Source: a virus. From it: 64,000 nucleotides of DNA. Below the pieces are notes generated by a model. The model was not told the origin of the DNA. It did no database searches and saw only the letters and a list, made by a program, of their open reading frames with translations. Every line of letters begins with the position of its first letter. Positions within the stretch are counted from its first letter, which is position 1. The stretch lies in the IMG/VR virus record IMGVR_UViG_3300028534_000028, positions 1,124 to 65,123 of that record. The stretch is one strand, 5' to 3'. Shown here piece by piece: positions 1-64,000 of the stretch. Made by a program: the position numbers and the translations under genes.

Positions 1-1
1 C

Positions 2-229
2 TTTGGTAATTATAGATTTGATTTTTATCTAGAAGATTTAAATACTGTTATTGAGTACGATGGAAAACAACATTTCGAACCGGTAAATTATTTTGGCGGT
101 TTAGAAGGATTCTTAAAGACTCAAGAACGAGATAAAATTAAAACAGAGTATTGTTTAGAGAATAATATAAGAATTATTCGAATAGCATATTTTGAAGAAG
201 TTGAAAAAATATTAAAGGAAATAAAATGA
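2..229 (+). CDS. C-terminal part of PD-(D/E)XK (Vsr/DUF559-like) homing-type endonuclease, 5'-truncated by the window edge
   Basis: Frame 2 reads FGNYRFDFYLEDLNTVIEYDGKQHFEPVNYFGGLEGFLKTQERDKIK..., nearly identical to the C-termini of the 10379 and 63473 ORFs; ATGA overlap with queD. Confidence 0.85.
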   Translation, partial: FGNYRFDFYLEDLNTVIEYDGKQHFEPVNYFGGLEGFLKTQERDKIKTEYCLENNIRIIRIAYFEEVEKILKEIK

Positions 230-837
230 TAATTAGAAAATTATTTAAATTTGAGGGAGCGCATATCGTTAGAAACTGCTCATCGATTAGATGTAAAAAA
301 AGTATTCATGGTCATAGCTATGTGGTAGAGGTTTTTTTTACTTCTTGTGGTTTAGATAATGGTCAAATGGTTATGGATTTTGGGTTAATGAAGGGAAATA
401 TTAAAGATTTAATTGATTCTTTCGATCACGCATATTCTATGTGGGATAAAGAATCAGAGGAATTTAAAAAATTTATGATCAATAATTCAGAAAGATATAT
501 TACTATGCCAGTTTCCCCATCGGCAGAAGCATATGCTTTAATGTTTTTAATGCTCGTGGATAAAGTGGTTAAAGCTACTGAATTTAATAATGGAGAAGTA
601 AATGTAGAGGTAACTTCGGTTAAAGTACATGAAACTGTTACTGGATATGCAGAAGCCTTTAAAGAAGATTTAGATCCTTCTAAATTCAAACATGAACCTT
701 TTAAATTAGAAGATATTAAATTTTCACAAGGTATTATGAATGAATGGAAAGATCCAGACATGTATAATAAATTAATAGAAGCTGATAAAAATGGAACTAA
801 ATGTTTTATTAATGAGGCTGTAGAACAACAGGTTTAA
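226..837 (+). CDS. queD: 6-carboxytetrahydropterin synthase (long, Campylobacterota-type)
   Basis: FKFEGAHIVRNC...SIHGHSY zinc ligands, DFGLMK, DSFDH, PSAE, VHET motifs. Confidence 0.9.
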   Translation: MIIRKLFKFEGAHIVRNCSSIRCKKSIHGHSYVVEVFFTSCGLDNGQMVMDFGLMKGNIKDLIDSFDHAYSMWDKESEEFKKFMINNSERYITMPVSPSAEAYALMFLMLVDKVVKATEFNNGEVNVEVTSVKVHETVTGYAEAFKEDLDPSKFKHEPFKLEDIKFSQGIMNEWKDPDMYNKLIEADKNGTKCFINEAVEQQV

Positions 838-839
838 TT

Positions 840-1760
840 ATGACTAAGACTCAATTAAAGAAACTTGAAACTCAGAAAAATAAATTAAAACGATCTCAAA
901 AAAAGAAAGTTAATATTTATAAAGAGTTGGATGCTTATTTATACAATAGTGTCCCTCTCTCAGATGAGGCTTTAAGTTCTAAAACGGCTTTTAGAACAGC
1001 GGTTACTTATTTATTTGAATCTTTAATGAAAATGCCTTTGATATCTATGTACTTAGATAAACATCTTAATGGAAAAGTTGAAGGATTGATGTCTCATGAT
1101 CCATACCAAATACTTGAATTTTATAAAAAATTAATTCAAGAAAATGGTATTAAAGCTTATCAATTGTATAAATTTTTTCCTAATAGAACTTATCAAACTT
1201 CTATAAATACTTTAATTTCTAAAAAAGGTTATACAGTTAGAGAAGCTAAAGAATATTATATAAATAGAAAAGTTGTTAATCCTTTGGAATTAAATGCATT
1301 GTTAGAAAATAAAGCTACTAAAAAATCAGAGGATATGGAAATAATTAATAAAGTTATTTCTGAAGGATTAGTATTTGAAAAAAGAAAATCCGAATCGTCG
1401 GAAAATATAGTAGAAATTGAACAAGAATCCAATAATATAATAGAAAATGATTTATTTATTACTCAAATGAATGGAGAAATTATTAAACGGCTTGGATTAA
1501 CTTTATTTGATATAGCAGTGCTTAGAAAATCAAATGAATTTTTATATACTTTTATAGATTCTAAAAATAAAAAAAGATATTATAAAGAACCATTTAAAGT
1601 GGAATTTTTTATAAATCTTAAAACTGGAGTACTTAATAATAATTATATTGAGGACGTTTCTGAAAATTTTCAAAAATATATTATTACCGATATTCAAGAT
1701 TTAAGTTCTTTAAAATTTTTATTAAGTAAAATATACAAACAATTTATGAAAGATATATAA
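840..1760 (+). CDS. hypothetical protein
   Basis: 306 aa ORF in tightly packed operon. Confidence 0.7.
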   Translation: MTKTQLKKLETQKNKLKRSQKKKVNIYKELDAYLYNSVPLSDEALSSKTAFRTAVTYLFESLMKMPLISMYLDKHLNGKVEGLMSHDPYQILEFYKKLIQENGIKAYQLYKFFPNRTYQTSINTLISKKGYTVREAKEYYINRKVVNPLELNALLENKATKKSEDMEIINKVISEGLVFEKRKSESSENIVEIEQESNNIIENDLFITQMNGEIIKRLGLTLFDIAVLRKSNEFLYTFIDSKNKKRYYKEPFKVEFFINLKTGVLNNNYIEDVSENFQKYIITDIQDLSSLKFLLSKIYKQFMKDI

Positions 1761-1769
1761 GGTTGGGAT

Positions 1770-2270
1770 ATGGCAGATAATGAAACTTCGGAATGGATGG
1801 GTTTTGATTTAGCAAATGAAAAAAAATATGCTTTATTAATTAAAAAATTAGAATTCTTAATTCGTAAGAGTATTCAATATGATATTTGGCAAAAACGATC
1901 TAAGATTGGGATACAGGAATGTCCAATATGTATGGAATCAATGTATTATTTAAAACCAGAATCTCATCATTTCCCAGAAACCTTGTTTGATGTGGTTGAT
2001 AATATTTTACAACATCACATACATGAAAATGATTTAGATTCTTTAAATGAATTAGATATAGTTCAAGAAGTACTATCAAAACACAATACAAATAATATAA
2101 ATTATATAGTTTTATGTAAACAATGTCATGAAAAATATCATGATGATGTTCCAGATACTGTTAAGGAAATGCCAGAAGCGTTTGCTAAGCAAAAGAAGGA
2201 CAGATATGATTACAGACATAAAAATATAAATAATCAGACCAGTGAAAAAGGAGAAAAATTAAATGAGTGA
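1770..2270 (+). CDS. HNH-fold zinc-binding protein
   Basis: CPIC...SHHFP...LCKQCHEKYH pattern. Confidence 0.6.
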   Translation: MADNETSEWMGFDLANEKKYALLIKKLEFLIRKSIQYDIWQKRSKIGIQECPICMESMYYLKPESHHFPETLFDVVDNILQHHIHENDLDSLNELDIVQEVLSKHNTNNINYIVLCKQCHEKYHDDVPDTVKEMPEAFAKQKKDRYDYRHKNINNQTSEKGEKLNE

Positions 2271-2724
2271 TAACTCAAATAAAAATGATAATTTAGTTTT
2301 AGAATTTTTAGAATCCGATGAAGCAAAATTATTTTTTCCAAATCAAAAAATCATATATACTTCGTTTAATTTTCCAGAAATTATTATTCAAACTATTCGT
2401 GATCAAGATGAAGATATTTTTAAACAAGATCCGTATAGTAAAGATATAATTGTTATAGAATATAAAATTCTTCCAAATTATATTGCTGATCCAAATTATG
2501 TTGGTCCGGCAGAATACTCCAATGATTCTAAAGTTATTGATGAAAAGAATCCGTTTACTTTAGCAATAAAAAGTGATTTGGTTAATCCCGGAAATGGTTT
2601 AGACGATAAATTAGAATGGGAATATTTGGAAAATTTTAAAAAAATCTTTATTAAATTATTAGAATTAATTTTTACTAATTTAAATGAAGAAGATTTAAAA
2701 AAATTAAAAAATAAGGAAGAATAA
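2263..2724 (+). CDS. hypothetical protein
   Basis: 153 aa ORF, SD GGAG, overlaps neighbours. Confidence 0.65.
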   Translation: MSDNSNKNDNLVLEFLESDEAKLFFPNQKIIYTSFNFPEIIIQTIRDQDEDIFKQDPYSKDIIVIEYKILPNYIADPNYVGPAEYSNDSKVIDEKNPFTLAIKSDLVNPGNGLDDKLEWEYLENFKKIFIKLLELIFTNLNEEDLKKLKNKEE

Positions 2725-3476
2725 TGCAAACGGAACAAGATAAAGTAAAAAAAGCTTTAAATGAATTAGATAACAGTGAGAAAAGTATTATTGAAGCCGA
2801 TCTTAATAATATTGAATCATTTTCAGCTCATGAAAATATGGAATTAAGTGTTCCGTATAGAGCAGTTATGACAGAACAAGTAGCTGAAAAATTAAAAGAA
2901 GTTTTTGATTTAATGAAACTGGATCATATGAATGATCCAAATCTTAAAGATACTCCAATGAGAGTAGCTAGTATGTGGATTAATGAATTAATGGTTGGTA
3001 GATATCAAACCAAACCACGTATGGAAAGTTTTCCACTTCAATTTGGAGGTAATGGTGTAGCTGTAGATGACAAAGAAATTAATACGGATATGATGATATC
3101 TAAGAAAGTTGATGTTCGTTCGTTATGTTCTCATCATTTAGCACCTTTTCATGATGTGGCTTCCGATAGTAGTTCTTATGCAGTGATTGCTTATATTCCA
3201 ACTAACCGATTACTTGGAATTAGTAAATTACAAAGACTTATTAATTGGTATGGTGCTAGACCACATCTTCAGGAACAATTAACTTACCAAATCTACAAAG
3301 AGATTTGCGACACTATTGGATCTGATAATGTTTACGTAGCATTTAAAAATATCGAACACACATGTGAAAGTCTTAGAGGTGTAAAATCAAATTCTGGTAG
3401 AACAAGTACAACACAGTATGGTGGAGTATTTAAAAATCCTGAATTAAGAAAAGAAGCTTTATTACAAGCACTTTAG
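2724..3476 (+). CDS. folE: GTP cyclohydrolase I
   Basis: DTPMRVA, SLCSHHLAPF, LLGISKLQR, RPHLQEQLT, HTCESLRGV motifs. Confidence 0.95.
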   Translation: MQTEQDKVKKALNELDNSEKSIIEADLNNIESFSAHENMELSVPYRAVMTEQVAEKLKEVFDLMKLDHMNDPNLKDTPMRVASMWINELMVGRYQTKPRMESFPLQFGGNGVAVDDKEINTDMMISKKVDVRSLCSHHLAPFHDVASDSSSYAVIAYIPTNRLLGISKLQRLINWYGARPHLQEQLTYQIYKEICDTIGSDNVYVAFKNIEHTCESLRGVKSNSGRTSTTQYGGVFKNPELRKEALLQAL

Positions 3477-3502
3477 AGTTATCCGGAAATTCCGGATAAC
3501 TC
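3476..3502. terminator. perfect 13-bp inverted repeat directly after the folE stop
   Basis: GAGTTATCCGGAA-A-TTCCGGATAACTC; no T tract, so terminator role is uncertain. Confidence 0.5.
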
Positions 3503-3525
3503 AATAAATATAAAAAGGAAATATT

Positions 3526-3699
3526 ATGACGGATGATATTAAACAAGTTCTGGAATATATTATCGAAACGGAAGATCCTTATGGATTAAAACCAGAAACA
3601 TTATATGAAAATATAAAAAATAGTATTGGTACTCCAGAATCTTTAGCAGAGATTTTTGGAGTACCAATTGATCTTGTCGTTAAAATTAAGGAAGATTAA
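3526..3699 (+). CDS. small hypothetical protein (57 aa, not in ORF track)
   Basis: SD AAGGA, MTDDIKQVLEYIIETEDP...KIKED*. Confidence 0.65.
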   Translation: MTDDIKQVLEYIIETEDPYGLKPETLYENIKNSIGTPESLAEIFGVPIDLVVKIKED

Positions 3700-3700
3700 A

Positions 3701-3883
3701 ATGAAAAAACTTAAAGTATATATTGGGGAAGGAAATTTAACTTTTCAAGAACAGATAGATGAGTGTGAGAAGTATTATAATGTCTTAAAAGATATGTACT
3801 CGAAAGTAAAATTAATAAATATGCAACTCAATAATAATTTAAACGTTTTGGGTTATTTTGAATATTTTATAGAGGATGAGTAA
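3701..3883 (+). CDS. hypothetical protein
   Basis: Internal ATG with SD AGGAAG; ORF-track start 3656 overlaps the previous gene. Confidence 0.55.
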   Translation: MKKLKVYIGEGNLTFQEQIDECEKYYNVLKDMYSKVKLINMQLNNNLNVLGYFEYFIEDE

Positions 3884-4261
3884 ATGGATATCGAAGATGG
3901 TTTTAAAATAACTGTACCACATGAAGATATGGATAAATTATATCCATTAGGAGCATATACTATAATTGTTCTAAAAACTGGTGAAGTAGTTATTCAAGGA
4001 TTAAGCGTTTTTAGTATAAATAATGCAAAAATTGGTACGGTTGGAGTACTTCCTATTGATCAAGATATAATTTCAACTATTGAGGATTACCCATTTGAAA
4101 ATAATTTGGACATAGTTTATAGAGTTGATTTTTCTAAAAGAGCTTGGTATTTTAAAAATAAGAGTACTGCTTTTAGTTTAATGAATACCATTTTAGAAGT
4201 AAAAGAAATTGCTTTATGGCAAAAAAGAAATAAAATAAAATTTGAGGAAGATAAAAAATGA
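3884..4261 (+). CDS. hypothetical protein
   Basis: 125 aa ORF, coupled. Confidence 0.65.
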   Translation: MDIEDGFKITVPHEDMDKLYPLGAYTIIVLKTGEVVIQGLSVFSINNAKIGTVGVLPIDQDIISTIEDYPFENNLDIVYRVDFSKRAWYFKNKSTAFSLMNTILEVKEIALWQKRNKIKFEEDKK

Positions 4262-4803
4262 TTTTTACGTGTGTAAATCCAAATTGTAGGGCTAAGTTTA
4301 TGGAAGAAGAAGCGGTGGAAAAAGAAGGAGAATTATGTTGTCCAGAATGCTATACCCCAGTTGCTAAAATCAAAGAAGTTGATTTAGGTTCAGAAGAACC
4401 GGGGTTAAAATCGGGTATTGAAGTTCAACCAGAATATGTGGTTGGTGCTAGAAAATTAAACGTTCCAAAAGAAGATAAAAAGGAGGATGGTATATCAATA
4501 GAGGAAACTTCCACAATCGTGGAAGAACTAGACGATAATAAAGAATCCTTAAAAGGTTGTCATGATTTAGATGACGATGAAATTAATAGAATCGTTGCGG
4601 AATATCGTGATGAATTAATTTCTCAAAATTCTATTCTTGATGAAAAAGATATTCAAAAACTGGTTGATGAAAAAGAAGCCGATCTCAGATTTAATATGAC
4701 TAAAGCCACAAATTCAATTTTACGTGGGCAACAATGGTTATTAAATCGTGGTTTCGATGAAACTGAGTACAGTGTGCTTGGTATGTTTGACCGATTCTGC
4801 TAA
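4258..4803 (+). CDS. zinc-ribbon protein with acidic C-terminal region
   Basis: CVNPNC...CPEC at N-terminus. Confidence 0.65.
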   Translation: MIFTCVNPNCRAKFMEEEAVEKEGELCCPECYTPVAKIKEVDLGSEEPGLKSGIEVQPEYVVGARKLNVPKEDKKEDGISIEETSTIVEELDDNKESLKGCHDLDDDEINRIVAEYRDELISQNSILDEKDIQKLVDEKEADLRFNMTKATNSILRGQQWLLNRGFDETEYSVLGMFDRFC

Positions 4804-4812
4804 GGAGAAATT

Positions 4813-5025
4813 ATGTCATATGCTAGTACAGGAGATGGGAATTTAGCTGCTCTTCAAAAATATGAAAAAAAAATAGAAAAAGCTGAAAGAAATTACGCAG
4901 CTTTTGAAACAGCGATTGAAGAGGCTGGTATAGAAACAGAACTAGAAAAATTAATATCTAGTTTTAATTCTATAGCAGAAGATTTTAATATTATGGAAGA
5001 CTTTGACGAGTACTTCTCAAGATAG
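4813..5025 (+). CDS. hypothetical protein
   Basis: 70 aa, SD AAGGAG. Confidence 0.6.
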   Translation: MSYASTGDGNLAALQKYEKKIEKAERNYAAFETAIEEAGIETELEKLISSFNSIAEDFNIMEDFDEYFSR

Positions 5026-5033
5026 GAGATACA

Positions 5034-5270
5034 ATGAGTGAAGAATTAGAAGAATATAAATTTCCAGAAACTGGAATTTATCTAAGGGTTAAACGTGGTG
5101 AAAAATTCAATAACGTTCTTTTAGAAGATCTTACGAAAGAAGAACTTAAAGAATTATTCTTTACATTAGATGAAAATGGAAAATGTTCTAAAGATAATAT
5201 GGAAGAATGGATGTTTCCAGTTTTCGAATTACTTCAAAATATAAAAGCAGTTTATTTAAATGAACAATAA
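5034..5270 (+). CDS. hypothetical protein
   Basis: 78 aa, SD AGGAG. Confidence 0.6.
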   Translation: MSEELEEYKFPETGIYLRVKRGEKFNNVLLEDLTKEELKELFFTLDENGKCSKDNMEEWMFPVFELLQNIKAVYLNEQ

Positions 5271-5688
5271 AATTGCTATATATCTTGATGTAGATGGAGT
5301 ATTAAATCAATATGATACTAATCAACGTATTCATAGAAAGAAGAAACATGGTTGGAAAGGGATTATGGATCCTTTTCCAAAAAAAGTTCTTCGTTTAAAT
5401 AAATTAATTAAGAAGTACAATATCGATGTTTATTTATTCAGCGCTTGGCATACTGAGGAATTACAACAACATGTACCTTTTAAAATTAAAGGTGAATTAT
5501 ATAAACAAGATAAATTATTTGAAATTATGAAAGTTGATTACGATTTAAATATTTTAATTGATGATGAAGCAAGTCATTATAATGTACCAAAAGATTTTAA
5601 AATTATTCAACCGTATTATGAATATGGTTTAGTAAAAAGGGATTTCCAGAAATTAGAAAGGATTATAAATGGAATTCGAACTAACTGA
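5260..5688 (+). CDS. HAD-superfamily phosphatase (RNA-repair-associated HAD type)
   Basis: YLDVDGVLN motif I, FSAW motif II, LIDDE motif IV. Confidence 0.75.
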   Translation: MNNKIAIYLDVDGVLNQYDTNQRIHRKKKHGWKGIMDPFPKKVLRLNKLIKKYNIDVYLFSAWHTEELQQHVPFKIKGELYKQDKLFEIMKVDYDLNILIDDEASHYNVPKDFKIIQPYYEYGLVKRDFQKLERIINGIRTN

Positions 5689-6187
5689 ATTTGGTAGTTG
5701 TCAATACGGAAGTATTGTTGGTTACATGGAAGAATTTAAAGATAAACTTCCAGTATGGACAAAAACCGATTTATATAATATTGAAACTATTCATAAAAAT
5801 AAAGGAAGTATCGACGTTGATGGAAGTATTAAATTATCTTTTTCTAGTACAGTACTAAAAGAAGGAATAGTAAAGGATATTATAAATAATATTAAAAAAG
5901 AATTTCTTATAGCAGTAGAAGTTGATAAAGAATATTATGAACCAGAGGAATGTCAAAAATTTATAAACGATATAAATAATATATCGACGATAGAAAATTG
6001 TTATGAATATTGTCGCAGTAGATCTTGGGATTTATGGAGCACTAATGATTTTATTATGAATCAATTTTACAAACCGGATGGTGGTGGAGATTTTAGCGAT
6101 AATGATATGATAGCGATAAGTATTTTATGGATGTTAAAAAATAATATTGTCAAAAGCATGGATTGTTTTTATAATTTCTCTACGTAA
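5669..6187 (+). CDS. hypothetical protein
   Basis: 172 aa ORF. Confidence 0.65.
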   Translation: MEFELTEFGSCQYGSIVGYMEEFKDKLPVWTKTDLYNIETIHKNKGSIDVDGSIKLSFSSTVLKEGIVKDIINNIKKEFLIAVEVDKEYYEPEECQKFINDINNISTIENCYEYCRSRSWDLWSTNDFIMNQFYKPDGGGDFSDNDMIAISILWMLKNNIVKSMDCFYNFST

Positions 6188-6282
6188 ATTTATATAAGAA
6201 TCTCCAAATAGCAGATTTACAAATATTTGGAAAAAATATTTAAAATTAATTCCAATGATTTTAAAAGCAAAAGGAAATGATT

Positions 6283-6415
6283 ATGGATAAATTTGATGAA
6301 ATATCCACAGTTGATATAGATAATATATTAGATAGTCTTCCCACAAGATTTAATAAGTATTGAAAATTTGGAAAGATTGATAATTGAGTTAGAAATGATA
6401 TTGGAATGTCTTTGA
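6283..6415 (+). pseudogene. possible frameshifted small gene
   Basis: SD AAGGAA + MDKFDEIST...LDSLP; removing one C at 6340-6342 continues as QDLISIENLERLIIELEMILECL*. Confidence 0.35.
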
Positions 6416-6475
6416 AAAATAAACAGGATACTGTATCAATTCTAAACAATTTTTAAACATAGCAAAAGGAAAAAA

Positions 6476-7360
6476 ATGAAAGAATTTGCAAATGTACTTG
6501 GAATACATTATTCTAAACCAGAAGTATTTTTATTAAATGAAAATGGTATTGGAGCAGCAGAATACGCTGGGAGAATAGCTTATGATAGTTTCGAATACAG
6601 CGAAAATGATGAAATTCGAGAATTAAACGATCTCAGTGTTTTATTAACCAAAGGTGAAGATGTTTCCCAAGTTTTACCAAGAGTAAAAAATAAGGTGCAT
6701 TCGATTGAATCTTCTGAATTGCTTGATAGTCTAGCTTGGGTTTATCATCACCATAGTGTTATAGAACATTCTGTTTTAACGTTTGTTATTCTTGGTACTT
6801 CGAGAGGGGTTTTACAAGAAATTGCCCGTCATAGAATCGCTAGTCTTACCGTAAGAAGTACTCGTTATACAATGCATTCGTTATTAATAGCTTTTTTAAT
6901 AAGTTTAAAAACTCAAAGACCAATGGCGATATTTCGGGAATTGGTACTTTCTTTAGATATGTTTGTAACCGACAAAATCTATAATACTCTAGAGATAGAT
7001 GGAATGTTTAATAAGTTGTTGTATCAATATGATCAAGATAACGACGCTTTTATTCAGGCCTGTTTATCTAAGGAAGCTTTAAAAGAATATTCTAAAATTG
7101 ATTTCGCTTCTGATTATAAATTAACTTTCGAAACATTTAAAAATTTTAAAAAGAAAAGAAATGTCGGTGATCCATTCAAACATCTTGTTACAGATAATTG
7201 GAAAACTGATTTGGTAATGACAGTAAATCTTAGAAGTTTAAAAAACTTTTTCGAACTTCGTGATTCTGGAGCAGCTTATTTTTTAATAAAAGAATTAGCT
7301 AAAAAAATGAAAAAAGTAACTCCAAAAAAATATTTGAAATTAATGGTAAAAGAACATTAA
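6476..7360 (+). CDS. thyX: flavin-dependent thymidylate synthase
   Basis: HHSVIEH, RHR-IASLTVR-STR (RHRx7SxR), MTVNLRSL motifs. Confidence 0.92.
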   Translation: MKEFANVLGIHYSKPEVFLLNENGIGAAEYAGRIAYDSFEYSENDEIRELNDLSVLLTKGEDVSQVLPRVKNKVHSIESSELLDSLAWVYHHHSVIEHSVLTFVILGTSRGVLQEIARHRIASLTVRSTRYTMHSLLIAFLISLKTQRPMAIFRELVLSLDMFVTDKIYNTLEIDGMFNKLLYQYDQDNDAFIQACLSKEALKEYSKIDFASDYKLTFETFKNFKKKRNVGDPFKHLVTDNWKTDLVMTVNLRSLKNFFELRDSGAAYFLIKELAKKMKKVTPKKYLKLMVKEH

Positions 7361-7671
7361 CTTTAAAAATATTTGGTAATTGCCGTTTTAATTTATTTTT
7401 TAATCGGATTATACCCAAATTCCTAGGCACCGAATTTAATATAATGATATTCTCAACTATATATTAATTATTAATAATTAGCCGCAAAATACTAAAGTTA
7501 TTACAAATATAATAATTAAATTAATATTAAATACTATAATAAATTAATATTAATAAATAAAATTACAATGCAGGTATTTTATATGTGAATTTCAGCCATG
7601 TATAGTTCGATAACGATTCAATGAGAAAAAAATAGAATCGTTTTTAAACTTTAAATTAAAAAGGAGTAATA

Positions 7672-7929
7672 TTGCCATATATTAAAAAAGAAGATCGTTT
7701 TGAAGCCTCAGATTCTCCAAAAAATGCAGGAGAGTTAAATTATGCAATTACTATTTTAATACAAAAGTATCTTCATAAAAATGGATTAAATTATCAACAT
7801 ATTAATGATGTCGTTGGAGCTCTCGAAGGAGCTAAAGCCGAATTTCAAAGACGAGTGGTTAACCCATATGAGGATACTAAAATTAAAGAAAATAATGATG
7901 TATATTCGAAAATATTTTTAGGAAAATAA
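7672..7929 (+). CDS. conserved small helical phage protein (DUF6899-like)
   Basis: TTG start with SD AAGGAG; MPYI...GELNYAIT...GALEGAKAEF.RRVV.PYED.KI..N.DVY. Confidence 0.65.
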   Translation: MPYIKKEDRFEASDSPKNAGELNYAITILIQKYLHKNGLNYQHINDVVGALEGAKAEFQRRVVNPYEDTKIKENNDVYSKIFLGK

Positions 7930-7930
7930 A

Positions 7931-9055
7931 ATGGATGTAGAAATCTTTAAAAAAGAATTTATTTTTATATTGCGAGGAAAAGAAACCATAAATATTCAAA
8001 AAGTCAATAAAAAATTAATTTTAGAATTTCCAAATATTTATAAAAAGATTTTAGATTATACCAAAGATTTTAATATTCATCCAGAATTAAATAATCTTGG
8101 TACTCTTTGCAAATTATGGTTTTATAAATTACCTAATCCAATTTGTAAAGAATGTGGAAAACCTATTAAGAAATTAGATAGATTATTTTGCTGTATTCAA
8201 TGTAGAAATAAAAATAAGGAACTGATAGAAATTTCTAAAAAAAGTTCTATTGAAAAGTATGGAGTATCACATTATTCAAAAACTACGGAATTTCGAGAAA
8301 AAATAAAAGAAATAACTCCATTTAAAAATAAAGATAAGATTAAAGAAGCCATTTTTAAAAAATATGGAGTTTATAATGTTTCTAAAATTCCGGAAATTAA
8401 AGAAAAAAGTACGAAAACATTTATAAAAAATTTTAGAAAAACGAATAATATTTCGAAAGAAAAGTTTTTAGAATTTAAAAATAATGATTTTTTAGATTTC
8501 GAAGGATTAGCTAATCGTTATAATTGGAGTCATCTTTCTTTATCTCAACCTAGAAAATGGGCTAAAAAATTAGAAATAGATTATAATAATCGTACAAATA
8601 CTTCTGTAAAAGAAAGAGAAATACTGTCTTTTATAAAAGATAATTATTCAGGTAAAATAATTACAAATGATAGAAACATTCTAAATGGTTTAGAATTAGA
8701 TATATATTTACCTGAATTAAAATTAGCTTTTGAATATAATGGTTTATATTGGCATAGTTATGGTTTAAATAATATTTCTAAAAAACAGAATGATATGGAA
8801 TTTCAGAAAAATCGACATTTGGATAAAATAATTAAATGTTCTAAAAGAGATATCGAATTAATTCATATTTTTGAAAATCAACTGTACGAAGACTTAATTT
8901 TAACCAAAATTAAGTCTTCTAGGCAATTTTCAAAGTTTGAATTAAAATGTTATAAATATAAAAATAATGATATAAGCGAAGCTTTCGAAATATTAATACC
9001 AAAATATTTATCAGAACATTATAGAATAATTTGGATTCCGGAGGAAATAAGGTGA
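7931..9055 (+). CDS. homing-type endonuclease with Zn finger, KYGV repeats and C-terminal PD-(D/E)XK domain
   Basis: CKECGK...CCIQC, two KYGV repeats, ELDIYLPELKLAFEYNGLYWHS. Confidence 0.8.
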   Translation: MDVEIFKKEFIFILRGKETINIQKVNKKLILEFPNIYKKILDYTKDFNIHPELNNLGTLCKLWFYKLPNPICKECGKPIKKLDRLFCCIQCRNKNKELIEISKKSSIEKYGVSHYSKTTEFREKIKEITPFKNKDKIKEAIFKKYGVYNVSKIPEIKEKSTKTFIKNFRKTNNISKEKFLEFKNNDFLDFEGLANRYNWSHLSLSQPRKWAKKLEIDYNNRTNTSVKEREILSFIKDNYSGKIITNDRNILNGLELDIYLPELKLAFEYNGLYWHSYGLNNISKKQNDMEFQKNRHLDKIIKCSKRDIELIHIFENQLYEDLILTKIKSSRQFSKFELKCYKYKNNDISEAFEILIPKYLSEHYRIIWIPEEIR

Positions 9056-10365
9056 ATATAGAAATTCCTAAAAAAATATTAAAAGAAAATAGTTGGCATA
9101 TTAAAGTAATGGGTGCTTATGTTCAGAATCCTGTTCCAGGTATTTATGGATTAGAAATTGATACTTTAATTAATTCAACGGATGCGGCAGCTCTATATCC
9201 AACAAGTACCGTTTATTCTAATATTTCTCCTGAAACGATTTTCGGAAGAATATATGATTCAAGTACAATTCAAAATTTTATAGGATTAATGGACAAGATT
9301 TTTCTTATGAAAAGTAAGGGTCAGACACCATCTCAAATTAAAACTTTGGTTATACCAAGTTTTAAATCAGCCATGTTACAATTACTAAAAAATTATAGTA
9401 CTCAACATAACGTTAAAAATAAAAAAGAAGCTGAATTAGTAACCACAGAATATTATTGTGAATTATTAAGTAAGTTAATTAATTACAATGGAAAATTAGA
9501 GGATATCTATACACCAAAAGATGATAAAACATATTATCTTTTGAGAAGTTGTTTCTTTCCCCTAATTGAAAGTATATCTTGGTTAAGTCCACAAAATAAA
9601 GGATTTAGCCAAATTACAATTGATTATATTTTTTATCCAGAATTATTTGAAACTAAATACCAAACTCAAAAAAGTTATTTATTTACGGATTACAATTCTG
9701 TAAATATTAATTTTAAAATTCTAGATAAAGAAGAATTAGTAAATAATTATTTTCAAAATTATTTACTAAATTCTTATGGTACTTTATTTTATAAACATTC
9801 TGAAAAACTAGCTTTTGAAGTTCAATTAATTATTGACGGATTGGCGGAAAGAAGAATTGTTAAAAATAAAATGCTAGTATTAGACGCGATTATAGCTAAA
9901 TTTAATTCATGTCCAAGTATTAAAAAAATATTTAAACATAGTATTGAATTTTTAGATGAAGAAATAGCGAATAATATTTTAACAGAAATAGAAGACGATC
10001 AGCCAAGACAAAAAAGAATACAATCTTTAATAAATATCGATTTCGAAGGAAAATCTTTTAACGATTCGGATAAATTATTAACTTATTTAAATATCAGAAA
10101 AGATCAATTTAATAGTAATCAAAATGGTATTAAAGTAAGTCTTAATAGTGGTTATGGAATTCTTGGAATGATTTCTTATGAATTCAGTGATCCATTATCA
10201 GCAAACAGTATTACAAATGCTGGAAAAATATTTGGAATTAAAGTTTTCCAAACAGTAAGCGCTTGGGTAATGGAATTATATGAAGAAAAATTAAAAGAAT
10301 GTGATGAAAGTAATAATTGGCTTGATCCAGAATGGGTCGATTTAAAATTATTAGAAGTTGCTTAA
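9052..10365 (+). CDS. family B DNA polymerase fragment (motifs A and B only)
   Basis: GTG start with SD GGAGG; GAYVQNPVPGIY, DAAALYPT (motif A), KVSLNSGYG (motif B); no exonuclease motifs and no YGDTDS. Confidence 0.85.
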   Translation: MNIEIPKKILKENSWHIKVMGAYVQNPVPGIYGLEIDTLINSTDAAALYPTSTVYSNISPETIFGRIYDSSTIQNFIGLMDKIFLMKSKGQTPSQIKTLVIPSFKSAMLQLLKNYSTQHNVKNKKEAELVTTEYYCELLSKLINYNGKLEDIYTPKDDKTYYLLRSCFFPLIESISWLSPQNKGFSQITIDYIFYPELFETKYQTQKSYLFTDYNSVNINFKILDKEELVNNYFQNYLLNSYGTLFYKHSEKLAFEVQLIIDGLAERRIVKNKMLVLDAIIAKFNSCPSIKKIFKHSIEFLDEEIANNILTEIEDDQPRQKRIQSLINIDFEGKSFNDSDKLLTYLNIRKDQFNSNQNGIKVSLNSGYGILGMISYEFSDPLSANSITNAGKIFGIKVFQTVSAWVMELYEEKLKECDESNNWLDPEWVDLKLLEVA

Positions 10366-10378
10366 GATTGGAGAAATT

Positions 10379-11278
10379 ATGAGTCGATACGGGAGGAGAA
10401 AAAAAACAACTATTGAAACCATATTGGATTTTAAAAAAGTCCATTCTAATAAATACAACTATTCGAAGGTTAATTATAGCAATTCTAGAACCAAAGTGGA
10501 AATTATTTGTCCCGAACATGGTAGTTTTTGGAAAACTCCAGAACTACATTTATCTGGATATGGGTGTAATAAATGCAATAAAAAAAATCATTTAAAAACT
10601 AAAAATATATTAATTGATTTTAAAAAAGTCCATTCTAATAAATACAACTATTCGAAGGTTAAGTATACCGATTCTAGAACTAAAATAATTATCATATGTC
10701 CAAAACATGGAGAATTTTTACAGACTCCAGAAATACATAAAACTGGAAATGGTTGTCCAAAATGCTCTTTAAAAATAAAACCCGTTGATAAACATTTAAA
10801 TGATTTTAAAAAAAATCATTCTAATAAATATAATTATTCAAAAGTTAAATACATCTCACCACATTATAAAATAGAAATCATTTGTCCAGAACATGGAAGT
10901 TTTTTTCAGACTCCGGCCAATCATAAACGTGGTCATGGTTGTCCAATTTGTGCTCAAGAAAATTCGGAATCCAAAGGCGAAAGAAGAGTTAGAGAATTTC
11001 TAGAATCTAACAATATATCTTTTAAACAAGAAGTTAAACTCTTCGAGAATTATAGATTTGATTTTTATCTAGAAGAATTAAATACAGTTATTGAGTACGA
11101 TGGAAAACAACATTTTGAACCAGTCGGATATTTTGGTGGTTTAGAAGGATTAAAGAAGACTCAAGAACGGGATAAAATTAAAGAAGATTATTGTTTAAAA
11201 AACGATATAAGACTTATTCGAATTAAATATTCTGAAGACGTAGAAGAAGTCTTAAAAAGTTTTTTAAAAAATATTTAA
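10379..11278 (+). CDS. homing-type endonuclease with three DUF723-like Zn-ribbon repeats and C-terminal PD-(D/E)XK domain
   Basis: 3x KK(V/N)HSNKYNYSKV..ICP.HG.F..TP..H..G.GC..C; RFDFYLEELNTVIEYDGKQHF; ATG with SD GGAG. Confidence 0.85.
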   Translation: MSRYGRRKKTTIETILDFKKVHSNKYNYSKVNYSNSRTKVEIICPEHGSFWKTPELHLSGYGCNKCNKKNHLKTKNILIDFKKVHSNKYNYSKVKYTDSRTKIIIICPKHGEFLQTPEIHKTGNGCPKCSLKIKPVDKHLNDFKKNHSNKYNYSKVKYISPHYKIEIICPEHGSFFQTPANHKRGHGCPICAQENSESKGERRVREFLESNNISFKQEVKLFENYRFDFYLEELNTVIEYDGKQHFEPVGYFGGLEGLKKTQERDKIKEDYCLKNDIRLIRIKYSEDVEEVLKSFLKNI

Positions 11279-11301
11279 AGATTGGGGAATTCTCCAATCT
11301 T
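11278..11301 (+). terminator. hairpin after endonuclease gene
   Basis: AAGATTGGGG-AATT-CTCCAATCTT, 10-bp stem with one G-U pair. Confidence 0.5.
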
Positions 11302-11326
11302 ATTTAAATAAAAAAAGGATATATAC

Positions 11327-11746
11327 ATGAGAGCAAAAATACTTAAACAACAGAAACACAAAAAAGAATTATCTACATCGTCATTTAAAACTAATGATTT
11401 TACGTTCATTGCCTATAAATTACCATATCAGGGATATGAAATAGATAACGATTATGGTATTAACTTTAATATTGCTTACTTAGGAACATATGATAATATA
11501 TACGAATTGGCTTTGAAAATAGTTACCTCCGAAGAGCCAGATTCTGAATTTGAAAATAATTTAATATCTTATATAGATAGTTATGATTCGTTATCTGATT
11601 TGGGAGAAGAATTAAGATTTGATAATTTAGAAAATCTTATTAAAACTCACAACTTAACCTTAATTATGGGAATAATTGGGGCCGGTTTAGATTGCGAGGT
11701 TGTCGGTGTACCACAATGGACAAGATTTGAAATAGATAAAGGATAA
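11327..11746 (+). CDS. hypothetical protein
   Basis: 139 aa, SD AAGGA. Confidence 0.6.
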   Translation: MRAKILKQQKHKKELSTSSFKTNDFTFIAYKLPYQGYEIDNDYGINFNIAYLGTYDNIYELALKIVTSEEPDSEFENNLISYIDSYDSLSDLGEELRFDNLENLIKTHNLTLIMGIIGAGLDCEVVGVPQWTRFEIDKG

Positions 11747-11748
11747 CT

Positions 11749-12180
11749 ATGAAAAAGATATGTTTAATATCATGTGTTAAAAGTAAACGTGAAGGCCCTT
11801 GTAAAGCAGGTGAATTATACTGCGGTCAGTTATATACGGGACATTTAAAATACGCTAAGAGTCTTGGTTTTAAGGATAATGAAATTTACATATTAAGTGC
11901 TAAACACGGCTTATTATCATTCACCGATGTTATAGAACCGTATGAGAAAACTCTTAACAATATGAAAAAACCAGAACGTAATAAATGGGCAAGAAATACC
12001 TTAGAACAGCTTAAAAGTAAATTCGATATTAATAATACCGAATTTACGATTCTTGCTGGTAAAAATTACTACGAAAATTTAGAACCATTTTTACCAAACG
12101 TTAATTTGCCAAAAGAGTTGAAAGGTTTACCTATTGGAAAAAGAGTTCAGATGTTAAATAGTTTGGTTAAATCAAGATAA
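11749..12180 (+). CDS. DUF6884 / YaaA-like fold protein
   Basis: LISCVKSK...AGELY.G.LY...YILSAKHGLL...IEPYEKTL...LAGKNY...GLPIGKR. Confidence 0.7.
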   Translation: MKKICLISCVKSKREGPCKAGELYCGQLYTGHLKYAKSLGFKDNEIYILSAKHGLLSFTDVIEPYEKTLNNMKKPERNKWARNTLEQLKSKFDINNTEFTILAGKNYYENLEPFLPNVNLPKELKGLPIGKRVQMLNSLVKSR

Positions 12181-12210
12181 CTATTGATAGTTATCTCTAT
12201 TGGAGATGAG

Positions 12211-12558
12211 ATGAAAAATTCAAAAAAAAATGTTAAACGAGTAATTCAAAAATATATTTATAATAGGAATAGAAATCATTATTTAAAATGGAAATTGGAT
12301 AATGCCAACGATTGGAGTATTCGATTTTTTTTTAATTTTGATTCTCGTCCTCAATATAATATGGAATGGGTTTTAAAATCTCATAAAGAAAAACATTATA
12401 TAATTTTAACCAAAGCCGAAGCAATCGAATATATTTATGAATTTGCTAAGCGTTTAGAACCAGAAGAGATTTTTGCTTTAACTGAGTTTGGTTCAGGTTA
12501 TAGAAAATTAAGTGTTCATCCAAAAGGAACGAGCACGTACTTAGATAAGATGATATAG
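12211..12558 (+). CDS. hypothetical protein
   Basis: ATG with SD GGAG inside track ORF 12184. Confidence 0.55.
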   Translation: MKNSKKNVKRVIQKYIYNRNRNHYLKWKLDNANDWSIRFFFNFDSRPQYNMEWVLKSHKEKHYIILTKAEAIEYIYEFAKRLEPEEIFALTEFGSGYRKLSVHPKGTSTYLDKMI

Positions 12559-12595
12559 ATATTAACTATATTAATTAAATAATTAAAGGAAAAAT

Positions 12596-12835
12596 ATGGA
12601 AAATGATATAGATCAAGAAATACAGACTATTAAAAACGAAGTTCAGACATTAAATGCTCAAAAACTTGAAATAGAAAAGCAAATTATTATTCAAGATGAA
12701 AGAATTCGTTCTTTAAAAGAGCAATTATTAGCCGAATATGGTACTGATGATGAAGCCGAACTTTTAAAAATAAAAGAGAATCTTGAAAAAGAAATTCAAG
12801 AACTTAAGGAAAAGATTAATGTGGAAACGACTTAA
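12596..12835 (+). CDS. small coiled-coil protein
   Basis: 79 aa heptad-rich sequence. Confidence 0.65.
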   Translation: MENDIDQEIQTIKNEVQTLNAQKLEIEKQIIIQDERIRSLKEQLLAEYGTDDEAELLKIKENLEKEIQELKEKINVETT

Positions 12836-12898
12836 AGAAAAAGTTTTATTTAATTGGTATACTTTTAAATGGAATCTTAAACACATAAAGGAGCTTTA

Positions 12899-14875
12899 AT
12901 GAAAAAAAATAGAGTAAAAATACTTTCCGAAAAAACGCACGCCTTAAAACGAGCTGGTCGTTATTTAGGACAAATTACCCCTGCCGAAATTAATCGTTAT
13001 AGTATTTTCAATATTGATTCAAATGATTATATTTGGTATGATAAAATTGGATATGTTCCGGCAGTTCTTAAAATTTTTAGAGAGTTTTTAGATAATAGTA
13101 TAGATGAAGCCATTCGTACTAACTATAAATTCGCTAATAAAATAGAAGTAAATGTATATGCCGATCATTTAAGTATTAAAGATAATGGTAGAGGTATTCC
13201 TATTGTCCCAGCAGTAAATGAACATGGAGAAGAAATAGAAATTATGATGCCAGAAGCAGCTTGGGTAAATTTAAGAGCCGGTTCAAATTTTGACGACGAA
13301 GCTGATAATACAAGTATTGGTCAAAATGGAGAAGGTGCTTCTCTTGGAGTTTTCTTTGCTAAAAAATTTATTGGGGAAACTAGAGACGGTGAAAATATTT
13401 TTACAATTATTACTGAGAATAATGTCGAAACTAAAGAAATTGAGATAAAGAAGAAAAAACTATCTGGAGCTAAACGAGGTACAGATATAAAATTTTATCC
13501 AGATAAGGAAAAATTAAATTTAGGATCAGATGTTAATTTAGATGATGAATATTCATCTTTAATTAAATACGAACTACTATTTTTAAGTATGACTTATCCG
13601 GAAATTACTTTTAAAATTAATGGAGAAACTTTAAAAATTAAATCTTTTAAAGATATTAAACCATATTTTAATTATCCAAATGAATTGTTAAACGATAAAC
13701 GATTTGATTTCCAGTACTTCGAAACTGAAAATTTAGTTATTGGTATTGGTAATTCATTAAATAATGGATACACCAATATTCATTTTGTAAATGGTATTAA
13801 TGTTTATAATGGTGGAGATGTTTTAGAATGGGCTGAAAAAAGAGTTATCCAACCATTTGTTGAAAAAATTCAAAAAAAATATAAAAATATAAAAGCAGCC
13901 GATATAAAAAATCATTTAACGTTTATGGTTCTTGTTAAAAATATTCCAAATCCTAGATTTGGTGATCAAATCAAATCAGTTTGTATTAATACGGCTTCTC
14001 AATTTCCAGAAATTGCTAAAGAACTTTTAGATAAAGCAATGATCGATAAATTCATAAACAAACTTTATAAAAATAAAGTTATTATGGAACCGATTATTGA
14101 TATTTATAAAGCTACTCAAATCATGCTTGAAAATAAAAAAGCTAAAACTGCTCAAAAATCTAAAAAGACTCCAGCAAAATATTGGCCAGCTACGAAAAAA
14201 AAGAAAAGGTTATTTTTATCCGAAGGTGATTCTGCAATTAATCCTCTTATTTCCGAACTTGGTAGAGAGGAAAATGGTTTCTTTCCACTCAAGGGTAAGA
14301 TGATAAATTGTATGAAAAAAAGTTTAGCACTTGTTGTAAAAAATGATGAAGTTCTTGAACTTGCTGATATTCTTGGGATTGATCTTACTAAAGATAATAA
14401 TGGAGACGAAACACATCCATTAAATTACGAAGAGATTGTTATTGGATCGGATGCTGATGTTGATGGTTCACATATTGCTCTTTTAGTACTAGCGTTCTTT
14501 GCTAAATTTGCTCCAGCGTATTTAGAAAAATTAAGAATTTATAGATTTTTAACTCCAGTTCTAATTGCACTTAAAAATGAAAAACCTGTAAAAATGTTTT
14601 TTAAATTTGAGGATTATTTAGAATACGATTCCAATAAACCAGCTGGGGTATCATACTTCTATGCTAAAGGTCTTGGTTCGTTATCGGAAGAGCATTGGGA
14701 AGAATTGTTTAAAAAACATACCTTAGATGAGTTATGTCAACCATTAACTTTTGAAGGTTCTAGTGATATCGCTTTAGAAAAATTAGAATTTGATCAATGG
14801 TTAGGGGACGATACCAATTTCCGTAAAACAAAAGTACTTGAACTTTTATCGGATTTTGATTTAGATAAAACTTAG
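12899..14875 (+). CDS. type IIA topoisomerase ATPase/TOPRIM subunit (GyrB/ParE, T4 gp39+60-like)
   Basis: EFLDNSIDE, DNGRGIP, GSNF, GQNGEG, SEGDSA, PLKGK, DADVDG, KGLGS. Confidence 0.95.
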   Translation: MKKNRVKILSEKTHALKRAGRYLGQITPAEINRYSIFNIDSNDYIWYDKIGYVPAVLKIFREFLDNSIDEAIRTNYKFANKIEVNVYADHLSIKDNGRGIPIVPAVNEHGEEIEIMMPEAAWVNLRAGSNFDDEADNTSIGQNGEGASLGVFFAKKFIGETRDGENIFTIITENNVETKEIEIKKKKLSGAKRGTDIKFYPDKEKLNLGSDVNLDDEYSSLIKYELLFLSMTYPEITFKINGETLKIKSFKDIKPYFNYPNELLNDKRFDFQYFETENLVIGIGNSLNNGYTNIHFVNGINVYNGGDVLEWAEKRVIQPFVEKIQKKYKNIKAADIKNHLTFMVLVKNIPNPRFGDQIKSVCINTASQFPEIAKELLDKAMIDKFINKLYKNKVIMEPIIDIYKATQIMLENKKAKTAQKSKKTPAKYWPATKKKKRLFLSEGDSAINPLISELGREENGFFPLKGKMINCMKKSLALVVKNDEVLELADILGIDLTKDNNGDETHPLNYEEIVIGSDADVDGSHIALLVLAFFAKFAPAYLEKLRIYRFLTPVLIALKNEKPVKMFFKFEDYLEYDSNKPAGVSYFYAKGLGSLSEEHWEELFKKHTLDELCQPLTFEGSSDIALEKLEFDQWLGDDTNFRKTKVLELLSDFDLDKT

Positions 14876-14883
14876 GAAGAATT

Positions 14884-15291
14884 ATGATAGGTAATTCTCT
14901 TAGACAAAAAAAAATTAAAATTCCTATTAAAGTAGATCCAAAAAAAGAATATATGCTTTTACATATATTAAATAGTGATCAATTTCCAATGTATTTTGAA
15001 TTAGATGCAAATTATTTAAATTTATTATATACTCAAACCAAAGATCCCCATATAGAAACTTTATTACAATATGCAGAAGAATATGGTTATTTTGAAATAA
15101 AAACTCAAATGACTTTAATTACAGAATCTAATATTATCGAAGTAAATAAAAGCGGAGATTTTTTTCAAATATATCACGATCATCTTCATTGGAATTTTTT
15201 TAGTATTAAAAATATAATTCCTGGGAATGATAAAAAAGCTATTAATGAGTTACTTGGTATAGAGGAATTAAAAATTAGATTCGAGGAATAA
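14884..15291 (+). CDS. hypothetical protein
   Basis: 135 aa, between the topoisomerase subunits. Confidence 0.6.
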   Translation: MIGNSLRQKKIKIPIKVDPKKEYMLLHILNSDQFPMYFELDANYLNLLYTQTKDPHIETLLQYAEEYGYFEIKTQMTLITESNIIEVNKSGDFFQIYHDHLHWNFFSIKNIIPGNDKKAINELLGIEELKIRFEE

Positions 15292-15293
15292 GT

Positions 15294-15629
15294 ATGGAAT
15301 CGAAGGAAATTGATAAAATAATTTACGACGATAAAAATTATCCAATTATTATAGAATTAGATATTCATGAAATATTGTTAAATAGTTATTCTAGTGATCC
15401 AGATATGTATCTCTTAGCTCAGGATTTACCAAGCGAATTTTATTATAATACTAAAGATGATTTTTTTAAGATTATGAGATTAAGTATAGATGCTATTGGA
15501 AATAATTGCGTTGAGTTTATTCCGGAAATTAATTCACCATTTGATATAGTTATTCAACCGTGGATGATAAAAAAAATAAATATAAAAAAATCGAAAATAA
15601 TACAACCCATAAAAATTAACTTCGAATAA
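15294..15629 (+). CDS. hypothetical protein
   Basis: 111 aa, between the topoisomerase subunits. Confidence 0.6.
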   Translation: MESKEIDKIIYDDKNYPIIIELDIHEILLNSYSSDPDMYLLAQDLPSEFYYNTKDDFFKIMRLSIDAIGNNCVEFIPEINSPFDIVIQPWMIKKINIKKSKIIQPIKINFE

Positions 15630-15638
15630 AGGAGAAGT

Positions 15639-17036
15639 ATGTCAAATTTAAAAATGAAAGTATTTTTAGATGATGCCGTCGCAACTTACGCGGTTTATAA
15701 AGTAGTCCAACAGATCCCAGGATTTATAGATACTTTATCTCAAACTCAAAGAAAAATATTATACGTCATGAGCGAGGTTCCGGGTAAAAAAGTAAAGACT
15801 GCGGAAACTTTTACAATGATATATAATAAGACTAAGTATAGACATGGTGACGTTTCTGTATATACAACTGCTGAAAATTTAGCAGCTGATTATAATAACG
15901 GAATTTCTTTGCTAAAACCAGAAGGTACTTTTGGTTCGAGAACGGTTAAGAAAGCCTCTAGTCCAAGATACACTAGTGTAGTTTTTGGACAAAGTTCTCA
16001 AGGTATTTTTAATAAAAGAGATTATCCATTGATGGAAAAACAATATACCGAAGGTAAGCAAATTGAACCATATAATATGCTACCTATTGTACCACTTGGT
16101 TTAATTAATGGAGCCGATGGTATTGGTCTTGGTTTCAGTTGTAAAATATTTCAACGTAATCCAAATCAAATTATTGATATAATTATTGATATTTTATCCG
16201 GTAAACGTAAAAATATCCCAGCTAGTATAAAACCAGATTTTCCATTCTTTAATGGCAGTATTGAAAAAGGAGAAGGTAATTCGCAATTTGTAATGACTGG
16301 AGTTTTTAAAAAACTTCCAAGAAATACAATCGAAATTACAGAACTACCTGTTTCTATGGACAGAGAGAAATATATAAAATTTCTTGATACTTTACGGGAT
16401 GCTAAAAAGATTAGATCTTTTACAGATGAATGTAAAAAGAATACTTTTTACTTTAAGGTAAAAGTAGATCCAGAAATTTATAATTTAAACGATTCTAAAT
16501 TAATAGATTTATTTAAATTAAAAGAAACAATGTCCGATTCAATTACTTTATTACATAGAGAAGATGGTAAATATAATATTCTTACTTTTAATTCTGTATC
16601 TGAATTTTTAAAGGCTTGGATTATCGAAAGATTTAAATATTATAATCTTAGAAAAGAGTATGAATTAAGACATGCCGAAAATAGATTATTATTAGCTAAT
16701 GAAAAGATTAGATTTATCTATTGTATTTTAGATGGAAAAATTGTTGTAAATAGAAGATCTAAAGCCGATATAGAAAAGCAAATTATAGACAATGGTTTTA
16801 AACCGATGTCTAATGATTCGCAAAGTTCCGAGGAAGATAAAAGTTTTAGGTATTTGCTAAATATGCCGATATATAATTTAAGTTTAGAACAGATTGAAGT
16901 TCTTAAAAAACAGAAGGGGGATATTGAAAAAGAGATTAGCGAATTTAGTTCTTTGTCTCCAGCCGATATATGGATAGACGAATTAAAAGGTTTAAAAAAG
17001 ATTATTTCAAAAGAGCAAAAGTTAAAAGAACTTTAA
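15639..17036 (+). CDS. type IIA topoisomerase breakage-reunion subunit (GyrA/ParC, T4 gp52-like)
   Basis: SQTQRKILY, YRHGD, G.FGSR, SPRYT catalytic Tyr, PLGLING.DGIG.GF. Confidence 0.95.
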   Translation: MSNLKMKVFLDDAVATYAVYKVVQQIPGFIDTLSQTQRKILYVMSEVPGKKVKTAETFTMIYNKTKYRHGDVSVYTTAENLAADYNNGISLLKPEGTFGSRTVKKASSPRYTSVVFGQSSQGIFNKRDYPLMEKQYTEGKQIEPYNMLPIVPLGLINGADGIGLGFSCKIFQRNPNQIIDIIIDILSGKRKNIPASIKPDFPFFNGSIEKGEGNSQFVMTGVFKKLPRNTIEITELPVSMDREKYIKFLDTLRDAKKIRSFTDECKKNTFYFKVKVDPEIYNLNDSKLIDLFKLKETMSDSITLLHREDGKYNILTFNSVSEFLKAWIIERFKYYNLRKEYELRHAENRLLLANEKIRFIYCILDGKIVVNRRSKADIEKQIIDNGFKPMSNDSQSSEEDKSFRYLLNMPIYNLSLEQIEVLKKQKGDIEKEISEFSSLSPADIWIDELKGLKKIISKEQKLKEL

Positions 17037-17082
17037 AATAAGATATATATTGTATAGATATCTTATAATCGTAAGTAATATT

Positions 17083-17118
17083 AAACATCGGAAGATGTTT
17101 TAATATTATTTTTTTTTA
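17083..17118 (+). terminator. intrinsic terminator
   Basis: AAACATC-GGAA-GATGTTT with GNRA loop, followed by an A/T run containing a long T tract. Confidence 0.6.
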
Positions 17119-17143
17119 TTTAAGTGAAAAAGGAGGTTGTCCG

Positions 17144-17509
17144 ATGCAACCAAAGACCGATGTTTCTAAGGTATTAGCTAACCTTAGAAAAAAGGCAATT
17201 TCAATGGTCATTACTCCAGAGGAATATAAACAGCGACGTTTAAAAGGAAAGTTAAATGGATTTTTTTACTGTAAAAAAATTCGCAAAACTCCTTTTAATA
17301 AAGGATCTCTTTTAGGTATATCAGAACCCAAAAGAGATATGGTATATTGCTTTGCAAAGCAATATGCCTTTTATTTGTCGAAAGAATATGGACTGGTAAA
17401 AATTTTAAATTTTAAAAATGATTTAAAATTTGGCTTTAAAATTTATCATAAAAATGATGATAAATTAAATTTTGATGAAACTAATTTAGTTTTAATTAAG
17501 GAAGAATAA
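17144..17509 (+). CDS. hypothetical protein
   Basis: 121 aa, SD AAGGAGG. Confidence 0.65.
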   Translation: MQPKTDVSKVLANLRKKAISMVITPEEYKQRRLKGKLNGFFYCKKIRKTPFNKGSLLGISEPKRDMVYCFAKQYAFYLSKEYGLVKILNFKNDLKFGFKIYHKNDDKLNFDETNLVLIKEE

Positions 17510-17721
17510 TGAATGCAATTGAAATAGATGAAATTAGAAAGTGTTTTAATACACTTATTTGGTCAGGTGGTTCTGAAGCACCGGCTGAAGCTGTTTGGGC
17601 AGCAAATGATTTTATGAAGTTATTTTTAAATAAAGATGATATTATTTTATTAGATGAAGAAAGTTCTAATTGGGATGATTTTATAGAACAATTAAATCGA
17701 GTAAAGGTGAACTATGAGTAG
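17509..17721 (+). CDS. hypothetical protein
   Basis: 70 aa, coupled. Confidence 0.6.
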   Translation: MNAIEIDEIRKCFNTLIWSGGSEAPAEAVWAANDFMKLFLNKDDIILLDEESSNWDDFIEQLNRVKVNYE

Positions 17722-19810
17722 GAGAGGAAGACGTCGAAACGCTCGTAATAAAAATAAAGAGCAACAAAAAAATCAGAAAACTGTAACTGGAGAAGAGTTG
17801 GGATTTCAGAGAGGTCCTAAAGAAAAGCTTACAAAAGCACAAAAAAAAGCACAAAAAAAACAACGCAAAAAGGAAGAAAAAATGGCAGCGAGATTTAATT
17901 TAAATGGAACTAGAAAAACATGGTTTGGTGGTGGTAAACATGCCGCAGGTGGATACAAAACAATTGCAAAACCCAGTGATGGAACAGATGATAAAACATT
18001 AAATATAGTTTTATTCAAACAATCGTTTTTAAATAATTTGGCTAATCAGTGTGTTCCTGTCGCTGGTGGAGCGGAGTTTCAGGTGCATTACCGAGCATTA
18101 CAAATTATAATTACTAAGGAACGTATTGGTAGAATAGTTTATACAATACCAACTGTATTTTTTAATTTTAATCAAACCGTAACATCGGGATCGGTTGATT
18201 ATGATCTGGTTGAAGTTGACAAGATTTCTAAAGAGCTTCAACCAGAATCTATGGAAGTTGCGAATCAAATTGCTGCTTTATTCCCAAAAGCCTTTTTTGA
18301 AGGCAATGGTTTTACAGTAAGTTTTAAGGAAGATGAGGTTGGTAGTATTCATAGACACCCAGGTGATTTTTCTTTCAGTAGTATCGATTTAGATAATAAT
18401 CCGCAACATCCAGGGGTTATTTATAGACGCGGTAATGCATCCGATTTAATTCAAACGGATTCGGTAATGTATATCACTGGCTCAGCTGGCTCACAACATG
18501 TTAAATTGGTTACTACTCAAACACGTGTCGTAAACGTAAGTTTATTAAACAATGGTGAAGATGGTATTAAAGGTTCTTATAATAGAGCAAAAACTGTAGC
18601 TCTTATTCTTAAAGATACTGATACCGCCGAAACTATTCAGCAAAAAATTAGTATTGATTTCAATGCCTTTTTTAACGAAAACGAAGTTCAGGAAATAACC
18701 ACCCCTGGTATGGATACCGTTAAAGAAGATTTTCTTCCTAGATACGATAAAATCAAAGAGGATGAAATTCAAGAAGTTCTTGAAAATACAGCAAAAATAT
18801 TTAAATTGATTGCTGTGAAAGTTCCTGCTCCAATTACAAAAGTCGATGAAAAGCTTATCAAGTCACGAGGGTATGGAAACTATGCTGGGAGTGGATATGG
18901 ATATCAGGTTTATGGTAATAACCGTACCATTGGTAATGTTCGTCATTATGATCATGTTACTGGTACTTGGGTAGATGAAGAAGAGGAAGAGGAAAAACTT
19001 CCATTAAAATTCGATGTATTGGATTTTTTAAAATTTAAAGGTCTTGATAAAAAAGATACTAAAGTTACAGAAATCTTAGCTGATGATGTAGTTAAAGAGA
19101 TGTTTTGGATGTGTGCCGGAGAAGATGAAAAAGTAAATTTTAAATTAAATGATAAGTTGGTAATTATTGAACCAGTATCTAAAGCATCGCAACTTCTTAA
19201 AGTTACTTATGCTGGGACATCATCGTATAAAGCTAAAAGTATTTTTGAGAACAATGATGTCTCAGAAGAACTTAAAGAAGCTGGCTATATTAACGAAGAA
19301 GAAGAAGATGATATAGATTTATTAGAATATGTTGGTCTTGATGAAACCGAAATACCTACAAATACCGAATTAGCTACGGAACAACCGGAAGCAGAAGAAG
19401 CTGCTAAATCAGGAGGAATAAATTCTGGTCATACCGATGTTAAAGAATTGGAAAAATCACAAGAGCTTTTAAAAATTACAAAATTATTTGAAAAGCATGG
19501 TTTACGTATCCCAGAACGTCTTTTAAAAGATATTGGTAAAGATACTCAATGTGAGCAAATTTTTAAGAAAGCTTATCCTGGAGTTCTTTACGATAACAAT
19601 GGTCTTCTTAAAGTTTATGGAGAAGATGGTTTTAGTGAAATATTGATGATGTTACCAGTAGATACTGGTATTTTATTTTATCCAAAAACAGATACTGATT
19701 CATTTGTATATATCGCACCAATAGACGAAGGTGATACACATGGTAATGTTACATTCTGTAATAATGCGGTAGAGTTTTCCAAACAGGTTCCATTATATCA
19801 AAAGGATTAA
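17714..19810 (+). CDS. JAB/MPN (JAMM) metallopeptidase-like protein with basic N-terminus and acidic C-terminal region
   Basis: E121 (GAEFQ) plus H213-R-H215-x6-S222-xx-D225 (HRHPGDFSFSSID). Confidence 0.6.
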   Translation: MSRRGRRRNARNKNKEQQKNQKTVTGEELGFQRGPKEKLTKAQKKAQKKQRKKEEKMAARFNLNGTRKTWFGGGKHAAGGYKTIAKPSDGTDDKTLNIVLFKQSFLNNLANQCVPVAGGAEFQVHYRALQIIITKERIGRIVYTIPTVFFNFNQTVTSGSVDYDLVEVDKISKELQPESMEVANQIAALFPKAFFEGNGFTVSFKEDEVGSIHRHPGDFSFSSIDLDNNPQHPGVIYRRGNASDLIQTDSVMYITGSAGSQHVKLVTTQTRVVNVSLLNNGEDGIKGSYNRAKTVALILKDTDTAETIQQKISIDFNAFFNENEVQEITTPGMDTVKEDFLPRYDKIKEDEIQEVLENTAKIFKLIAVKVPAPITKVDEKLIKSRGYGNYAGSGYGYQVYGNNRTIGNVRHYDHVTGTWVDEEEEEEKLPLKFDVLDFLKFKGLDKKDTKVTEILADDVVKEMFWMCAGEDEKVNFKLNDKLVIIEPVSKASQLLKVTYAGTSSYKAKSIFENNDVSEELKEAGYINEEEEDDIDLLEYVGLDETEIPTNTELATEQPEAEEAAKSGGINSGHTDVKELEKSQELLKITKLFEKHGLRIPERLLKDIGKDTQCEQIFKKAYPGVLYDNNGLLKVYGEDGFSEILMMLPVDTGILFYPKTDTDSFVYIAPIDEGDTHGNVTFCNNAVEFSKQVPLYQKD

Positions 19811-19811
19811 A

Positions 19812-20849
19812 ATGAATAAAGTGGCATTCGTTAAAGATCCTCATCTTATGTTTGGGTTTTCTAATAATATTAGGAAACCCTTAGCGAATAGTTCTGGAAA
19901 TAGTTGGGAAAAAAGTATTCGGTATAAATTAGAATTTATAGCTAAAACTATGAAAGACAATGGAATACGTATCTTAATTATGTCGGGGGATGTTTTTGAT
20001 CGATCTAACAGAAGTGATTGGTCATTTAATAAATGGCTGAAACATAAAAGCATATTGTTAAATATTTTCGTACGTGAAGGCATCGAGATTTATTCAGTAC
20101 AAGGTAATCATGATATGTTTGATGGAAAAGATGAAATTAATGACACCGTATTTGGAGAAATGATTGAAAAAGGTATTATCAAACATTTAACTGCTCATCC
20201 ATTAGAGTTTCAAACAGCCGTGGGAATTATTAAAATTCATGGTATGGATTATTCATTTACAAAAGATAAACAAAAAAGAAAGTTTCAGTTGTTGAATGAA
20301 AATTCAAAAGATTATATTAGCTTATGTGTATCACATACCAATATAAGTCCAAATGAAGATCATTTGGTAGATTTTACTTATCTGGAGTTAAGCGAAAATT
20401 TTCCAAATATAGATGTCCATTTATGTGGTCATTATCATTTAGGTTATGAAAGTACTATTTTAAATGATGTTACTTTTATTAATCCTTGGAATATGACCAG
20501 AGTTATTCGTGAATATCAAGTCCGTATGGATAACCATACTCCAGAAGTAGTATTATTAGATTTAGATAGATATAATTCTGATAATATTGATTGGGTACAG
20601 CATGTGGAAATTCCCCATTTACCATTTCATGAAGCTTTTAACGAGGAGGTTATATCAGTACTAAAGGAAAATCAAAAGTTTAAATTTTTCGAGGATTCTT
20701 TTGGTGAAGTTATTAGTCTAGATGGACTTATTGATGAGGATTTAGATGATAATCAATTACTCAGTGTAATTATTAATTCTGTTCTTGGAGATAAGGACAC
20801 TAAAGAAAAACAAGCTTTATTAAATAAAGCTTTAGAATATTTAATTTAA
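19812..20849 (+). CDS. sbcD: Mre11/SbcD-like nuclease
   Basis: DPH, SGDVFD, GNHD, SHT, GHYH calcineurin-like motifs; NPW..TR. Confidence 0.85.
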   Translation: MNKVAFVKDPHLMFGFSNNIRKPLANSSGNSWEKSIRYKLEFIAKTMKDNGIRILIMSGDVFDRSNRSDWSFNKWLKHKSILLNIFVREGIEIYSVQGNHDMFDGKDEINDTVFGEMIEKGIIKHLTAHPLEFQTAVGIIKIHGMDYSFTKDKQKRKFQLLNENSKDYISLCVSHTNISPNEDHLVDFTYLELSENFPNIDVHLCGHYHLGYESTILNDVTFINPWNMTRVIREYQVRMDNHTPEVVLLDLDRYNSDNIDWVQHVEIPHLPFHEAFNEEVISVLKENQKFKFFEDSFGEVISLDGLIDEDLDDNQLLSVIINSVLGDKDTKEKQALLNKALEYLI

Positions 20850-20858
20850 GGAAAAAAG

Positions 20859-21839
20859 ATGAAAAAAATTCAAAAGATTATGGAATTATTAGAAAGTGAC
20901 TATGGAATTAAAGGTACTGCAAAACAAGTACTCGCAAAAAAAGAAATTGCCGAAAAGTTAATTCTTACAACCGAAATGGATCCATTTAATAGTCAAGAGG
21001 ATGCAAAAAAAGTTCTTAAAGTACTTAAGAAGTGCCAAAAAATTGCTACGAAAAATGATTTGATGGATCAAATTGGAGATATTTTAAAATTTCTAGAAAT
21101 GGTTATTCTTGGAAAACTAGAAAACGATTTAAAAGAAAATCCTGAACCAGTATTGAATAAAGAAGAAGCTTTAGAAATCAATAAACTTGCCAATGAGTTA
21201 AGTAATACGTTGAATGAGACATTTGGTGTAATAATTAAAAAAGATACCACTGAAGATAAAGATTATGAATGCGATATTGTCGAATTACCATCTAATTTTA
21301 TAAATGGTAAAGTTGATGAACCAAGTGGGATACGTTTATCGAAACTTATGGAAATTGCTTTCGTAAAAAAGGATAACGGAACTGTTTCATTAACTGCTAC
21401 TAATCTTCCAAAAGAGATTTCTAAAAAGGAATTTAAAAATCTTTTGAAAGCCGATGGTCTTTGGTTAAACAAAGAAACTATTTTAAAAGAAGGTGATCAT
21501 CGTTTGAAAGCTCGAATTTTATATTCGAAGAAATCTATTACTTTACTTTTGGTTGATAAAAATGTAAAAATAGAAACAGGTAATAAAGAAATTATCGCTC
21601 AAAAAATTGTATTGATACAAAAGAAAACCAAAAATGGTAAAGTTAAACTTAAAATTCCTGAATTTCTTAATATTGCCAATATGAAAGTTAAAGATATTAT
21701 AAAAAGTAAAAGTTTGAGAAAATTCTTGAAAGAAGTTGAATTTGACCACTCTTTTGGTTTAGTAGCGAATCAATATTGTATAGACGATCAAAATAACTTT
21801 TACCGTATTTGTATTCCATACAAAAAGAGAACAAAATGA
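20859..21839 (+). CDS. hypothetical protein
   Basis: 326 aa lysine-rich ORF. Confidence 0.7.
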   Translation: MKKIQKIMELLESDYGIKGTAKQVLAKKEIAEKLILTTEMDPFNSQEDAKKVLKVLKKCQKIATKNDLMDQIGDILKFLEMVILGKLENDLKENPEPVLNKEEALEINKLANELSNTLNETFGVIIKKDTTEDKDYECDIVELPSNFINGKVDEPSGIRLSKLMEIAFVKKDNGTVSLTATNLPKEISKKEFKNLLKADGLWLNKETILKEGDHRLKARILYSKKSITLLLVDKNVKIETGNKEIIAQKIVLIQKKTKNGKVKLKIPEFLNIANMKVKDIIKSKSLRKFLKEVEFDHSFGLVANQYCIDDQNNFYRICIPYKKRTK

Positions 21840-22570
21840 AAAGTATTGCTATCATTTCTAGTAGTGGTGGTTTAGATTCAAGTGCCTTAATTTATAAGGT
21901 ACTTAATGAAACTGATTGGGATATCGTTCTAGTTAGTTTTAATTATGGGCAAGTTAATAAAGTGGAACTTATGGCTCAAGAAAAGTTATACAGTATTTTA
22001 AAAGAAAGTAAATTTTCGAATAGAGTACTTATGAGAGCTAAATTAAGAATTCCTCTTTTCGATGATATTGGATTGGTAAATATGCAGGGTATTGATAATG
22101 CTGACCATGAGTACTATACTCCAAGCAGAAATTTATTATTTGGTACTACCGTAGCTAGTTTTGGCGAAGCTATTGCTACTAAGTACGGTTATGATAATAT
22201 CTTTCTTGGTATGGGTTTACATAAACATACCGAAGAAGCTTATGGCGAGGGAGAAGTTTCTCAGTATTGGGATATTACTCCAGAATTTGTCAAAAGACTT
22301 CAATATGTTTTTGATCTTAATGATCAAAAACATATTGAAATTTACGCACCTTATATAGATTCTTATAAAAAGGATATTATTAAAGATGTTGTAAAATATC
22401 AAGTTCCGTATAAAAATACTTGGACTTGTTACGAACCGCAATTAATACAGGATAATGAAAGAGATATCTATACTCCTTGTCTTAAATGCGAAGCTTGTAT
22501 AGAGCGGGAAATTAATGCAAGAGGAATTATCGATAATATTAACGATTATAAAATAGTTTTAGAATCGTAA
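21836..22570 (+). CDS. queC: 7-cyano-7-deazaguanine (preQ0) synthase
   Basis: SSGGLDS, FNYGQ, PSRNLLF, TWTCY...CLKCEAC zinc site; ATGA-coupled start at 21836. Confidence 0.9.
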   Translation: MKSIAIISSSGGLDSSALIYKVLNETDWDIVLVSFNYGQVNKVELMAQEKLYSILKESKFSNRVLMRAKLRIPLFDDIGLVNMQGIDNADHEYYTPSRNLLFGTTVASFGEAIATKYGYDNIFLGMGLHKHTEEAYGEGEVSQYWDITPEFVKRLQYVFDLNDQKHIEIYAPYIDSYKKDIIKDVVKYQVPYKNTWTCYEPQLIQDNERDIYTPCLKCEACIEREINARGIIDNINDYKIVLES

Positions 22571-22677
22571 ATAACTATTAATAGTTTAAGAACTGGCGGT
22601 GGTAGTTTAGTTATTTATATAGATAACTATTGTACTATTAATACACTCAACTATCAATAGTTAACTATTGATAGTTG
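22571..22677. repeat. dispersed palindromic element, copy 1
   Basis: ATAACTATTAATAGTT, TATAGATAACTAT, perfect 30-bp palindrome CAACTATCAATAGTTAACTATTGATAGTTG (22648-22677). Confidence 0.8.
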
Positions 22678-22769
22678 TTATCGAAATACGGAGGATGAAA
22701 ACCTCCTAAAAAAATCAAACATTAAATTAAAAACAGAAAAATTAAAAACAGAAAAAGGAGATCAGAAAA

Positions 22770-25346
22770 ATGATCTATAAAAATTTAACAAACGAGGTCC
22801 TTGACCTCGTAACGGAAAGTATCACGGAAGCAAAAGTAAATGGAATTATTGATAACCACCCAGGCATCTTATTAAAAGTTATCCTTTCGAAAGATACAAT
22901 CCTTAGAAGCATTCTGGAAGATCTTGAAGTTGATATTAATGGTATTTTCAATATTATCGATGACCAAATTAAAAATGATCCTATTAAATATGGCGAAGAT
23001 GCGGATACTTCGTTTGGTTCATTTACTCCAGAATATATCCAACTATTCGACACTGCTCATGAATTAGCTCTTCGCAATATGGATAAATATCTAGCATTAG
23101 ATATTTTGATCATTGCTGGTATTAGCGAAGGAAATCCATTCTATACTTATCTAAATCAATTCCTTGATTTAGATTTACTTGAGATGTATATTAAATCTCT
23201 TCGTGGTGATAGAAAAATAAATGAGAAAAGTTTTAAAGAGCAAAGTTTCTTAACAACTTTTTGTATTAACTTAAATGAGAAATACTTATCCGGTGATTGC
23301 GATTTAGTTCACGGTAGAGTGGACGAAATCGATAGGGTGGCTAATATTCTTAGTAAACGTACTAAGAATAATCCTATTTTAGTTGGAGAACCAGGAGTTG
23401 GTAAAACTGCTATAGCAGAAGGAATGGCAGGTAAAATTGTCAATCATGAAATTGAAAATCTTACAGATGTCGTTATTTGGAATCTTGATTTAACTGTTCT
23501 TATGAGTAATGCTAGTAAAGAAGAAGTTGCTGGTCGTATGAATGGATTGATTAAAGAGATTCAAAGAAAAAATAAATTCGAAGATTCCAAAATCGTTCTA
23601 TTCATTGATGAAATCCATCTTATCGTTGATAATCATGGCGGTATGGATTTAGCAAATATTTTAAAACCTGCTTTAGCTCGTGGGGAACTTAAAACAATTG
23701 GTGCAACTACTACTAAAGAGTACAACAAGTATTTTGAAAAAGATCCAGCAATTCAACGTCGTTTTCAACTCGTGAAAATTGATGAACCAGATGAAGAACA
23801 AACATTAGTTATTTTAAGAGGACTTAGAGAAAAAATCGAAGAGTTCCATAAGATCGAAGTAACGGACGAAGCTTTAGTAGCAGCTGTTAAATTATCTAAA
23901 CGTTATATTACTGATAGATTTTTACCAGATAAAGCAATTGATCTTTTGGACGAAGCAGCTTCTGTAGTAAGTAACTCTAGATTTATCGAAAGTACCGAAA
24001 TTAAAAAACTAAGATTAAAAATTCAAGAACTTGAATTTAAAATTAAAGGTGTTGAAAAAAGTATGGGGTCTTCTGATAAAGAAAGTTTTATTGCAAAACA
24101 GCAATCTTATTGGGAAGAACTTATCGATGAGCTTAGTAAACATAAATTACAACTTGACGAATTGGTAAACGAATTTAAATTAGCTAAAGTAAATCGTCAA
24201 CTAATTATGAAATTATCAAATGAAGTTAAACAAGCTGAGCAAGAAGCTTTCGAAGCAAAAGCTGAATTAGATTTAGATAAAGTAATTGAATTGGAAAAAA
24301 ATATTATTCCAAAACTACTAAAAGAAATTGAAGAAATTGAATCTGGTGTAGTTTCAGTTAATGTCCAAAAAAGTGATATTTCCCCAGTAGTTGAAAACTG
24401 GACAGGTATTCCAATGGAAAAAATCCAAGAAGAAGATTCTAATGAAAATATCAAAAATATTCTTGAGTTATTGAAGGATCGTGTAAAAGGTCAGGATGAA
24501 ACTCTAGAAGAAATTTCTAAAGCTATTCGTAGAAATAGCGCTGGTCTTTCTAAAGAAGGTAAACCAGTTGGTAGTTTTATGTTACTTGGACCAACAGGTA
24601 CTGGTAAAACAGAAACTGCTAAAAGTATTGCGGAAATTGTTTTTGGAGATGCTAAAAATATGGTAAGATTCGATATGTCTGAATTTATGGAACCACATAC
24701 TGTATCTAAATTCATTGGTAGTCCTGCTGGTTATGTTGGGCATGATGATGGTGGACAGCTTACAAACGCAATTAAACGCAATCCATATTCTTTAATCTTA
24801 TTTGATGAAATTGAAAAAGCTCATCCAAAAATCTTTGATATACTTTTACAAGTACTTGATGATGGTAGATTAAGAGATGGTAAAGGTCAAGTGGTAGACT
24901 TCAGTAATACAATAATTGTATTTACTAGTAATATTGGTGGAAGCGATTTAGCTAATATTCCGAATAAAGTTGTTCGAAATAAAGAAAAAATGCGTTTATT
25001 ACAAGAAACTTATAGACCAGAGTTTTTAAATAGATTAGACTGTATTTCGGTTTTTAATAAACTAGATATGGTTAATCTTATTGAGATTCTTAATCGTAAT
25101 CTTGATAATCTTGCTGAAAAACTTTGGAAAGATCGTTATATTAGTATTATGGTATCTGATGAATTTAAAGCTCATCTTATCTCAAGTATCGATATTGAAG
25201 CATTTGGAGCAAGACCTCTTAATAGATTAATTTCGTCTGAAATCGAAGATAAAGTTACCGATTTAATTCTCGATGGAAAATTAGAAATAGGTTCCGAAAT
25301 TATTTTCGAAATGGCGGATGATAAAATTATAGTAGAGGTGATATAA
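22770..25346 (+). CDS. clpB: ClpB-type AAA+ disaggregase
   Basis: [22 protein letters not shown], coiled-coil middle domain, [31 protein letters not shown]. Confidence 0.93.
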
Positions 25347-25398
25347 TAACTAAGTGTCGTGAACTAGTTTAGAGATAACTATTAATAGTTATCTCTAA
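25347..25398. repeat. dispersed palindromic element, copy 2
   Basis: TAACTAAGTGTCGT (identical at 43296-43309) and perfect 30-bp palindrome TTAGAGATAACTATTAATAGTTATCTCTAA (25369-25398). Confidence 0.8.
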
Positions 25399-25423
25399 TT
25401 ATTTAAATATAAAAGGAAAAAAA

Positions 25424-25660
25424 ATGGCAAAATTTAAAAAATTTAAAAGATCTGGTTTTAGCGAAATACGATCAGTAACAGATGAAGAAATCAAAATTGG
25501 ACCGGAAGCTTTAAGAGCGGAGGGTATTTCTGTCAGTGAGGTAGATGCTCAAGAAGGTTCTCCCAAACCTGGAGATGTTATAGCAAGAAATCCAGAAGAT
25601 TATAATGATCAATGGTTAGTAGCTAAAAAGTACTTTGAAGAAAATTTCGAGGAGCTTTAA
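25424..25660 (+). CDS. conserved small phage protein (SPK.GD.IARNP..DQWLV..YF..NF type)
   Basis: 78 aa, SD AAGGA; motif pattern familiar from small phage proteins. Confidence 0.7.
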   Translation: MAKFKKFKRSGFSEIRSVTDEEIKIGPEALRAEGISVSEVDAQEGSPKPGDVIARNPEDYNDQWLVAKKYFEENFEEL

Positions 25661-25915
25661 ATGGCAAATTCATTATCACCTTTGATCAAAGATCAATTTA
25701 AAAGATATTTCGTATCTGGAGTTAGTTTAACTGGAGTAAGATAAAAAGATGGTTTTATTAAATGTTCTATGAAATTAGATTATTTTTTAGAAGAATGGCC
25801 TAATGAAATAGAGTGTGGTCCAAATACATATACTTTGGAAAACGTACAAAAATTTAATAACGGTTCCGAACAAACCGATTATTGCCAATCAAATAAAATA
25901 AAAAGGAAAAATTGA
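25661..25915 (+). pseudogene. small gene with in-frame TAA
   Basis: ATG follows the previous stop; TAA at 25742-25744; frame stays open to TGA 25913-25915, which overlaps the next gene's ATG (TGATG). Confidence 0.55.
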
Positions 25916-27387
25916 TGAGAGAAGTTATCAAACACCGTGGAGCAAAATACAAACTAGACGAAAACGAAGTTAATGAAATAATAGATTTTATTATTTCTGG
26001 TGAAGTTAAGTTCGAAGAGTTGGCAAATACTTATCAAGTACAATTACAGTACATTAAAAATATTTTTAATGCTTCTGGGAGATTTAAATATCTTCTTGGA
26101 ACGGATCGATATTTTAAAATGCATGAAACTGTAAAACATGAAAAAGAAATTGCTAAGAATACGGAAATTAAAAAAAGAAATAAGGGAATTGCAGCCTTAA
26201 CCCAACCAGAGTTAGATATTCTTTATTCTAGATTACATAGTGGCGAATCTGGTACAAAGTTATCAAAAATTTATGGTATTGATCAAAGTACTCTTAGTAA
26301 ATTTAAAAACAATAAACTTAAAGTAAGGGGTGATATAATCGGTGGTTATATAGTAGATAATGAAGATAATCCAACCAAAGGAGTAGTTATCGAAACTTTA
26401 AAAGATAATGAGATTAAAGAAGATTTATTAAAACTAGCTAGAAAAACAATCAGCCACAAAGGCGACAAAGTTAAATTAAGTCGTATGGATGCAGACGAAA
26501 TTGTAAAATTTCTCGCTATTGATGAGATGGATGTAGACGAAATTGCAAAATTTCTCACTATTGGTGAGATGGATGTAGACGAAATTGTAAAATTTCTCGC
26601 TATTGGTGAGGTGGATATAGACGAAATTGTAAAATTTCTCACTATTGGTGAGGTAACGTTCGAAGAGTTGGCAAATACTTATCAAGTACAATTACAATAC
26701 ATTAAAAATATTTTTAATGGTACCGGTAGATTTAAATATCTTCTTGGTACCGAAAGATATTTTAAAATGCATGAAACTCAAAAAAAGATTAAGGAAGAAA
26801 AATTAAAAAGAGTATGCCAAATGAATTATTCGAGCAATAATCCAACTCTAAATAAAAATGGTAAAAAAACATTGCGAAGTATGTCTCAAGAAGAATTGAA
26901 TATTCTTTATACTAGATTGCATAACGAAAGAGCAGTTGATTTAATGACTGAATATGGTATTGGTCAAGCTCAGTTAAGTAAGTTTAAACACGATAAGTTT
27001 AAATCTATTAAAGGTAATCTTTTAGTAGACGAGATTGATGAAAAAGCTGAAGAAGTTGCAATTGTAGAAGATAATGAAGATTTACCTTTTCCAGATAACG
27101 AAACTGTTAAAGAAGAACTTTTAAATTTAGCTAGAAAAACAACGGCTGCTAAAAAAATTAGTATTCTTGAAGTACTTCGTAATCATTTGGATTGCGTTGG
27201 TAAATCAAGATTACATGATTTATTAAATCGCGATGAGTATATCAAACATGCGGTACATAATCCATTTATAAATAATATGCAAACTGGTTTATTAATTTAT
27301 GAAGTACTTTATTTAATTACTAACTATAGTACTTTTGAAATTGGTACATTTCTAGAAGAGATTAAAGGAGCCAATTATGAAAGTTAA
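25912..27387 (+). CDS. internally duplicated protein with HTH-like modules
   Basis: Two copies of FEELANTYQVQLQYIKNIFN..GRFKYLLGT.RYFKMHET; LSK.YGI.Q..LSKFK helices. Confidence 0.7.
   Translation: MMREVIKHRGAKYKLDENEVNEIIDFIISGEVKFEELANTYQVQLQYIKNIFNASGRFKYLLGTDRYFKMHETVKHEKEIAKNTEIKKRNKGIAALTQPELDILYSRLHSGESGTKLSKIYGIDQSTLSKFKNNKLKVRGDIIGGYIVDNEDNPTKGVVIETLKDNEIKEDLLKLARKTISHKGDKVKLSRMDADEIVKFLAIDEMDVDEIAKFLTIGEMDVDEIVKFLAIGEVDIDEIVKFLTIGEVTFEELANTYQVQLQYIKNIFNGTGRFKYLLGTERYFKMHETQKKIKEEKLKRVCQMNYSSNNPTLNKNGKKTLRSMSQEELNILYTRLHNERAVDLMTEYGIGQAQLSKFKHDKFKSIKGNLLVDEIDEKAEEVAIVEDNEDLPFPDNETVKEELLNLARKTTAAKKISILEVLRNHLDCVGKSRLHDLLNRDEYIKHAVHNPFINNMQTGLLIYEVLYLITNYSTFEIGTFLEEIKGANYES
26485..26652 (+). 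repeat. 4 x 42-bp in-frame tandem repeat (MDxDEIxKFLxIxE)
   Basis: Units start at 26485, 26527, 26569 and 26611. Confidence 0.9.
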
Positions 27388-28201
27388 TATTGATTATATA
27401 GCTGATCTAAATTTAGATCAGCTATCTTTTGATGGCAATATGGAAGAATATATAGAAACTATTCTTCCTATCGATAAAAGTGATATTTTAATTATCGCGG
27501 GGAATTTAGGTATCGATCCAGTTAAAATTTTAATTTTTCTAAAAAAAATCAGTCCATATTATTATAAAATATTTTACGTTACTGGTCCAAAAGAGTTATA
27601 TTTACCTGGGAACGAATATACATTTAATTGGAATTCATTTGAAAAATTAAATACTTTAAAACGTATATTAAATAATTTTCCAGAATTTGAAAACGTTGTA
27701 CTTTTAGATGGTTTTGATAAACAACGAATAGTTTTAGAAGAATATGATAATCTTAGTATTTCTGGGTTAAGTATGTTCTGGGATTATTCTGGACTACCAC
27801 AAAACTTAAGTACTTGTGAAATAAATGATCTTTATAAAATCATTTTGCCTGATTCAAAAAATATCTTTTTTGGATTAGATAATCATGATAAAAAAAGAGA
27901 ATTGATAGCTTCAAAATTATTTAAAAATAATTTTAAAAAACTCGATAAATTAGAACCAGTCGATGTAATGGTTACGCATTACTGTCCAATAGTTACTAAT
28001 GATTCTTTTCAATGTTTTGATGGGGAATATCATATAGAACGATTACAACCAAAAGTTTGGATTTTTGGAGGGGAATTATCATTTGATGATACATTTTATA
28101 ATACAACTTTATTAACAAATGCCTTTAATCTTAAAAATAAAATTAAAACTTTAACAATACAAACTTCCCAAAATATTCATACTTCGCAAAAGGATAGTTA
28201 A
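27377..28201 (+). CDS. calcineurin-like metallophosphoesterase with degenerate active site
   Basis: DLN, AGN, GPK, THY, GGE in place of DxH, GD, GNH, SH, GHxH. Confidence 0.7.
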   Translation: MKVNIDYIADLNLDQLSFDGNMEEYIETILPIDKSDILIIAGNLGIDPVKILIFLKKISPYYYKIFYVTGPKELYLPGNEYTFNWNSFEKLNTLKRILNNFPEFENVVLLDGFDKQRIVLEEYDNLSISGLSMFWDYSGLPQNLSTCEINDLYKIILPDSKNIFFGLDNHDKKRELIASKLFKNNFKKLDKLEPVDVMVTHYCPIVTNDSFQCFDGEYHIERLQPKVWIFGGELSFDDTFYNTTLLTNAFNLKNKIKTLTIQTSQNIHTSQKDS

Positions 28202-28466
28202 TGAAAACCTTGAAAAACGAATCGTATGGTCAATAGATGTAATTATGGGTTTAATTATAGTTTGCTCATTTCAAAATTTACAACTACAATATTTAAAAGA
28301 TTCGTATTTAAAAAATATCAAAATTTTGGCGGATAATCAAAAAACCTTTAAGGAAAATAATGAAAAAGAAGCAAAGTTATTTGAATCAGTTTCTAAAATT
28401 TTAGATTATCATACAAAACTTATTTTAAAACATCAAAAAAATTTAGTTTCGAAATTCGAAAGGTGA
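28201..28466 (+). pseudogene. small membrane protein, probable frameshift at the start
   Basis: SD AAGGA + ATG 28201 is out of frame with ENLEKRIVWSIDVIMGLIIVCSF..., which is open from 28203; an internal ATG at 28245 could still be used. Confidence 0.4.
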
Positions 28467-28495
28467 AATAAAAATTAAAAAGAAAAGGAATAAAA

Positions 28496-29164
28496 ATGAG
28501 AAATAAGACTCCGACATCTTCAACTGAGATTTTAAAACTCAAAGAGGATATCATGAAATTAAAAAAGCAGGTTAATTTCTATAGATACGATCAATTAACT
28601 GGTTTAAAAACCAGAAATGATTTAGAATATGATTTTAATTATTTGCTCCATAAGCATCAAAATTTTATTATACATTTATGTGATATTAATAATCTTAAAT
28701 CTATTAATACTAAGTATGGTTATGTTGTCGGTGGGGACGCATTAATTAAAAAGGTAGTTCAGAAATTAAAATTATTTTTTGATCATAATTATATTTACCG
28801 TATTGGTGGGGACGAATTTATCATATTTGATTTTAATTTAACCGAATTCAATGATTCAGTAAATGATTTGACTTGCGTTTCTGAAGTAATCGAAGCCGGT
28901 TCATATATGAATATAGGTACCGAACAAGAAATTCTAAATCTGAAAAAAATTATTTCTAAAATGGATAAAAATCTGCGTAAAAAAAAGGCTAGTTCCGATA
29001 GACGTGGGCATAAACAAGAAATAAATGTTAAAAATAAATTGGATCTAAGTATAAATATTTTGAACTACGAACCAGTATTTTTAAAAATAAACGGCGGTGA
29101 AATGTTACTTAAACATTCGGACGAACAACAATTGGTGTATTTAAAAGAAAAGGAAGAAGAATGA
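28496..29164 (+). CDS. GGDEF-domain diguanylate cyclase-like protein
   Basis: YDQLTGLKTR, CDINNLKSIN..YG...GD, YRIGGDEF (aa 104-108); N-terminal coiled coil. Confidence 0.88.
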   Translation: MRNKTPTSSTEILKLKEDIMKLKKQVNFYRYDQLTGLKTRNDLEYDFNYLLHKHQNFIIHLCDINNLKSINTKYGYVVGGDALIKKVVQKLKLFFDHNYIYRIGGDEFIIFDFNLTEFNDSVNDLTCVSEVIEAGSYMNIGTEQEILNLKKIISKMDKNLRKKKASSDRRGHKQEINVKNKLDLSINILNYEPVFLKINGGEMLLKHSDEQQLVYLKEKEEE

Positions 29165-29298
29165 CATTTGGAAAAGCTATCGATCTAATGAAATTAGATC
29201 CAAGTATTAAATTTTAAAGAGAAGGGTGAAATGGAAAAGGCTTGTATATATTTTATGTACGGGCCGAGGATTGGGAAATTTTTCAAAAGACTCAATAA
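29161..29298 (+). pseudogene. DUF2829/Tad2-like remnant
   Basis: MTFGKAIDLMK...F*REG*NGKGLYIFYV-RAEDWEIF; TAA 29215-29217, TGA 29227-29229. Confidence 0.65.
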
Positions 29299-29469
29299 AA
29301 TATAAAAGGAAAAAATTTGGAAACTCCAAATAAATATCAAGAACTAAGTGAGAATTGGATCAATCTTAGAAAAAAGTAAGATGTATTTAAGTATACCCAG
29401 ACGGAGTACTTACTGTAGAAATCCGTTCATGCAATATATAAATAAATTTAAATTTAAAAAGGAAAAAAT

Positions 29470-29661
29470 ATGGAAAATGTAAGTATACCAGATGTAATAG
29501 AAAGAATTCAAATAATACTTAAACATGATGGTTGTAAAAAAACAAAAGGTGAAATTAAAAAATTTTTAGAAAATACTTTTCCAATAGAAATGAATAAAAA
29601 AATAATTTCTATAGAAGATGCTAAAAATCTATATAAAGCTGCTTGGGAAGAATATAATTAA
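29470..29661 (+). CDS. hypothetical protein
   Basis: 63 aa, SD AAGGA. Confidence 0.6.
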   Translation: MENVSIPDVIERIQIILKHDGCKKTKGEIKKFLENTFPIEMNKKIISIEDAKNLYKAAWEEYN

Positions 29662-29671
29662 GGAAAAAAAT

Positions 29672-30559
29672 ATGAAAGAATTAAGAGTAGATTTTATAAG
29701 TGATTTGCATTTAGATTTTTGGATGGAGAATTTAAACCCGCAATCTCCAAAATTTCAAAAACAATTACAAGAGTTTGTAGAAATGATTCAACCAAAACCT
29801 GGAAAAGTATTAATTCTTAGTGGTGATCAAGGACATTATTTTTCTCAGGATTCGGCATTACTTTTAGAACTTAAGAAATATTATCAAAATATTTTAATAG
29901 TTCCTGGTAATCATGATAGGTATTTAGTTAGCCATAACCAACAGAAAAAATATCGTTGGGATTCGTTTAAACGACTTTTAGAAATGAAAAGATTCTGCGA
30001 TAAAACCAATGGTTTATATTTTATGGATGGTATTGAAGGTAATGTTATAGTTATAGATGGTTTTAAAATTGGTGGACTTGGCATGTGGCATGATTGGTCA
30101 TATGGAAAAGAACTTGGTTATTCAGAAATCGAATTGGAAGAAATTTGGAAACAAGCTATGAACGATGCAAATTTAATATTTAAAGATTCGAAAAAAAATT
30201 ATACTATTTCTTTTGGATATAATGGTGAAGAAAAAATAGTTCATTTTAAACCGATAGAATTATATAAAGAGTATAGAGAAAAATTAGATAAGATGGAACC
30301 AGTTGATTTAATGTTTAGTCATTATGGTCCAATTATCCCAGATGATATTTCGGAAGATTATAAAGAAGATGAAGTAACTTCATTTTATTATTTCGATGGG
30401 GCTTCTGATATTTTTAGATTAAAACCTCAGTACTGGATACATGGACATACTCATACTAAATATGAAAGTAATCGTTCTGGTACTAAAGTTATTACTAATC
30501 CACTTGGATACCCAAGTGAAAATAGCTATACAACTATCCAAAGTATTTATTTAAAATAA
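29672..30559 (+). CDS. calcineurin-like metallophosphoesterase, intact motifs
   Basis: SDLH, SGD, PGNHD, SHYGP, HGHTH, NPLGYPSE; ATG 29672 has SD AAGGA. Confidence 0.88.
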   Translation: MKELRVDFISDLHLDFWMENLNPQSPKFQKQLQEFVEMIQPKPGKVLILSGDQGHYFSQDSALLLELKKYYQNILIVPGNHDRYLVSHNQQKKYRWDSFKRLLEMKRFCDKTNGLYFMDGIEGNVIVIDGFKIGGLGMWHDWSYGKELGYSEIELEEIWKQAMNDANLIFKDSKKNYTISFGYNGEEKIVHFKPIELYKEYREKLDKMEPVDLMFSHYGPIIPDDISEDYKEDEVTSFYYFDGASDIFRLKPQYWIHGHTHTKYESNRSGTKVITNPLGYPSENSYTTIQSIYLK

Positions 30560-30722
30560 GGATTAAAAATGGTGAAAAATTAACAATGGATGGAACGATA
30601 ACTACAGAAGATCCTATAAAATCTCCGGATGATTTTCAAAAGATTTGCAAGCTATTGATAAAAAATTACAATATTGATGAATTGGTGATTACTAATTTAA
30701 ATTTATTATATGGTGAATAAAT

Positions 30723-31307
30723 ATGAAACAGCAATTTAATAAAACACGAGAAGTTATTTACGAAGGAATGGTTAAAGGTCAGCATCATGTTTTAACTATT
30801 TTTAAAGATGGTCATAAAAAATCACATTACGAATATTATGTTGGAATTCCTAAAAACCATCCATGTTATACGAGTAACCCTATTCCAGGAAGAGGAATTA
30901 TCTCGGATGGTAAAAATAGATGGTTTAAAGATCCAAGTGGAGATAAGGAAAGTGAGTTATATAAAATAAGTAAAACTATTCAATTTAATAGTTCACGAGA
31001 ACTTAAAAAAGCAATTAATAGTTTATCGGAACCTTTTCGAATGTCTCAAACAGATATAAATAAATTTTATGCATATAATATGGCAGCAATGAAATATGCT
31101 TGGCTATCTTTTCATGGAAATATTTACGAATTTTTAAAAGAGGATTATTGTTATTATGGTGGTGGTATGTATATACCAAGTTTTGGGGATAAATCATGTT
31201 TGGAATCTTCTAAAGTGGCTTTAAAATTACTTGGAAATTATTTTTTAAAAGTTAAAGATATTAGTAAAGATTTAGATAAAATAAATGTAAATTTTGAAGG
31301 AGAGTAA
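30723..31307 (+). CDS. hypothetical protein
   Basis: 194 aa ORF. Confidence 0.65.
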   Translation: MKQQFNKTREVIYEGMVKGQHHVLTIFKDGHKKSHYEYYVGIPKNHPCYTSNPIPGRGIISDGKNRWFKDPSGDKESELYKISKTIQFNSSRELKKAINSLSEPFRMSQTDINKFYAYNMAAMKYAWLSFHGNIYEFLKEDYCYYGGGMYIPSFGDKSCLESSKVALKLLGNYFLKVKDISKDLDKINVNFEGE

Positions 31308-31718
31308 ATGATATTGTACTCATTGGAAATCCATAAATGCGATAATTATTTTTATAGTCATGATACCTTTAGTTGTAAAAAAGTAAATGTAATTGATACT
31401 ATAAATTGTGAAAGTATTTATAAAGAAAATGGAAAAATAATTAGAAAAAATAGTTCCATAAAATATAAAATAATTGATGAAAAAGGAATAGAAGAACTAG
31501 TTAATATAAACGATGGAAAATATTTTAAATCATTAAAAGAACTTTTAAAATATTTTAAAAAAGAATATTTTAAAATTTATTCGGATAATTATTATGATTA
31601 TTATATGGATTCGGATACTAAAAATTTAGTTACCTGCGTTTCTAATTTATCTAATCGCGGTTTAGGATTATCCAAAGATCATATAGATTTACAAAAAGAG
31701 TTAAAGGAAAATAAATGA
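31308..31718 (+). CDS. hypothetical protein
   Basis: 136 aa ORF. Confidence 0.6.
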   Translation: MILYSLEIHKCDNYFYSHDTFSCKKVNVIDTINCESIYKENGKIIRKNSSIKYKIIDEKGIEELVNINDGKYFKSLKELLKYFKKEYFKIYSDNYYDYYMDSDTKNLVTCVSNLSNRGLGLSKDHIDLQKELKENK

Positions 31719-32686
31719 AAAAAGTAGAAAAGTTAGATGAACTTATAGATGGAGAATATTATTGGATGCATAGTAATATGATATTCGATAATGGTTCTAG
31801 AAGTTCCCAAATGTTAATTGGGAGATATTTTGATAACGAAGATGGTAGAGCTTATTTTGAAGCTTATTCTGGAGACCGTATTTGGTCGCACGATGGTAAT
31901 AACCAAGCGATGGAAAAATACGATATATATGGACCAATTCCAAAACCATTTTCTGGAAAACCAGAAATTGGACAATTTTCGGATTTTGAAAAAGTATTCG
32001 GAAATAATGAAGAATTGTATTCGATGATAGCTCAAATCAGAGATTATTTTCCAAATGAAATTACAAAATATATTCCGGAGAGTAGTGCCTATAGTTCACC
32101 CGAATGTGTTTTATTCGCTCTTTATAAAAGTCTCGAAGATAAACTATCATCTCAAAAAAAGATAACTAAAAGTACCAATAGTTTACTATCTGTAGATGAC
32201 GTCTCTAAAGAAAATGATTTTGAATTCTTTTGGGGAGGAGTATTTTCACAATGGGCTAAATATAATTTTACGGATGAATATGGGGTAACTTATAACTGTG
32301 CAGAACAATATATGATGGCTCAAAAAGCAGAAATTTTTAATGATACGGAAATGTATAATAAAATTATGGCAAGTTCCGATCCAAGAGAACAAAAAGCATT
32401 TGGTAGAAAAATAAAAGGTTTTAATGACGAAGAATGGGATAAATATAAAATAAAAATAGTCCACAATGGAACATATTTAAAATTTTCCCAACATTTAGAA
32501 TTAAAAAAATATCTTTTAAGTACTGGAAATAAAATTATAGTAGAAGCTTCACCATATGATAGAGTTTGGGGAATTGGTTTAAGTGAAACCGATCCTAAAA
32601 GATTCGATCCAAAATTATGGAGAGGTCAGAATTTGCTTGGTTTTATTATAACTCAAGTAAGAGAACAATTAAAGGAAGATAAATGA
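31715..32686 (+). CDS. NADAR (YbiA-like) hydrolase fused to an unknown N-terminal region
   Basis: FSQW, AEQYMMAQKA, QKAFGRKI, LKFSQH, LLSTG...VEASPYDRVWGIG, GQNLLG. Confidence 0.92.
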   Translation: MKKVEKLDELIDGEYYWMHSNMIFDNGSRSSQMLIGRYFDNEDGRAYFEAYSGDRIWSHDGNNQAMEKYDIYGPIPKPFSGKPEIGQFSDFEKVFGNNEELYSMIAQIRDYFPNEITKYIPESSAYSSPECVLFALYKSLEDKLSSQKKITKSTNSLLSVDDVSKENDFEFFWGGVFSQWAKYNFTDEYGVTYNCAEQYMMAQKAEIFNDTEMYNKIMASSDPREQKAFGRKIKGFNDEEWDKYKIKIVHNGTYLKFSQHLELKKYLLSTGNKIIVEASPYDRVWGIGLSETDPKRFDPKLWRGQNLLGFIITQVREQLKEDK

Positions 32687-33492
32687 AATTTATACAATTA
32701 GGAAATGGTGGTGGATTAGATCCAACTGTTACCAACAGTAGTTTTTTAGTCCAGGTAAAAGAAGATGAATATCTATTATTTGATTGTGGTTTTAATGTTA
32801 TGCAAAAACTTATAGAATTACAGGAAGAATCTTTGCAGAATAATGAACATTTTCATATTTCGAAAATTAAATATGTTTTTATTTCACATATTCATGATGA
32901 TCATGTTGGAAATGTGGAAACATTAATGTTTTGGAATTATTTTAAAAATAATGTTTCTATGACTTGGCTATATGCAAATGAAGAAGTAAAAAATTATTTA
33001 GAAATGAAAATAAAACCAAAATTATACAATGGTGGAAAAGTAGACGAATATTCTATTATTCAATCTAATATTAGATCTGTTTCTGGAGATAGCGATTTTC
33101 CATATATAATTGTTCATCCTAGACGAGAAAACCAAAACACTGCCGAAACTATCAAATTATTATCATTGCAGGAAACCTTTCATGGTGGATGCCCATCAAA
33201 TGGTTTAGTAATAATTAAAGAGTTTGATAATGGTATTACAAGATATAAAACCTGTATTGTTATTTCTGGAGATACTAAAGCGTCACTATACTTAGAAGAA
33301 GAGATATTATATAAAACATCAAACTCTTTTCGTACTATAATATATCATGATTTTAGTGATTGGAATTGTCCAAGTAAAAATGTACATGCATGTGAATCAG
33401 ATATTGTTAACGAGTACTCAGAGGAATTTAGAGAATCTTTAATTTGGTATCATAATAACGATGAGTTTAATGATGGTTGGTTAGATTGGTAA
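32683..33492 (+). CDS. metallo-beta-lactamase-fold phosphodiesterase, Apyc1/RNase Z-like
   Basis: LG.GG, NSSFLV, LFDCG, H69-I-H-D-D-H74, SGDT, YHD, VHA, terminal YH. Confidence 0.8.
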   Translation: MKFIQLGNGGGLDPTVTNSSFLVQVKEDEYLLFDCGFNVMQKLIELQEESLQNNEHFHISKIKYVFISHIHDDHVGNVETLMFWNYFKNNVSMTWLYANEEVKNYLEMKIKPKLYNGGKVDEYSIIQSNIRSVSGDSDFPYIIVHPRRENQNTAETIKLLSLQETFHGGCPSNGLVIIKEFDNGITRYKTCIVISGDTKASLYLEEEILYKTSNSFRTIIYHDFSDWNCPSKNVHACESDIVNEYSEEFRESLIWYHNNDEFNDGWLDW

Positions 33493-33499
33493 AAGAGTG

Positions 33500-33529
33500 A
33501 AAAAAAGAACCTTCGGGTTCTTTTTTTTT
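33500..33529 (+). terminator. intrinsic terminator, probably bidirectional
   Basis: A7-GAACC-TTCG-GGTTC-T9, cUUCGg loop. Confidence 0.9.
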
Positions 33530-33555
33530 GCTAGAAAAAATAAAAAAGGAAAATA

Positions 33556-35589
33556 ATGGAAAATAATATCCAAGATTTCGAAAATAAATTAATTCAATTA
33601 AATAATCAATTTCATATTAGTACAAAAATTAAAGAAAATTTGGAAAATGAAAATCAGATTTTTTTAAATAATTGTGTTGGTATCGAAAAAGAATTAAAAT
33701 TATTAAATGATACTAAAATGCTTTTAGAAACTTTAAAAATACATAAATTAAAGGAAAAAAAGGATTTTATTTTAAATATAGTAAATACAGCGTTAACAGA
33801 TATTTTTCAAGATAATATTAAAATTGCTATAGAACCACAAGAAAGTAAAGGCAAGATTAATACAAGTGGCACTCAAAAATTTGATATAATTTTTTATCAG
33901 AACGATATTGAGTTAGCTAGAAACGAAGAATTACTTATTTCCAATGGTGGTGGTATAATGCAAGTTGTATCAATGCTTTTTAAATTATTAATAGGTTTTA
34001 TTTATTCTAAAAATACTTTTTATATGTTTGATGAAAGTTTTAGCCAATTAAGTCAAGATAACAGAATACGTCTTAGTAAATTTTTACAAATGTTTTGTGA
34101 AAAATACAACTTTACTATAGTAGTTGTTTCTCAAGTTCTTGATTTAGATGAGTACGCAGATATTATTTATAGCGTAAATGTCAAATATGATAATAAAGGA
34201 GTTCGAGAACTAGTATTGGAAGATTCTAAATTTAAAGAAGGTATATTTGAAAGAAATTCTCAGGTTGGTGAGGAAGGAGTTTGGCATATAAATATTAAAA
34301 ATTTCCAAAGTATTAAAAATATAGATTTACGATTTAAAGGTTATACTATAATACGTGGACCAAATAATTCTGGTAAAAGTGCTATACTTAGAGCAGTTAG
34401 TTCAATACTTTATAATTCTTTCAATGTAAAAAAATATCCTCGTAAAGCTGGTGGTTTAGATTCTAAAGGTAATCCTAGTAAAAAAGTACTTAATACGGAA
34501 ATATTTTTAAGAAAAACTTATTCTGTAAATCCAGAAGAGTATAATGGTGCTCTTGGTATTGGTAAAGAAATTGGATTACGTTATAAAAGTTCTAAAGTAT
34601 CCTTTGTTATAGAAGGTGAAGAATACTATGGAAAGAATTTAGCAGCTGAAAAACTTATGGAAAAGATCGAAGAACTTGGATTCAAGTACATAAATATGAA
34701 AGAATTCTATAAAAATTTTAAAGGTAATTTAAAAGATCAAACCGAAAGAATTGCTAGTACTACTCAGTATGATGGATTATTTTTGGTTGGTTCCAAAGGT
34801 AACGAAACCGAAAAGATTTTTAACTTTTTATTTAATACTGAAAATATTACAAAAGCTATTTTAAAAGTTAAAGAAGATATGATACTTTTATCAAAAAATC
34901 ATGAATCTACTCAAGAAAGAATTTTGGAAAATACTTCTAAAATAAATAATGTAAATAACGAAATACAATATTATTTAAATTTATATTATTTAACGATTAT
35001 TGAAAATTTATCTTTATTCGATACAAAAGTATTAACGGATTATTTAAATAATCTTAATTTTGGAATTGATATTAGAAATCGAATTATATTTATTTATCAA
35101 AATAATATAGTTTTATTTAATAGAGAATTTTTAAAGGTAAAGAAAGCTATACAATATATAAACGATATAAAAAATAATATCGTTTTAATTGATGAGCAAA
35201 TTGAATTAAAATCCTACAAAATCGTAATACTTGAAGAAATAAAGTTAAAAATAAATAAACTAGAAATAATCAATAATGATATTCAATTAAAGAAAACCAT
35301 AGAAACATTGGAATTTGATTCAGATACGAAATTAAAAGAGATAAAAGTAATTGATTTTGGTTTAAAAATTAGAGAGCAAATACTTCATAAATTAGAAAAA
35401 TTATCTAAATTAAAAAAATACCTATATCAGTATACAAAAGATTATCGAAATAAAAATAATTTAGAATTATATTTGGAACCAGTTTTAAATCAATTACAAA
35501 TTATTAAAATTAAACAAGAAAATTTATTTACAGAATGTTCCCATTGTTCTGGTAAAGGATTTATATTAAAGGATAGAAATGCAAAATAA
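33556..35589 (+). CDS. sbcC: SbcC/Rad50-like ABC ATPase, circularly permuted
   Basis: Signature SNGGG aa129, Walker B FDES aa158, then Walker A GPNNSGKS aa268, coiled coil, CSHC aa661-664. Confidence 0.82.
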   Translation: MENNIQDFENKLIQLNNQFHISTKIKENLENENQIFLNNCVGIEKELKLLNDTKMLLETLKIHKLKEKKDFILNIVNTALTDIFQDNIKIAIEPQESKGKINTSGTQKFDIIFYQNDIELARNEELLISNGGGIMQVVSMLFKLLIGFIYSKNTFYMFDESFSQLSQDNRIRLSKFLQMFCEKYNFTIVVVSQVLDLDEYADIIYSVNVKYDNKGVRELVLEDSKFKEGIFERNSQVGEEGVWHINIKNFQSIKNIDLRFKGYTIIRGPNNSGKSAILRAVSSILYNSFNVKKYPRKAGGLDSKGNPSKKVLNTEIFLRKTYSVNPEEYNGALGIGKEIGLRYKSSKVSFVIEGEEYYGKNLAAEKLMEKIEELGFKYINMKEFYKNFKGNLKDQTERIASTTQYDGLFLVGSKGNETEKIFNFLFNTENITKAILKVKEDMILLSKNHESTQERILENTSKINNVNNEIQYYLNLYYLTIIENLSLFDTKVLTDYLNNLNFGIDIRNRIIFIYQNNIVLFNREFLKVKKAIQYINDIKNNIVLIDEQIELKSYKIVILEEIKLKINKLEIINNDIQLKKTIETLEFDSDTKLKEIKVIDFGLKIREQILHKLEKLSKLKKYLYQYTKDYRNKNNLELYLEPVLNQLQIIKIKQENLFTECSHCSGKGFILKDRNAK

Positions 35590-36223
35590 TTATTTAAATT
35601 ATTTAAAAAATTTACCTACGGATAACAATATAAAAGTATCCGGACAAAATACTATAAACGATATAACTAAAAGTATAAACACTTCTGGTTTATCTGGAAT
35701 AGAAATTGGAGAAAAATTAATTGAAGATTCCAGTATTAATGAAATAATGGATTATTCGGATTATCAAAATTTGACTAAAAAATTTAAAACGTTTATTGAT
35801 ACCAATTATAAAAATTGGTATCAAATACCAATCGAGAAAAATAATATTTATACCAGTATATTAGAAGAAGCCACTAAATTATTATCTGAATTATTTCCTT
35901 ATAATAAAAACGTTCCTAATGTTAATGAAGCAAACATATTTGAAAATTTATCAAATATGTTTTTTTATATTTATTTAATTTTTATTCATAAAGGCGAAGA
36001 AGTTTCATTATATAGTTTAATTAATAGTTATATTAAAATTAGCGAAGATCAAACCTTTCAAAGGGATAAAGGTATTATATATCATAACGCTTGGGACACA
36101 ATTTTAATACCAATAAGTATTAAACAATACCATTTAATACTTATTAAATTATTAGATTTTTGGTTTGGTATTGGTGGAACTTGGGAATCTCTTAAAAAAC
36201 GATTATCTATAAAATTATTATAA
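35579..36223 (+). CDS. hypothetical protein
   Basis: 214 aa ORF. Confidence 0.65.
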   Translation: MQNNYLNYLKNLPTDNNIKVSGQNTINDITKSINTSGLSGIEIGEKLIEDSSINEIMDYSDYQNLTKKFKTFIDTNYKNWYQIPIEKNNIYTSILEEATKLLSELFPYNKNVPNVNEANIFENLSNMFFYIYLIFIHKGEEVSLYSLINSYIKISEDQTFQRDKGIIYHNAWDTILIPISIKQYHLILIKLLDFWFGIGGTWESLKKRLSIKLL

Positions 36224-36294
36224 CTATTCATAATAATTATATAGATATGTTTATTATATGAATTATTAAATTTATTAAATTAAGGAAAATAAAA

Positions 36295-36792
36295 ATGTCA
36301 AAAAAAATAGAAGAAATTCAAAAAGAATTAATATCTTTAGAAATCTTAACTTTTAGTGAGGATGTTACTGAATACTCGGAAGAAGAACTTAGAAAAAAAT
36401 ACCGAAGTTTTAAAGAATCGTTTACTTTAATAGATGACCTTTCACAACCATATGTAATTAGAACGGTCGTTGGTGATCATAAAGATATTAGATCACTTGA
36501 ACCAGAAATGATTCCAGAATGTGATAGATTTGAAGTATCTGAAAGCGTTCAGGATATTTTAAAAAATAATGAACTACCAGTTTATAAAAGCGAATTTGAT
36601 CAAAATAATATTGCTAATATCGCAAGTATTAAAGAACAGCAGTTAAATGCAGCTATTAAACAAGAAATGTTAAATGGTCTTAAAGCTATGGAAGATGGAA
36701 AAATTAATCCGGATATCGTTAAAGAAGCTAAAGGATTATCCGATAAAGTTATTATCGAGGTTCAACCTGAAGAAGAGAAAACAGAAAAATAA
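36295..36792 (+). CDS. hypothetical protein
   Basis: 165 aa, SD AAGGA. Confidence 0.7.
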   Translation: MSKKIEEIQKELISLEILTFSEDVTEYSEEELRKKYRSFKESFTLIDDLSQPYVIRTVVGDHKDIRSLEPEMIPECDRFEVSESVQDILKNNELPVYKSEFDQNNIANIASIKEQQLNAAIKQEMLNGLKAMEDGKINPDIVKEAKGLSDKVIIEVQPEEEKTEK

Positions 36793-36800
36793 GGATTCTC

Positions 36801-38327
36801 ATGAAAATGGTTAGAAGTAAGCTCGATGATAAACGGGAAAAAAAGATAAAAATTGATTATAACATAGTCGAGCAAAAAATAGAAGAATTTTTAATTAAAT
36901 ATAATATCGATGGGGAAATGGAAATATTTATCCAGAATAAAATCAATAATGAATTAAATATAGATAAGGCATATTTAAATATTATTAATAAAAAAGGTAC
37001 TAGTCAACCACAAGTACAAGTAGAATTTTTTACAGATATAAAAAAATATTTAACTAGTCTTATTAATGAAAAAATTCTTTTGGAAATCGAATATGTTAAA
37101 GCCAATGATTCTGAAGAAAAAGCAGAAGAAATAAAAGAAATATTGAATAATACGCTAGAGGAAATTCCTCTAACTATGTTCGATAAAGGAATTAGTAGAC
37201 CCACTTTAACAGCATATCATTATTTTTTAAAAGTGCTTCATAAAAATACGGAAGCCTATATGGAAAAGAATGGTATTAAAAAAATTCGTAATGTTAAAAA
37301 TCCTAATGAAATATTTTCAAATGAGATTTATAATATAGTTGGTAAAGATAACGAGTTAATGAGATTTACTTTAACTCTTAAAAATCTTATTGAGAACTGG
37401 TTAATTAAATACAGTACTAAATCCCAAATTGGAGAATTTTATTATAATATTTTAATGATCACCCCAGAAACCATTATAGAAAAGATTTTAAAATATTTGG
37501 TAATGGTAGCAATTCGTAATAAGAATCCTATGACTCTTAGAGCCATTTTTAGCTCGTATATAACACTTATACATAAAAATCTATTCTCTTACTACAGTAC
37601 GAATCTTAGTAACGTTAAAGTTGGTTATTTTAAACAACTTGAAGAATTATTTACAGAGAACTTTGATTTAATTTTCGATGATAATGAGAAAAGGGATTCT
37701 AAAAAAACGATAACAGATATCATGATTAAAACTTATCTTATGAAAAATAAACGTTATTTAAAAGATGATTTTGAATTTCTAAATAATGAATATTTTCAAA
37801 GTTTTTTTGAAACTAATTATTACGATGCTATTACGTCATATAATTATAAAACCGAATTCTCATTATTAGATCATATGTATTTTTATGAAACCGCTTATAA
37901 ATATACTAAAAATCATGGAGACGATGGCAATGCTTATGGAGATGAAAAAAATAAGTTACCAGTAAGTTTAGAAAATACTTCCGTAATCAATAGTTCATTT
38001 TTAAAGAAAAATACTAAAAAGAAAAATATTTTATATATTAAAGAAAAACTAACTAAAAAATTATTTAGATACTTCTATAATATATTTGGGGATAAAGAAT
38101 CAGTATTGGAAATTCTTACTAAAATGGCAGAAGACATATTAACCAAATTAAATTTTAATCTTTATTTAGATGAAAATTTAAATAAATTGGATTTAACTTT
38201 TAATGAGTACTTAGATAATATTGATTTCTTTATTGATAAAATTGAAAAAATTATATTGGGTGATGAAAACGAAATTAATAATGGTTCCGATCAAATACAG
38301 GATTTAATTCCGGAAAAAGTTATATAA
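36801..38327 (+). CDS. hypothetical helical protein
   Basis: 508 aa ORF, SD AAGGA. Confidence 0.75.
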   Translation: MKMVRSKLDDKREKKIKIDYNIVEQKIEEFLIKYNIDGEMEIFIQNKINNELNIDKAYLNIINKKGTSQPQVQVEFFTDIKKYLTSLINEKILLEIEYVKANDSEEKAEEIKEILNNTLEEIPLTMFDKGISRPTLTAYHYFLKVLHKNTEAYMEKNGIKKIRNVKNPNEIFSNEIYNIVGKDNELMRFTLTLKNLIENWLIKYSTKSQIGEFYYNILMITPETIIEKILKYLVMVAIRNKNPMTLRAIFSSYITLIHKNLFSYYSTNLSNVKVGYFKQLEELFTENFDLIFDDNEKRDSKKTITDIMIKTYLMKNKRYLKDDFEFLNNEYFQSFFETNYYDAITSYNYKTEFSLLDHMYFYETAYKYTKNHGDDGNAYGDEKNKLPVSLENTSVINSSFLKKNTKKKNILYIKEKLTKKLFRYFYNIFGDKESVLEILTKMAEDILTKLNFNLYLDENLNKLDLTFNEYLDNIDFFIDKIEKIILGDENEINNGSDQIQDLIPEKVI

Positions 38328-38335
38328 GGATTATT

Positions 38336-38872
38336 ATGAAAGCGACTGATAAAATTGGATATGTTGATGTGATATTTGATTCAGAATCAAATAGATTATT
38401 AAACCAGATTATTAAAGATCTTGGTTTAATAAAAGATTTTAATGATAATTTTCACTGTACGATAGCTCATTCAACTAAAGATTTTGACTTTAAATTACTT
38501 GGCGAAGATAAAAATAAAGTAAAAATAAAAGATAATAAAATAATTGTTAAAATTAAGGAAAAATGTACGATAAAAGGTTTCGGTAATTTTAAAACGAATG
38601 AAGGTCTAAATTTTCACGTGGTTTTAGATTGTCCTTTTTGTAAATCGGAATTTAAGAGAAGTCTTAAATCCGGAGCGATGTATAAATACGATAACTATAT
38701 TCCTCATATTACTTTAATGTATAATTGTACTTTACCTGGAGAAGATAAAAGTATTCCTAAAAAATATTTTAAAAATACTTTAATTAAATACATTGGAAAA
38801 AAATTAACTATAATTCAAGAACGTAAACAAAAACTTAATAAAAATTGGGTCGAAGACTCTAAAAAAAATTAA
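38336..38872 (+). CDS. 2H phosphoesterase, Acb1 (T4 gp57B)-like
   Basis: H40-C-T and H124-I-T motifs; GA.Y.YD.Y.PHITL.YN and C-terminal L..NW.ED resemble T4 57B. Confidence 0.8.
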   Translation: MKATDKIGYVDVIFDSESNRLLNQIIKDLGLIKDFNDNFHCTIAHSTKDFDFKLLGEDKNKVKIKDNKIIVKIKEKCTIKGFGNFKTNEGLNFHVVLDCPFCKSEFKRSLKSGAMYKYDNYIPHITLMYNCTLPGEDKSIPKKYFKNTLIKYIGKKLTIIQERKQKLNKNWVEDSKKN

Positions 38873-38881
38873 GGAATTGTT

Positions 38882-39151
38882 ATGACATTAGAAATTAATA
38901 AAAAAGCGATATTAGAGGAATTCGAATTAAATCCTTTTAAAATTTATGCTAAGTATAAAGTAAATAAAGATATGGAAGCTATGCGAAAAGGTTTTGATTC
39001 GTCAAAAAATATTAAACCAGAAATGGTAAAAGATTCTCCTAAGGTTGTTAGTATTGAACCAGAACATACTGGCACTTTAGAAAATACTATGTCAAATATA
39101 CATAATCATAATGCTGCGTTAGAAGACGCTATGAAAATGTTAAATCATTAA
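38882..39151 (+). CDS. hypothetical protein
   Basis: 89 aa, SD AAGGA. Confidence 0.65.
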   Translation: MTLEINKKAILEEFELNPFKIYAKYKVNKDMEAMRKGFDSSKNIKPEMVKDSPKVVSIEPEHTGTLENTMSNIHNHNAALEDAMKMLNH

Positions 39152-39159
39152 GGGGAAAT

Positions 39160-39519
39160 ATGTTTTTAAAATTTCAAAACACCATAATAAATATCAAAAA
39201 TATTGGTTTTATAAAAAAGAAAGATAATAGATATTATTGCCAATATCGAAAAAAAGCTAGTATAAAAGAAATTCAAATACATATGGTATTTGGAGATTTA
39301 AATGATAGTCAATATTTTATGAAACATGGTTTTTATAAATTGGATAATTATTTTATTAATCCAAATGCTATTAATTTTGTAAATGTAGAACCTATTCCAG
39401 ATTCAAACGAATCAAATATTCATTTTTCATTTATGAATGGATTGGAATTAGAATTTAAAATGGATCAGGGGCGATTCAATGTTTGGGTAAATAACAGGCT
39501 CAGAAATACTGGAAAATAA
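39160..39519 (+). CDS. hypothetical protein with two similar halves (F.K...IN...I.F)
   Basis: 119 aa, SD AGGGG. Confidence 0.6.
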   Translation: MFLKFQNTIINIKNIGFIKKKDNRYYCQYRKKASIKEIQIHMVFGDLNDSQYFMKHGFYKLDNYFINPNAINFVNVEPIPDSNESNIHFSFMNGLELEFKMDQGRFNVWVNNRLRNTGK

Positions 39520-39524
39520 TTATT

Positions 39525-39568
39525 ACGGATAAGCGTTCATAGAACGCTTATCCGTTCCTGTCGTTAAA
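39525..39568 (+). promoter_or_regulatory. hairpin + TCCTGTCGTTAAA element
   Basis: ACGGATAAGCGTTC-ATA-GAACGCTTATCCGT followed immediately by TCCTGTCGTTAAA. Confidence 0.65.
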
Positions 39569-40036
39569 TTTCGAATATATTTATATTAATAGCTAAAATT
39601 TAAACTTTAGAATAAGTATTAATAAGTATAGATATCTTATAAACAGTGATATATAAGAAGCATGAAAACTTTTTATATATTGCGCAATTAAAATTACAGG
39701 AGTGTCTTCATATGACAAAAAAAATAAAATCCACTTGGAAAGGAATCAAAAAATTAGGTAAAAAGATAATTAAATTAATGAAGAAATTGATTAAGAAGTT
39801 TTCAAAAGTTTTAAAAAAACTTACGGAACCTAAATTTCTAATATTTATAAGTTTTGTAAACTTTACGGATATTAGTAATAATATGGATAATATAAATATA
39901 TTTATAAATTTATAAATATTGGAAATTTAATTATTTAGTTAATAATATAAGCGAAAGCTCTTAGTAAATGGTAAGTCTAACTTCTCGTCGGTGGACGTTA
40001 AGCACAAAAAATTTTAAATATAAAAAGGATAAAAAA

Positions 40037-40195
40037 ATGAAACATAATGAAAATACAAGAAAACTTATAAAAGTTTTCTTAACGTTAAATCCTAAAGGGT
40101 CGGTATCTGAGTTCAGTAAATGTAAAAAATGTTTACAATCGGGAGTTGATTTGCTTGTGGCATCTGGTAACCAACGAGTTATAGAAACTATGTAA
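40037..40195 (+). CDS. small hypothetical protein
   Basis: ATG 40037 with SD AAGGA inside track ORF 39968. Confidence 0.45.
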   Translation: MKHNENTRKLIKVFLTLNPKGSVSEFSKCKKCLQSGVDLLVASGNQRVIETM

Positions 40196-40530
40196 TGGTA
40201 GAAAATGGTAGAAATGGTGTAATCATGGTTGATAATATGATTGGAAAAACTTTTGGTAAATTAAAAGTAATTGAGTTTACCAAAAGTAAACATTCTCACA
40301 AATACTATAATTGTAAATGCGAATGTGGTAAAATAAAAGAAGTTTCCGGACCTAATTTAAGATCTGGAAATACTGCGGGATGCGGGAGCTGTAATAAGAA
40401 AAAAATTTTTTCTATTACAGATGAAGAAATTATACGAAAAATAAATGAATCGAATATAACCCAAGTTGCTAAAGAACTTGGTTGTACTAGAGGAGTACTT
40501 TATCGTATTAAAAAGGAGAATGAATGCTAG
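40195..40530 (+). CDS. homing-endonuclease-associated Zn domain + HTH, no nuclease domain
   Basis: IGKTFGKLKV...CKCECG...LRSGNT.GCGSC; ITQVAKELGCTRGVLY. Confidence 0.65.
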   Translation: MVENGRNGVIMVDNMIGKTFGKLKVIEFTKSKHSHKYYNCKCECGKIKEVSGPNLRSGNTAGCGSCNKKKIFSITDEEIIRKINESNITQVAKELGCTRGVLYRIKKENEC

Positions 40531-40949
40531 AACGTAAAATTCTTATGGGAATTATTTTATATAGTTTTTTATATACAATTCCAAAAAGTTTTCCCATTGG
40601 TAAAATGGGTCGTAAAAACATTATGAAAGCTCTTAAGAAACAACTTAAGATTTATGATGTTAAAAAAGGTCGTAAAGAGTATTTAAAGCTTATCGAATTG
40701 GCCGAAACTGTTATGTCAAATACTAAGGTTGTTTTTTCGGGAGAAGAATTAGAAATGCTTAATCCAGGAGCTTTATTCGCAATCCTTGAAAAAAATTATC
40801 CAGAGTATTTAGAAATTTTTGAAATTAAGCAATCGTGGCTTGATAACATCAAGGGTAATTATTTGGGTACAGGAAATAATACTTTTGTAAGTGTTAAGTA
40901 CACTAATAAACTTATTAGTGAAATTGAAGAAAATTGTAAAGGATTATAA
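40524..40949 (+). CDS. hypothetical protein
   Basis: 141 aa, SD AAGGAG. Confidence 0.65.
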   Translation: MLERKILMGIILYSFLYTIPKSFPIGKMGRKNIMKALKKQLKIYDVKKGRKEYLKLIELAETVMSNTKVVFSGEELEMLNPGALFAILEKNYPEYLEIFEIKQSWLDNIKGNYLGTGNNTFVSVKYTNKLISEIEENCKGL

Positions 40950-41212
40950 TGTCGGATGAGAAAGAATCAAATGACCAAAATGAATTAAACGAGATCGGAG
41001 AGATAAAAATAAGTTATCGTAGAAATTCTAATTGGGATATAGAAGTTTTTAATTTGGAAAAACATGATTTGGTTGATTTAAAGTCTATTATATTTGAAAG
41101 ACTTTTATATAAACATAAAGATGGTAATCTTGATTTTGATATCATTGATATTAAAATAAAATATACTGGAAATTTATTATTTACGGTTATTGTTTTTTAC
41201 CAAATTAAATAA
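40949..41212 (+). CDS. hypothetical protein
   Basis: 87 aa, coupled. Confidence 0.6.
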   Translation: MSDEKESNDQNELNEIGEIKISYRRNSNWDIEVFNLEKHDLVDLKSIIFERLLYKHKDGNLDFDIIDIKIKYTGNLLFTVIVFYQIK

Positions 41213-41228
41213 TGCGAGAGGATCGAGA

Positions 41229-41635
41229 GTGATTACAAAACAGGTAAAATTATTAAAATTAGCTAAAGGTTATAAAGCTGGAAAACCAGCTTTAGTTGAG
41301 TTCGATACTTTAGTATCACTGTTTGAAGAAAGAAACGGTTTAGCCAAAGAACTTAGTGAAGTACTTGAAGAAAATCAAAAACTTCGAGAACAACTAAAAA
41401 AAGAACGTAGAGTAAATGATACAAAAGAAAGAAGTTGGTTAGAGAAATTAAAAAATCTAGGAGTACCGACAGATAAAGCAAATAAATCGGCTGGTAATTC
41501 CGTTCTAGCCGATTTACAATGTAATTCTTTCTAGCCGATTTACAATGTAAGTTAAAAAATAAACATGATAAAAAGGCTCGGCGTAAAAAAATTTTTACGA
41601 AAGCAGAATTATTATTGGGAGATTACCAAGAATAA
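41229..41635 (+). pseudogene. paralogue of 42523-42912 disrupted by a 26-nt duplication
   Basis: GTG start; TTCTAGCCGATTTACAATGTAA at 41503-41524 and 41529-41550; removing the extra copy restores ...KKIFTKAELLLGDYQE*. Confidence 0.75.
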
Positions 41636-41660
41636 TTAAAATTACATAAAAGGAGAAAAG

Positions 41661-41864
41661 TTGTTAGAAATTAAATTAAATAAGTATTTAAAAAAACATA
41701 ATGTAACTGAAAAAGAAATTCTTGATTTTAGAATAGAGGATTTTTACTTTAGTGAAGGATTGTTTTATATGAAGGTGAGGTGTAAAAGCATGGATTCATT
41801 TAATGATGAATTGTGGTTTAGTGTCGAAGTACCACTTGGAAAAGTAGTATTTGAAGATAAGTAA
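41661..41864 (+). CDS. hypothetical protein
   Basis: TTG start, SD AAGGAG. Confidence 0.6.
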   Translation: MLEIKLNKYLKKHNVTEKEILDFRIEDFYFSEGLFYMKVRCKSMDSFNDELWFSVEVPLGKVVFEDK

Positions 41865-41901
41865 AATTTAAATAAAAATTTAAATAAAAAAGGAAAATAA
41901 A

Positions 41902-42510
41902 ATGTTAAAATCAGTACAAAAAATGGTTGTGAGTTTAGTAGTTGTTCTTGGAATTTTTAGTGTAGCTTCGGTGAAAGCTAGCGAGCCAGAAGTAATCTAT
42001 TCAATGGACCAATTTAAAAATGGTAATGAAAAATTAGGAACGTTCTTTATTCCTAAACCACATCACGGAACGATTAAATATTCTGTAGAGTTGGCTAATT
42101 TAAAAGGTTCTACCTTAATGGAACCGGAATTATTACAAGGCGTATTTGTAAATAAGGCTCAAGAAGTTGTAAACTCAAGTCCATTAAAAAGAAGATTATT
42201 CTTAGGAAAAGATTTAATCTTATATGTATTCGTAGATCCAAAATTTTTCAGAATTGGTGTTGATATCGCAAATCCAGGAAGTCTGACTGGACGTATTATG
42301 ATTGATATGGATAAAGCTAATTTAGATAAAAATGGAAAAAAAATAGTAATTATCCAAATGCCGGAAGATAAGTTAATAGTACAAGTCGAAATTTTTGATA
42401 TTGGTAAATCCAAAAGAAAACAATACGGTATTAAAGTAACTGCTGTCTATAATGAAGAGGATGCTTTTAAAATTTTTAGAACGTTCGAAGGTGTTTTAAA
42501 AATTTGGTAA
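41902..42510 (+). CDS. exported protein with signal peptide
   Basis: Basic N-terminus, hydrophobic MVVSLVVVLGIFSVA, VKA-S cleavage-like site. Confidence 0.65.
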   Translation: MLKSVQKMVVSLVVVLGIFSVASVKASEPEVIYSMDQFKNGNEKLGTFFIPKPHHGTIKYSVELANLKGSTLMEPELLQGVFVNKAQEVVNSSPLKRRLFLGKDLILYVFVDPKFFRIGVDIANPGSLTGRIMIDMDKANLDKNGKKIVIIQMPEDKLIVQVEIFDIGKSKRKQYGIKVTAVYNEEDAFKIFRTFEGVLKIW

Positions 42511-42522
42511 AAAGGATGAATT

Positions 42523-42912
42523 ATGGTATATACTAGAGAGAAAATTGAAGCTATGAGAATAGCCAAAGGGTATAAGGTTGGGGAACCAGCCTTAGTAGCA
42601 TTTGAGGTATTAATAGAGTTGATTGAGTCTAAAGAACAAGCACTCGATGAAGTTCAGGAATTAATTGAAGAAAATAAAAAACTTCGTGATCAATTAAAAA
42701 CTGAAAGAATTGCTAATGCGAATAAGGAGAGAGATTATCTAAAGGAATTAAAAAAATTAGAAAATCAAATTGAAAAAGCTAATGTAGCAGCGAGTACTTT
42801 CTTAGCGGCGGAAGTTCATAGAAAATTCAAAGCTAAAAAAGTTGCGGCGAAATTAGAAAAGAAAAAAATCTTTTCCAAAACTGATTTATTATTAGGAGCA
42901 TATAATGAGTAA
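42523..42912 (+). CDS. coiled-coil protein, paralogue of 41229-41635
   Basis: AKGYK.G.PALV.F and KKIF.K..LLLG.Y.E shared. Confidence 0.7.
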   Translation: MVYTREKIEAMRIAKGYKVGEPALVAFEVLIELIESKEQALDEVQELIEENKKLRDQLKTERIANANKERDYLKELKKLENQIEKANVAASTFLAAEVHRKFKAKKVAAKLEKKKIFSKTDLLLGAYNE

Positions 42913-43185
42913 CGAAAGTGGTAGATCACTTTTACCAAAAGGTGAAAAAGTATAGTAATCGTTTGGTAAGCGTTAATTTTAAAAGAAGAGGAAGTTCCAG
43001 AAGCTTTAGAAATGTTAAAAGATATGGGAGCCAAAGAAAAGCACACTGTTGTATCATGGTTACGGATATGTCACTTTCAGCAATATTCGGGATGCTCATA
43101 AATTAACGACATGAATAGAAATAATAGTATAGATAATACTATTATTTCTTCCGACAATTTATTTTATTTTTTTATTTAAAAACGC

Positions 43186-43309
43186 GATAACTATCTATAG
43201 TAAACTATCAATGGTATAACCATCTTTAGTTGATATATAGATAGCTATACTACTATACATACTATCAACTAAAGATACCACATACTATGAATAGTTAACT
43301 AAGTGTCGT
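43186..43309. repeat. dispersed palindromic element, copy 3, at the convergence of the two gene blocks
   Basis: TATCTATAGTAAACTATCAATGGTATAACCAT, TATAGATAGCTATACTACTAT, GATACCAC, AATAGTTAACTA; 14-bp IR 43222-43235/43263-43276. Confidence 0.8.
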
Positions 43310-43329
43310 ATGTTAGATATTTACCTATT

Positions 43330-43369
43330 TTTACCGACAGGAGAGGAATTCCGGAATTTCCGGAATTCC
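43330..43369 (-). promoter_or_regulatory. hairpin + TCCTGTCGGTAAA element
   Basis: GGAATTCCGGAA-N-TTCCGGAATTCC (43345-43369), then TCTCCTGTCGGTAAA on the - strand. Confidence 0.65.
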
Positions 43370-43376
43370 AAAATTA

Positions 43377-43889
43377 TTAATTTTCTATTTTATTGACTAA
43401 TGGACCCTTTCTACGGTACTTTGTTCCTATGGATTGAATAAGACCAACCTCATAATCTAAAAGTTCTTTAGCGTCAGCAAAGACCTGATGGATAACGATC
43501 CAGTTTAATTGATATTCTTTCCAATCATGTGGAACTCCTAACTCATTATTCTTTTTCGCTATTTCCATATTTTTTTCTATTTCTTTAAATTTTTCAACTT
43601 TTAAAACATTATGTTCTTTATTTTTTAAGTAAGATTGTATGTGTTGGTTATGTCTATAACCCGCACCTCTAGAAGCTTTGCCAACGTAAATAGGTTCGTA
43701 AGCACTACAATATCTTTTACCATCTGGAGCCTTAATATCAAAAGCTTTGTTCAATTTTTTAAAAGGATCTAAATAAATATAAATATAAAATTGATATCTG
43801 TTATAATTGAAATTATCTACTTTTGGATAAATTTTATAAAGTTTCAATAAATTCATATTATTACAAGTGCTTTTGATATTTTGATTCAT
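43377..43889 (-). CDS. GIY-YIG family endonuclease
   Basis: FYIYIYLDP...EPIYVGKA...R...H, later E in YEVGLI. Confidence 0.7.
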   Translation of the reverse strand: MNQNIKSTCNNMNLLKLYKIYPKVDNFNYNRYQFYIYIYLDPFKKLNKAFDIKAPDGKRYCSAYEPIYVGKASRGAGYRHNQHIQSYLKNKEHNVLKVEKFKEIEKNMEIAKKNNELGVPHDWKEYQLNWIVIHQVFADAKELLDYEVGLIQSIGTKYRRKGPLVNKIEN

Positions 43890-43890
43890 A

Positions 43891-44259
43891 TTATACTCCT
43901 AGTTTTTCAATTGTTTTTTCAGTAATCTTATCTATAAAAGAAATATCTTGAACCAAAGAATCTAGAATTTCTTTTTTAATTATTTCTTTATTTTCAGTTA
44001 ACGAAGTTTTTAAAAGTTCTAATTCTAATCTTAAGTTGGTATTTTCTTCAATTAGATTTTCTATGGTAACTTTTTCAATTTCCATAAATTTTTTTAAATT
44101 ATCTATTTCTTCTTGGATTTTTTTATCTAAATTATCTTGAAAATATTTATTATCTTTAGATATAAAATCAATTTTTTTAGTTATTTCTTTTTTAAAAGAA
44201 ATAGTTTTATTATTAAAATAATTTTTTAATTCTTTAAATATTTCGTTATAATTCTCCAT
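43891..44259 (-). CDS. coiled-coil hypothetical protein
   Basis: 122 aa, SD AAGGA. Confidence 0.6.
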   Translation of the reverse strand: MENYNEIFKELKNYFNNKTISFKKEITKKIDFISKDNKYFQDNLDKKIQEEIDNLKKFMEIEKVTIENLIEENTNLRLELELLKTSLTENKEIIKKEILDSLVQDISFIDKITEKTIEKLGV

Positions 44260-44269
44260 ATTTAAATCC

Positions 44270-44464
44270 TTATTCTATTTCAGAAGCTTCTTGCTCCGCT
44301 AATAATTTTAATTCTTCTTCGGTTTTAAAAAATTCTTTTTCTAAATCAACTCCGTCAAAACGTACTATTTTTCCATCTGCTTCTACCTCTTTAGTATTCA
44401 CGTCATATTTAATTACTCCCGCATCTGGGAGTAATTTTTTAAAAGTTTGCATTTTAATTCTCAT
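44270..44464 (-). CDS. small hypothetical protein, possibly fibre-associated
   Basis: 64 aa, SD AAGGA. Confidence 0.55.
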   Translation of the reverse strand: MRIKMQTFKKLLPDAGVIKYDVNTKEVEADGKIVRFDGVDLEKEFFKTEEELKLLAEQEASEIE

Positions 44465-44475
44465 TTTTATTTCCT

Positions 44476-47400
44476 TTAATGTATTTTATAAAGTTGAGCT
44501 TTAAGTAAAAAGGTAACCTCAGAATAAACTAAACTTCTTAACATAATTCTAACTTCTTGGCGTTCTTTTAAAACGATTTGTCCACTCGCATTGTTATAAT
44601 TACCTTGAGTACAATCCATAAGATTAAACATATTGGTATCTTTAGATTTATAAGTATCGTCTAAATAAGTACTTGGTGTTAAACTACCATAAGAATCGAA
44701 ATCCCCTTGTGGAAGTACTAAAGCCTGACCAATAAATTCATCAATATCTGTATAATTAGCTTTTATATTATCAATATAATTTTCAGTACTTATATTAAAA
44801 TTATAAACTCCAGCATCTAAAGTAATTGTTTTCATAACCTGCCAATCTGTAACAGAAACCATTAAATATTGAGAACTTCTAAGAGAATTTAATTCAGTTC
44901 TTGGTTCTGGTAAAATAGAAACCGTTTCGGATGATGTGCTAGGCAATTCGACCGATTCAATAAAACCATTGCTATTAGTAAGAGTTAATATATTTCCAGA
45001 AACATTTAACGCTTTACCATCTTCGGCTAATCCAACATATTCCGATTTTAATACTAAATCGGTAATTTCTTTACCATTTAAAGTATTCGTATCTAAAGAT
45101 TTAGAAACTATTTTTCTACCTTCTAAAACATCATTAATGTTATTTTCTAGTTCTGCTTCTTTAGAAGCACTTCTTTTAATTTCATTATCAATTTTATTGG
45201 CTAAAAGATTTTCTGCATCTACTGCTCTTTTTTCTTCATTCTTTATTTTAGCAATTAATTCTGTATCATCGTAATTAACAATATCCAAATTTTTTAAAGC
45301 TTCCGAAGTTAAATCATTTAATTTTATTTCTAAAGCAGCCGTATCGGTAATTAATTTAGTAATTTCTTCATTAACGATATTATTATTAGTATCTGAGCTA
45401 ATTTTTAATTCTTCTATAGTTTTATTAGTTAATTCTAATTCGCTTTTTAATTTTGAATTAGCTTCTTCGGTACTTACTAAAGTTTCTTTAATTGAAATTA
45501 AATCTGATAATACTTGATTAAGTTCTTCGGTTTTAGTTTCTAAATTACTTAGTCTACTTTCATTAGCTGTAATTAAATCACCAATATCTTTATTTTCAAT
45601 ATCTATAGAATTAATATAATTGATAACTTTAGCAAACGAATCTAAATCCATCGTACTACCATTTATAATATCTTCTATTTGATTTTTTACAATTACTATT
45701 TTGTTTTCTAATTCACTTTCTTTATTGATAGCTCGTTCTTCTTCTTTAGCAATTAAGGAATGTACTTCTGTATCGTCGTATGCTTCTGGAATTTGGATAT
45801 CTTCCATTTTAGAAGATAAACTATTTAAACTAGAATTTATTTCATCAAGTTCTTTATTAATATTTTCAATATCTAAAAGAGCTTGGTTAAATTGTTCTAA
45901 TTCTTCTTCAGTCATTCCTTCGTTATCATCAGAATCATCATTTAGAAAACGATCGTAATATGTAATTTTATCATTTATTTGCGAAAAATCATTATTTAAT
46001 AGAGTTAACGAATTCTTTAATTCTGCAACCGTTTCTGATTTTTCTATTTTACTATCCAAATCAATATTTTCCAAAATATTAATTTTTTCGTTAAGTTCGT
46101 TTAGTTTTTCATCTGTTTCTAAAGTTTTACTTTCCGTTGTATTTATTTTTTCTAATAATACTCCTGTATTATTATTTAAAACTTCTTCGGTTGTATTTAA
46201 TTTGGTTTCGGTACTAGCTAATCTAGTTTCCAAATCAATTTGTTTTTTATCGGTTTCCGTAAATTTATATTCATAATCTGCTTTTATTTTAGCTTCAGCT
46301 TCATTAATATTTTTTACTTCGTCGTTAAAAAGAGTTTTAAATGTATTTTCATTAACTTCTAAATTATTTTGTATTTCCGTTACTTTATCATTTAAATCTT
46401 TATCTAAAGAATTTAAATTATTTTCAAATTTTATATCTAGATTTTTTAAATCGGTTTCGAATTTTTCTAATTTTACAGTATGATCATTTAAAGTATTTTC
46501 TAATAATTGTTCTACTGTTTTTGATCTGGTAGTTTCATTTTCTACTTTAGTATCTATTGTAGAAACACTTTCGCTTATTTCAAGAACTTTTTCATTATTT
46601 TCATTTTTTATAGCAATTTCTTCTTTAGAAGCTCTAGCGGTTTCGAGAATTACTTTTTCATCAACTGCTTTTATTTTATTATTAATTTCTGCAATTATTG
46701 CAGGTAATCGATCATCAGATTCTAAATCAATACTATTAACCAAATTTACTATTTCCGCAAAAGTTTCGGTATCTGTGGTACTGGCGGTTAAGATAGAATC
46801 AATACGAGAACTTTCGATGGAAAGTAAAGAATTAATTTTATCCACCGTCGCATCATAAACTCTATATTTTTCATCAATTGTTGTTTGTAAACGTTGTTCT
46901 TCTAAAATAGCTCTAGAAGTTTCGTTTTCAATTTTAGTATTTAATTCGGATTCTGATTTTTCAGCACGCGCGTTTTCATTAATAATATCAGTTTTTAGAG
47001 AATTTTCATTGGTTCTAGCTGTAAGAATTTCATTATCTATTTTAGTATCTAAAATATCACTTTTCTTAACACAGTCTTCTTCTAATTCATCAATCTGTTC
47101 TTGAAGATCAGCCTCTACCGATTTAGCCCTAGAAATTTCATTATCTAATCGAGAGTTAATATAATTTTCTTCTTTTGTAGCTCTAATATTTTCTTGTGAA
47201 ATTAAACTATTTAAATAATCTTCTTTAATTTTAGCTCTATCGATTTCATTATCTAAATTATCCGATAATTTTAATTCTTCCGATTTAGCTCTTTGAATTT
47301 CATTATCTAAATTTTCAGCTATTTCTTTTTCGCTTTTAGAAGCTCTAACTACTTCAATATTAATTTCATTTTGAATAGTATTTTCTGCATCAGTTGCTCT

Positions 47401-48759
47401 AATTATTTCATTATCTATTTTATCATCTAATTTTAAATAATTTGATTTATGTTTACTATCGCAATCGTCAATCTGTTCTTGAAGATATCTTTCCGATTCT
47501 AAAGCTCTATTGGTTTCGTCTTCGATTTTATTATCTAAAGCTTCTTCTGATGTTTTAGCTCGAACTGTTTCATCTTCTAAATCTAAAGCAATTTCCTTTT
47601 CCCTTTTAGAAGCTCTAGTTGTTTCAATATTCAATTGATTTTGAATAACATCTTCCGACGTACCTGCTCGAATAATTTCATTATCTATTTTATTATCTAA
47701 TTCTTGAATAACTTTATTATTACTAACGACATATCCAGCAAATGCGTTATCATTTTCCAAATCAACCGCTTCTATAAAATCAACTATTTCTTTAAATGAA
47801 TCTTTATCCGTTGTACTTAAAGCCAACATATTATCGATTCTTTCAGTCTGAATTCTTAAATCATTTTCTAAAGCAATATCACCAGCAATTCTTGCTTGTT
47901 CTTCTTGTTTAAGATTAAATGTTAAAGTATTGTTATTTTCATCAATTTGATCTTGAAGATCCGCCTCAACTGCTTTAGCTCTAGAAATCTCATCGTTTAA
48001 ATCAGAATGAATACAATTATCATTTTCAGTAATTTGATCCTGAAGATTTTGTTCTTTAGTTTTAGCCCTGGAAATTTCGGCATTTAAATTATTAGTAATA
48101 TTTAATTCTGCCTCTATAGCTCTTGAAGTTTCATTTTTAATATTAGTATTTAGAATATTTTCTTGATTTTTAGCTCTTTGAATTTCAGTATTTAAATTAT
48201 CAGTTAAAGTATTTTCGGCATCTGTAGCACGAGAACCTTCCTTAGAAATCAATTCTTTAATATCTGTCAATTCGATCTGAACGGTATCTTTATCCGCTTT
48301 AGTAAGTTTTAAAGTATCTAATTGATCCTGTAATGAAATTCTTAACGTATTAATAACATCGATTAAAGCAGCATTTAAATCATCTATGAGTTTTTGAGCC
48401 AAAATTTTATCTATTTTTCTATCATCTAATTCATCGGTAACCGTTAAAAGTTCCTGTCGAACTTTTTTTAAATTTTCCGTGGATTCTATTTTATCAATTT
48501 TCTTTTCATCCAATGTTCCGTAATTGGAATCAATTTTATTGTTAAGATCTGCTAAATCTTTTGCGTATTTTATCAATGTGACAAATTCTTCTACTGCATT
48601 TTCAAATTTTAAGTCAATTTTATCTAAGGTCTCTGTTTTTACATCAACTATTTTTTGTTCAATTATCTGTACATCTTTTTCAACCGAAACCAAAACCTCG
48701 TTAACTTTTACTTCAGTATGTCTTGAAGTTTCTACTGCCAATTCTTCTAATAATGACAT
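44476..48759 (-). CDS. long coiled-coil tail fibre/whisker-like protein
   Basis: 1427 aa; repeated E..RA...E..L; three DSF.EI/V..I junction motifs; C-terminal beta-rich domain. Confidence 0.7.
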   Translation of the reverse strand: MSLLEELAVETSRHTEVKVNEVLVSVEKDVQIIEQKIVDVKTETLDKIDLKFENAVEEFVTLIKYAKDLADLNNKIDSNYGTLDEKKIDKIESTENLKKVRQELLTVTDELDDRKIDKILAQKLIDDLNAALIDVINTLRISLQDQLDTLKLTKADKDTVQIELTDIKELISKEGSRATDAENTLTDNLNTEIQRAKNQENILNTNIKNETSRAIEAELNITNNLNAEISRAKTKEQNLQDQITENDNCIHSDLNDEISRAKAVEADLQDQIDENNNTLTFNLKQEEQARIAGDIALENDLRIQTERIDNMLALSTTDKDSFKEIVDFIEAVDLENDNAFAGYVVSNNKVIQELDNKIDNEIIRAGTSEDVIQNQLNIETTRASKREKEIALDLEDETVRAKTSEEALDNKIEDETNRALESERYLQEQIDDCDSKHKSNYLKLDDKIDNEIIRATDAENTIQNEINIEVVRASKSEKEIAENLDNEIQRAKSEELKLSDNLDNEIDRAKIKEDYLNSLISQENIRATKEENYINSRLDNEISRAKSVEADLQEQIDELEEDCVKKSDILDTKIDNEILTARTNENSLKTDIINENARAEKSESELNTKIENETSRAILEEQRLQTTIDEKYRVYDATVDKINSLLSIESSRIDSILTASTTDTETFAEIVNLVNSIDLESDDRLPAIIAEINNKIKAVDEKVILETARASKEEIAIKNENNEKVLEISESVSTIDTKVENETTRSKTVEQLLENTLNDHTVKLEKFETDLKNLDIKFENNLNSLDKDLNDKVTEIQNNLEVNENTFKTLFNDEVKNINEAEAKIKADYEYKFTETDKKQIDLETRLASTETKLNTTEEVLNNNTGVLLEKINTTESKTLETDEKLNELNEKINILENIDLDSKIEKSETVAELKNSLTLLNNDFSQINDKITYYDRFLNDDSDDNEGMTEEELEQFNQALLDIENINKELDEINSSLNSLSSKMEDIQIPEAYDDTEVHSLIAKEEERAINKESELENKIVIVKNQIEDIINGSTMDLDSFAKVINYINSIDIENKDIGDLITANESRLSNLETKTEELNQVLSDLISIKETLVSTEEANSKLKSELELTNKTIEELKISSDTNNNIVNEEITKLITDTAALEIKLNDLTSEALKNLDIVNYDDTELIAKIKNEEKRAVDAENLLANKIDNEIKRSASKEAELENNINDVLEGRKIVSKSLDTNTLNGKEITDLVLKSEYVGLAEDGKALNVSGNILTLTNSNGFIESVELPSTSSETVSILPEPRTELNSLRSSQYLMVSVTDWQVMKTITLDAGVYNFNISTENYIDNIKANYTDIDEFIGQALVLPQGDFDSYGSLTPSTYLDDTYKSKDTNMFNLMDCTQGNYNNASGQIVLKERQEVRIMLRSLVYSEVTFLLKAQLYKIH

Positions 48760-48769
48760 ATAATTTCCT

Positions 48770-49162
48770 TTATTTTAGATTATTTTTAAAATCTTCTATA
48801 GTACCAATATAGTTTTTAAAATTGGTAATATCAGCCTTTATATTTAGTTTATCCAAATCATTAGCGTCTTTATATTCAGTATCTCGTTTAAGAAAATCTT
48901 GAAAATCCACATGGAAACTATAAATATCCATTTTAATAATGTTTATTTTCATCATTAAATCTTTATATAATTTTCCTACTTTTGATCCAATGAATGGAAG
49001 AAGTTTATCGTTTGGTACATCGTCCGTATATAAAATATCTTCTTCAGAAGTATTAGTAATAATACTTCTGAGAACATTTTCATCTTCCTTTACCATTAAA
49101 TCTATTTGATCTACTGGATCATCTGTTGTAGTCGTTGTAGTTGTTGTAGTTGTATCTGCCAT
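48770..49162 (-). CDS. hypothetical protein with N-terminal poly-Thr
   Basis: 130 aa, SD AAGGA. Confidence 0.65.
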   Translation of the reverse strand: MADTTTTTTTTTTDDPVDQIDLMVKEDENVLRSIITNTSEEDILYTDDVPNDKLLPFIGSKVGKLYKDLMMKINIIKMDIYSFHVDFQDFLKRDTEYKDANDLDKLNIKADITNFKNYIGTIEDFKNNLK

Positions 49163-49171
49163 CGTCTATCC

Positions 49172-52100
49172 TTATAAATTTTGTAAAATAAATGCATCGT
49201 CAAATGCATCCGCGCTTCCAAATTTTGGATGAGTCGCTTTATATAAAGTTTCATTAATTGCTTGTACTAAATCATCTTTATTTTCTGTATCTAAATCATC
49301 TAAATCTCCAATTTGATCTTGAAGATTTCTAGTATTGTCGAATACAACCGTATCTAAAGTTATTAAACTATTTTTAACAGACATTTGATCAATATAATTA
49401 CTACCATCGATAATTAATTCATTATTATCTTCTAATCCAATACTTACCCGCATTTGATTATCATTGAGAATTCTATCTTGAATTTCGTTATTTAAATTTT
49501 CATTTAAATCTTTAATATCTTTGGTATTTACATCAATATCCGCTCTATTAGAACTAATTTGATCTTGAAGCAATTTTTGAACGGTATCTATTTTAAGATT
49601 TAATGCCTTAACATCGCCGATTCTTTTTTGAATTTCAATATTTAAATCATTAGTTAATTTTTCAATATCTTTAATTCTATCTTCGTTATTAGCATATATA
49701 ACTTCGTCTAATCTATCTAAACAACTATAAACACTTTCGTTTGTACTTAGGTAATGGGAATTAATCATTGTTACAAATTCGCCAAGATCTGTTAATCCAG
49801 TACCTTTAATAATGTTATTTTGAACTTTTAATAAGTCGCTATCCACTTGGTTAATATAAGCTACAACTTCTTCAACTGAATTTAAATCTACCGAACTATC
49901 TTTTAGAATATCTTCCACTATTGATCTTAAATCTTGAACTTGAGTTTGAAGATTCGCTTCATCGTTATTAAGAGATAATAATATATTTTGGAAATCTTGA
50001 ACTTTAGTATCGATAATTACAGATTTATCTGTTAAGTCTTTACTTAAATTAGCAAATTCTTGTTCTAAAGTACTTGTTTTATCATTAACTATTTCTGTAG
50101 TACTTGCTAAAATATCAGCCGTCTGATTATTACTAGTAATAATCAATTCGTTCAATTTTGAGGTAGTATTATCAATATCATTTGCATTCGTTATTATGCT
50201 AGATTCAAGTTTAGTGTATTCTACGGTACGCGTTTCAACTTCTTTGGATAATTGATAATTAGTATCTTTTAAATTAAGATCCAATGTATCTACTATATTT
50301 TTAAAGTCTCCAATTTTAGTATTGACCATATCAATAATATCATTAGTAATATCTTTTACTAATTTGGTATTTTCATCAATACTTAAATCGGTATCGGAAC
50401 GCACTTGAATAATTTTAGCTTCTAGATCAAGTTCTTTTGTCTGAGCTCTATTAGATTCTTGAAGTACCACTGTGCTAATTCTTGAATCAATAGTATTTAA
50501 TAAACTTTGAGTATCAAATGCGTCGAGACTTAATCCATCGCCATCCGTACCTGTATAAGAAATTCCCGTAATATTTCCATTTTCGATATCATTTTTAATT
50601 TCATCATAAACATCTTGTTGAATTTCTAGTAATTTATTTAATGATGCTTGAACAGCTACACTTAAATTATCATAATCTGTTACGCCATCTCCAAGAATTT
50701 CTTGAAATGCATTTACACGATCATTAATATTTTTAGTAAATGTATTAATTTCGTTAGTATTAGTATTAATAAATGTATTAATAGTATTTAACATCGAATC
50801 GGTTATGAATGTTCTATTGGTAATTTCTTTATTTAAAGCGTTGTTTAAAGTTAGAATTTTATCTAAAGTTGCACTAGCATTTAAATCAATATTACCTTGA
50901 AGTTCTTTTCTTAAATCAAGAATATCATTTTGACGAGCTTCAGTTTCTCTAATTAATTTAAGATTTAAATTATTATCTTCTGTAACTCTAAATGTTTTCT
51001 CACTTTGTAATGAAGTATCTATATAATTTTTAATACTATCATAAAAGCCCTGTCTAGCGGTTAATTCATTCTCTAATTTAGAAGTTAAAGTATCTATTTC
51101 TAAATTTGTATTAAATTCAGAATTTTGAATACTTGCTAATAAATCATTTTTAAGAGTGTTAAATTTATTAGTATAATCTTCAGTCATTGAAGTAATTAAA
51201 CCAAGTGCTTCTTGTTTAATATTTAAAATTTCTTCTTCAATATAATCTTTATTAAGATCCATATCCGCGTTAACATTGGCAATTTTAAAATTAATATCAT
51301 CTTTAATATTTCTAATAATATCTGTATTTGGATCAATACTATTTAGAACATCCACTATTTTTTGAAATTCCTCCGTATCTACTAAAGAACCATCTAATAT
51401 ACTTTCAACTCTAGAACTTAAATTATCAATTCTAGTATTTGTAGTACCGTCATTATTATCAACCTTAGTTTCTAATAAATCGATATTATTTTGTAATTTT
51501 TCATCTTGTACTTGTCTATAGACAGCTTCTTGATTAACTAAAGTTTTTACTTCATTGATAGTATTATTAATTTTTGTACCAGTATCATCAATTCTTAAAT
51601 TAATATTATCTATTTTAGCATTTTGATCCGTTAATTCATTCTGTACGAATACTTCTGAATCTTTATTATCAGTTTCTATTTTATAAATAGCTTCCTGGAT
51701 ATTTTTATCGCAGATTGCATACTTTTCTTCAACTGAAACCATAATAGCATCGAAATCAGTTCTAAGACTATTAATATAATATTTTCTATCTTTTACTTCA
51801 GTAAGTAAATCTGTATTAACTGCTTCTATTAGAGCTCTAATATTAACAAAATCATCGTTAAGTGATTTAATAATTAAATCAGTTTGTGCATTGTTATCGT
51901 TAATTGTATCAATAACCACTTCTTTAAAATTAGAATTTTCTTGAGCAACTTCTACTTTATTAGCTTCGAAATCCTGTACTAATCCTTTAAAGTCAGCAAT
52001 TCTTTTGCGAATTTCGTTATTTAATTGGATACGAATAAGATTATCTTCTCCAGCTCTAGCATTCATTTCATTGCTAATTAAGGTATGTAACTCATCGATA

Positions 52101-55100
52101 TTATCATATACCGTTTTGCTAAAATTAAGTAAATTTGCATCATTGCTAAAATCAGTACTATTAATTAAATCGACTATTTCTCTAAAAGAATTTAAATCGT
52201 CTGTACTACCATCAAAAATACCATTAACTGTTTGAGTTAAAGAATCTACTTGTACCTGGAGTTTAGCATCTTCTGAAGTTCTTTCGGTTCTTTCAGTATC
52301 TAAATCTTTAGTAAAGTTTACGGTCATATTATAATTGGTAGTAATTCTTTCGCTTAAATCGCCGTCGGCTTGTAATCTTTCATTACTTTCTTTATTAAGA
52401 GAATTTCTTAGATCTTGAACTGCTGTTGCTCTAGTACTAGTTTCTTGGCTTAACGATGTTCTTATATCTTTAACATCATTAATACGAGTTTGAATTTCTG
52501 TATTGAGCGTATTTGTAGTATTGGTATTCCAAGTATTTTGCCTAATTTCATTGTCCGAAACCACTTTAGCTAAATCATTAACCGAATTCGTGCGATCTTG
52601 AATTTCTTGATTAAGAATAGTTTTAATACCATCTGTATCTGCAATTCTATCAGAAATTTCTTTATTAATTTTAAGATCTAAATTAGTATCTGCTTCTTTA
52701 AAAGTTGCTTCAGCTGCATTAATTCTAGTTGTAAATTTAGTATCCGTTTGAATCATTGCATCTTTTACTTCTTTAAATGAATCTAAACTTGCATCTGAAT
52801 CAGCCATAATTTTAGAAATATCATTTGCGTTTTTATTAGCAAGTGCTTCTAATTCAATGTCCTTAGTAACCGATCTGTTAATTTCGTCATTAATAATAGT
52901 TTCTAAAATACTATCCTGAGCTTTTCTATCCGTAGTTTCATTCGTAATAAGGGTAAGATTACTTCTATAATCATCTTCTTGTTTTGTACTAAGATCACTG
53001 ATAGTTTTAGTAAAATTATCTTTAGTTGTTTGAACCGAATCTTCCAAATCATTTAGTTCATTTTGTAAATTATTTACTTGAGTAGTTCTAGTATTAATTT
53101 CATTAATTAATTTATTATTTAAAAGAGCATCCCCATTTTCTCTATCAACTATTTCAGAATCGATTCTAGCATTTACATCGGAATCTAATTGTTGGATAGT
53201 ATTTGTATTATCCGTAATTTTTCCATCTAGAATTTTATCTTGGGAAATTCTATTCTGAGTTTCAGTTTCTAAATTACTAATATTATTATTAAGTCTTTGA
53301 CTTAATTCATCGGTAGTAATTTTAATAGTGCTTGCTAATGTATTATTGTCATTTTCGGCTTTGATAATACTATCTGTAATTTTTTGACTTAATTCATTGT
53401 CGCCATCTTGAATTTTAGAATAAATAATATTTAAGTTATTATTATCTTTTGAATAATTACCAAAAAATAAATCTATAAGTTTATTAATATCAGATATATC
53501 TTGTACCATTGTATCGTGTTCCGAAGCATTAGTATTTTCAAAATCTTTTACATAATCCATAGTATTATCAATATTAATCTGAAGTTCTGCTTTAGATTCA
53601 GCAATAAGATTTAATAATTCATTTGCTTTAGTATCGATTTTTAAATTAGTATTATCAATTAATTCTATAACATGATCTAGATTATCTTGAACTGTTTGAG
53701 ATAAAGTATCTATTCTATTTTCTTGAATTTTTAGTAAATCGTTAAAAATAATTTTTTGATTCTCTATAGCAGTATTAACTTCTTGAATAGCATTTAATCT
53801 ATCTTTAACTTCTTGAGTAATTAAAGCAGTTACCTTTTCAATACTTTCAATTCGTAATAAACTTTCATTTTGAATACTTTCATTAAGTAAATCATCGGCT
53901 TCTAATCTAAATTCAGTTTCTTTATTAATGGCTTCTAAAATATCTTCTTTGAAATCTTTAATATCTTGAATAAGACCTGTAAACATATTTTCTTTTTCAC
54001 CAGAAAGTTGATTTACATAGTCAAGAATTTCTTTTAATGAATCAAAAGCTTCTGTACTTCCATCAAGAACTGATGATAACTTATCAGTTTGAATGGTAAT
54101 TTGATTTTGAAGATCTTGTGCTTGAGCAATCCGAGTATCAATTTCTTGCACTAATTTATCATCTAAATTTTTAATAGCTAGAGAACGAGCTTCATATTCT
54201 TCATTAATACTAGTATTAAGTTCTTGTTGTACAGTATCAAAAGTATCTTTAACTGTATTAATTAAAGTAGTATTTGCGTTAATATCTTGAGTAAGAGTAT
54301 TAAAAGTAATATCCATATTGGCTTGAAATTCATTATCTTTTGCTTTTAAATCTTCTGCCAAAATTTTTAACCCGTTAGCAGCTTTTAAAGCGTTATCAAC
54401 TATTAAACCATAATTAGTATCTACTTTATTTTCTACTAAATTAATTTTATCTTCTTTAACTTGTAATCCAGCTAAAAAATCTTTATTAAGATTATCTACT
54501 ATAGTTCTTATATTTTGATCATTTAAAGCAATCGTGTTTTTAACTTCTTTGTAACCAGTTTCAAGAACCGTTACTCTTAAATCCAATAAATTACATCCAA
54601 CTACTAATTTGGTATTAATAGCATTTAATTCTGATTCAAGAGTATTAAAATTTTCTAAAATTTTATTATTTAATGATTCTAAATTAATTTCTGCTATATT
54701 TACTCCAGCGGTTATATCTAAAATTTCCGCTTCAAGTCTATTTACATAACCCCGAACATTATCGATTCCAATTTCGCTTAAAGTTAAAGCAGAATTAGCA
54801 GTATTAATAGCGTCTTGAACTTGGTTAGTAATAATTAAATTTTTATCATTAACATCTTTAAGTACCAAGGCTTTATTATCCAACATAAGAGAATTTAAAT
54901 TATTAATAGCGTTCATATTTGAAACTATACTATTTTGAACTGTCTTTAGTTGATCCGCAATTGCTTCCGTAGTTAAAGTGGTGCATCCACTATCATTTAA
55001 TTCAGATTCTAAATTAATAATACGAGTTTCTAATTGGGATAAATTAACATTAACTGTATATAATTTATCATTCATTGTAGTAGTACGTTCATCAAAATTA

Positions 55101-56362
55101 ACAATTAAATTATCATAATTTTCTTTATTTGCTTGAACCGCGTTATCAATTCTCGCAAGTAGATCATTTTTAAGATTATCCATCTTAGTACTATTTTTAG
55201 TAATCTGTCCATAAATATCAGCAAATGATTTAATATTTTTAATATTATTTTCTTCTAATGTTAGAATTGCCGCATCAATACGATCATTTAAATCAGAAAA
55301 GTTTTTAGAATAATCAATAGCTTGCAAATCTTTTGAAAATTGATTTACAAAATTATTTATTTTAATTTCTAATGCATTGTCGCTGTTAATACGATTCTTA
55401 GATTCGGTTTCAACCATATTAAAGGTTTTAGTATAATTATCATTAATTAATTTAATTACGTCTGCAAATTTACTATTTATTTCTTGTTCTTTAATATTAA
55501 AAATAGAAATAAAATCATCTAAATCCGTTCTAAGACCTTGTAAAGTTTCGTCAACTTTTGTCTCAATTTTGGTTAAATCTTCAGTTAATATTTTAACATC
55601 TAATTTACGTTCGGTTAATTCATTAATTATTTTTTCTTCATTTGCTTTAATTAATGTATTAATACCTTCTAAAGTAATATCGATATTTACTTTAAGTTTA
55701 GCGAAGTAATTGCTAAGAGTAGTAATTTCTTCCGCCGTATTTTTATTCTCAATACTTAAAGCATTAATAAGATTTAAATTTTCATCGGTTCCAAGATTAG
55801 TAATTTCAGATATGATATTTAATTTAGTTTCTAAATCTGCTTTATTGATTACTAAATAAGATAATTTAGTTTCATGAAGCATTAAATCAGCTTTTATATC
55901 ATTAATAACATTCATTAATTGAGTATAAGAACTATTAATTTTTATTTCAGAAGCTGTTTTTACATTACTGAGATTCGTTTCTACCGAAACAATACTAGCT
56001 TTTTTATTAAGCTGTTCCTGTAAATCAGTATTTACGTTTTCAATTTTAGAATCAATTAATTGTAAATTACTATCTGCTAGTTTTCTATCATTTTCAATTA
56101 CTGTTCTTAAATCATTTTGATCATTTTCAATTAATGCTTTATTAATAATATTAATACTATTTTGAATATTTGTAATAGTATTATCAAATTTAGTTCCTGT
56201 TTCTTGTAAAAGAAAACTTTGATTTTGCGTTTCATTTTCTAAAAATGCTATTTTAGTTTGAGCATTGTTTACTGAAGTAATACAATCATCTGGACAAGAT
56301 AATGTATTTTCCGTTATCAAGTTACAAAATTCATCGCATTGTTTGTCTGTAAGAGTAGCCAT
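49172..56362 (-). CDS. giant coiled-coil fibre protein
   Basis: 2396 aa; five G/D-S...DS(L/F)(K/R)E-type motifs; C-terminal IGDLDDLDTENKDDLVQAINE fibre motif. Confidence 0.75.
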   Translation of the reverse strand: MATLTDKQCDEFCNLITENTLSCPDDCITSVNNAQTKIAFLENETQNQSFLLQETGTKFDNTITNIQNSINIINKALIENDQNDLRTVIENDRKLADSNLQLIDSKIENVNTDLQEQLNKKASIVSVETNLSNVKTASEIKINSSYTQLMNVINDIKADLMLHETKLSYLVINKADLETKLNIISEITNLGTDENLNLINALSIENKNTAEEITTLSNYFAKLKVNIDITLEGINTLIKANEEKIINELTERKLDVKILTEDLTKIETKVDETLQGLRTDLDDFISIFNIKEQEINSKFADVIKLINDNYTKTFNMVETESKNRINSDNALEIKINNFVNQFSKDLQAIDYSKNFSDLNDRIDAAILTLEENNIKNIKSFADIYGQITKNSTKMDNLKNDLLARIDNAVQANKENYDNLIVNFDERTTTMNDKLYTVNVNLSQLETRIINLESELNDSGCTTLTTEAIADQLKTVQNSIVSNMNAINNLNSLMLDNKALVLKDVNDKNLIITNQVQDAINTANSALTLSEIGIDNVRGYVNRLEAEILDITAGVNIAEINLESLNNKILENFNTLESELNAINTKLVVGCNLLDLRVTVLETGYKEVKNTIALNDQNIRTIVDNLNKDFLAGLQVKEDKINLVENKVDTNYGLIVDNALKAANGLKILAEDLKAKDNEFQANMDITFNTLTQDINANTTLINTVKDTFDTVQQELNTSINEEYEARSLAIKNLDDKLVQEIDTRIAQAQDLQNQITIQTDKLSSVLDGSTEAFDSLKEILDYVNQLSGEKENMFTGLIQDIKDFKEDILEAINKETEFRLEADDLLNESIQNESLLRIESIEKVTALITQEVKDRLNAIQEVNTAIENQKIIFNDLLKIQENRIDTLSQTVQDNLDHVIELIDNTNLKIDTKANELLNLIAESKAELQINIDNTMDYVKDFENTNASEHDTMVQDISDINKLIDLFFGNYSKDNNNLNIIYSKIQDGDNELSQKITDSIIKAENDNNTLASTIKITTDELSQRLNNNISNLETETQNRISQDKILDGKITDNTNTIQQLDSDVNARIDSEIVDRENGDALLNNKLINEINTRTTQVNNLQNELNDLEDSVQTTKDNFTKTISDLSTKQEDDYRSNLTLITNETTDRKAQDSILETIINDEINRSVTKDIELEALANKNANDISKIMADSDASLDSFKEVKDAMIQTDTKFTTRINAAEATFKEADTNLDLKINKEISDRIADTDGIKTILNQEIQDRTNSVNDLAKVVSDNEIRQNTWNTNTTNTLNTEIQTRINDVKDIRTSLSQETSTRATAVQDLRNSLNKESNERLQADGDLSERITTNYNMTVNFTKDLDTERTERTSEDAKLQVQVDSLTQTVNGIFDGSTDDLNSFREIVDLINSTDFSNDANLLNFSKTVYDNIDELHTLISNEMNARAGEDNLIRIQLNNEIRKRIADFKGLVQDFEANKVEVAQENSNFKEVVIDTINDNNAQTDLIIKSLNDDFVNIRALIEAVNTDLLTEVKDRKYYINSLRTDFDAIMVSVEEKYAICDKNIQEAIYKIETDNKDSEVFVQNELTDQNAKIDNINLRIDDTGTKINNTINEVKTLVNQEAVYRQVQDEKLQNNIDLLETKVDNNDGTTNTRIDNLSSRVESILDGSLVDTEEFQKIVDVLNSIDPNTDIIRNIKDDINFKIANVNADMDLNKDYIEEEILNIKQEALGLITSMTEDYTNKFNTLKNDLLASIQNSEFNTNLEIDTLTSKLENELTARQGFYDSIKNYIDTSLQSEKTFRVTEDNNLNLKLIRETEARQNDILDLRKELQGNIDLNASATLDKILTLNNALNKEITNRTFITDSMLNTINTFINTNTNEINTFTKNINDRVNAFQEILGDGVTDYDNLSVAVQASLNKLLEIQQDVYDEIKNDIENGNITGISYTGTDGDGLSLDAFDTQSLLNTIDSRISTVVLQESNRAQTKELDLEAKIIQVRSDTDLSIDENTKLVKDITNDIIDMVNTKIGDFKNIVDTLDLNLKDTNYQLSKEVETRTVEYTKLESSIITNANDIDNTTSKLNELIITSNNQTADILASTTEIVNDKTSTLEQEFANLSKDLTDKSVIIDTKVQDFQNILLSLNNDEANLQTQVQDLRSIVEDILKDSSVDLNSVEEVVAYINQVDSDLLKVQNNIIKGTGLTDLGEFVTMINSHYLSTNESVYSCLDRLDEVIYANNEDRIKDIEKLTNDLNIEIQKRIGDVKALNLKIDTVQKLLQDQISSNRADIDVNTKDIKDLNENLNNEIQDRILNDNQMRVSIGLEDNNELIIDGSNYIDQMSVKNSLITLDTVVFDNTRNLQDQIGDLDDLDTENKDDLVQAINETLYKATHPKFGSADAFDDAFILQNL

Positions 56363-56380
56363 ATTAATCCTTTATTTTAT

Positions 56381-56776
56381 TTAGCTTATTTTTAAAAACC
56401 CATTATCGTTCCAAACTTTATTTGGTTCGTTAGGTTCTGTCGTTGGAAATAATTTTCCAAAATTCTCACTTAATAAAAAATCTATATTTATTAATGAGTT
56501 GATATCTTCGAAATTATTTAACTATGAGGTAAGAATTCTTCCATTCTCGTAAATTTCTAAACCATTTTTTCTATTACTATCGTCTGATCCAACACCAATT
56601 TCAACCAAAGTATCTGATTTTCCATTATTATATTTTTTAATAGTGGTTGAACCATTATTTGTGACGATTGTTCCGATACCACCTGCATGAGATCCCTCGC
56701 AGTAAGCTATGGTTTTATAACATAGGTTGGTTAATTCATCAACCCATAAACTCTGAACTATTTTATTTTTAGCCAT
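56381..56776 (-). CDS. small fibre/adhesin-like protein with in-frame TAG at 56522-56524
   Basis: EGSHAGG...IGVG.D...R.NG.EIY.NG, then after TAG the frame stays open for 46 codons ending FPTTEPNEPNKVWNDNGFLKIS*. Confidence 0.7.
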
Positions 56777-56807
56777 ATAATCGCCTTAATTTTAATTATT
56801 CTTTTGT

Positions 56808-59267
56808 TTAAAATGTTATATTTATATTAATATTTTGTAAATCAAATTGAAAAAATGGTGGACAGAAATTTAATAAATCTTCAAAAGTCAATTGTTCTTT
56901 AATATTATAATAAATAGTATCCGAATCGTTTATTATAAATACAGATGGTTCAAGTACTTCTATATTTTTAATATATGGATAATCCGAATCAATATTATAT
57001 TTTGAATAAATGAGATTTTCTAATTCTGATTCAAAATATCTCATTTGAAATCCTCGCTTGGATTTAAAAAAGTTTATAACATCTATTTCCAAACTTAAAT
57101 TTAATTCGGTTAATGTTTTAAAAGTAGTACTTATATCAAAATAATTTTTATCTATATAAATATTTAATGTAATTTTTTTATTAAGACTCATATCGATATT
57201 ATTATTTTTCTTGTATACTGAAATATTATATTTTGGATCAAGTACCAAAGTATTATAAAAACATTGAAAAATTCTAGTATTAAAATTAACCAAGTTAGTT
57301 ATTTCTTGAACTTTAAAGAAATCGTTTAATAAGTTATATTGTGTCTGAAATTCCAAAGTACTAAATACTGTATCTACAAATGGTAATTTTAATAAAATAC
57401 CTGTTTCGTCATTTGAGTAAGGGTATAGTACTTCGGAAGCTTCTGCCAAAATATTTCTTAATTCATTATCTAAATATCCTAAAGATATATCAGATAAATC
57501 AACTATTTCTGGAATATAATTTTCAGAATTTTTTTGATAGTATTTAAAAGCTACTTGTTTGGGAATTAATTGATAAAGATCATCATTATTATAAAATTTA
57601 TTTAAAACATTATTATTACTATCCTGTACTTCTAATTTAATTTCATAATTTGGTTCTTTTAAAATACAATAATCGTCTGTAAACAATGAGTTTACTTCCC
57701 AAGTAAAATTATTAGCATAATCTAAAGTAAAAGCAAAATTATCAAAAGTAAAATTATATTTTAAATCATTCGAAGCACCTTGGTCAATTATAAAATAACT
57801 TTTATTAGTATTAAAATCATAATTTAAAGAAAATACTATATCTGTATCAACGGTATTTAAAACATCGGGTACTAATTCAATATATATTTTTGGATTAACT
57901 ATATACATTTCTGTTTCATTACTATTTAAAAATTTATAGTAAAATGGACTCACTAATTCTTTACCATTTATATTAATTTTTGGATAAAATGGATTGGTAG
58001 CAATAATAGATTCTTCTATATTTTGAGAATATGAATCAATTACTACACTATTATTTTGTATCATAGTTTCTAAAGTATTATATACGAATACAAAATTTTG
58101 ACCATTTAAAAATTTATTATCTATAAATGGACGTATACCATTATTTTCAAAATATATTTCGAAATCATTTACAGATGTTAAACTTTTTCTATACGATATT
58201 TTATTAAAAATATCTTGTTTTATCTCATCGGAATTTTGAATATTTTTACCATCTTTACCACCATCAATACTAATACCATTCAATGAATATTTAGTAAGAT
58301 CAGTTAAACCATTCTCATTTATAATAGTAGTTTCAACATCATTAAGCATAAAAGAAAGATTATTAAAATTCCCTTCTTCGCCAAGCGTTTCATCCACACA
58401 AATAATAATTTCATCATTTGTATTTAAATATCTACCAATTCTTCCATCGCCAGTTTCAAAAGAAACACTATTATCAAAAATATTCATAAATAAATCAAGA
58501 CTTAATCTATTACTTTTAAATTTAAAAAATTTATTTGAGAATTCATCCATACCAAAAGCTGTACTTACTTCATCTGGATCGTATTTTTCTAATAAATCCA
58601 TTTGAATTTTATCTTCTGTATTTGGATTATACCAAGTTCGGATACTTCTAATATTTTTATAAGTACTTACATTCGTATTAAATTTAAATGTATCTCCTAT
58701 TGGATAATAAGGGACTATTACTTTTTTCCAGTTTCTTTTTAATTGTAATACATTATCATAATGAATTAAAAATATATTTTGTCCAGGAGATAATGGGTCT
58801 GGAGCGATAGTTACCAATAATTGTACTTTAGTTGTTTTTGTATATTTGTAAGCAGTTACTTGAGAAGTACTTTGTATAATTTCTATTCTATCCATTATCA
58901 TAAAATTAACATTATTTTCATCAACGAACTCAAAATTTTCTGGTATATTATATATCATATTTTTAACATTTGCTATTGTTATTTCTGGAACAATAATACT
59001 AATATTAAATTTTGGTGGTTCCGCGAATTGCAATTGAGTATCATAAATACTACTATGAAATAACATACTGTTAAAATCCCTAGCTAAACTAGGATTCATT
59101 TCTCTAAATAAAGTATTGTAATAATTTGCCATATCGTATTTAATATTAGCTAAATAATCCGCAATTACTCCAAGAGCTCCTGATTTTAATAATACAGGAT
59201 TTGTAATATTTAATTGATCCTGTATTATATTTCTGAATTCGGTTTGCGTAAATTCTATTGATTGCAT
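56808..59267 (-). CDS. baseplate wedge-like protein (T4 gp6-like)
   Basis: 819 aa in structural block; GGKD...DEIK...RKSLTS.NDF pattern. Confidence 0.6.
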   Translation of the reverse strand: MQSIEFTQTEFRNIIQDQLNITNPVLLKSGALGVIADYLANIKYDMANYYNTLFREMNPSLARDFNSMLFHSSIYDTQLQFAEPPKFNISIIVPEITIANVKNMIYNIPENFEFVDENNVNFMIMDRIEIIQSTSQVTAYKYTKTTKVQLLVTIAPDPLSPGQNIFLIHYDNVLQLKRNWKKVIVPYYPIGDTFKFNTNVSTYKNIRSIRTWYNPNTEDKIQMDLLEKYDPDEVSTAFGMDEFSNKFFKFKSNRLSLDLFMNIFDNSVSFETGDGRIGRYLNTNDEIIICVDETLGEEGNFNNLSFMLNDVETTIINENGLTDLTKYSLNGISIDGGKDGKNIQNSDEIKQDIFNKISYRKSLTSVNDFEIYFENNGIRPFIDNKFLNGQNFVFVYNTLETMIQNNSVVIDSYSQNIEESIIATNPFYPKININGKELVSPFYYKFLNSNETEMYIVNPKIYIELVPDVLNTVDTDIVFSLNYDFNTNKSYFIIDQGASNDLKYNFTFDNFAFTLDYANNFTWEVNSLFTDDYCILKEPNYEIKLEVQDSNNNVLNKFYNNDDLYQLIPKQVAFKYYQKNSENYIPEIVDLSDISLGYLDNELRNILAEASEVLYPYSNDETGILLKLPFVDTVFSTLEFQTQYNLLNDFFKVQEITNLVNFNTRIFQCFYNTLVLDPKYNISVYKKNNNIDMSLNKKITLNIYIDKNYFDISTTFKTLTELNLSLEIDVINFFKSKRGFQMRYFESELENLIYSKYNIDSDYPYIKNIEVLEPSVFIINDSDTIYYNIKEQLTFEDLLNFCPPFFQFDLQNININITF

Positions 59268-59280
59268 TCGATTCCTTTAA

Positions 59281-60240
59281 TTAATTTTGTGTATAAGCGG
59301 ATGTATCATCCGAAGTATTCGAATAGTTTAAAAAGTCAAAAAATTTCTTTCCTAGCGTCGTTTCATTATTAGCTCCATTTGACACTTTTTGTAATTTATC
59401 CCATCCATCTATAAACATATATTGCATATCCATAAATTTAAAGTTTAGATTATAAGTTACTGCTTTCGGAGAGCCTCTATCACCGATTAAATTTTTTAAT
59501 TGAGTGTTCATCGGCATTACTCCAAACAAGGCTATAATTCCTCTAAGATCAACTCCTTTAGAATCTAAAAGAGCTATCCAAACAGTATTACAATATGGGT
59601 TATCTATTAAATAATCTTCTTGTATTAAATTCTCAAAGTAATCCGCTGCAGCGTCGGAAGAATAACTGAAAAATAAACCTTCCCGTATTAAATCTATACT
59701 TTTATTCCAAGCTTCCATGTATTTAAAAATTCCCAAATCTTTATTATCTATAAAATTCATATTAAAATCTGATCCAACATAATCTCTCGTATTAATAAAA
59801 GAATTTTTTTGTCTAGTACTAATTGCCATATATTCTTTGGTTGGTTCCGGTAAAGAAATATCAGTAATTGTTTGGCTAAATTTTAATAAGTTTGTAAATT
59901 TTTTTCCATATAATTCATAATTGTTTATACGAATGTCTGTTTTTTTATTATCCATTAAACTAATATAACCAGTTACTGCCGGCGGTATTCTATCATCTTT
60001 TACAGCATATTCGTGAAGCACTTTAAACCAAGTACCATGTTGCATAAAAACTGCATAATTACCACTTATAAATGGACTGAAAGTTGAATAATCTATACCA
60101 AACGTTTTGGTAAGACTTGTTAAAAAATTAAGTAGTTCGGTATTTTCAACACCCGAACCACCATCTTCCTTATCCGCTGATAATTGTGATTTTATATGGG
60201 CGGTTATCTGGTCTTTGAAAAATGTTTCTTCTGATGCCAT
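59281..60240 (-). CDS. tail tube/baseplate hub-like protein (gp19/48/54-like)
   Basis: DISLPE...F.MNFID...IFKYMEAW...GVMP; structural context. Confidence 0.5.
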   Translation of the reverse strand: MASEETFFKDQITAHIKSQLSADKEDGGSGVENTELLNFLTSLTKTFGIDYSTFSPFISGNYAVFMQHGTWFKVLHEYAVKDDRIPPAVTGYISLMDNKKTDIRINNYELYGKKFTNLLKFSQTITDISLPEPTKEYMAISTRQKNSFINTRDYVGSDFNMNFIDNKDLGIFKYMEAWNKSIDLIREGLFFSYSSDAAADYFENLIQEDYLIDNPYCNTVWIALLDSKGVDLRGIIALFGVMPMNTQLKNLIGDRGSPKAVTYNLNFKFMDMQYMFIDGWDKLQKVSNGANNETTLGKKFFDFLNYSNTSDDTSAYTQN

Positions 60241-60298
60241 TAATATTCCTTTAATTTTATATATTATTTTTGTTAAGTTATTTTAATTAGTCTTATAT

Positions 60299-60340
60299 TT
60301 TAACGACAGGAAAACGAAGAGGCTATTTCCTCTTCGTTTT
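60299..60340 (-). promoter_or_regulatory. hairpin + TCCTGTCGTTAAA element
   Basis: AAAACGAAGAGG-AAATAG-CCTCTTCGTTTT with the stop codon in the loop, continuing into TCCTGTCGTTAAA on the - strand. Confidence 0.65.
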
Positions 60341-61306
60341 ATTATACCTAGATATATTTTCCAAATGATTTAAAGAAGTTAAGTCATCATAAAATTTATA
60401 ATTTTTTTTTAAATATTTTTTACCTTTTAAATTATATTGGGCTTGAATAAAATTATCCAAATCTTTTGGAAGACATGCACCACCTACACCAAGTTTTCCA
60501 TCTCGCGCTATACTAAAAGTATTAAAACCATATGTATGTTCTTTTTGATACTGATTAAATCTTCTAAGATCCGTTTCAAATAAATCTGGAACAGTATTTA
60601 AAAACACAAAATGATTCATAAGCAACATATTTCTAAAATATTTGTATTCCATAACTTCTGTAAAAGTACCAGTACTATAATAATGAATACGGTGAATTAA
60701 AAATTTATTTAATACTTGAACAGCTTTTTCAATAAGAATTGGATCTCCTCCGAATAATGGGATTTCGGTACTAAAATCTTTTTCTGCAGTTCTGGCGTTT
60801 AAAAATTCTGGCCAAAAAATTAAATTAAAATTATCTAATTTTAATCCATGTTTTTTATAGAGATATTTTTCTAAAAGATTTGGAAGTACAGTACTTTTAA
60901 TTATCAGTATTCCTTTATAGTTAAAATCATGATAAGCTTTAAATAATTCGACTAAACCCTTTACCGATTTCTTACTACCAAATTTTTTAAAATTATTTTT
61001 ACCCGATACCGTATCTTCCTTATTTATTTTATCTGGAAAATAATCCGTATTAATAGTAATAATATTTAAATCGGTATCTAAGGTTTTTGCAAAATTATTT
61101 ATGTATTTATTTTCTAAAGAATAAATTTCGATACAATTTTTTAAAGTATTTTTTACATTTTTATAAATGGCTTGATTAACTACTCCAAAACCAACTAAAC
61201 CTATTTTAGTTAATCTTTGCTTAGATAAATCCTCAGTCTCTTCAATACTCTTGACTAATTTATCTAATGGTAATTCTATTTCTTCTTCCATTTTTTGATA
61301 ACCCAT
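60323..61306 (-). CDS. UDP-glucose/NDP-sugar 6-dehydrogenase-like protein, short phage form
   Basis: GLVGFGVV, IKSTVLP, PEFL, KYFRN, GVGGACLPKD; C-terminal substrate domain largely missing. Confidence 0.8.
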   Translation of the reverse strand: MGYQKMEEEIELPLDKLVKSIEETEDLSKQRLTKIGLVGFGVVNQAIYKNVKNTLKNCIEIYSLENKYINNFAKTLDTDLNIITINTDYFPDKINKEDTVSGKNNFKKFGSKKSVKGLVELFKAYHDFNYKGILIIKSTVLPNLLEKYLYKKHGLKLDNFNLIFWPEFLNARTAEKDFSTEIPLFGGDPILIEKAVQVLNKFLIHRIHYYSTGTFTEVMEYKYFRNMLLMNHFVFLNTVPDLFETDLRRFNQYQKEHTYGFNTFSIARDGKLGVGGACLPKDLDNFIQAQYNLKGKKYLKKNYKFYDDLTSLNHLENISRYNKTKRK

Positions 61307-61315
61307 TTTGATACC

Positions 61316-61933
61316 TTATAAAATAATATTAATATGATTCATAATTAAATTATGAATTTCATTTATTTCTAATGTAGCGTCGACTACTAAAACATTATGT
61401 CCAAATTCTTTCATTATTTCTAGTTCGTGTAAATACTTTTCACGAACTTCTGTTAATTTCTCTAAGTTTTCATATCTTTCTATATTTGTAAGATCGTTTT
61501 TATTTCTTTCCTGAATTCTTTTTAAACTATGGATAGGCTTCATATCTAGAAAAACCGTAAGATTTGGTTTTAATAAATCTCCAGTATCCATTTGCTTAGA
61601 ATTATATACTTTAGAACTTAAAGAATATCTAACACTTATATAATGTTTCTTATCTTCGGATATTGTTTTATAAATACCATTTTTAGTATTCCAAGTTTGA
61701 TAAATTCTATCAGTATGCATTAAATAAGATAAAAATAATTCCTCATCTGCTTTAATCATACTTGGGTTAATTAATTCTTCTCTGATTACTTCTTGAAGTT
61801 TTCCTTCTCTTGTTGGAGCATATCCTAAATAAGAATTTGGTAAAGCTTGGTGTAAAAGAGCTGCCTGAGTATCTTTCCCCGAACCATCTAAACCTTCAAT
61901 TACTATAAATTTTCCATTTTTTTCGTTTTCCAT
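61316..61933 (-). CDS. tmk: thymidylate kinase
   Basis: FIVIEGLDGSGKDTQ, VRYSLS, KPNLTVFLD, ERYE. Confidence 0.88.
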   Translation of the reverse strand: MENEKNGKFIVIEGLDGSGKDTQAALLHQALPNSYLGYAPTREGKLQEVIREELINPSMIKADEELFLSYLMHTDRIYQTWNTKNGIYKTISEDKKHYISVRYSLSSKVYNSKQMDTGDLLKPNLTVFLDMKPIHSLKRIQERNKNDLTNIERYENLEKLTEVREKYLHELEIMKEFGHNVLVVDATLEINEIHNLIMNHINIIL

Positions 61934-61963
61934 AAAATTTTTCCTTTAAATTACATGTGTTTT

Positions 61964-62070
61964 TATCTATAGTTAACTATCGATGGTATAACCATGTATA
62001 GTTATCTGTATAGATAACTATACTACTATTGATACCACGTGGTATTAATAGTTAACTATTAATAGTTATC
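61964..62070. repeat. dispersed palindromic element, copy 4
   Basis: TATCTATAGTTAACTATCGATGGTATAACCAT, TATAGATAACTATACTACTAT, ATACCACGTGGTAT, 22-bp palindrome 62043-62064. Confidence 0.8.
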
Positions 62071-62088
62071 CGTTTATTTTCCAAACCT

Positions 62089-63318
62089 TTAAATGCTTTT
62101 ACAATTAAGAAATTTAATATAACTTAGAATACTAGTAATCATTATCTTACTGTATCTATATTCATTTTGTGTACTAATATGTTTAGTATCCTCGTTTGGG
62201 ACATGTAATACATTAATAGCAATACTAGTATTAAATTTTTTAAGTTTATCGAAGTACTCATCTTTTCTCGAACTTGTAATTCTATTAGCTAAGACTTCCA
62301 TATTCATACCACATAATTCTTCTTCATTTCTTAATTTAAGACCATTTAAAAGTAATTCAATATAGTATTTTAAATCTTCTTTATTATTATCATCATCCAA
62401 GTACTGATCAATTTTTTGAATAACCTGATTACCCAAAAAGAATTTTTTATATAGCATATCTTTAATAGGACTTTTCTCAATTACTCTAGTTTTTAATAAA
62501 CCATTTTTTATAATTTTATCGGAAAGTCTTTCTATAATATTATTAAAGTGTTCTTTCTTTTCAATCATCTCACCAGAGTTTTCATAAGAAGTACTGTGAA
62601 GTTCATGTACTGATTCCGATTTACCTGATTCAACCGCTTTATAATAATTAGTAGCCAGGTTTTTAAATAGTTGATTATAACGACTTCTAATGGTAGTAAT
62701 AACTCTCTTTAAACCAGCGTAATGATGAGTAGGATCATTAGCAATCTCTTTTGGATAATTATTTTCTAGAGCAGGTAAAGTAACTTTCATAATATAATTT
62801 AATGGGCTACCGGCACTTTTAAAAGAATGATTACCTTGCAATTCATAATTCATTACGTATTGGCTAATTTTAGGATCACATATATTTGGGAAGAATCTAA
62901 GTTTATAATAATTCCAGATAAGAATACTTATAAGTAATAAAGCATATTGACGAAGTTCTTCATCATTGTTATCTAATCCAATTAAATAAGCCATACATAA
63001 AGTAGTGTAATAAGATTTGGTATATACTATAGAACCTTTTAAAGAAAATTGTTCCATTTCATGTTGTAATTGTCTTTCATTTACTCCATAAAGTTTTAAT
63101 AATAAATCCGGAAGTTTTTTAGAAACTGGAAAATAATCACAAAATGAAGTATGTTGCATACTATCCTGCATCACTTTATGACTAGCTAATTTTAAATAAC
63201 CATCCTTAAGTAATTGATAAGCATGTTTATCCGTTTTAAATTTATCCAAAATAGCAATAACCGTTGGGCTAATTTTAGAACGATTAAGTATTACAGGGTT
63301 TGATTTATAGTTTGACAT
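62089..63318 (-). CDS. hypothetical helical protein
   Basis: 409 aa, SD AAGGA. Confidence 0.75.
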   Translation of the reverse strand: MSNYKSNPVILNRSKISPTVIAILDKFKTDKHAYQLLKDGYLKLASHKVMQDSMQHTSFCDYFPVSKKLPDLLLKLYGVNERQLQHEMEQFSLKGSIVYTKSYYTTLCMAYLIGLDNNDEELRQYALLLISILIWNYYKLRFFPNICDPKISQYVMNYELQGNHSFKSAGSPLNYIMKVTLPALENNYPKEIANDPTHHYAGLKRVITTIRSRYNQLFKNLATNYYKAVESGKSESVHELHSTSYENSGEMIEKKEHFNNIIERLSDKIIKNGLLKTRVIEKSPIKDMLYKKFFLGNQVIQKIDQYLDDDNNKEDLKYYIELLLNGLKLRNEEELCGMNMEVLANRITSSRKDEYFDKLKKFNTSIAINVLHVPNEDTKHISTQNEYRYSKIMITSILSYIKFLNCKSI

Positions 63319-63371
63319 ATTATTCCTTTTTGTCTTGATGTTATTTTTATTTATAATATCTCTTTGTTTAA

Positions 63372-63430
63372 TATATCTATATAAGATGAGTATAGTTATC
63401 TATTCATCTATATAGAAATTGTATAGATAT
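63372..63430. repeat. degenerate copy 5 of the palindromic element
   Basis: TATCTATA, GTATAGTTATCT (identical at 61996-62007), GTATAGATAT. Confidence 0.5.
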
Positions 63431-63443
63431 AACATGCTAAAAT

Positions 63444-63479
63444 CCACAGGAAATCATTAGAGAATTTCTTCTCTAATGA
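63444..63479 (-). promoter_or_regulatory. hairpin + TCCTGTGG variant element
   Basis: TCATTAGAGAA-GAAA-TTCTCTAATGA, then TTTCCTGTGG on the - strand. Confidence 0.55.
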
Positions 63480-64000
63480 ATTAATACATTTAAAACTTCT
63501 TCGATATTTTCGAAATATCCTATTCGAATTATCCTTATATTATTCTCTAGACAATAAGTCGTTTTAATTTTATCTCGTTCTTGGGTCTTTTTTAATCCTT
63601 CTAAACCACCAAAATATTCAACCGGCTCGAAATGTTGTTTACCATCATATTCGATAACCGTATTTAAATCTTCTAGATAAAAATCAAATCGGTAATTATT
63701 AAAGAGGTTAACTTCTTGTTTATAAGATATATTATTCTCTTCGAGAAATTCTCGGACTTTTTTTTCGCCTTTTGATTCAGAATTTTCTTGAGCACATTGT
63801 GGACAACCCGAACCAGATATATGGTTATATGGAATTATAAAAAAACTTCCGTGTTTTGGACATATCAATTCTATCGGAGTATTGGAATTAATATAATTAA
63901 CTTTAGAATAATTATATTTATTACAATGAACTTTTTGAAAATTTGCAATATAATTTTTTTTCTTTAATTTTTCATTGTTACAATTTTTACAACCAGAACC
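63473..64000 (-). CDS. DUF723-like Zn-repeat / PD-(D/E)XK homing-type endonuclease, 5'-truncated by the window edge
   Basis: Frame open from 64000: GSGCKNC...KVHCNKYNYSKV...ICPKHGSF...RFDFYLEDLNTVIEYDGKQHF. Confidence 0.85.
   Translation of the reverse strand, partial: GSGCKNCNNEKLKKKNYIANFQKVHCNKYNYSKVNYINSNTPIELICPKHGSFFIIPYNHISGSGCPQCAQENSESKGEKKVREFLEENNISYKQEVNLFNNYRFDFYLEDLNTVIEYDGKQHFEPVEYFGGLEGLKKTQERDKIKTTYCLENNIRIIRIGYFENIEEVLNVLIH

Follow-up and report, generated by a model that had tools for sequence, protein, structure and literature searches.

A sequence-isolated family of large-phage proteins with a predicted JAMM/MPN+ metalloprotease core

Results

Organization of the locus

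The window analyzed here covers 64 of the 65.9 kb of an IMG/VR virus record, which is estimated to be 23% complete. Its GC content is approx. 27%, and one strand carries nearly all genes up to ~43 kb. The gene of interest encodes P0001, a protein in which a basic tail precedes an MPN/JAMM core, followed by a disordered linker and two C-terminal domains. An SD-like sequence (AAAGGTG) is positioned 4 nt ahead of its ATG, and the start of the reading frame overlaps the stop of an upstream 70-aa ORF by 8 nt. The gene sits in a replication/repair module and not in an anti-defence island. The following features were assigned to the locus and to P0001:

12899-14875, topoisomerase II large subunit, followed by two small ORFs
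15639-17036, topoisomerase II small subunit, followed by ORFs of 121 aa and 70 aa and then by the JAMM gene
17714..19810, + strand, JAMM gene encoding P0001, open over 698 codons (698 aa)
17714..17881, + strand, K/R-rich N-terminal tail, aa 1-56, from composition and homologue alignment
17870..17884, + strand, internal SD-like AAGGAAG (17870-17876) and in-frame ATG of M57 (17882-17884), possible second start
17966..18613, + strand, predicted MPN/JAMM (MPN+) metalloprotease core, aa ~85-300, from alignment, AlphaFold2 and Foldseek
18074..18076, + strand, E121, putative general base in the JAMM motif, invariant, opening a beta-strand in the model
18350..18388, + strand, H213-x-H215-x6-S222-x-x-D225, candidate zinc ligands and oxyanion serine, invariant
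18614..18997, + strand, linker, aa 301-428, largely disordered (pLDDT 33-62) apart from one long helix, and including a G/Y-rich stretch and an acidic run
18998..19285, + strand, C-terminal domain 1, aa ~429-524, modelled as helices, a four-stranded sheet and a helix
19448..19807, + strand, C-terminal domain 2, aa ~579-698, modelled as helices and a four-stranded sheet
19812-20849, SbcD-like metallophosphoesterase, directly after the JAMM gene
between the SbcD-like and the QueC-like gene, 326-aa ORF of no known family
21809-22570, QueC-like gene
22770-25346, ClpB/ClpC-like double AAA+ protein

The core of P0001 is predicted to adopt an MPN fold

The conserved block in the alignment of P0001 and its homologues extends from aa ~85 to 300. 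AlphaFold2 modelling of aa 80-320 with a 52-sequence alignment yielded a pLDDT of 91.3 and a pTM of 0.86. Foldseek comparison with the PDB produced 190 matches at E<=1e-3, and among the matches listed all were MPN proteins, including Rpn11, CSN5/6, Npl4, BRCC36/Abraxas, AMSH, a Caldiarchaeum Rpn11 homologue and a bacterial Ubl-deubiquitinase (8TYX). The original prediction had called a JAB/JAMM domain and proposed structure modelling and Foldseek as the check. Both returned an MPN fold, and the call is further borne out by the E, HxH and SxxD residues, which are invariant and in register with those of Prok-JAB proteins (see below). The best named matches among viral predicted structures were an 'MPN family' protein, a 'JAB domain-containing' protein and a crAss-like '26S proteasome regulatory subunit'. 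BubCD, BilC and Cap3 are also structural neighbours of the modelled core, with the proviso that JAMM subfamilies are not told apart by such similarity. Canonical MPN+ enzymes (Rpn11/AfJAMM) carry the catalytic Glu where a beta-strand begins. The model of P0001 agrees with JAMM enzymes of known structure in that E121 opens a strand and HxH closes one. DSSP assignment of the model showed no helix after SxxD, unlike canonical JAMM.

The motif of P0001 reads E121 and H213-R-H215-P-G-D-F-S-F-S222-S-I-D225, each residue lying in the 698-aa translation exactly where it had been placed beforehand. E121, H213, H215, S222 and D225 were invariant in 115 aligned members, taken from close sets of 34 and 52 sequences and from 64 distant members with 22-34% identity. 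Invariant positions of the 34 close sequences included P87, P115, A117, E121, Q123 and H125 as well as H213, R214, H215, P216, G217, F219, F221, S222 and D225; those of the 64 distant members were E121, P146, H213, H215, P216, F221, S222, D225 and G234. A chance motif is ruled out, because the motif residues are invariant in close and distant members alike.

The spacer between HxH and the serine had been described as one residue shorter than the canonical x7. A length of x6 was confirmed for P0001 and is found in 52 of 52 close members; as an oddity, it did not hold up. In the 64 sequences of the distant alignment the canonical x7 was commonest (24 sequences), followed by x9 (19), x6 (11), x8 (9) and x11 (1). 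As the spacer ranges from x6 to x11 across the family, the short x6 reflects only variation in loop length.

Comparison of the P0001 family with 30 natural Prok-JAB proteins, drawn from 151 Pseudomonadota genomes, by hhalign aligned the motifs in register, with pairwise E values of 8e-4 to 1.2e-3 over 32-33 columns at a probability of 20-25%. G-S-I-H-R-H-P-G..F-S-x-x-D-L was paired with I-Y-H-S-H-P-d..P-S-p-T-D-L, leaving a one-residue gap in the loop. The register was identical against the lambda K family (E 0.006). Probabilities across the JAB comparisons were low (6-25%, ~33 columns), and these weak motif-level signals appear concordant with the MPN fold. When single sequences were used in hhalign, the match to YeeS was spurious and off-motif, and that to lambda K was a local motif match only. 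Altogether, the predicted fold and the motif invariance provide good support, short of proof, for P0001 being an active JAMM peptidase or isopeptidase.

P0001 belongs to a family of uncultivated large phages

Pfam searches with P0001 returned no JAB or Prok-JAB match even at E<=10. The best Pfam match was meaningless (DUF5939, E 0.098), and the best PHROGs match (0.027) was to a family of unknown function. None of the 52 close members matched the Pfam JAB families, and 2 of the 64 distant members touched Prok-JAB, only at E 0.039. PF14464 was not found in the record containing the window. Since P0001 stays below the curated cut-offs of PF01398 and PF14464, it was assigned to the JAMM/MPN+ structural superfamily only. 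Searches of PDB sequences with phmmer and two family profiles retrieved nothing relevant, and tblastn with P0001 and two distant members gave no match in 50,697 GenBank phage records.

A word-indexed metagenomic search recovered 55 relatives of P0001. Profile searching of 1.84 billion representatives identified 330 sequences at E<=1e-3, 306 of them at <=1e-10; the family is thus large, has a sharp boundary and shows no gradual transition to the general JAB superfamily. Its members are mostly 350-500 aa long, and the long form of ~600-700 aa, including P0001 of the window, constitutes a small clade. The largest contigs measure 200-285 kb and thus indicate jumbo phages. In two genomes that are 97-100% complete the gene is single-copy. 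The P0001 family was previously unannotated and is known only from uncultivated large phages.

Regions flanking the core

An R/K-rich N-terminal tail and acidic low-complexity segments in the C-terminal part, both noted in the original prediction, were recovered. K and R account for 32% of the first 81 residues of P0001, and 68 of the 109 members with an N-tail of at least 15 aa contain at least 25% K+R. The nearer half of the family has the basic tail, and the most distant members lack it. That it is coding follows from the MSRRGR start, which is common to homologues at 39% identity. At the end of the tail a K-K-E-K-K-M or K-G-K-N-M pattern recurs, and the alignment column of M57 is occupied by M in 22 of 34 sequences. 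An AAGGA-type motif precedes the M57 equivalent by 5-8 nt at six loci (the window, L002, L005/L010, L008, L009 and L011). Conservation of this internal SD-like sequence with an in-frame ATG makes it plausible that a tailed and a tail-less isoform exist, the latter of which would be initiated at M57.

The linker harbors a conserved FxxFF motif and I382 of the family motif DPxLI, which reads DEKLI in P0001. Two acidic runs, DEEEEEEE near aa 421-428 and NEEEEDD near aa 527-533, are embedded in linkers modelled as disordered, one of which joins the two C-terminal domains. The model of aa 300-698 had a pLDDT of 65 overall and of 81-90 in these domains. Comparison of the domains with the PDB gave no confident match, and Whirly/PUR-like hints were not significant. 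Both are limited to the long-form clade, in which the N-tail is also longer. A Rho_N/SAP-like domain was detected in two distant members (E 1e-4).

The JAMM gene of most relatives follows a putative E1-like gene

Ten loci were compared: the window, three from an exact-protein look-up and six from IMG/VR. Topoisomerase II subunits were encoded upstream in seven of them, a phosphoesterase downstream in six and an SbcC-like ATPase downstream in five. Immediately upstream of the JAMM gene, seven loci carried a gene designated c3 (~300-380 aa) and six a gene designated c5 (~340-390 aa). The family cassette has the order c3, c5 and JAMM, and is usually located between topoisomerase II and SbcCD-like genes. 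c3 was present in all three loci devoid of topoisomerase genes and in the most divergent locus (29% identity). QueC and ClpB are not family-wide neighbours: the former occurred in four of the ten loci (one of them short-form), the latter only in three long-form loci. The ClpB/ClpC-like AAA+ protein was considered as a 'proteasome-like' partner and given no weight, because it is limited to these three closely related loci.

The invariant residues of c3 (G-x-G-G-x-x-x-N ... E-x-D ... N-x-x-R ... G-A-P ... T-R ... H ... E-x-Y-G) display, at the sequence level, the pattern of ThiF/MoeB/E1 adenylation domains. The hhalign comparison of c3 with E. coli MoeB (E 5e-4, 62 columns) brought the GxGG, D.D and NLxRQ elements into register. 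A 31-sequence c3 profile gave a sub-threshold match to NEDD8-E1 UBA3 (E 0.12), which includes the D.D..sNL.R segment, and a sub-threshold match to FtsZ over the glycine loop only; this FtsZ-type GxGGxxN match scores about as well. Weak Pfam ThiF matches were obtained for 9 of the 31 members (best 0.0073), and no other family came close to this number. Language-model features placed c3 nearest to the ThiF and BilD_N clusters (0.88-0.89), which we treat as a lead only. None of these weak signals is significant alone, and jointly they make it quite likely that c3 is E1-like. c3 has no invariant cysteine. In five related records, two of them 97-100% complete, Pfam ThiF remained below cut-off, and a canonical phage-encoded E1 was dismissed on the basis of Pfam, the sole weak ThiF match being a different ORF. 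c5 exhibits an invariant Cys, an NPLHP motif and a PYYG motif, and had no match among Pfam, PHROG and ESM families; low ESM Atlas scores (0.79, GNAT/CBS) were set aside. Next to the cassette we saw no small ORF whose product terminates in Gly-Gly, and neither an E2 nor a Ubl could be recognised.

In the window and three further loci (L002, L003 and L008), HMM and hhalign scans detected neither c3 nor c5, and no ThiF-like gene was found beside the JAMM gene in the window and its clade. When 81 ORFs of the 64-kb window were examined by hhalign for divergent c3 or c5, the best probability was 1.4%. The c3 profile found nothing in the window's record or in a 114-kb relative (G001) and detected c3 in another genome (G003). 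Longest-contig values common to c3 homologues and short-form JAMM proteins were 285272, 9446, 11930, 5780, 5489, 16342, 28853, 5082 and 122127, and no c3 homologue matched the long-form contigs (281328, 204228, 223310 and 224699). The C-terminal half of the long form was also considered as a fused c3 or c5, and hmmsearch and hhalign revealed no similarity. c3 and c5 are absent from the DNA available for the long-form clade, and could lie outside the 23%-complete record of the window. The long-form gene occupies the same position as in its relatives, between topoisomerase II and the SbcD-like phosphoesterase; the simplest history is therefore a loss of c3 and c5 plus a gain of the tail and the two C-terminal domains.

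Discussion

JAMM enzymes represent the metalloprotease arm of ubiquitin-like signalling and are tied in bacteria to the antiphage systems CBASS (Cap3), Bil and Bub. In Bub, Bil and CBASS Cap2/Cap3, maturation of the tag, its removal from targets or both are carried out by a JAB enzyme. Among the known systems closest to P0001 are stand-alone prokaryotic JAMM/MPN+ enzymes of deubiquitinase-like type (P. furiosus JAMM1, 5LD9/5LDA; the Caldiarchaeum Rpn11 homologue, 6FNN; AfJAMM, 1R5X). P0001 differs from them in the absence of detectable sequence similarity, a core of ~215 aa instead of ~130 aa, the x6 spacer and the missing helix after SxxD in the model. It also adds the basic N-tail and ~400 C-terminal residues, and its family is phage-restricted. 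The c3-c5-JAMM cassette recalls Bub (BubCD peptidase-E1 fusion, 9EA4), Bil (BilC, 8TYX/8TYY) and type II CBASS (Cap3, 9ILD), and BubCD shares with c3 the lack of the invariant cysteine. Those systems are host defence operons, whereas the P0001 family is encoded on phage genomes in a replication module; moreover, the window lacks the E1-like and c5 genes, and searches of the family context recognised no E2 or Ubl. Our literature search, including a comparative survey of jumbo phages (PMC7824862), found no description of a phage E1/JAMM cassette or of a phage JAB counter-defence enzyme acting against Bil, Bub or CBASS.

On balance, we consider it probable that P0001 is an active JAMM (iso)peptidase that belonged to a phage E1/JAMM tagging module and has been orphaned. 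If it works like the JAMM enzymes of known structure, a single Zn2+ would be held by H213, H215 and D225, the zinc-bound water would be activated by E121, and S222 would stabilize the tetrahedral intermediate. Cleavage would then occur at a peptide or isopeptide bond that follows the extended C-terminal tail of either a ubiquitin-like protein or a peptide tag. As most members follow a putative phage E1-like gene, the ancestral partner would have been the phage's own machinery. The window clade appears to have lost this partner, and P0001 would accordingly act as an orphaned stand-alone deconjugase or as a processing protease. Its tail and two C-terminal domains may determine which substrates it acts on, or where, perhaps directing it to proteins bound to nucleic acid. 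A wider claim, which we put forward tentatively and regard as rather doubtful, is that the replication module of the large phages in this lineage includes a ubiquitination-like tagging system of their own, P0001 being a derived stand-alone form. c5 would then be a possible carrier, E2 or Ubl fusion, and P0001 might, as part of the same doubtful proposal, reverse host Ubl immunity or regulate DNA-bound phage or host proteins by deconjugation.

The phage-only JAMM family defined here (~330 clusters) is missed completely by sequence annotation and illustrates cleanly how a family in the dark matter of jumbo phages can be discovered from structure alone. New are the sequence-isolated JAMM variant, its unusual architecture and the unexpected link, at the family level, to a putative E1-like gene. 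If the enzyme is active, it provides a testable entry to phage-run protein tagging or to phage reversal of host Ubl immunity.

Several other explanations were weighed against an orphaned module member. P0001 might be a counter-defence deconjugase, the main functional proposal of the original prediction, that strips host Ubl tags off phage proteins or releases primed CD-NTase from its conjugates, thereby disarming Bil-, Bub- or type II CBASS-like immunity. A stand-alone deconjugase fits this idea, and so do BubCD, BilC and Cap3 as structural neighbours, bearing in mind that structure does not tell JAMM subfamilies apart. However, anti-defence genes commonly show a patchy distribution, whereas the JAMM gene is single-copy, embedded in a conserved replication/repair block and syntenic across divergent phages. 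Most relatives carry their own adjacent E1-like gene, which points to a phage-internal pathway, and neither a target system nor a Ubl was identified that would tie P0001 to a host system. We regard counter-defence as unlikely. Lower still is the probability that P0001 is a processing protease independent of a Ubl tag, which would mature a phage polyprotein or replication factor or clear DNA-trapped proteins near topoisomerase II, tethered to nucleic acid by its basic tail. The adjacent topoisomerase II and SbcD-like genes, the SbcC-like ATPase of relatives, the K/R-rich tail and the Rho_N/SAP-like domain of two distant members are in line with such a function, as is the cleavage of BubAB by BubCD, an example of JAB domains cutting linear peptide bonds. 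On the other hand, DNA binding is suggested by composition alone, the most distant members are tail-less, and the Whirly/PUR-like hints lack significance. In addition, three of the ten loci have no topoisomerase neighbours and nevertheless retain c3/c5 adjacency.

Membership in a known phage or prophage JAB group, RadC-like or lambda-K-like, is highly improbable. RadC-like proteins (E. coli YeeS; C. tepidum RadC, 2QLC) share the JAB fold, an occurrence on mobile elements and a loose association with DNA metabolism; in the structure comparison, however, RadC scored well below deubiquitinase-type JAMMs. The tail assembly protein K of lambda is a phage JAB whose HxHPG...SxxD motif is in register with that of P0001, and together with TAPI it forms a tail pair for which processing of a phage Ubl-like protein by the JAB has been proposed (PMC1779556). 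The K family combines PF14464 with PF00877 in the tail module, whereas Pfam found no NlpC/P60 domain in P0001, whose neighbours are replication/repair genes and not structural genes. There was no sequence match of P0001 to either family. A separate search for lambda K homologues recovered close relatives only. An inert MPN scaffold of the Rpn8, CSN6 or Prp8 type, engaged solely in protein-protein contacts, would share the predicted fold and is scarcely more probable than a RadC- or K-like protein. MPN- scaffolds have lost the JAMM residues, whereas in the P0001 family all five, together with P216 and F221, are retained across the 115 aligned members.

Conserved genes upstream of the JAMM gene

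Locus comparison revealed that in relatives the JAMM gene is directly preceded by a conserved pair of genes, c3 and c5. The upstream genes occupy the following positions in the related-phage loci:

L005:5904-8001, c3/c5
L006:5968-7988, c3/c5
L009:7788-9881, c3/c5
L010:7682-9779, c3/c5
L011:6795-9063, c3/c5
L012:6602-8658, c3/c5
L013:8245-9138, c3 without detected c5

The c3 product, which lacks an invariant cysteine, is probably an E1/ThiF-like adenylating enzyme. The c5 protein (approx. 360 aa) exhibits an invariant cysteine as well as NPLHP and PYYG motifs, and no family assignment was found for it. In L013, where c5 was not detected, its position is taken by a 274-aa ORF that looks unrelated to c5. 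Taken together, the two genes and the JAMM gene resemble a Bub/Bil-like cassette carried by the phage.

Long-form JAMM loci

The long-form clade (window, L002 and L008), whose JAMM loci are devoid of c3 and c5, is the only one among the loci compared to carry a Clp-like gene, located three genes downstream of the JAMM gene (window coordinates):

22770-25346, +, ClpB/ClpC-like double AAA+ unfoldase, phage-encoded, 858 aa (Clp_N, AAA, AAA_lid_9, AAA_2, ClpB_D2-small)

Both JAMM forms occur in NCBI assembly GCA_029935855.1, the source of L002 and L006 (a 223-kb and a 114-kb contig, respectively), where the long form without c3/c5 and the short form with c3/c5 lie on separate contigs. The assembly therefore represents either a bin that combines two phages or a single very large genome with two paralogues.

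Possible second start of the JAMM protein

17870-17884, in-frame Shine-Dalgarno-like AAGGAAG and ATG (M57), where the basic tail ends

As six loci retain this type of arrangement in their DNA, tailed and tail-less isoforms of the JAMM protein may both be produced.

Phage lambda K protein

In the old phage lambda record J02459, gene K (L015:477-1076) is annotated with 199 aa and lacks the N-terminal ~48 aa of the common 247-aa homologues. The Pfam Prok-JAB call is lost in the 199-aa K forms in the database.

Neighboring genes

11749-12180, +, DUF6884-family protein (cluster c9)
12899-17036, +, topoisomerase II large and small subunits
14884-15291 and 15294-15629, two small unknown ORFs between the subunit genes
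21809-22570, +, QueC-like PP-loop enzyme

In the close relative L008, an additional homing-endonuclease-like ORF is inserted ahead of the topoisomerase II small-subunit gene. The QueC-like and DUF6884-family genes both lie near the JAMM gene, and in L011 the JAMM gene is separated from c5 by the c9 homologue, an arrangement suggestive of a link to DNA or base modification genes.

Follow-up and report, generated by a model that had tools for sequence, protein, structure and literature searches.

The analysed window covers 64 kb of a viral contig 65.9 kb long. Since CheckV completeness is only 23%, the contig represents part of a jumbo phage genome of roughly 280 kb and 27% GC, and no relative of this uncultured low-GC jumbo-phage clade was found among GenBank phages. 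Conserved and variable genes were compared using about six related jumbo-phage contigs (G001, L015, L016, L013/14, L009/12/17, L011 and L018), L011 being the most distant. Domain identities, catalytic motifs, synteny and gene turnover were computed here, while biochemical activities and the defence systems targeted are inferred from published family members. All genes described between 17714 and 39519 are on the plus strand, and ThyX, FolE, QueD, DNA polymerase and topoisomerase genes are found upstream of the region of interest (17.7–38.9 kb).

The first gene of the region (17714–19810) encodes a 698-aa JAB protein that gave no match in Pfam or PHROG. Its residues ~85–310 were modelled by AlphaFold with a pLDDT of 91.5, and the structural matches were all JAMM/MPN proteins, as were 50 of the top 50 Foldseek hits. 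The closest folds were prokaryotic JAMM/MPN+ isopeptidases: PfJAMM1 (5LD9, Z 11.1), a bacterial Ubl-deubiquitinase (8TYY, 9.8) and CBASS Cap3 (9ILD, 9.7). The residues of their E...HxH...S..D zinc site are also invariant in the phage family (E121, H213, H215, S222 and D225; 26–51 homologues). The JAMM/MPN fold is confirmed. Unlike the known isopeptidases, the phage protein has an HxH-x6-S spacing instead of x7 and lacks a match to the Pfam JAB model, its domain is embedded in a longer protein with a K/R-rich, basic N-terminal tail and a C-terminal half that is acidic and variable, and its gene is a clade backbone gene adjoining an Mre11-like nuclease gene. It was found in all relatives, including L011, with a dN/dS of 0.12, and an anti-defence role is compatible with this conservation.

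The adjoining gene (19812–20849) encodes a 345-aa Mre11/SbcD-like metallophosphoesterase (Pfam Metallophos, 39.4 bits), with five of five motifs kept, weak SbcD matches and a dN/dS of 0.09. It always follows the JAB gene, with a 130-aa ORF in between in L011, where it also lies two genes from that of the SMC ATPase. The latter, a 677-aa SbcC/Rad50-like protein in the present phage (33556–35589; Pfam SMC_N/AAA_29), shows 49–52% identity in L012 and L011, with a dN/dS of 0.24. Since L011 holds the three genes in one five-gene run (JAB, 130-aa ORF, phosphoesterase, 105-aa ORF, SMC ATPase), the neighbourhood, judged from gene order, points to an Mre11/Rad50-type recombination module.

QueC of the preQ0 synthase type (21836–22570) was confirmed by a Pfam score of 104.7 bits and by its SGGLDS and CxxCxxC motifs, and its upstream partners QueD (226–837) and FolE (2724–3476) were also confirmed. 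Together, they probably supply a 7-deazaguanine DNA modification against restriction. TGT/DpdA was not found in two fragments, which says little because these are merely 23% and 41% complete. Next to QueC, a fast-evolving 326-aa protein (20859–21839; dN/dS 0.30) without family match shows 65, 40 and 35% identity in close relatives and has no match in distant ones. A ClpB-like two-ring AAA+ chaperone (22770–25346), matched by both Pfam and NCBIfam, is 59–94% identical in relatives. Downstream of the SMC gene, three syntenic genes at 35579–38327, encoding proteins of 214 aa (ORF 35579), 165 aa (36295) and 508 aa (36801), are kept in L012, L014, L015 and L018. The 508-aa protein and its G001 counterpart share 96% identity (dN/dS 0.06), and L011 has a homologue too, while the dN/dS of ORF 35579 (0.36) is high for a backbone gene. 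Finally, a 119-aa protein (39160–39519; dN/dS 0.09) has homologues with 38% (L012) and 30% identity (L011). In L011 its gene comes directly after the 508-aa homologue, and in L012 it lies on the opposite strand, one gene away from it.

Cassette A (25.4–33.5 kb) occupies the space from ClpB to the SbcC-like gene. A scan for terminator-like structures placed a hairpin at each edge, one directly 3' of ClpB (25369–25398, plus strand) and the other directly after the last cassette gene (33500–33527, minus strand). The first cassette gene (25424–25660) encodes a 78-aa protein without family match, whose homologues come from close relatives as well as from Rhizobium and Tenacibaculum phages. It is followed by a helix-turn-helix protein (25912–27387; Pfam HTH_26), internally duplicated here and containing a 42-nt tandem repeat in four copies; relatives have a single copy of ~240–280 aa.

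Two paralogous phosphoesterases come next. The dead and active forms named in the initial annotation proved real, three metallophosphoesterases being present in all. The enzyme at 29669–30559 kept all motifs (Pfam 55.2 bits; phrog_1649, 9e-41) and belongs to a family widespread in phages, with 154 phage records, among them gp348 of Bacillus phage G and YotB of SPbeta. Its paralogue at 27377–28201, whose sole family match is phrog_1649, has lost the metal-binding motifs DxH, GD, GNHD and GHxH; it is kept in four relatives with a dN/dS of 0.21. Between them, a sensor-less GGDEF cyclase (28496–29164; Pfam GGDEF, 50.2 bits) has an N-terminal coiled coil and the GGDEF motif at residue 104, and its PDB matches are diguanylate cyclases. 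The RxxD motif was absent in a motif check. In this analysis, neither the phosphoesterases nor the GGDEF protein could be linked to immune signalling.

The GGDEF stop codon is ATGA-coupled to a Tad2 (DUF2829) pseudogene (29161–29298). This remnant has nonsense codons at 29215 and 29227, a 139-nt internal deletion and a 653-nt deletion relative to L015; the first 35 and last 10 codons are kept, with 67% identity over 36 codons to Tad2 of G001. In G001, L015 and L016, GGDEF is likewise followed by Tad2, which is intact there. The intact G001 protein scores 83 bits in Pfam, matches solved Tad2 proteins at about 1e-14 and belongs with the Tad2/DUF2829 sponges (SPO1 gp34.65, ModTad2, HgmTad2/AcrIIA7), whose function is published (bioRxiv 10.1101/2023.11.15.567273), whereas the copy of the present phage is a pseudogene. 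The insertion in the relatives' Tad2 is short, of the SPO1 type, and differs from the long c-di-GMP-binding one of HgmTad2.

At the right end of the cassette, a NADAR protein (31715–32686; Pfam 176 bits, domain at residues 175–320) has PDB 8BAU as its nearest solved relative (1.6e-17). It shares a strong NADAR domain and an accessory position with the phage anti-DarT factors (AdfN of T4; NADAR of Bas32 and Bas60), but has an N-terminal extension of 165 aa, a feature reported to be absent from most phage NADARs (PMC11257639), and its best NCBIfam model is the YbiA-type riboflavin-intermediate N-glycosidase domain. Based on the published anti-DarT function of AdfN (PMC11257639), this glycohydrolase would remove ADP-ribose placed on guanine in DNA by DarT1-type toxins. 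No NADAR was seen in the retrieved part of the L013/L014 contig, and its place in L014 is taken by a Tad2-like and a radical-SAM gene.

The next gene (32683–33492) encodes a metallo-β-lactamase-fold (MBL) phosphodiesterase with HIHDDH at residue 69. It was described initially as Apyc1-like and is indeed closest to Apyc1: it shares the HxHxDH motif and a length of ~250–270 aa with the enzymes of Bacillus phage Bsp38 (7T28) and Paenibacillus (7U2R/7U2S), PF23023 is carried by 95 of 95 homologues, and the family profile matches Bsp38 Apyc1 over its full length (1.3e-18) and ELAC2/RNase Z only partially and more weakly (1e-11 to 4e-9). Since its own Pfam Apyc1 score (21.9) is under the 50-bit cut-off, it represents a divergent Apyc1 subfamily. 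This hydrolase would destroy the cyclic mononucleotide signals of Pycsar-type systems. In L014, Apyc1 is a deletion remnant in two fragments, and in L023 two additional ORFs separate NADAR from Apyc1.

Cassette B consists of Acb1 and an 89-aa ORF. Acb1 (38336–38872), a 2H phosphoesterase of the anti-CBASS type, scores 59.8 bits in Pfam against a cut-off of 27 and has HxT at residues 40 and 124. It resembles Acb1 of T4 and Erwinia phage FBB1 (PDB 7T26; PF23474) in size and in both HxT motifs, and the FBB1 protein was the sole relevant one among its PDB matches; compared with the latter, it is very divergent (phmmer E 0.008, partial alignment) and ~30 residues longer. Acb1 would cleave CBASS cyclic oligonucleotides, judging from the published function of its family (PMC9117128, which also covers Apyc1). 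No match was found in either L012 or L011, whose 508-aa homologues precede other genes.

Taken as a whole, the 21 kb is probably a mosaic of a conserved backbone and two inserted accessory cassettes. The backbone would run from the type II topoisomerase through the JAMM-domain protein, the Mre11-like phosphoesterase, QueC, ClpB and the SbcC/Rad50-like ATPase to four core genes. JAB, the Mre11-like esterase, QueC, ClpB, the SbcC-like ATPase and ORFs 35579, 36295, 36801 and 39160 are kept in distant relatives, with dN/dS of 0.04–0.13 except for the two higher values given above. Cassette genes show dN/dS of 0.15–0.45 and their content differs between relatives. Acb1, the Apyc1-family MBL, NADAR and Tad2 cluster, and comparative sequence data support that they behave like arms-race genes, because they lie in variable cassettes, decay or are swapped, and have raised dN/dS. 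Clustering is frequent among anti-defence genes, and guilt-by-association searches build on it. The locus is a new instance of an already known kind, the phage anti-defence clusters of variable early regions, in which unrelated counter-defence families likewise adjoin where the content of close relatives changes; here, by contrast, the cassettes separate the two halves of the Mre11/Rad50-type module.

The initial annotation had read the whole stretch as one broad counter-defence set, in which JAB strips ubiquitin-like conjugates, the phosphoesterases and GGDEF act on immune signals, and seven small ORFs are all good candidates. Every named domain is real and deubiquitinases are the nearest structural matches of the JAB domain, but the retention of JAB, the 345-aa esterase, the SbcC-like gene and ORFs 35579, 36295 and 39160 in distant relatives, mostly at low dN/dS, and the five-gene run of L011, as expected for a recombination module, make a single unit very unlikely. 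Moreover, nothing found here ties the phosphoesterases to cyclic nucleotides, and the sole published phage example works by damaging host DNA (PMC12287305). The cluster of Acb1, MBL, NADAR and Tad2 stands, while JAB and the 345-aa esterase, like QueC, ClpB and the SbcC-like ATPase, are clade backbone genes. For the candidate sponge, no corresponding ORF could be identified.

An ordinary early module devoted to host takeover and the metabolism of nucleotides and DNA, with 2H RNA-ligase-like repair, RNase Z-like processing, a riboflavin-type N-glycosidase and incidental clustering, would fit the PHROGs label of the Acb1 family ('RNA ligase'), the weak RNase Z matches of the MBL protein, the YbiA name of the NADAR domain and the upstream metabolic genes. 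This is unlikely, since the Acb1 score is twice the cut-off with the HxT/HxT tetrad present, the MBL profile prefers Apyc1, a Tad2 gene has no metabolic sense, and presence/absence turnover with raised dN/dS is unexpected for housekeeping genes. It is highly improbable that part of the cassette serves phage-borne defence or superinfection exclusion, with GGDEF acting alongside the relatives' SPFH/TM genes and the OLD/Gabija-like P-loop of the 677-aa ATPase against competing phages. In L017 GGDEF does precede Band_7, in G001 Band_7 and TM genes are found nearby, and PADLOC matched the ATPase to Old, GajA and PtuA; these matches, however, are limited to about 45 residues around Walker A, the ATPase gene belongs to the backbone and in L011 is close to that of the Mre11-like esterase, and PADLOC detected no complete known defence system.

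Because the known evasion genes of this mosaic are confined to the two variable cassettes within the backbone, only some of the seven flagged ORFs are credible candidates, and Pfam placed none of the unannotated ORFs in a known anti-defence (sponge) family. Three of the seven (35579, 36295 and 39160), and only these, turned out to be core genes of the backbone, the outcome that had been named as speaking against the proposal; the others were graded individually. ORF 29470 (29470–29661) is a 63-aa orphan inside the deletion scar, with no family match and no homologue in any relative compared. ORF 38882 (38882–39151; 89 aa, dN/dS 0.45) directly follows Acb1 in G001, L014 and L015 and is a plausible candidate that travels with Acb1. 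ORF 31308 (31308–31718; 136 aa, dN/dS 0.40), in cassette A, is also plausible; it was found in G001 and L014 and is missing from L015. ORF 30723 (30723–31307; 194 aa, dN/dS 0.41) belongs to a small family, and its model (pLDDT 72.6) gave no clear match in a fold search. It is the best new anti-defence candidate of the seven, because its homologues elsewhere adjoin Apyc1 (L018), Tad6 (L019) or a metallophosphoesterase (L020).

The window spans nearly all of a 65.9-kb viral contig rated as 23% complete by CheckV, which makes it a piece of a jumbo-phage genome of about 280 kb with about 27% GC. Window genes are carried on the plus strand up to about 43 kb, and those 5' of the locus encode QueD, FolE, ThyX, a piece of a family-B polymerase and both halves of a type II topoisomerase. 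DNA and protein searches of GenBank phages returned no relative of the region, of its JAB protein or of its 508-aa protein. PADLOC gave P-loop-level matches only, with no known defence system detected, and a promoter scan of the window was no better than scans of shuffled sequence. Relatives were graded by identity of the JAB protein: G001, a 114-kb IMG/VR contig syntenic with the window throughout (84%); L015 (79%); L013/L014, from a single relative (63%); and L009/L012/L017, also from a single relative (37%). Further loci compared were L016 (a short close fragment), L011 (the most distant) and L018 (a fragment).

The initial annotation had read positions 17714-38872 as a broad counter-defence set and had flagged seven small ORFs there as new anti-defence candidates. 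Its domain calls were confirmed overall, so the observation is real, and its interpretation is supported in part. The locus adds a case to an established type, in which phage counter-defence genes are clustered and exchangeable; this one belongs to a jumbo-phage clade that is uncharacterised. The comparison maps where that uncultured clade houses its interchangeable genes for immune evasion.

The topoisomerase, the JAB protein, a 345-aa esterase, an SbcC-like SMC ATPase and the 214-, 165-, 508- and 119-aa genes are common to L009/L012/L017 and in most cases to L011 too. QueC and ClpB are likewise kept in L009/L012/L017, and neither turned up in the fetched stretch of L011. Set into this backbone are two cassettes. 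Cassette A (25.4-33.5 kb), with one hairpin at each edge, occupies 8 kb between the ClpB and SMC genes, versus an interval of only five genes in L012 (in order, two without family match, a Sipho_Gp157 protein, a thioredoxin and a DUF6899 protein). Cassette B, composed of Acb1 and an 89-aa ORF, lies between the 508-aa and 119-aa backbone genes and occurs only in closer relatives. The dN/dS values against G001 were 0.04-0.13 for most backbone genes (0.24 for the SbcC-like gene and 0.36 for ORF 35579) and 0.15-0.45 for cassette genes; all lie below 1, which marks the small ORFs as genuine genes subject to selection. Flanking cassette A, window 22770-25346 encodes a ClpB-type disaggregase of full length, scoring 736 bits with the ClpB model, that is kept across the clade. 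The HTH gene at 25912-27387 is an internal duplication of a gene of about 240-280 aa in relatives, and carries a 42-nt tandem repeat in four copies (26485-26652).

Gene content of the cassettes differs between relatives. L014 has neither a GGDEF nor a NADAR gene, its Apyc1-like gene is reduced to residues 1-30 and 189-269, and the place of NADAR is taken by a radical-SAM gene and a gene for a Tad2-like protein (97 bits) that bears a zinc-ribbon extension. The 136-aa gene is absent from L015. Within L014:12775-14715, from a 204-kb relative, the zinc ribbon is N-terminal, the radical-SAM enzyme has 348 aa and a Cys-rich 91-aa ORF is also present. Two extra ORFs, of 193 and 82 aa, were observed between the NADAR and Apyc1-like genes of a close relative (L023:1821-2647), and are candidates from the same hotspot.

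Two cassette genes were assigned to the Acb1 and Apyc1 families. Acb1 scored 59.8 bits versus a cut-off of 27 for Pfam PF23474 and shows both HxT motifs, HCT at residue 40 and HIT at residue 124, the second of which aligns to FBB1 Acb1; in T4 Acb1, the catalytic tetrad of the 2H fold is H44/T46/H113/T115 (PMC9117128). The Apyc1-like call also held, though the protein's own score with PF23023 (21.9 bits; 19.3 for its L023 relative) is under the 50-bit cut-off: its best PDB matches are Apyc1 proteins, and PF23023 is found on all 95 homologues. A 30-sequence family profile matched 7T28, the Bsp38 Apyc1 (PMC9117128), at 1.3e-18 over positions 2-239 of 245, and gave partial matches to ELAC2 (1e-11) and RNase Z (4e-9). 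The MBL motif HIHDDH (HxHxDH) starts at residue 69, with H69, D73 and H74 invariant in 30 homologues, and the hydrolase is read as a putative divergent member of the Apyc1 family. Published Acb1 enzymes degrade the cyclic oligonucleotides of CBASS, and Apyc1 enzymes the cyclic mononucleotides of Pycsar (PMC9117128); by family, the window enzymes would do the same.

NADAR, also rightly called at the outset, scored 176.3 bits with PF08719 (cut-off 35.1), and matched 8BAU at 1.6e-17 versus 5.8e-8 for E. coli YbiA. Since phage NADARs remove DarT1-made ADP-ribose from DNA (PMC11257639), the window protein would be expected to do so by family membership; NCBIfam names the domain YbiA-type (TIGR02464, 157 bits). 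A 165-aa N-terminal extension is encoded at 31715-32209, with no detectable family and no Atlas match; according to the AdfN paper, most phage NADARs do not carry such an extension (PMC11257639). The proposed pair of dead and active phosphoesterases was recovered as well. Pfam Metallophos matched ORFs 19812 and 29618/29669, and ORF 27377 matched a phage phosphoesterase PHROG only. Because its DxH, GD, GNHD and GHxH motifs are lost, ORF 27377 is predicted to be a dead paralogue of 29669. The active esterase 29669 belongs to a widespread phage family; a literature search on YotB gave nothing useful, and the only phage metallophosphoesterase so far characterised exerts its effect through damage to host DNA (PMC12287305).

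The presumed Tad2 remnant (DUF2829, PF11195) is indeed a broken reading frame, with two nonsense codons (29215 and 29227) and a 139-nt internal deletion, which keeps the first 35 and last 10 codons and an ATGA overlap with the GGDEF stop. A second deletion, of 653 nt, took most of a YqeY-like gene and its neighbour. Tad2 is intact in L015, L016 and G001. The G001 copy scored 83 bits with the Pfam model and about 1e-14 against Tad2 proteins of solved structure; it opens the 2.5 kb by which the G001 interval from the GGDEF gene to the active esterase exceeds that of the window. Published Tad2 proteins bind and withhold gcADPR and certain cyclic dinucleotides (bioRxiv 10.1101/2023.11.15.567273), and the intact copies would act as sponges by likeness to these members. 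Downstream of GGDEF and Tad2 in relatives come a YqeY-like gene, genes for small membrane proteins and one of the SPFH/Band_7 type (L004:10349-12556, which is G001; L017:8495-10090). In the distant relative L017, Band_7 comes directly after the GGDEF gene; the window phage has deleted the whole block.

The GGDEF assignment stood at 50.2 bits versus 23.8 for PF00990, covering only profile positions 3-87 of 161. The motif lies at residue 104, GG[DE]EF and the upstream metal-binding Asp are present, and there is no RxxD site. The protein aligns to DgcZ through the active-site half. At the base-recognition position, it has Thr, DgcZ has Gly and PleD has Asn, so this position is not diagnostic of a c-di-GMP product. 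The GGDEF gene overlaps or abuts the Tad2 gene in every close relative that carries it: it is directly followed by Tad2 in G001, L015 and L016, and by the pseudogene here. Because of this coupling, a role of the sensor-less cyclase in counter-defence was considered, in which it would flood the cell with a cyclic dinucleotide, either silencing Panoptes-type guards as the phage's sponges and nucleases clear immune signals or jamming host signalling; the Panoptes system guards against phage sponges and nucleases (PMC12657218). Such a role is judged improbable. Binding of GGDEF-made c-di-GMP by the coupled Tad2 is made less likely by the short SPO1-type insertion in the Tad2 of relatives, and also by Band_7 rather than Tad2 following the GGDEF gene in the distant relative. 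This short, non-c-di-GMP-binding insertion and the distant SPFH pairing likewise weaken the link to Panoptes. A cyclase so tightly coupled to a sponge gene is worth biochemical study.

Among the seven flagged ORFs, 30723, 31308 and 38882 stood as candidates and the others did not. In distant relatives, 35579, 36295 and 39160 accompany the backbone genes for the SMC ATPase and the 508-aa protein; for these three only, the alternative that the ORFs are core genes largely holds, and they were dropped from the list. ORF 29470 is an orphan that sits in the deletion scar, with no homologue anywhere. The candidate sponge of the initial annotation could not be tied to a particular ORF, and Pfam gave no match to a known anti-defence (sponge) family for any of the unannotated ORFs. 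ORFs 31308 and 38882 lie in the cassettes and have high dN/dS. ORF 30723 appears, from its gene neighbourhoods, to be the best new anti-defence candidate. In G001, L014 and L015 it comes after the active esterase. Of its more distant homologues, that of L018 sits directly upstream of an Apyc1-family gene, that of L019, a contig of 226 kb, lies three bases past a gene for a Tad6 inhibitor of Thoeris (73 bits), and that of L020 is near a Metallophos gene. Representative search gave 10 relatives, viral and metagenome scans added only three loci, and Atlas gave unnamed viral clusters only. Its model (pLDDT 72.6) had no fold match above noise, the best being T3SS-chaperone-like with Z 6.1. The 21 kb of proposed counter-defence thus becomes a short testable list: ORFs 30723, 31308 and 38882, the dead and active phosphoesterases and the GGDEF cyclase.

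In the backbone, the 698-aa protein called JAB from its motif matched no Pfam (E ≤ 0.01), PHROG or PADLOC model, its family matched no Pfam JAB, Prok-JAB or RadC model, and none was precomputed on any of the 55 homologues, all of which lie on phage-sized contigs of up to 285 kb. A profile search against PDB sequences was empty, and identity was resolved by fold search only. The model of residues 85-310, built from 51 sequences (pLDDT 91.5), matched 5LD9, the P. furiosus JAMM1, with Z 11.1 (rmsd 2.9, 127 residues aligned), a bacterial Ubl-deubiquitinase with Z 9.8 and CBASS Cap3 with Z 9.7; the top 35 VIA and top 50 Foldseek rows were all MPN proteins. Residues E121, H213, H215, S222 and D225 are invariant in 51 homologues and supply the whole E...HxHx7Sx2D zinc motif, with spacing x6 instead of x7. 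The call is therefore upheld, and the protein is predicted from its modelled fold to be a sequence-divergent JAMM family with HxH-x6-S spacing. A literature search on a phage JAB anti-defence protein gave nothing useful. This new family, which giant phages keep next to the gene for an Mre11-like nuclease, also merits biochemical study.

That neighbour, the 345-aa esterase (19812-20849), has intact motifs. Together with the 677-aa ATPase (33556-35589), it looks like an Mre11/Rad50-type pair, with weak, partial matches to SbcD and Rad50 models. The two genes are 12.7 kb apart in the window, with QueC, ClpB and cassette A between them. In L011 the order is JAB, a 130-aa ORF, the esterase, a 105-aa ORF and the SMC ATPase, leaving one small ORF between esterase and ATPase (L011:11991-15149). 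This near-adjacency suggests that later insertions may have pushed the pair apart in the window phage.

FolE, QueD and QueC, all three present here, probably feed 7-deazaguanine DNA modification. QueC, as annotated, has the PP-loop and zinc cysteines and scored 104.7 bits in Pfam and 91 bits with the NCBIfam equivalog, below its cut-off of 150. No match to DpdA/TGT (PF01702) was found in this contig or G001, fragments that are 23% and 41% complete.

Searches of Pfam, PHROGs, PADLOC, PDB sequences and GenBank phages gave nothing for the 508-aa protein (36801-38327), whose gene ranks among the most conserved of the stretch, with 96% identity to G001 (dN/dS 0.06) and 46% in the most distant relative. 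Further downstream, an HNH-endonuclease-like ORF (40195-40530, phrog_374), whose counterpart is absent from G001, is probably a mobile insertion.

Follow-up and report, generated by a model that had tools for sequence, protein, structure and literature searches.

The ATPase halves of Rad50/SbcC and SMC proteins stand at the two ends of the polypeptide and are brought together by a coil that folds back upon itself, with the hook or hinge in mid-chain, and debate over the mechanism of these proteins centres on how movements of the head reach the hook along the folded arm. Canonical members of the Rad50/SbcC group include the Rad50-Mre11 complex of P. furiosus, SbcCD of E. coli and gp46/gp47 of phage T4. 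Covalent linkage is dispensable for the head itself: in the engineered two-chain Rad50cd of P. furiosus (PDB 1F2T/1F2U), a set of laboratory constructs with the coil removed, the N- and C-lobes form a working head unlinked. Among jumbo phages SbcC is near-universal, it is essential in T4 and SPN3US, and in giant phages sbcC and sbcD often lie far apart (PMC7824862, PMC5105663). The SbcC described in the paper on SPN3US and phiKZ is of the canonical kind.

A gene in the 64,000-nucleotide stretch of viral DNA analysed here (the window) encodes an ABC ATPase that has in common with the canonical enzymes the bipartite head motifs, a predicted antiparallel coiled coil leaving the head, a conserved CxxC (often CPxC) and linkage to a gene for an Mre11/SbcD-type metallophosphoesterase in a phage replication/recombination module. 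It differs from them in that the lobes occur in reverse order and are joined directly, the chain termini fall in the coil rather than at the head, and the CxxC stands at the extreme C-terminus, where it is extended to CxxCxGxG and is not followed by a returning helix. This group also has a short return strand, ~81 residues against an outgoing strand of 200-338. All in all, the protein is probably a natural circular permutant of Rad50/SbcC, derived by fission at the hook and re-fusion, with a Rad50-like head, an SbcD partner and a distal coil through which it dimerises. No permuted Rad50, SbcC or ABC ATPase was found in the literature searched, where the word 'permuted' refers to genome ends, methylases and fluorescent sensors.

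A Rad50-like head with its lobes in swapped order

Read from the N-terminus, the chain consists of an 83-residue helix, the C-lobe, a 15-residue linker, the N-lobe, a coil of ~230 residues and a CxxCxGxG motif (Table 1). The newly formed covalent junction is the linker, which connects the C-lobe's end with the N-lobe's first strand. The motifs reported in the first-pass annotation (SNGGG at aa129, FDES at aa158, VVSQ, GPNNSGKS at aa268 and CSHC at aa661-664) were each found in place; the last of these, C661-SH-C664 in this protein, belongs to a family consensus that is sharper than the annotation had it, namely CxxCxGxG.

Table 1. Features of the permuted ATPase and of two further genes in the window
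Feature	Coordinates	Strand	Remarks
Permuted Rad50/SbcC-type ABC ATPase, whole gene (P0001)	33556..35589	+	677 aa; single frame, 0 internal stops
N-terminal helix, aa 2-84	33559..33807	+	AF2 helix, pLDDT ~90
C-lobe, aa 88-226	33817..34233	+	phrog_15167 match; alignment with Rad50 residues 294-357; fold matches
Signature SNGGG, S129-G133	33940-33954	+	In C-lobe
Walker B FYMFDE, D159/E160 within F158-D-E-S161	34018-34035	+	In C-lobe
His-switch position Gln193, in V190-V-S-Q193	34132-34134	+	In C-lobe
Linker, aa 227-241, 15 residues	34234..34278	+	AF2 pLDDT 85-93; kept in all homologues
N-lobe, aa 242-427, beginning with KNFQS strand	34279..34836	+	Pfam, Rad50 residues 6-80 and fold matches
Walker A G268-PNNSGK-S275	34357-34380	+	In N-lobe
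Q-loop Q404	34765-34767	+	In N-lobe; assigned by position only
Long coil, aa 429-657	34840..35526	+	AF2 helices 429-516, 518-564, 587-657
C-terminal beta-knuckle, aa 658-671, C661-x-x-C664-x-G666-x-G668	35527..35568	+	Hook-like putative zinc half-site; invariant Cys
Mre11/SbcD-type metallophosphoesterase, 345 aa, probable nuclease partner	19812..20849	+	Pfam, phrog, orthology
79-aa helix-turn-helix coiled-coil protein, central YGT turn	12596..12835	+	Candidate accessory coil subunit

The permutation relative to Rad50 that this annotation had proposed is upheld by profile and by fold, both of which align the lobes in swapped order. Against P. furiosus Rad50 the family profile scores a whole-sequence E of 3.4e-6, with profile positions 233-303 aligning with Rad50 residues 6-80 and positions 151-215 with residues 294-357, that is, with the pieces in reverse order. 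By sequence, the similarity to named Rad50/SbcC models is remote: Pfam SMC_N, AAA_29 and AAA_27 match aa 244-288, and of the models scored the generic AAA_23 passes (38.3 bits, cut-off 27) while SMC_N (33.2 bits, cut-off 40) and the NCBIfam Rad50 model PRK02224 (21 bits, cut-off 1087) fall below. In the full-length AF2 model (mean pLDDT 80) both head lobes have the Rad50/SMC fold, with aa 240-427 matching the Rad50 N-half 1f2u_C (Z 8.8, rmsd 3.2 A, 22% identity), aa 31-227 matching SMC/Rad50 C-half heads (Z 7.8-8.6, the 8.6 for 5h66_B) and the C-lobe superposing on 1f2u_B/D at TM 0.68-0.69. The two halves match one family, Rad50/SMC, and not unrelated ABC proteins, and the best structural match of each is Rad50cd; the permuted ATPase differs from those constructs in that it occurs naturally, is full-length and has a covalent link that is new. 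The two lobes would be expected to fold up as a head of the usual Rad50 kind, tied together by the linker, and in ATP-driven dimerisation ATP would be held between two such heads, by the Walker A of one and the signature motif of its partner. A compact single-chain head of this kind could suit structural and single-molecule work.

The arrangement is conserved well beyond the window. Homologues fall into 97 clusters with 38-80% identity across the full length, the fused permuted form amounts to ~48 clusters at 50% identity, and it is common to dozens of uncultured phage lineages. A survey of motif order, suggested by the earlier annotation, found the chain order identical in 93/93 full-length homologues, each with one continuous ORF. 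Invariant in these 93 are N130/G131/G132/G133 of the signature, D159/E160, G268/G273/K274/S275, Q404, C661, C664 and G668, and G666 is present in 91; the CxxCxGxG motif sits 9-29 residues (median 12) before the C-terminus. Both Q395 and Q404 are invariant within a Q-Y-D-G-L-F block, which by position is where the Q-loop is expected. Two sites depart from canonical Rad50/SbcC, the D-loop Asp position, which is Ser (Ser166) in 93/93, and the His-switch position, where the Gln noted earlier is present as Gln193 and where the family as a whole has Gln in 67/93 and His in 26/93, a subfamily trait. With Ser in the D-loop and Gln at the His-switch, catalysis may differ from that of Rad50.

The fused form was not found among cultured phages, in 50,697 phage records searched by tblastn with the window's ATPase and a divergent fused homologue (P0139) as queries, the sole matches being two Bacillus split C-halves, and megablast of 10 kb of the window gave no match. 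Some fused homologues are currently unnamed and others labelled 'EcfA2 transporter ATPase', with the consequence that jumbo phages carrying the permuted form appear to lack SbcC.

The arm and the terminal cysteine pair

The short N-terminal and long C-terminal coils contrasted in the first-pass annotation are a real and family-wide asymmetry. In the 93 homologues the N-terminal helix measures 75-109 aa (median 81) and the coil that follows the N-lobe 200-338 aa (median 231), with no correlation between the two (r = 0.17); the surplus of coil amounts to 120-260 residues. The head-proximal part of the N-terminal helix is invariant in the homologue alignment at K61, K64, F71, I72, L73, N77, A79 and F84, and residues 5-489 of the model fit antiparallel coils of two helices (for example, 125 residues at 1.2 A). 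In the AF2 model the helix, aa 2-84, is the return strand of a head-proximal antiparallel coiled coil, running against the first ~88 residues of the coil that leaves the N-lobe, and this part of the arm would extend ~12 nm. For the distal ~140 coil residues the model offers no strand of comparable length within the chain; Pro and Gly together make up 1.6% of the coil versus 8.9% of the head. The family is thus a natural, conserved variant with joined lobes, chain ends in the arm, a terminal Cys pair and most of the return strand missing, and because most of that strand is missing, it tests which features of the arm are essential.

The C-terminal Cys motif forms a beta-hairpin both in the full-length model and in a model of aa 505-677 folded alone, and an exact CxxCxGxG on a beta-hairpin also occurs in the cysteine-rich domain of DnaJ and in B. 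subtilis Anti-TRAP. In DnaJ each zinc centre is built from two CxxCxGxG knuckles, whereas the permuted ATPase has one knuckle per chain, so that a four-Cys site needs a second chain. A fold search with the distal coil alone gave 0 significant matches, the top row being the Anti-TRAP zinc knuckle at a non-significant E of 5.1. Dimerisation is the most likely role of the distal ~140 coil residues and the CxxCxGxG, and each protomer would contribute two Cys to one zinc. For the form of the dimer, a stalk of two parallel strands with a clasp at the tip is favoured over a folded-back hairpin, and it can tentatively be drawn as a short antiparallel arm of ~12 nm followed by a parallel two-protomer stalk of ~20 nm, locked through zinc by the two C-terminal knuckles. 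A complex prediction for two copies of aa 500-677 with zinc scored 0.00, and, run without controls, it counts neither way for dimerisation. If the parallel stalk is real, it would represent a topology by which SMC-type rings are not otherwise known to close, shared with the thousands of phage SbcCs split at the hook, and the textbook folded-back coil would prove dispensable.

It is rather unlikely that the same permuted head instead carries a distal coil folded as a hairpin, with a plain loop at its apex and the zinc knuckle brought back to the tip of the N-terminal helix, where it would splice the broken return strand and join the two arms mid-way rather than at the apex. Such a hairpin would bring the two termini of the chain together, as a permutation predicts; in the full-length AF2 model the coil is interrupted at aa 565-586, which leaves helices of 47 and 71 residues, the final one with pLDDT 69-87, and homologues of the 194-residue coil class have a conserved Pro ~39 residues before the Cys pair. 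However, the break itself is modelled at pLDDT <50, and the full-length and fragment models disagree about it: with aa 505-677 folded alone, aa 505-657 form one continuous helix (pLDDT 94-98), in which the stretch of the break is helical at 97-98. Nor was a conserved mid-coil Pro/Gly loop found across the family.

In another arrangement, to which little probability is given, small coiled-coil proteins, one or several, would provide the missing distal return strand in trans, the protein at 12596-12835 being the candidate, which implies a multi-piece Rad50 with only two head pieces re-fused. Small-coil profile matches were circular until a leave-one-out run, in which the profile retrieved this ORF at E 4.9e-6 among 784 ORFs and did not recover the 100-aa ORF of locus L020. 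Five other large contigs carrying the fused ATPase each contain one homologue of the 79-aa protein, so that every such contig has a single copy, and in L004 and L008 it stands directly upstream of SbcD; small helix-turn-helix coil ORFs also occur in 3/3 truly split clusters (BC1854, a 98-aa ORF in L022 and a 95-aa ORF in L030). Against a trans strand, the 79-aa family is not recognisably a relative of these three ORFs, with an hhalign probability of 0.3-7% and BLASTP at E 0.013 over 27 coil residues, and 79 residues are too few for ~140 unpaired ones. Furthermore, the gene adjoins topoisomerase II in the window's lineage and lies everywhere between a PolB fragment and SbcD, so its synteny is not specific to SbcD, and the L002/L025/L026 subclade has a different, beta-rich ORF of ~105 aa beside SbcD. 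From its sequence distribution, the 79-aa ORF is a conserved co-occurring phage gene and a candidate coil subunit.

The probable SbcD-type partner and the gene neighbourhood

The Mre11 partner that the first-pass annotation placed ~13 kb upstream of the ATPase gains support from orthology and from linkage in relatives. The product of 19812-20849 matches Pfam Metallophos (E 1.2e-9) and the SbcD-like phrog_100 (E 2e-6); TIGR00619 sbcd is matched below its cut-off (E 6e-6), and the sole sequence matches in the PDB, which are weak, are to SbcD/Mre11 (E 0.03-0.05). It is 36-41% identical over the full length to the products of Metallophos genes beside the permuted ATPase in relatives, and DxH, GD, GNHD, H and GHxH are invariant between it and those proteins. 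An SbcD orthologue lies upstream on the same strand in 8/13 fused-type loci: four have it within 0.3 kb (L020 at a mere 5 nt), three have it at 4-6.4 kb, and the window has it at 13.7 kb. The product of 19812-20849 is thus a probable nuclease partner, and the two proteins together would process DNA ends for recombination-dependent replication, in the manner of T4 gp46/gp47. Two other genes were considered as partners and set aside: the downstream 214-aa gene is shared only with the closest relative, other members having an unrelated PIG-L gene there, and the upstream MBL-fold hydrolase, considered as the nuclease partner, is absent from relatives' neighbourhoods.

That the ATPase belongs with some other SMC/ABC coiled-coil system, acting in genome compaction, defence or counter-defence, and is only incidentally linked to a metallophosphoesterase, seems improbable. 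Matches to named families are indeed confined to the P-loop region and include OLD, GajA and PtuA, which match equally well; the D-loop and His-switch are non-canonical, and in the window the gene sits among accessory genes such as those for NADAR and an MBL hydrolase. On the other hand, both lobes best match Rad50/SMC, split relatives lie in clusters annotated SbcC/SbcD, and the Metallophos orthologue is adjacent in basal members and several others. The window's record yielded no other SbcC candidate and no second AAA_23 protein, although at ~23% completeness it leaves room for a canonical SbcC elsewhere in the genome, and the wider context of topoisomerase II, PolB and rII is that of a replication/recombination module. 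PADLOC matches to defence ABC ATPases (OLD, Gabija GajA, Septu PtuA and Lamassu LmuB) mostly cover aa 244-288 and at most aa 244-462, the ATPase lacks Toprim and other effector domains, and its adjacent genes include no defence partner.

Origin of the permutation

By profile search and by tree, the nearest relative of the permuted ATPase is the hook-split SbcC of phages (phrog_16465/phrog_4747 plus phrog_15167), which consists of identical modules with the same boundaries and resembles it in the asymmetry of coil lengths, the D-loop variant DE-x3-VS and the association with SbcD. The two differ in that the hook-split form is encoded by separate genes, in canonical order or far apart, whereas the permuted ATPase is one chain with the C-half first. 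The standalone 211-aa 'ATPase' phrog_15167 matches aa 7-212 end to end (profile positions 6-204/211, E 4.1e-11), and aa 243-290 match the N-termini of phrog_4747 and phrog_16465. When a profile of the C-lobe half was used, the next relatives after the fused family were hundreds of standalone proteins of 190-225 aa, and canonical long SbcC was absent from the best 150 matches. Bacillus prophage phBC6A51 has an N-half, BC1852 (518 aa, ending in CPLC), and a C-half, BC1855 (211 aa), beside SbcD; in Tunturiibacter phage Tunturi_5 the N-half ends in CGKC and lies 109 kb from the C-half, the split N-half of L022 ends in CQTC, and L030 is a further split locus. In the N-halves of BC1852, Tunturi_5 and L022 the CxxC lies 11-21 residues from the end, and the split C-halves are ~200 aa long, a helix plus the C-lobe. 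Tunturi_5 gp23 and Magritte gp4 were ruled out as N-halves by their sequences.

A tree of C-halves, built from a quick search and rooted by assumption on the Bacillus prophage C-half, places 40 of the 41 fused rows in one clade (SH-aLRT 96), and these 40 with P0139, P0141 and P0169 form a clade of 43 rows (support 84) nested among split forms. Three apparent intermediates were rejected. P0169, at first sight a split C-half sister to the fused clade, is the L020 gene, of fused type and interrupted after Walker A, and P0140 (L010) and P0141 (L009), read as halves encoded separately in the permuted order, lie on contigs of insufficient length or beside unrelated genes.

The nesting of the fused clade among hook-split C-halves makes fission at the hook, followed by re-fusion in reverse order, the likely route to the permutation, the direction depending on the root of the tree. 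It also fits the earlier proposal of a split near the hook and a swapped re-fusion, as does the CxxC in which the N-halves end. An ancestral phage SbcC would have been cut into two genes just after the CxxC hook, yielding an N-half with the Walker A lobe, the long coil and a terminal CxxC, and a C-half with a short helix and the lobe bearing the signature and Walker B; fusion of the C-half gene ahead of the N-half gene would then have taken place within a single lineage of large uncultured phages. If so, canonical, hook-split and re-fused permuted forms make up an evolutionary series, one of the few documented in which fission and fusion led to a permutation.

Circular permutants arise, by the textbook account, when a gene is duplicated and then truncated, and the root of the tree is an assumed one, yet a tandem duplication of canonical SbcC with loss of both ends, the split forms being separate or later, is a very improbable origin for this family. 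No intermediates with duplicated lobes were seen among the 97 clusters and the best 150 homologues, and the split halves match the module boundaries of the fused form exactly, including the terminal CxxC and the short helix. Split and fused forms also have the same DE-x3-VS variant, and the nearest 150 relatives of the C-lobe half are free of canonical SbcC.

An artefact, in which faulty assembly or a frameshift error made one gene of two neighbouring ones, draws on nothing beyond the interrupted L020 gene, which illustrates that such breaks occur, and is refuted for practical purposes by recurrence in independent assemblies, because ~48 clusters at 50% identity have the same order, the same continuous frame is present in ~97 clusters, drawn from assemblies of JGI, ENA, NCBI and Logan, as well as in 7 contigs of IMG/VR that measure 34-281 kb, and the linker is conserved and modelled with confidence.

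Fold and motif order of the window ATPase

The motifs reported in the first-pass annotation, SNGGG (aa 129-133), VVSQ (190-193), GPNNSGKS (268-275) and CSHC (661-664), occupy exactly these positions in P0001, the Rad50/SbcC-type ATPase of the window, and its Walker B motif reads FYMFDE, ending at D159-E160. When a profile of the fused family, in which the C-half precedes the N-half in one chain, was compared with all PDB sequences, the top match was P. furiosus Rad50 (E 3.4e-6), with profile positions 233-303 aligned to Rad50 residues 6-80 (the Walker A lobe) and positions 151-215 to residues 294-357 (Walker B to His-switch). The AlphaFold2 model of P0001 (mean pLDDT 80; head mostly >85) led Foldseek to the heads of Rad50 and SMC proteins, with the closest fits to 1f2u_B/D (TM 0.68-0.69, rmsd 3.7-4.5 A), which are C-terminal half-chains of Rad50, expressed separately. 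With a second structure aligner, aa 240-427 superposed on 1f2u_C, the N-half of Rad50 (Z 8.8, rmsd 3.2 A, 22% identity), and aa 31-227 on the C-half heads of SMC proteins (Z 7.8-8.6). Long coils of two antiparallel helices matched aa 5-489; thus, the N-terminal helix is predicted to pair with the helix that leaves the N-lobe. Both lobes match Rad50/SMC proteins rather than unrelated ABC proteins. Together with the homologues and split relatives described below, the swapped alignment and the fold confirm a permuted, order-swapped Rad50/SbcC-type architecture, as the first-pass annotation had proposed.

Family models capture P0001 in pieces. Pfam matched the P-loop region alone (SMC_N, AAA_29 and AAA_27 on aa 244-288, each below its gathering score), as did PADLOC and NCBIfam, far under their cut-offs and with Rad50 as the best NCBIfam name. 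Among PHROGs, phrog_15167, a standalone 211-aa 'ATPase' family, spans aa 7-212 end to end (E 4.1e-11), and aa 243-290 are matched by the N-termini of two longer families, phrog_4747 and phrog_16465 ('exonuclease').

A search of 5.8 billion proteins recovered 97 fused-type clusters with 38-80% identity over full length, on contigs as long as 295 kb, and IMG/VR viral contigs of 34-281 kb carry seven more fused copies. The clusters come from JGI, ENA, NCBI and Logan assemblies, and this recurrence argues against an assembly join between the halves. In each full-length member the motifs run from signature through Walker B and Walker A to the long coil and a Cys pair at the C-terminus. Invariant in an alignment of 93 members are the signature NGGG, D159/E160, the Walker A Gly/Lys/Ser, Q395, Q404, D406, C661, C664 and G668; a terminal CxxCxGxG motif lies 9-29 residues before the C-terminus, the His-switch position is Gln in 67 members and His in 26, and the D-loop position is always Ser. 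No description of a permuted or hook-split Rad50/SbcC was found in the literature searched, and no fused form was present in a 50,697-record collection of cultured phages. The window's own record, a 65.9-kb fragment estimated to be 23% complete, contains no second AAA_23 protein. One basal fused-type gene (locus L020) stops just past the Walker A helix, with the remaining N-lobe in the next ORF, 25 nt downstream; a pseudogene, a sequencing error and another way of splitting the gene are possible explanations of this break.

Features of P0001, its window and related loci (L, loci of relatives)
Feature	Position	Description
ATPase gene (P0001)	window 33556..35589 (+)	single open frame, 677 aa
N-terminal helix	P0001 aa 2-84	AlphaFold2 model
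C-lobe	P0001 aa 88-226	AlphaFold2 model
Linker	P0001 aa 227-241	AlphaFold2 model; ordered
N-lobe	P0001 aa 242-427	AlphaFold2 model
Helices after N-lobe	P0001 aa 429-516, 518-564, 587-657	AlphaFold2 model
Beta-knuckle	P0001 aa 658-671	AlphaFold2 model
Metallophos gene	window 19812-20849 (+)	345 aa
Coiled-coil ORF	window 12596..12835 (+)	79 aa
PolB 'fragment'	window 9031-10365; L004:30-1325; L008:924-2177; L031:5124-6437	417-444 aa, motif A-B region
NADAR-domain protein	window 31715-32686	
MBL-fold hydrolase	window 32683-33492	weak Apyc1-like match, below cut-off
Palindromic hairpin	window 33500-33527	12 pairs, between an A7 and a T7 run
Gene after ATPase	window 35579-36223; L007:9992-10696	214 aa in window
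Beta-rich ORF	L002:7681-8001; L025:9592-9909; L026:9666-9980	~105 aa
Interrupted fused-type gene	L020:2506-3654	
BC1852 (phBC6A51)	L001:2756-4312	518 aa, 'Exonuclease SbcC'
BC1855 (phBC6A51)		211 aa, 'Chromosome segregation ATPase'
Tunturi_5 N-half	L018:166-1623	485 aa; found by six-frame search
Tunturi_5 C-half (gp14)	L012, record 19071-19736	221 aa; annotated just 'ATPase'

Split relatives and the origin of the permuted order

The sole match to P0001 among cultured phages is the Bacillus prophage phBC6A51, whose SbcC is split and in canonical order, whereas P0001 is one chain in swapped order. The prophage genes run BC1852, two small ORFs, BC1855, one ORF, and BC1857 ('Exonuclease SbcD'). 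BC1852 consists of Walker A, a long coil and a CPLC motif 13 residues short of its C-terminus, and BC1855 of a ~85-residue helix ahead of signature, Walker B and His-switch; P0001 is made of exactly these two modules. Similarly, the cultured jumbo phage Tunturi_5 carries an N-half ending in CGKC 109 kb away from its C-half, and in two further loci (L022 and L030) SbcD sits between the halves of a split SbcC, which brings the split systems observed to four. BC1852 also matches the Lamassu LmuB model PDLC03859 (57 bits, residues 4-494, nearly its entire length), yet lies within an SbcD cluster; LmuB may be closely related to split SbcC.

When 1.84 billion representatives were scored with a profile built from the C-lobe half, the 48 proteins at E <= 1e-30 were all of the fused type. 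Standalone proteins of 190-225 aa came next, in the hundreds, and the best 150 included no canonical long SbcC that matched at its C-terminus. In a maximum-likelihood tree of 138 C-halves, rooted on the Bacillus C-half, one clade holds 40 of the 41 fused rows (SH-aLRT 96); adding P0139, a divergent fused member, its unresolved partner P0141, and P0169 gives a clade of 43 rows (support 84) that nests among split forms. P0169 was rejected as a split sister of the fused clade, the sequence being the L020 fused-type gene interrupted just past Walker A, with SbcD 5 nt upstream. Given this root, and taking the universal canonical form as ancestral, the simplest history is fission of a canonical SbcC just past the hook followed by a single re-fusion that put the C-half first. 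The earlier proposal of a split near the hook and re-fusion in swapped order is thus supported by both the split relatives and the nested position of the fused clade.

Geometry of the coiled-coil arm

Throughout the fused family an N-terminal helix of 75-109 residues is set against a coil of 200-338 residues after the N-lobe, and the same asymmetry is seen in split SbcC relatives. Coil lengths fall into discrete classes and vary independently of the N-helix (r = 0.17), leaving 120-260 coil residues without an intramolecular partner of matching length. How this distal coil is arranged, and what the terminal Cys pair does, is the most interesting part of the finding.

Tentatively favoured is a parallel homodimeric stalk with a putative zinc clasp at its tip. 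Residues 505-657 modelled alone form one helix (pLDDT 94-98), the coil is low in Pro and Gly with no conserved breaker at its middle, and each chain has two invariant Cys, so that a complete zinc site would need a second chain. Possibly the coil instead folds back as a hairpin with the knuckle mid-arm, as a break at aa 565-586 of the full-length model would allow, although pLDDT there is <50. A return strand provided in trans by a small coil protein is also possible: small helix-turn-helix coil ORFs occur within all three truly split clusters, and the family of the window's 79-aa ORF lies directly upstream of SbcD in L004 and L008 and is present as a single copy on each of five further large contigs carrying the fused ATPase. 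However, a relation between this family and the split-cluster ORFs lacks support, and its synteny is unspecific, always between the PolB fragment and SbcD, and beside topoisomerase II in the window's lineage.

The probable Mre11/SbcD partner and gene neighbourhood

Over its whole length, the window's Metallophos gene shares 36-41% identity with the Metallophos genes that neighbour the fused ATPase in relatives, with the DxH, GD, GNHD, H and GHxH motifs all invariant; its PDB sequence matches, SbcD and Mre11 alone, are weak. Of 13 fused-type loci, 8 have the orthologue upstream and on the same strand, at a distance of <=0.3 kb in L002, L020, L025 and L026 and of 4-6.4 kb in L004, L008 and L029. 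Orthology and this linkage support the suggestion of an Mre11 partner about 13 kb upstream in the window, where the spacing is 13.7 kb. Because L007, the closest large relative, shares the same backbone (Metallophos, QueC, a ClpB-like ATPase, then the ATPase), the larger spacing is attributable to intervening genes. From fold, relatives and gene linkage, we infer that P0001 acts as an SbcC-type ATPase together with the SbcD orthologue. Practically all jumbo phages are reported to carry SbcCD (PMC7824862); both T4 and SPN3US require SbcC, and in phiKZ-type genomes sbcC and sbcD are widely separated (PMC5105663).

Topoisomerase II subunits and a PolB fragment accompanied by a homing endonuclease, joined by rIIA/rIIB in L004 and L008, make the neighbourhood a replication and recombination module. 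The PolB 'fragment' is conserved as a separate ORF across several related phages and has the appearance of a stably split polymerase gene rather than of a remnant in decay. In one subclade (L002, L025, L026), a conserved beta-rich ORF lies between SbcD and the permuted ATPase, its stops and starts overlapping or abutting those of its neighbours, and a conserved Cys-containing ORF of 130-146 aa lies just upstream of SbcD; neither has a PHROG match, and both may be lineage-specific accessory subunits.

Upstream of the window ATPase are an NADAR-domain protein and, directly adjacent, an MBL-fold hydrolase, which were ruled out as partners: both are missing from the equivalent neighbourhoods of relatives and are thus lineage-specific insertions. 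The hairpin between the hydrolase and ATPase genes could act as a terminator in both directions, so the ATPase gene probably opens a new transcription unit. Overlapping the ATPase stop by 11 nt is a 214-aa gene without a family in Pfam or PHROGs, common only to L007 (29% identity); more distant relatives have a PIG-L/LmbE-type gene in its place.

Follow-up and report, generated by a model that had tools for sequence, protein, structure and literature searches.

A hairpin-plus-TTCCTGTCG signal at gene ends in a clade of jumbo phages, probably a terminator with a sequence-defined pause tail

Several genes of an AT-rich jumbo phage end in a hairpin that is followed by the motif TCCTGT(C/G)G instead of a U-tract, which raises the question of what this element does and which enzyme reads it. 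The window analyzed here, 64,000 nucleotides of IMG/VR record IMGVR_UViG_3300028534_000028 (positions 1,124 to 65,123), is a fragment of a phage genome of ~281 kb. A first-pass annotation had listed four such sites at or just after stop codons on the coding strand, and all four were found at those coordinates and with that placement (Table 1). The close spacing of motif and stem base that it had described also held, with a measured range of −1 to 2 nt and not 0 to 2 nt. The normal U-tract terminator at 33500 was present, as were two copies of the motif inside genes without a hairpin (18055 and 48452), of which the second lies antisense to its gene rather than on the coding strand. A fifth member at 43107, absent from that annotation, carries the tail TTCATGTCG and is conserved in two relatives. 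It is predicted to be a second minus-strand stop signal immediately before a converging plus-strand gene; the plus-strand gene ending at 43106 has the same hairpin 3′ of it, with another tail. This hairpin is identical in the contigs G001 and G002, where its tails read TTCATGTGG and TTTTTGTCA. Rfam at gathering thresholds gave no match in the window, which therefore contains no known ribozyme or riboswitch. Among sequencing runs listed for window positions 38500-44500, none was of RNA, a result that carries no information on expression.

Table 1. Gene-end elements of the window with predicted RNA 3′ ends (arrow, boundary between positions −1 and +1)
Positions	Strand	Element	Stem	Motif start	Predicted 3′ end	Context and relatives
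39525..39568	+	Hairpin 39525-39555 and tail TCCTGTC↓GTTAAA	14 bp, −21 kcal/mol	39556	C39562	5 nt past stop codon; 3′ of ORF 39160-39519; orthologue in G001/G002 with unrelated stem and unchanged tail
43330..43369	−	Hairpin 43369-43345 and tail TCTCCTGTC↓GGTAAA	11 bp	43342	C43336	7 nt past stop codon; final gene end of minus-strand block, at convergent junction
43107..43149	−	AT-rich hairpin 43149-43117 and ATTCATGTC↓G	14 bp		C43108	See text
60299..60340	−	Hairpin 60340-60311 and tail TTTTCCTGTC↓GTTAAA	12 bp	60311	C60305	Stop codon of ORF 61306-60323 in hairpin loop
63444..63479	−	Hairpin 63479-63454 and tail TTTCCTGTGG	11 bp	63451	T63446 or G63445	Stop codon within hairpin; 3′ of HNH-type endonuclease ORF; orthologue in G002 with two compensatory pair changes in stem
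3625..3685	+	Doubtful member: hairpin and TCTTGTC↓GTTAAA	20 bp, −23 kcal/mol			Within last third of 57-aa ORF 3526-3699; stem-tail gap above usual; kept in G002
33500..33530	+	Canonical U-tract terminator (contrast, non-member)				Same form in G001

The association of hairpin and tail is real. A scan for hairpin plus motif showed enrichment of the pairing over 40 shuffled controls (mean, 0.1; maximum, 1). The motif by itself was not over-represented in the contig (6 copies versus 5.1 in shuffles), but its pairing with a hairpin was: 4 of the 6 TCCTGTS sites had an upstream hairpin of ≤ −10 kcal/mol, versus a background of 1.5% (binomial, 7e-7). A 17-base tail pattern by itself pulled in more clade members. 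Cellular genomes yielded 79 exact matches to this tail, which were taxonomically scattered and included a hairpin in 2 cases, approximately the background rate; a host-type signal was rejected.

A close relative of the phage could be completed by joining G002 and G010, which overlap at both ends and form a 281,330-bp circle; 54 proteins of the window's contig match it with a median identity of 79%. This circular relative encodes the subunits of non-virion and virion RNA polymerases, both multisubunit and of the phiKZ/AR9 type, and both enzymes are also encoded in G003, G007, G011, and G012. No polymerase gene was found in the window's own contig, which is a fragment. Clade genomes gave no match for tubulin, and chimallin (phrog_4795) was not detected in G002, G010, G011, and G012 by a search that recovered the 201phi2-1 control at 1e-220 and that a very distant homologue could escape. 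In the polymerase tree, the phages constitute a separate, fully supported clade. The deep branches received support of 84/79 and 90/88, and phiKZ was joined with AR9 and phiR1-37, which lack the tail; the tree cannot separate inherited from convergent likeness to phiKZ. Cultured relatives gave distant tblastn matches only.

Across seven related contigs, the element, here called hairpin-plus-TTCCTGTCG, was found at 53 intergenic gene ends; it consists of a 10- to 16-bp hairpin, free in sequence, and the tail TTCCTGTC↓GTTA. The tail consensus of these sites is T(−9)TTCCTGTC(−1)↓GTTAAA, with strict conservation continuing through positions +1 to +5. All 53 stems are different and share no common loop, and at orthologous sites the stem shows compensatory or wholesale change while the tail stays. 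With the 3′ end placed by analogy to 201phi2-1, 43 of the 53 sites have their stem base between −7 and −10, and about a third of the stems end at −10 or beyond. Just 2 to 4 U's follow the stem, and C or G occupies four of the last eight bases. The 8-nt hybrid of the tail was calculated at −5.8 kcal/mol versus +1.6 for U8; the tail TTTATGCC mapped in 201phi2-1 gave a similar energy (−5.2). Another clade member, G012, carries a hairpin with TTTTTTGTC↓GTTA at 29 sites, a U-tract form with the same GTC↓G ending.

The placement of the element is strongly polar. At tandem junctions, sense outnumbered antisense occurrences 92 to 1, and the tail element was present at 18 of 39 convergent but only 2 of 43 divergent junctions (p=1.5e-5, an indicative value, the genomes being related). 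Co-oriented genes flank 41 of the 53 sites, and 11 face an oncoming gene. Some hairpins between convergent genes are two-sided with the tail on both flanks (G007, 119085-119185; C281, 158488/158497), and two-sided hairpins of G011 have the tail in one direction and a U-rich tail in the other. The element is best read as biased to the structural-gene strand: the tail was found on 18 of 24 structural-strand versus 4 of 20 replication-strand hairpins, a tally that includes one U-tract site among the tailed hairpins and puts one two-sided site with tails among the untailed. By orthology, four other genomes showed the tail on 40 of 56 versus 13 of 34 such hairpins. The tail is missing from many gene-end hairpins, of which most lie on the replication strand; as gene calling was crude (longest ORF), these counts are approximate.

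We consider it probable (roughly 0.7) that the element is the lineage's factor-independent terminator, with a sequence-defined pause tail that is read by the phage polymerase(s). Of the functions proposed in the first-pass annotation, a sequence-specific terminator or pause signal for a phage RNA polymerase is the one supported: close relatives encode two multisubunit polymerases, the junction statistics are those expected of a terminator, and the tail lines up base for base with the 3′ ends mapped in 201phi2-1. When the published termination sites of that phage (PMC11512511) were placed on its genome, 5 of 8 lay at TTTATG(A/T/C)(C/T)↓G and two more were in the same register. A phage multisubunit RNA polymerase would transcribe an inverted repeat of any sequence and pause on the fixed tail, the RNA ending in ...UUCCUGUC just before a G, which makes a pyrimidine-then-G pause site. 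Closing of the hairpin to −7 to −10 would then shorten the RNA:DNA hybrid and thereby release the transcript. The fixed tail would replace the U-tract, pausing being imposed by sequence and not by a weak rU:dA hybrid. We infer that the outcome is release rather than processing and that a phage polymerase is the reader, the late non-virion enzyme more often than the other. Against this reading stand the hybrid of −5.8 kcal/mol, which should resist release by a bacterial-type enzyme (although that of the mapped 201phi2-1 tail is similar), the many gene-end hairpins that lack the tail, the plain A/U tails of AR9 and phiR1-37, and the lack of a polymerase gene in the window's own fragmentary contig.

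A stricter form of this idea, possible but doubtful, treats the tail as a stop code specific to one polymerase. The late non-virion enzyme would recognize the sequence UUCCUGUC↓G and release the RNA despite a strong hybrid and the lack of a U-tract, while the early polymerase or that of the host would read through it and stop at A/U-tailed hairpins. It is hinted at because the tails are strand biased and because G011 has mixed two-sided hairpins. If it holds, the series U-tract plus GUC↓G, UUCUUGUC↓G, UUCCUGUC↓G, and YYYCUGUGC would be a record of terminator-polymerase co-evolution. Even in 201phi2-1, reading may not be specific to the phage enzyme, as its terminators were active in uninfected host cells too (PMC11512511).

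Alternatively, the element might be a hairpin-stabilized pause of the his type that needs a phage or host factor for termination or only slows the polymerase between genes. The his pause likewise has a conserved G at +1 beyond its hairpin, and this base stimulates hairpin-dependent pausing (PMC4499132); the many sites between co-oriented genes and the stems ending at −10 or further would fit. Convergent-junction and two-sided sites, however, need a real stop, and most stems can pair to −7/−9, nearer than the his-pause spacing, making this reading unlikely. Its pause step is common with the terminator reading, from which it differs only by the factor requirement.

Quite unlikely, too, is a processing or stabilizing element in which an endonuclease, from phage or host, would cleave at the tail or just past it while the hairpin shields the new 3′ end from exonucleases. 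The strict conservation across +1 to +5 and a hybrid of greater stability than suits a classic terminator would agree with cleavage, and the long-read 3′ ends of phiKZ and 201phi2-1 alone do not tell termination from trimming. Yet the predicted stem-to-end spacing equals the polymerase hybrid length, the U-tract form in G012, a textbook terminator, has this very ending, and 201phi2-1 elements in reporter traps cut downstream expression (PMC11512511).

The promoter core with an upstream hairpin that had also been proposed, or a protein-binding box directly after a terminator hairpin, is very improbable. Conservation does extend into the AT-rich TTAAA, and the gene downstream of most sites is co-oriented; however, the reading was rejected because the element is depleted at divergent junctions, where promoters must be, is enriched and sometimes two-sided at convergent ones, stands at a set distance from a hairpin whose sequence is free, and in part points at oncoming genes. 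An anti-Shine-Dalgarno role, in which UUCCU of read-through RNA would pair with the AGGAA that serves the following gene as ribosome-binding site, is conceivable given the complementary AAAGGA(A/G) sites of this phage but was rejected as extremely improbable, the CC being kept equally at convergent (9/11) and tandem sites (about 35/41) and missing from G012.

For bacterial transcription, it is debated whether multisubunit RNA polymerases can terminate at hairpins that no U-tract follows. The only match to the motif in a full-text literature search was an oligonucleotide from a paper on AR9, unrelated to the signal, and among the papers found there was none on this clade and no purified-enzyme test of termination by jumbo-phage, phiKZ-type polymerases. 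The tails of this clade form a natural series, from a U-tract at one end to a C/G-rich form at the other, and keep a common ending, which suits swap tests. The motif marks operon ends in the clade genomes that standard terminator finders would miss, and it indicates that a pyrimidine↓G-ended tail is not limited to phiKZ-like nucleus-forming phages. The advance is moderate because a parallel phiKZ signal has already been published.

Among known signals, the T7 class II terminator ATCTGTT, which is hairpin independent and acts on a single-subunit polymerase, is similar in using a short, fixed CTGT-containing sequence for stopping or pausing, whereas here every gene-end site has a hairpin and the polymerases found are multisubunit. 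The consensus pause has a pyrimidine at −1 and G at +1, and the his pause hairpin is spaced roughly 11 nt away. Pyrimidine↓G at the predicted end and an upstream hairpin recall this class I pause, but there is no conserved G at −10, the stem is nearer the end, and the sites follow stop codons and are not in leaders. The canonical intrinsic terminator, a hairpin with a 7- to 9-nt U-tract (PMC3993855), shares the gene-end hairpin, sense polarity, and an upstream A-tract extending the stem; a stem base ~8 nt from the end may be common to both, judged by the predicted 3′ ends. It differs by its U-rich tract, found in the clade only in G012 before GTC↓G; the other tails contain C and G. Plain A/U tails occur in AR9 and phiR1-37 despite polymerases of the same kind, and a G-containing tail was absent from AR9, phiR1-37 (first 200 kb), Va1, Arash, and D69.

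The closest likeness is to phiKZ, whose terminator motif ends in YTTATKYYGT (Putzeys et al. 2024, PMC10914365), and to 201phi2-1, for which motif A and termination sites were published (Poppeliers et al. 2024, PMC11512511). These nucleus-forming Chimalliviridae differ by their chimallin gene, not found here. The tail consensus of our clade, TTTCCTGTCGT, lacks the TTAT box (A at −5 in 3 of 53 sites), with C-C at −6/−5 where those phages have T-A, and the 53 stems do not share their CCCTCCC/GGGAGGG consensus, being AT-richer, longer, and free in sequence. Hairpin plus TTATGNYG occurred 0 times in G000 and C281 versus 37 times in phiKZ and 45 in 201phi2-1, the tails showing no crossover between the groups. 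Both groups nevertheless have a sense-strand stem-loop just past the stop codon, followed by a fixed U-poor tail, two multisubunit polymerases (here in the relatives), two-sided cases at convergent genes, and the common register T(−8)T(−7)..T(−4)G(−3)Y(−2)Y(−1)↓G(+1)T(+2). Most likely, hairpin-plus-TTCCTGTCG represents the stop signal mapped in phiKZ in a new sequence form, a fixed C/G-containing tail having largely replaced the U-run.

The first-pass annotation had described four gene-end hairpins followed by a TCCTGT(C/G)G motif, and all four were recovered on the coding strand (4/4; see the table). Their pairing with the motif held up against shuffled versions of the window's contig, which contained on average 0.1 such sites compared to the 4 found. 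The TCCTGT(C/G) count by itself was ordinary in the 65.9-kb contig; out of the ordinary was the pairing, since a strong hairpin lay directly upstream of 4 of the 6 motif copies compared to a background of 1.5% (binomial, 7e-7). Rfam returned no match. A doubtful sixth member is located in coding sequence, within a 57-aa ORF downstream of folE and 25 nt ahead of that ORF's stop codon. The synonymous sites of its stem arms are unchanged in the related viral contig G002 (at about 3930-3995), and the orthologue in G011 carries another hairpin without the tail. This element could be attenuator-like or a premature stop.

Features in the window and, where indicated, in its contig (G000) upstream of the window
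Feature	Position	Strand	Tail or remark
Element	39525-39568	+	
Element	43330-43369	-	
Element	60299-60340	-	
Element	63444-63479	-	
Element, fifth member	43107-43149	-	TTCATGTCG
Element, doubtful sixth member	3625-3685	+	TCTTGTCGTTAAA
Hairpin with tail	G000 169-203		TTTCATGTCA
Coding repeats at contig start	G000 1-165		tandem, Pro/Ala/Ser-rich
Second tail, two-sided hairpin	43150-43160	+	recurs in C281; forms TTCCGACAA / TCTCGACAA
Tail-less gene-end hairpins	3476-3502, 11278-11300 (+), 44411-44436 (-)		kept in G002
AT-rich palindromic blocks	22560-22680, 25350-25400, 43190-43310, 61960-62070, 63380-63430, 12175-12196		TAACTA/TAGTTA units
Pfam Acb1 match (anti-CBASS phosphoesterase)	38336-38872	+	E 3e-16

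Among 53 intergenic gene-end sites of seven contigs, the tail followed the consensus T T T C C T G T C | G T T A A A (bar, predicted RNA 3' end), and all 53 stems were different. In relatives, the 39525 site carries the same tail after an unrelated stem, and the 63444 site shows two compensatory pair changes in one relative; thus, what is conserved is the structure of the stem and the sequence of the tail. With the predicted end placed at C|G, the stems of 43 of the 53 sites would close between -7 and -10, in line with the spacing expected for a terminator. The TTCCTGT(C/G) form is common to the window's contig, G004, G007, G011 and the circular genome described below (C281); G014 uses TTCTTGT(C/G) and G003 YYYCTGTGC. 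At 29 sites, G012 carries a hairpin followed by TTTTTTGTC|GTTA. This form ends like the window's tail but is otherwise a common U-tract terminator, which links that tail to terminators as a class. Cellular genomes displayed no such pairing (2 of 79 matches).

At tandem junctions of six genomes, the element was on the sense strand in 92 cases versus 1, and it occupied 18 of 39 convergent but only 2 of 43 divergent junctions, although these genomes are related to each other and p-values overstate their independence. At some convergent junctions, a single hairpin is flanked by the tail on either side. This is the placement of terminators, not promoters, and it contradicts the earlier suggestion of a promoter core with an upstream hairpin. 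An anti-Shine-Dalgarno role is contradicted by the same counts and by the G012 form.

The window's contig (27% G+C) encodes topoisomerase II, a piece of a family B polymerase, ClpB, thymidylate kinase, HNH endonucleases and large fibre-like genes. The IMG/VR records G002 and G010 share overlapping sequence at both of their ends and join into a single 281,330-bp circle, which is the nearest complete genome to that of the window's phage (79% median identity over 54 proteins of the contig). Subunits of multisubunit RNA polymerases of both the non-virion and the virion type are encoded by the circle and by G003, G007, G011 and G012; they are related to those of AR9 and phiKZ and contain the DxDGD motif. 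In the beta-prime C-terminal subunit tree, these phages group in a clade separate from phiKZ/201phi2-1 and from AR9/phiR1-37, with support of 100/100 and 100/99. No chimallin or tubulin match was found in the searched relatives, and the element-bearing phages are apparently non-nucleus-forming.

Contigs G003, G004, G007 and G010 to G015 represent a clade of jumbo phages, ~270-280 kb in size, that carry two multisubunit RNA polymerases and a T4-like topoisomerase II, without a chimallin or tubulin match. A literature search found no paper on this clade, which is apparently undescribed. The non-virion beta-prime C-terminal subunit measures about 1,020 aa in G014 (37095-40160) and G015 (35877-38957) versus 630-690 in relatives, which suggests an intein or fusion. 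The virion beta subunit is a single 1,599-aa gene in G003 (122613-127412), an adjacent gene pair in G012, and two distant genes in G007 (45097-48210 and 125485-127278), G010 and G011.

Most likely, the phage polymerase would pause at the pyrimidine|G step, the hairpin would fold into the upstream hybrid, and the RNA would then be released. A pyrimidine|G step is a known feature of hairpin-dependent pausing by the E. coli enzyme (PMC4499132). By calculation, the hybrid of the window's tail is strong, at -5.8 kcal/mol compared to +1.6 for U8. The sequence comparisons show the element itself, where it is placed, that it is conserved and that a close relative encodes the enzymes; which enzyme acts, where exactly the RNA ends and that it is released rather than processed are inferred. 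The tail followed 18 of 24 hairpins on the structural-gene strand versus 4 of 20 on the replication strand of the circle, and 40 of 56 versus 13 of 34 in four other genomes assigned by orthology. This bias hints at the late enzyme as the reader; however, exceptions exist, such as a tail after the non-virion beta gene. A factor-dependent pause is possible, as is an RNase site accompanied by a protective hairpin. That the tail is an enzyme-specific stop code is rather unlikely, at roughly one chance in five.

In two-sided hairpins, a second tail recurs on the side of the replication strand, also in C281 (202446 and 214166, +), and is possibly a second signal type; relatives carry TTCCGCAAA at the window's 43150 position. 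The tail-less hairpins are followed by plain A/T sequence without a U-tract and could serve as stabilisers, processing sites or leaky stops. Several palindromic blocks lie just downstream of terminators, and those at 25350 and 43298 have in common a 13-base stretch containing AAGTGTCGT. One block occupies a convergent gap, which makes a promoter function unlikely there.

The element lacks the U-tract of canonical terminators, and its tail is unlike the A/U tails of AR9, phiR1-37, Va1, Arash and D69. The published phiKZ terminator motif ends in YTTATKYYGT (PMC10914365), and motif A of 201phi2-1 is similar to it (PMC11512511). When eight termination positions from the text of the latter paper were placed on the 201phi2-1 genome, five fell at TTTATG(A/T/C)(C/T)|G, two were in the same register and one was one base off. 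The window's tail aligns base for base with these mapped ends; the main difference is C-C instead of T-A at -6/-5, and the 43111 copy carries the A. The TGYY|G ending that both have in common may be inherited or convergent. The calculated hybrid of the mapped 201phi2-1 tail TTTATGCC (-5.2 kcal/mol) is near that of the window. The tails do not cross between the two groups: hairpins with TTATGNYG numbered 37 in phiKZ, 45 in 201phi2-1 and 0 in the circle, whereas the circle had 21 with TCCTGTS and phiKZ had none. The element probably works like the phiKZ/201phi2-1 terminator but differs from its literal tail and stem consensus and is found in a separate clade.
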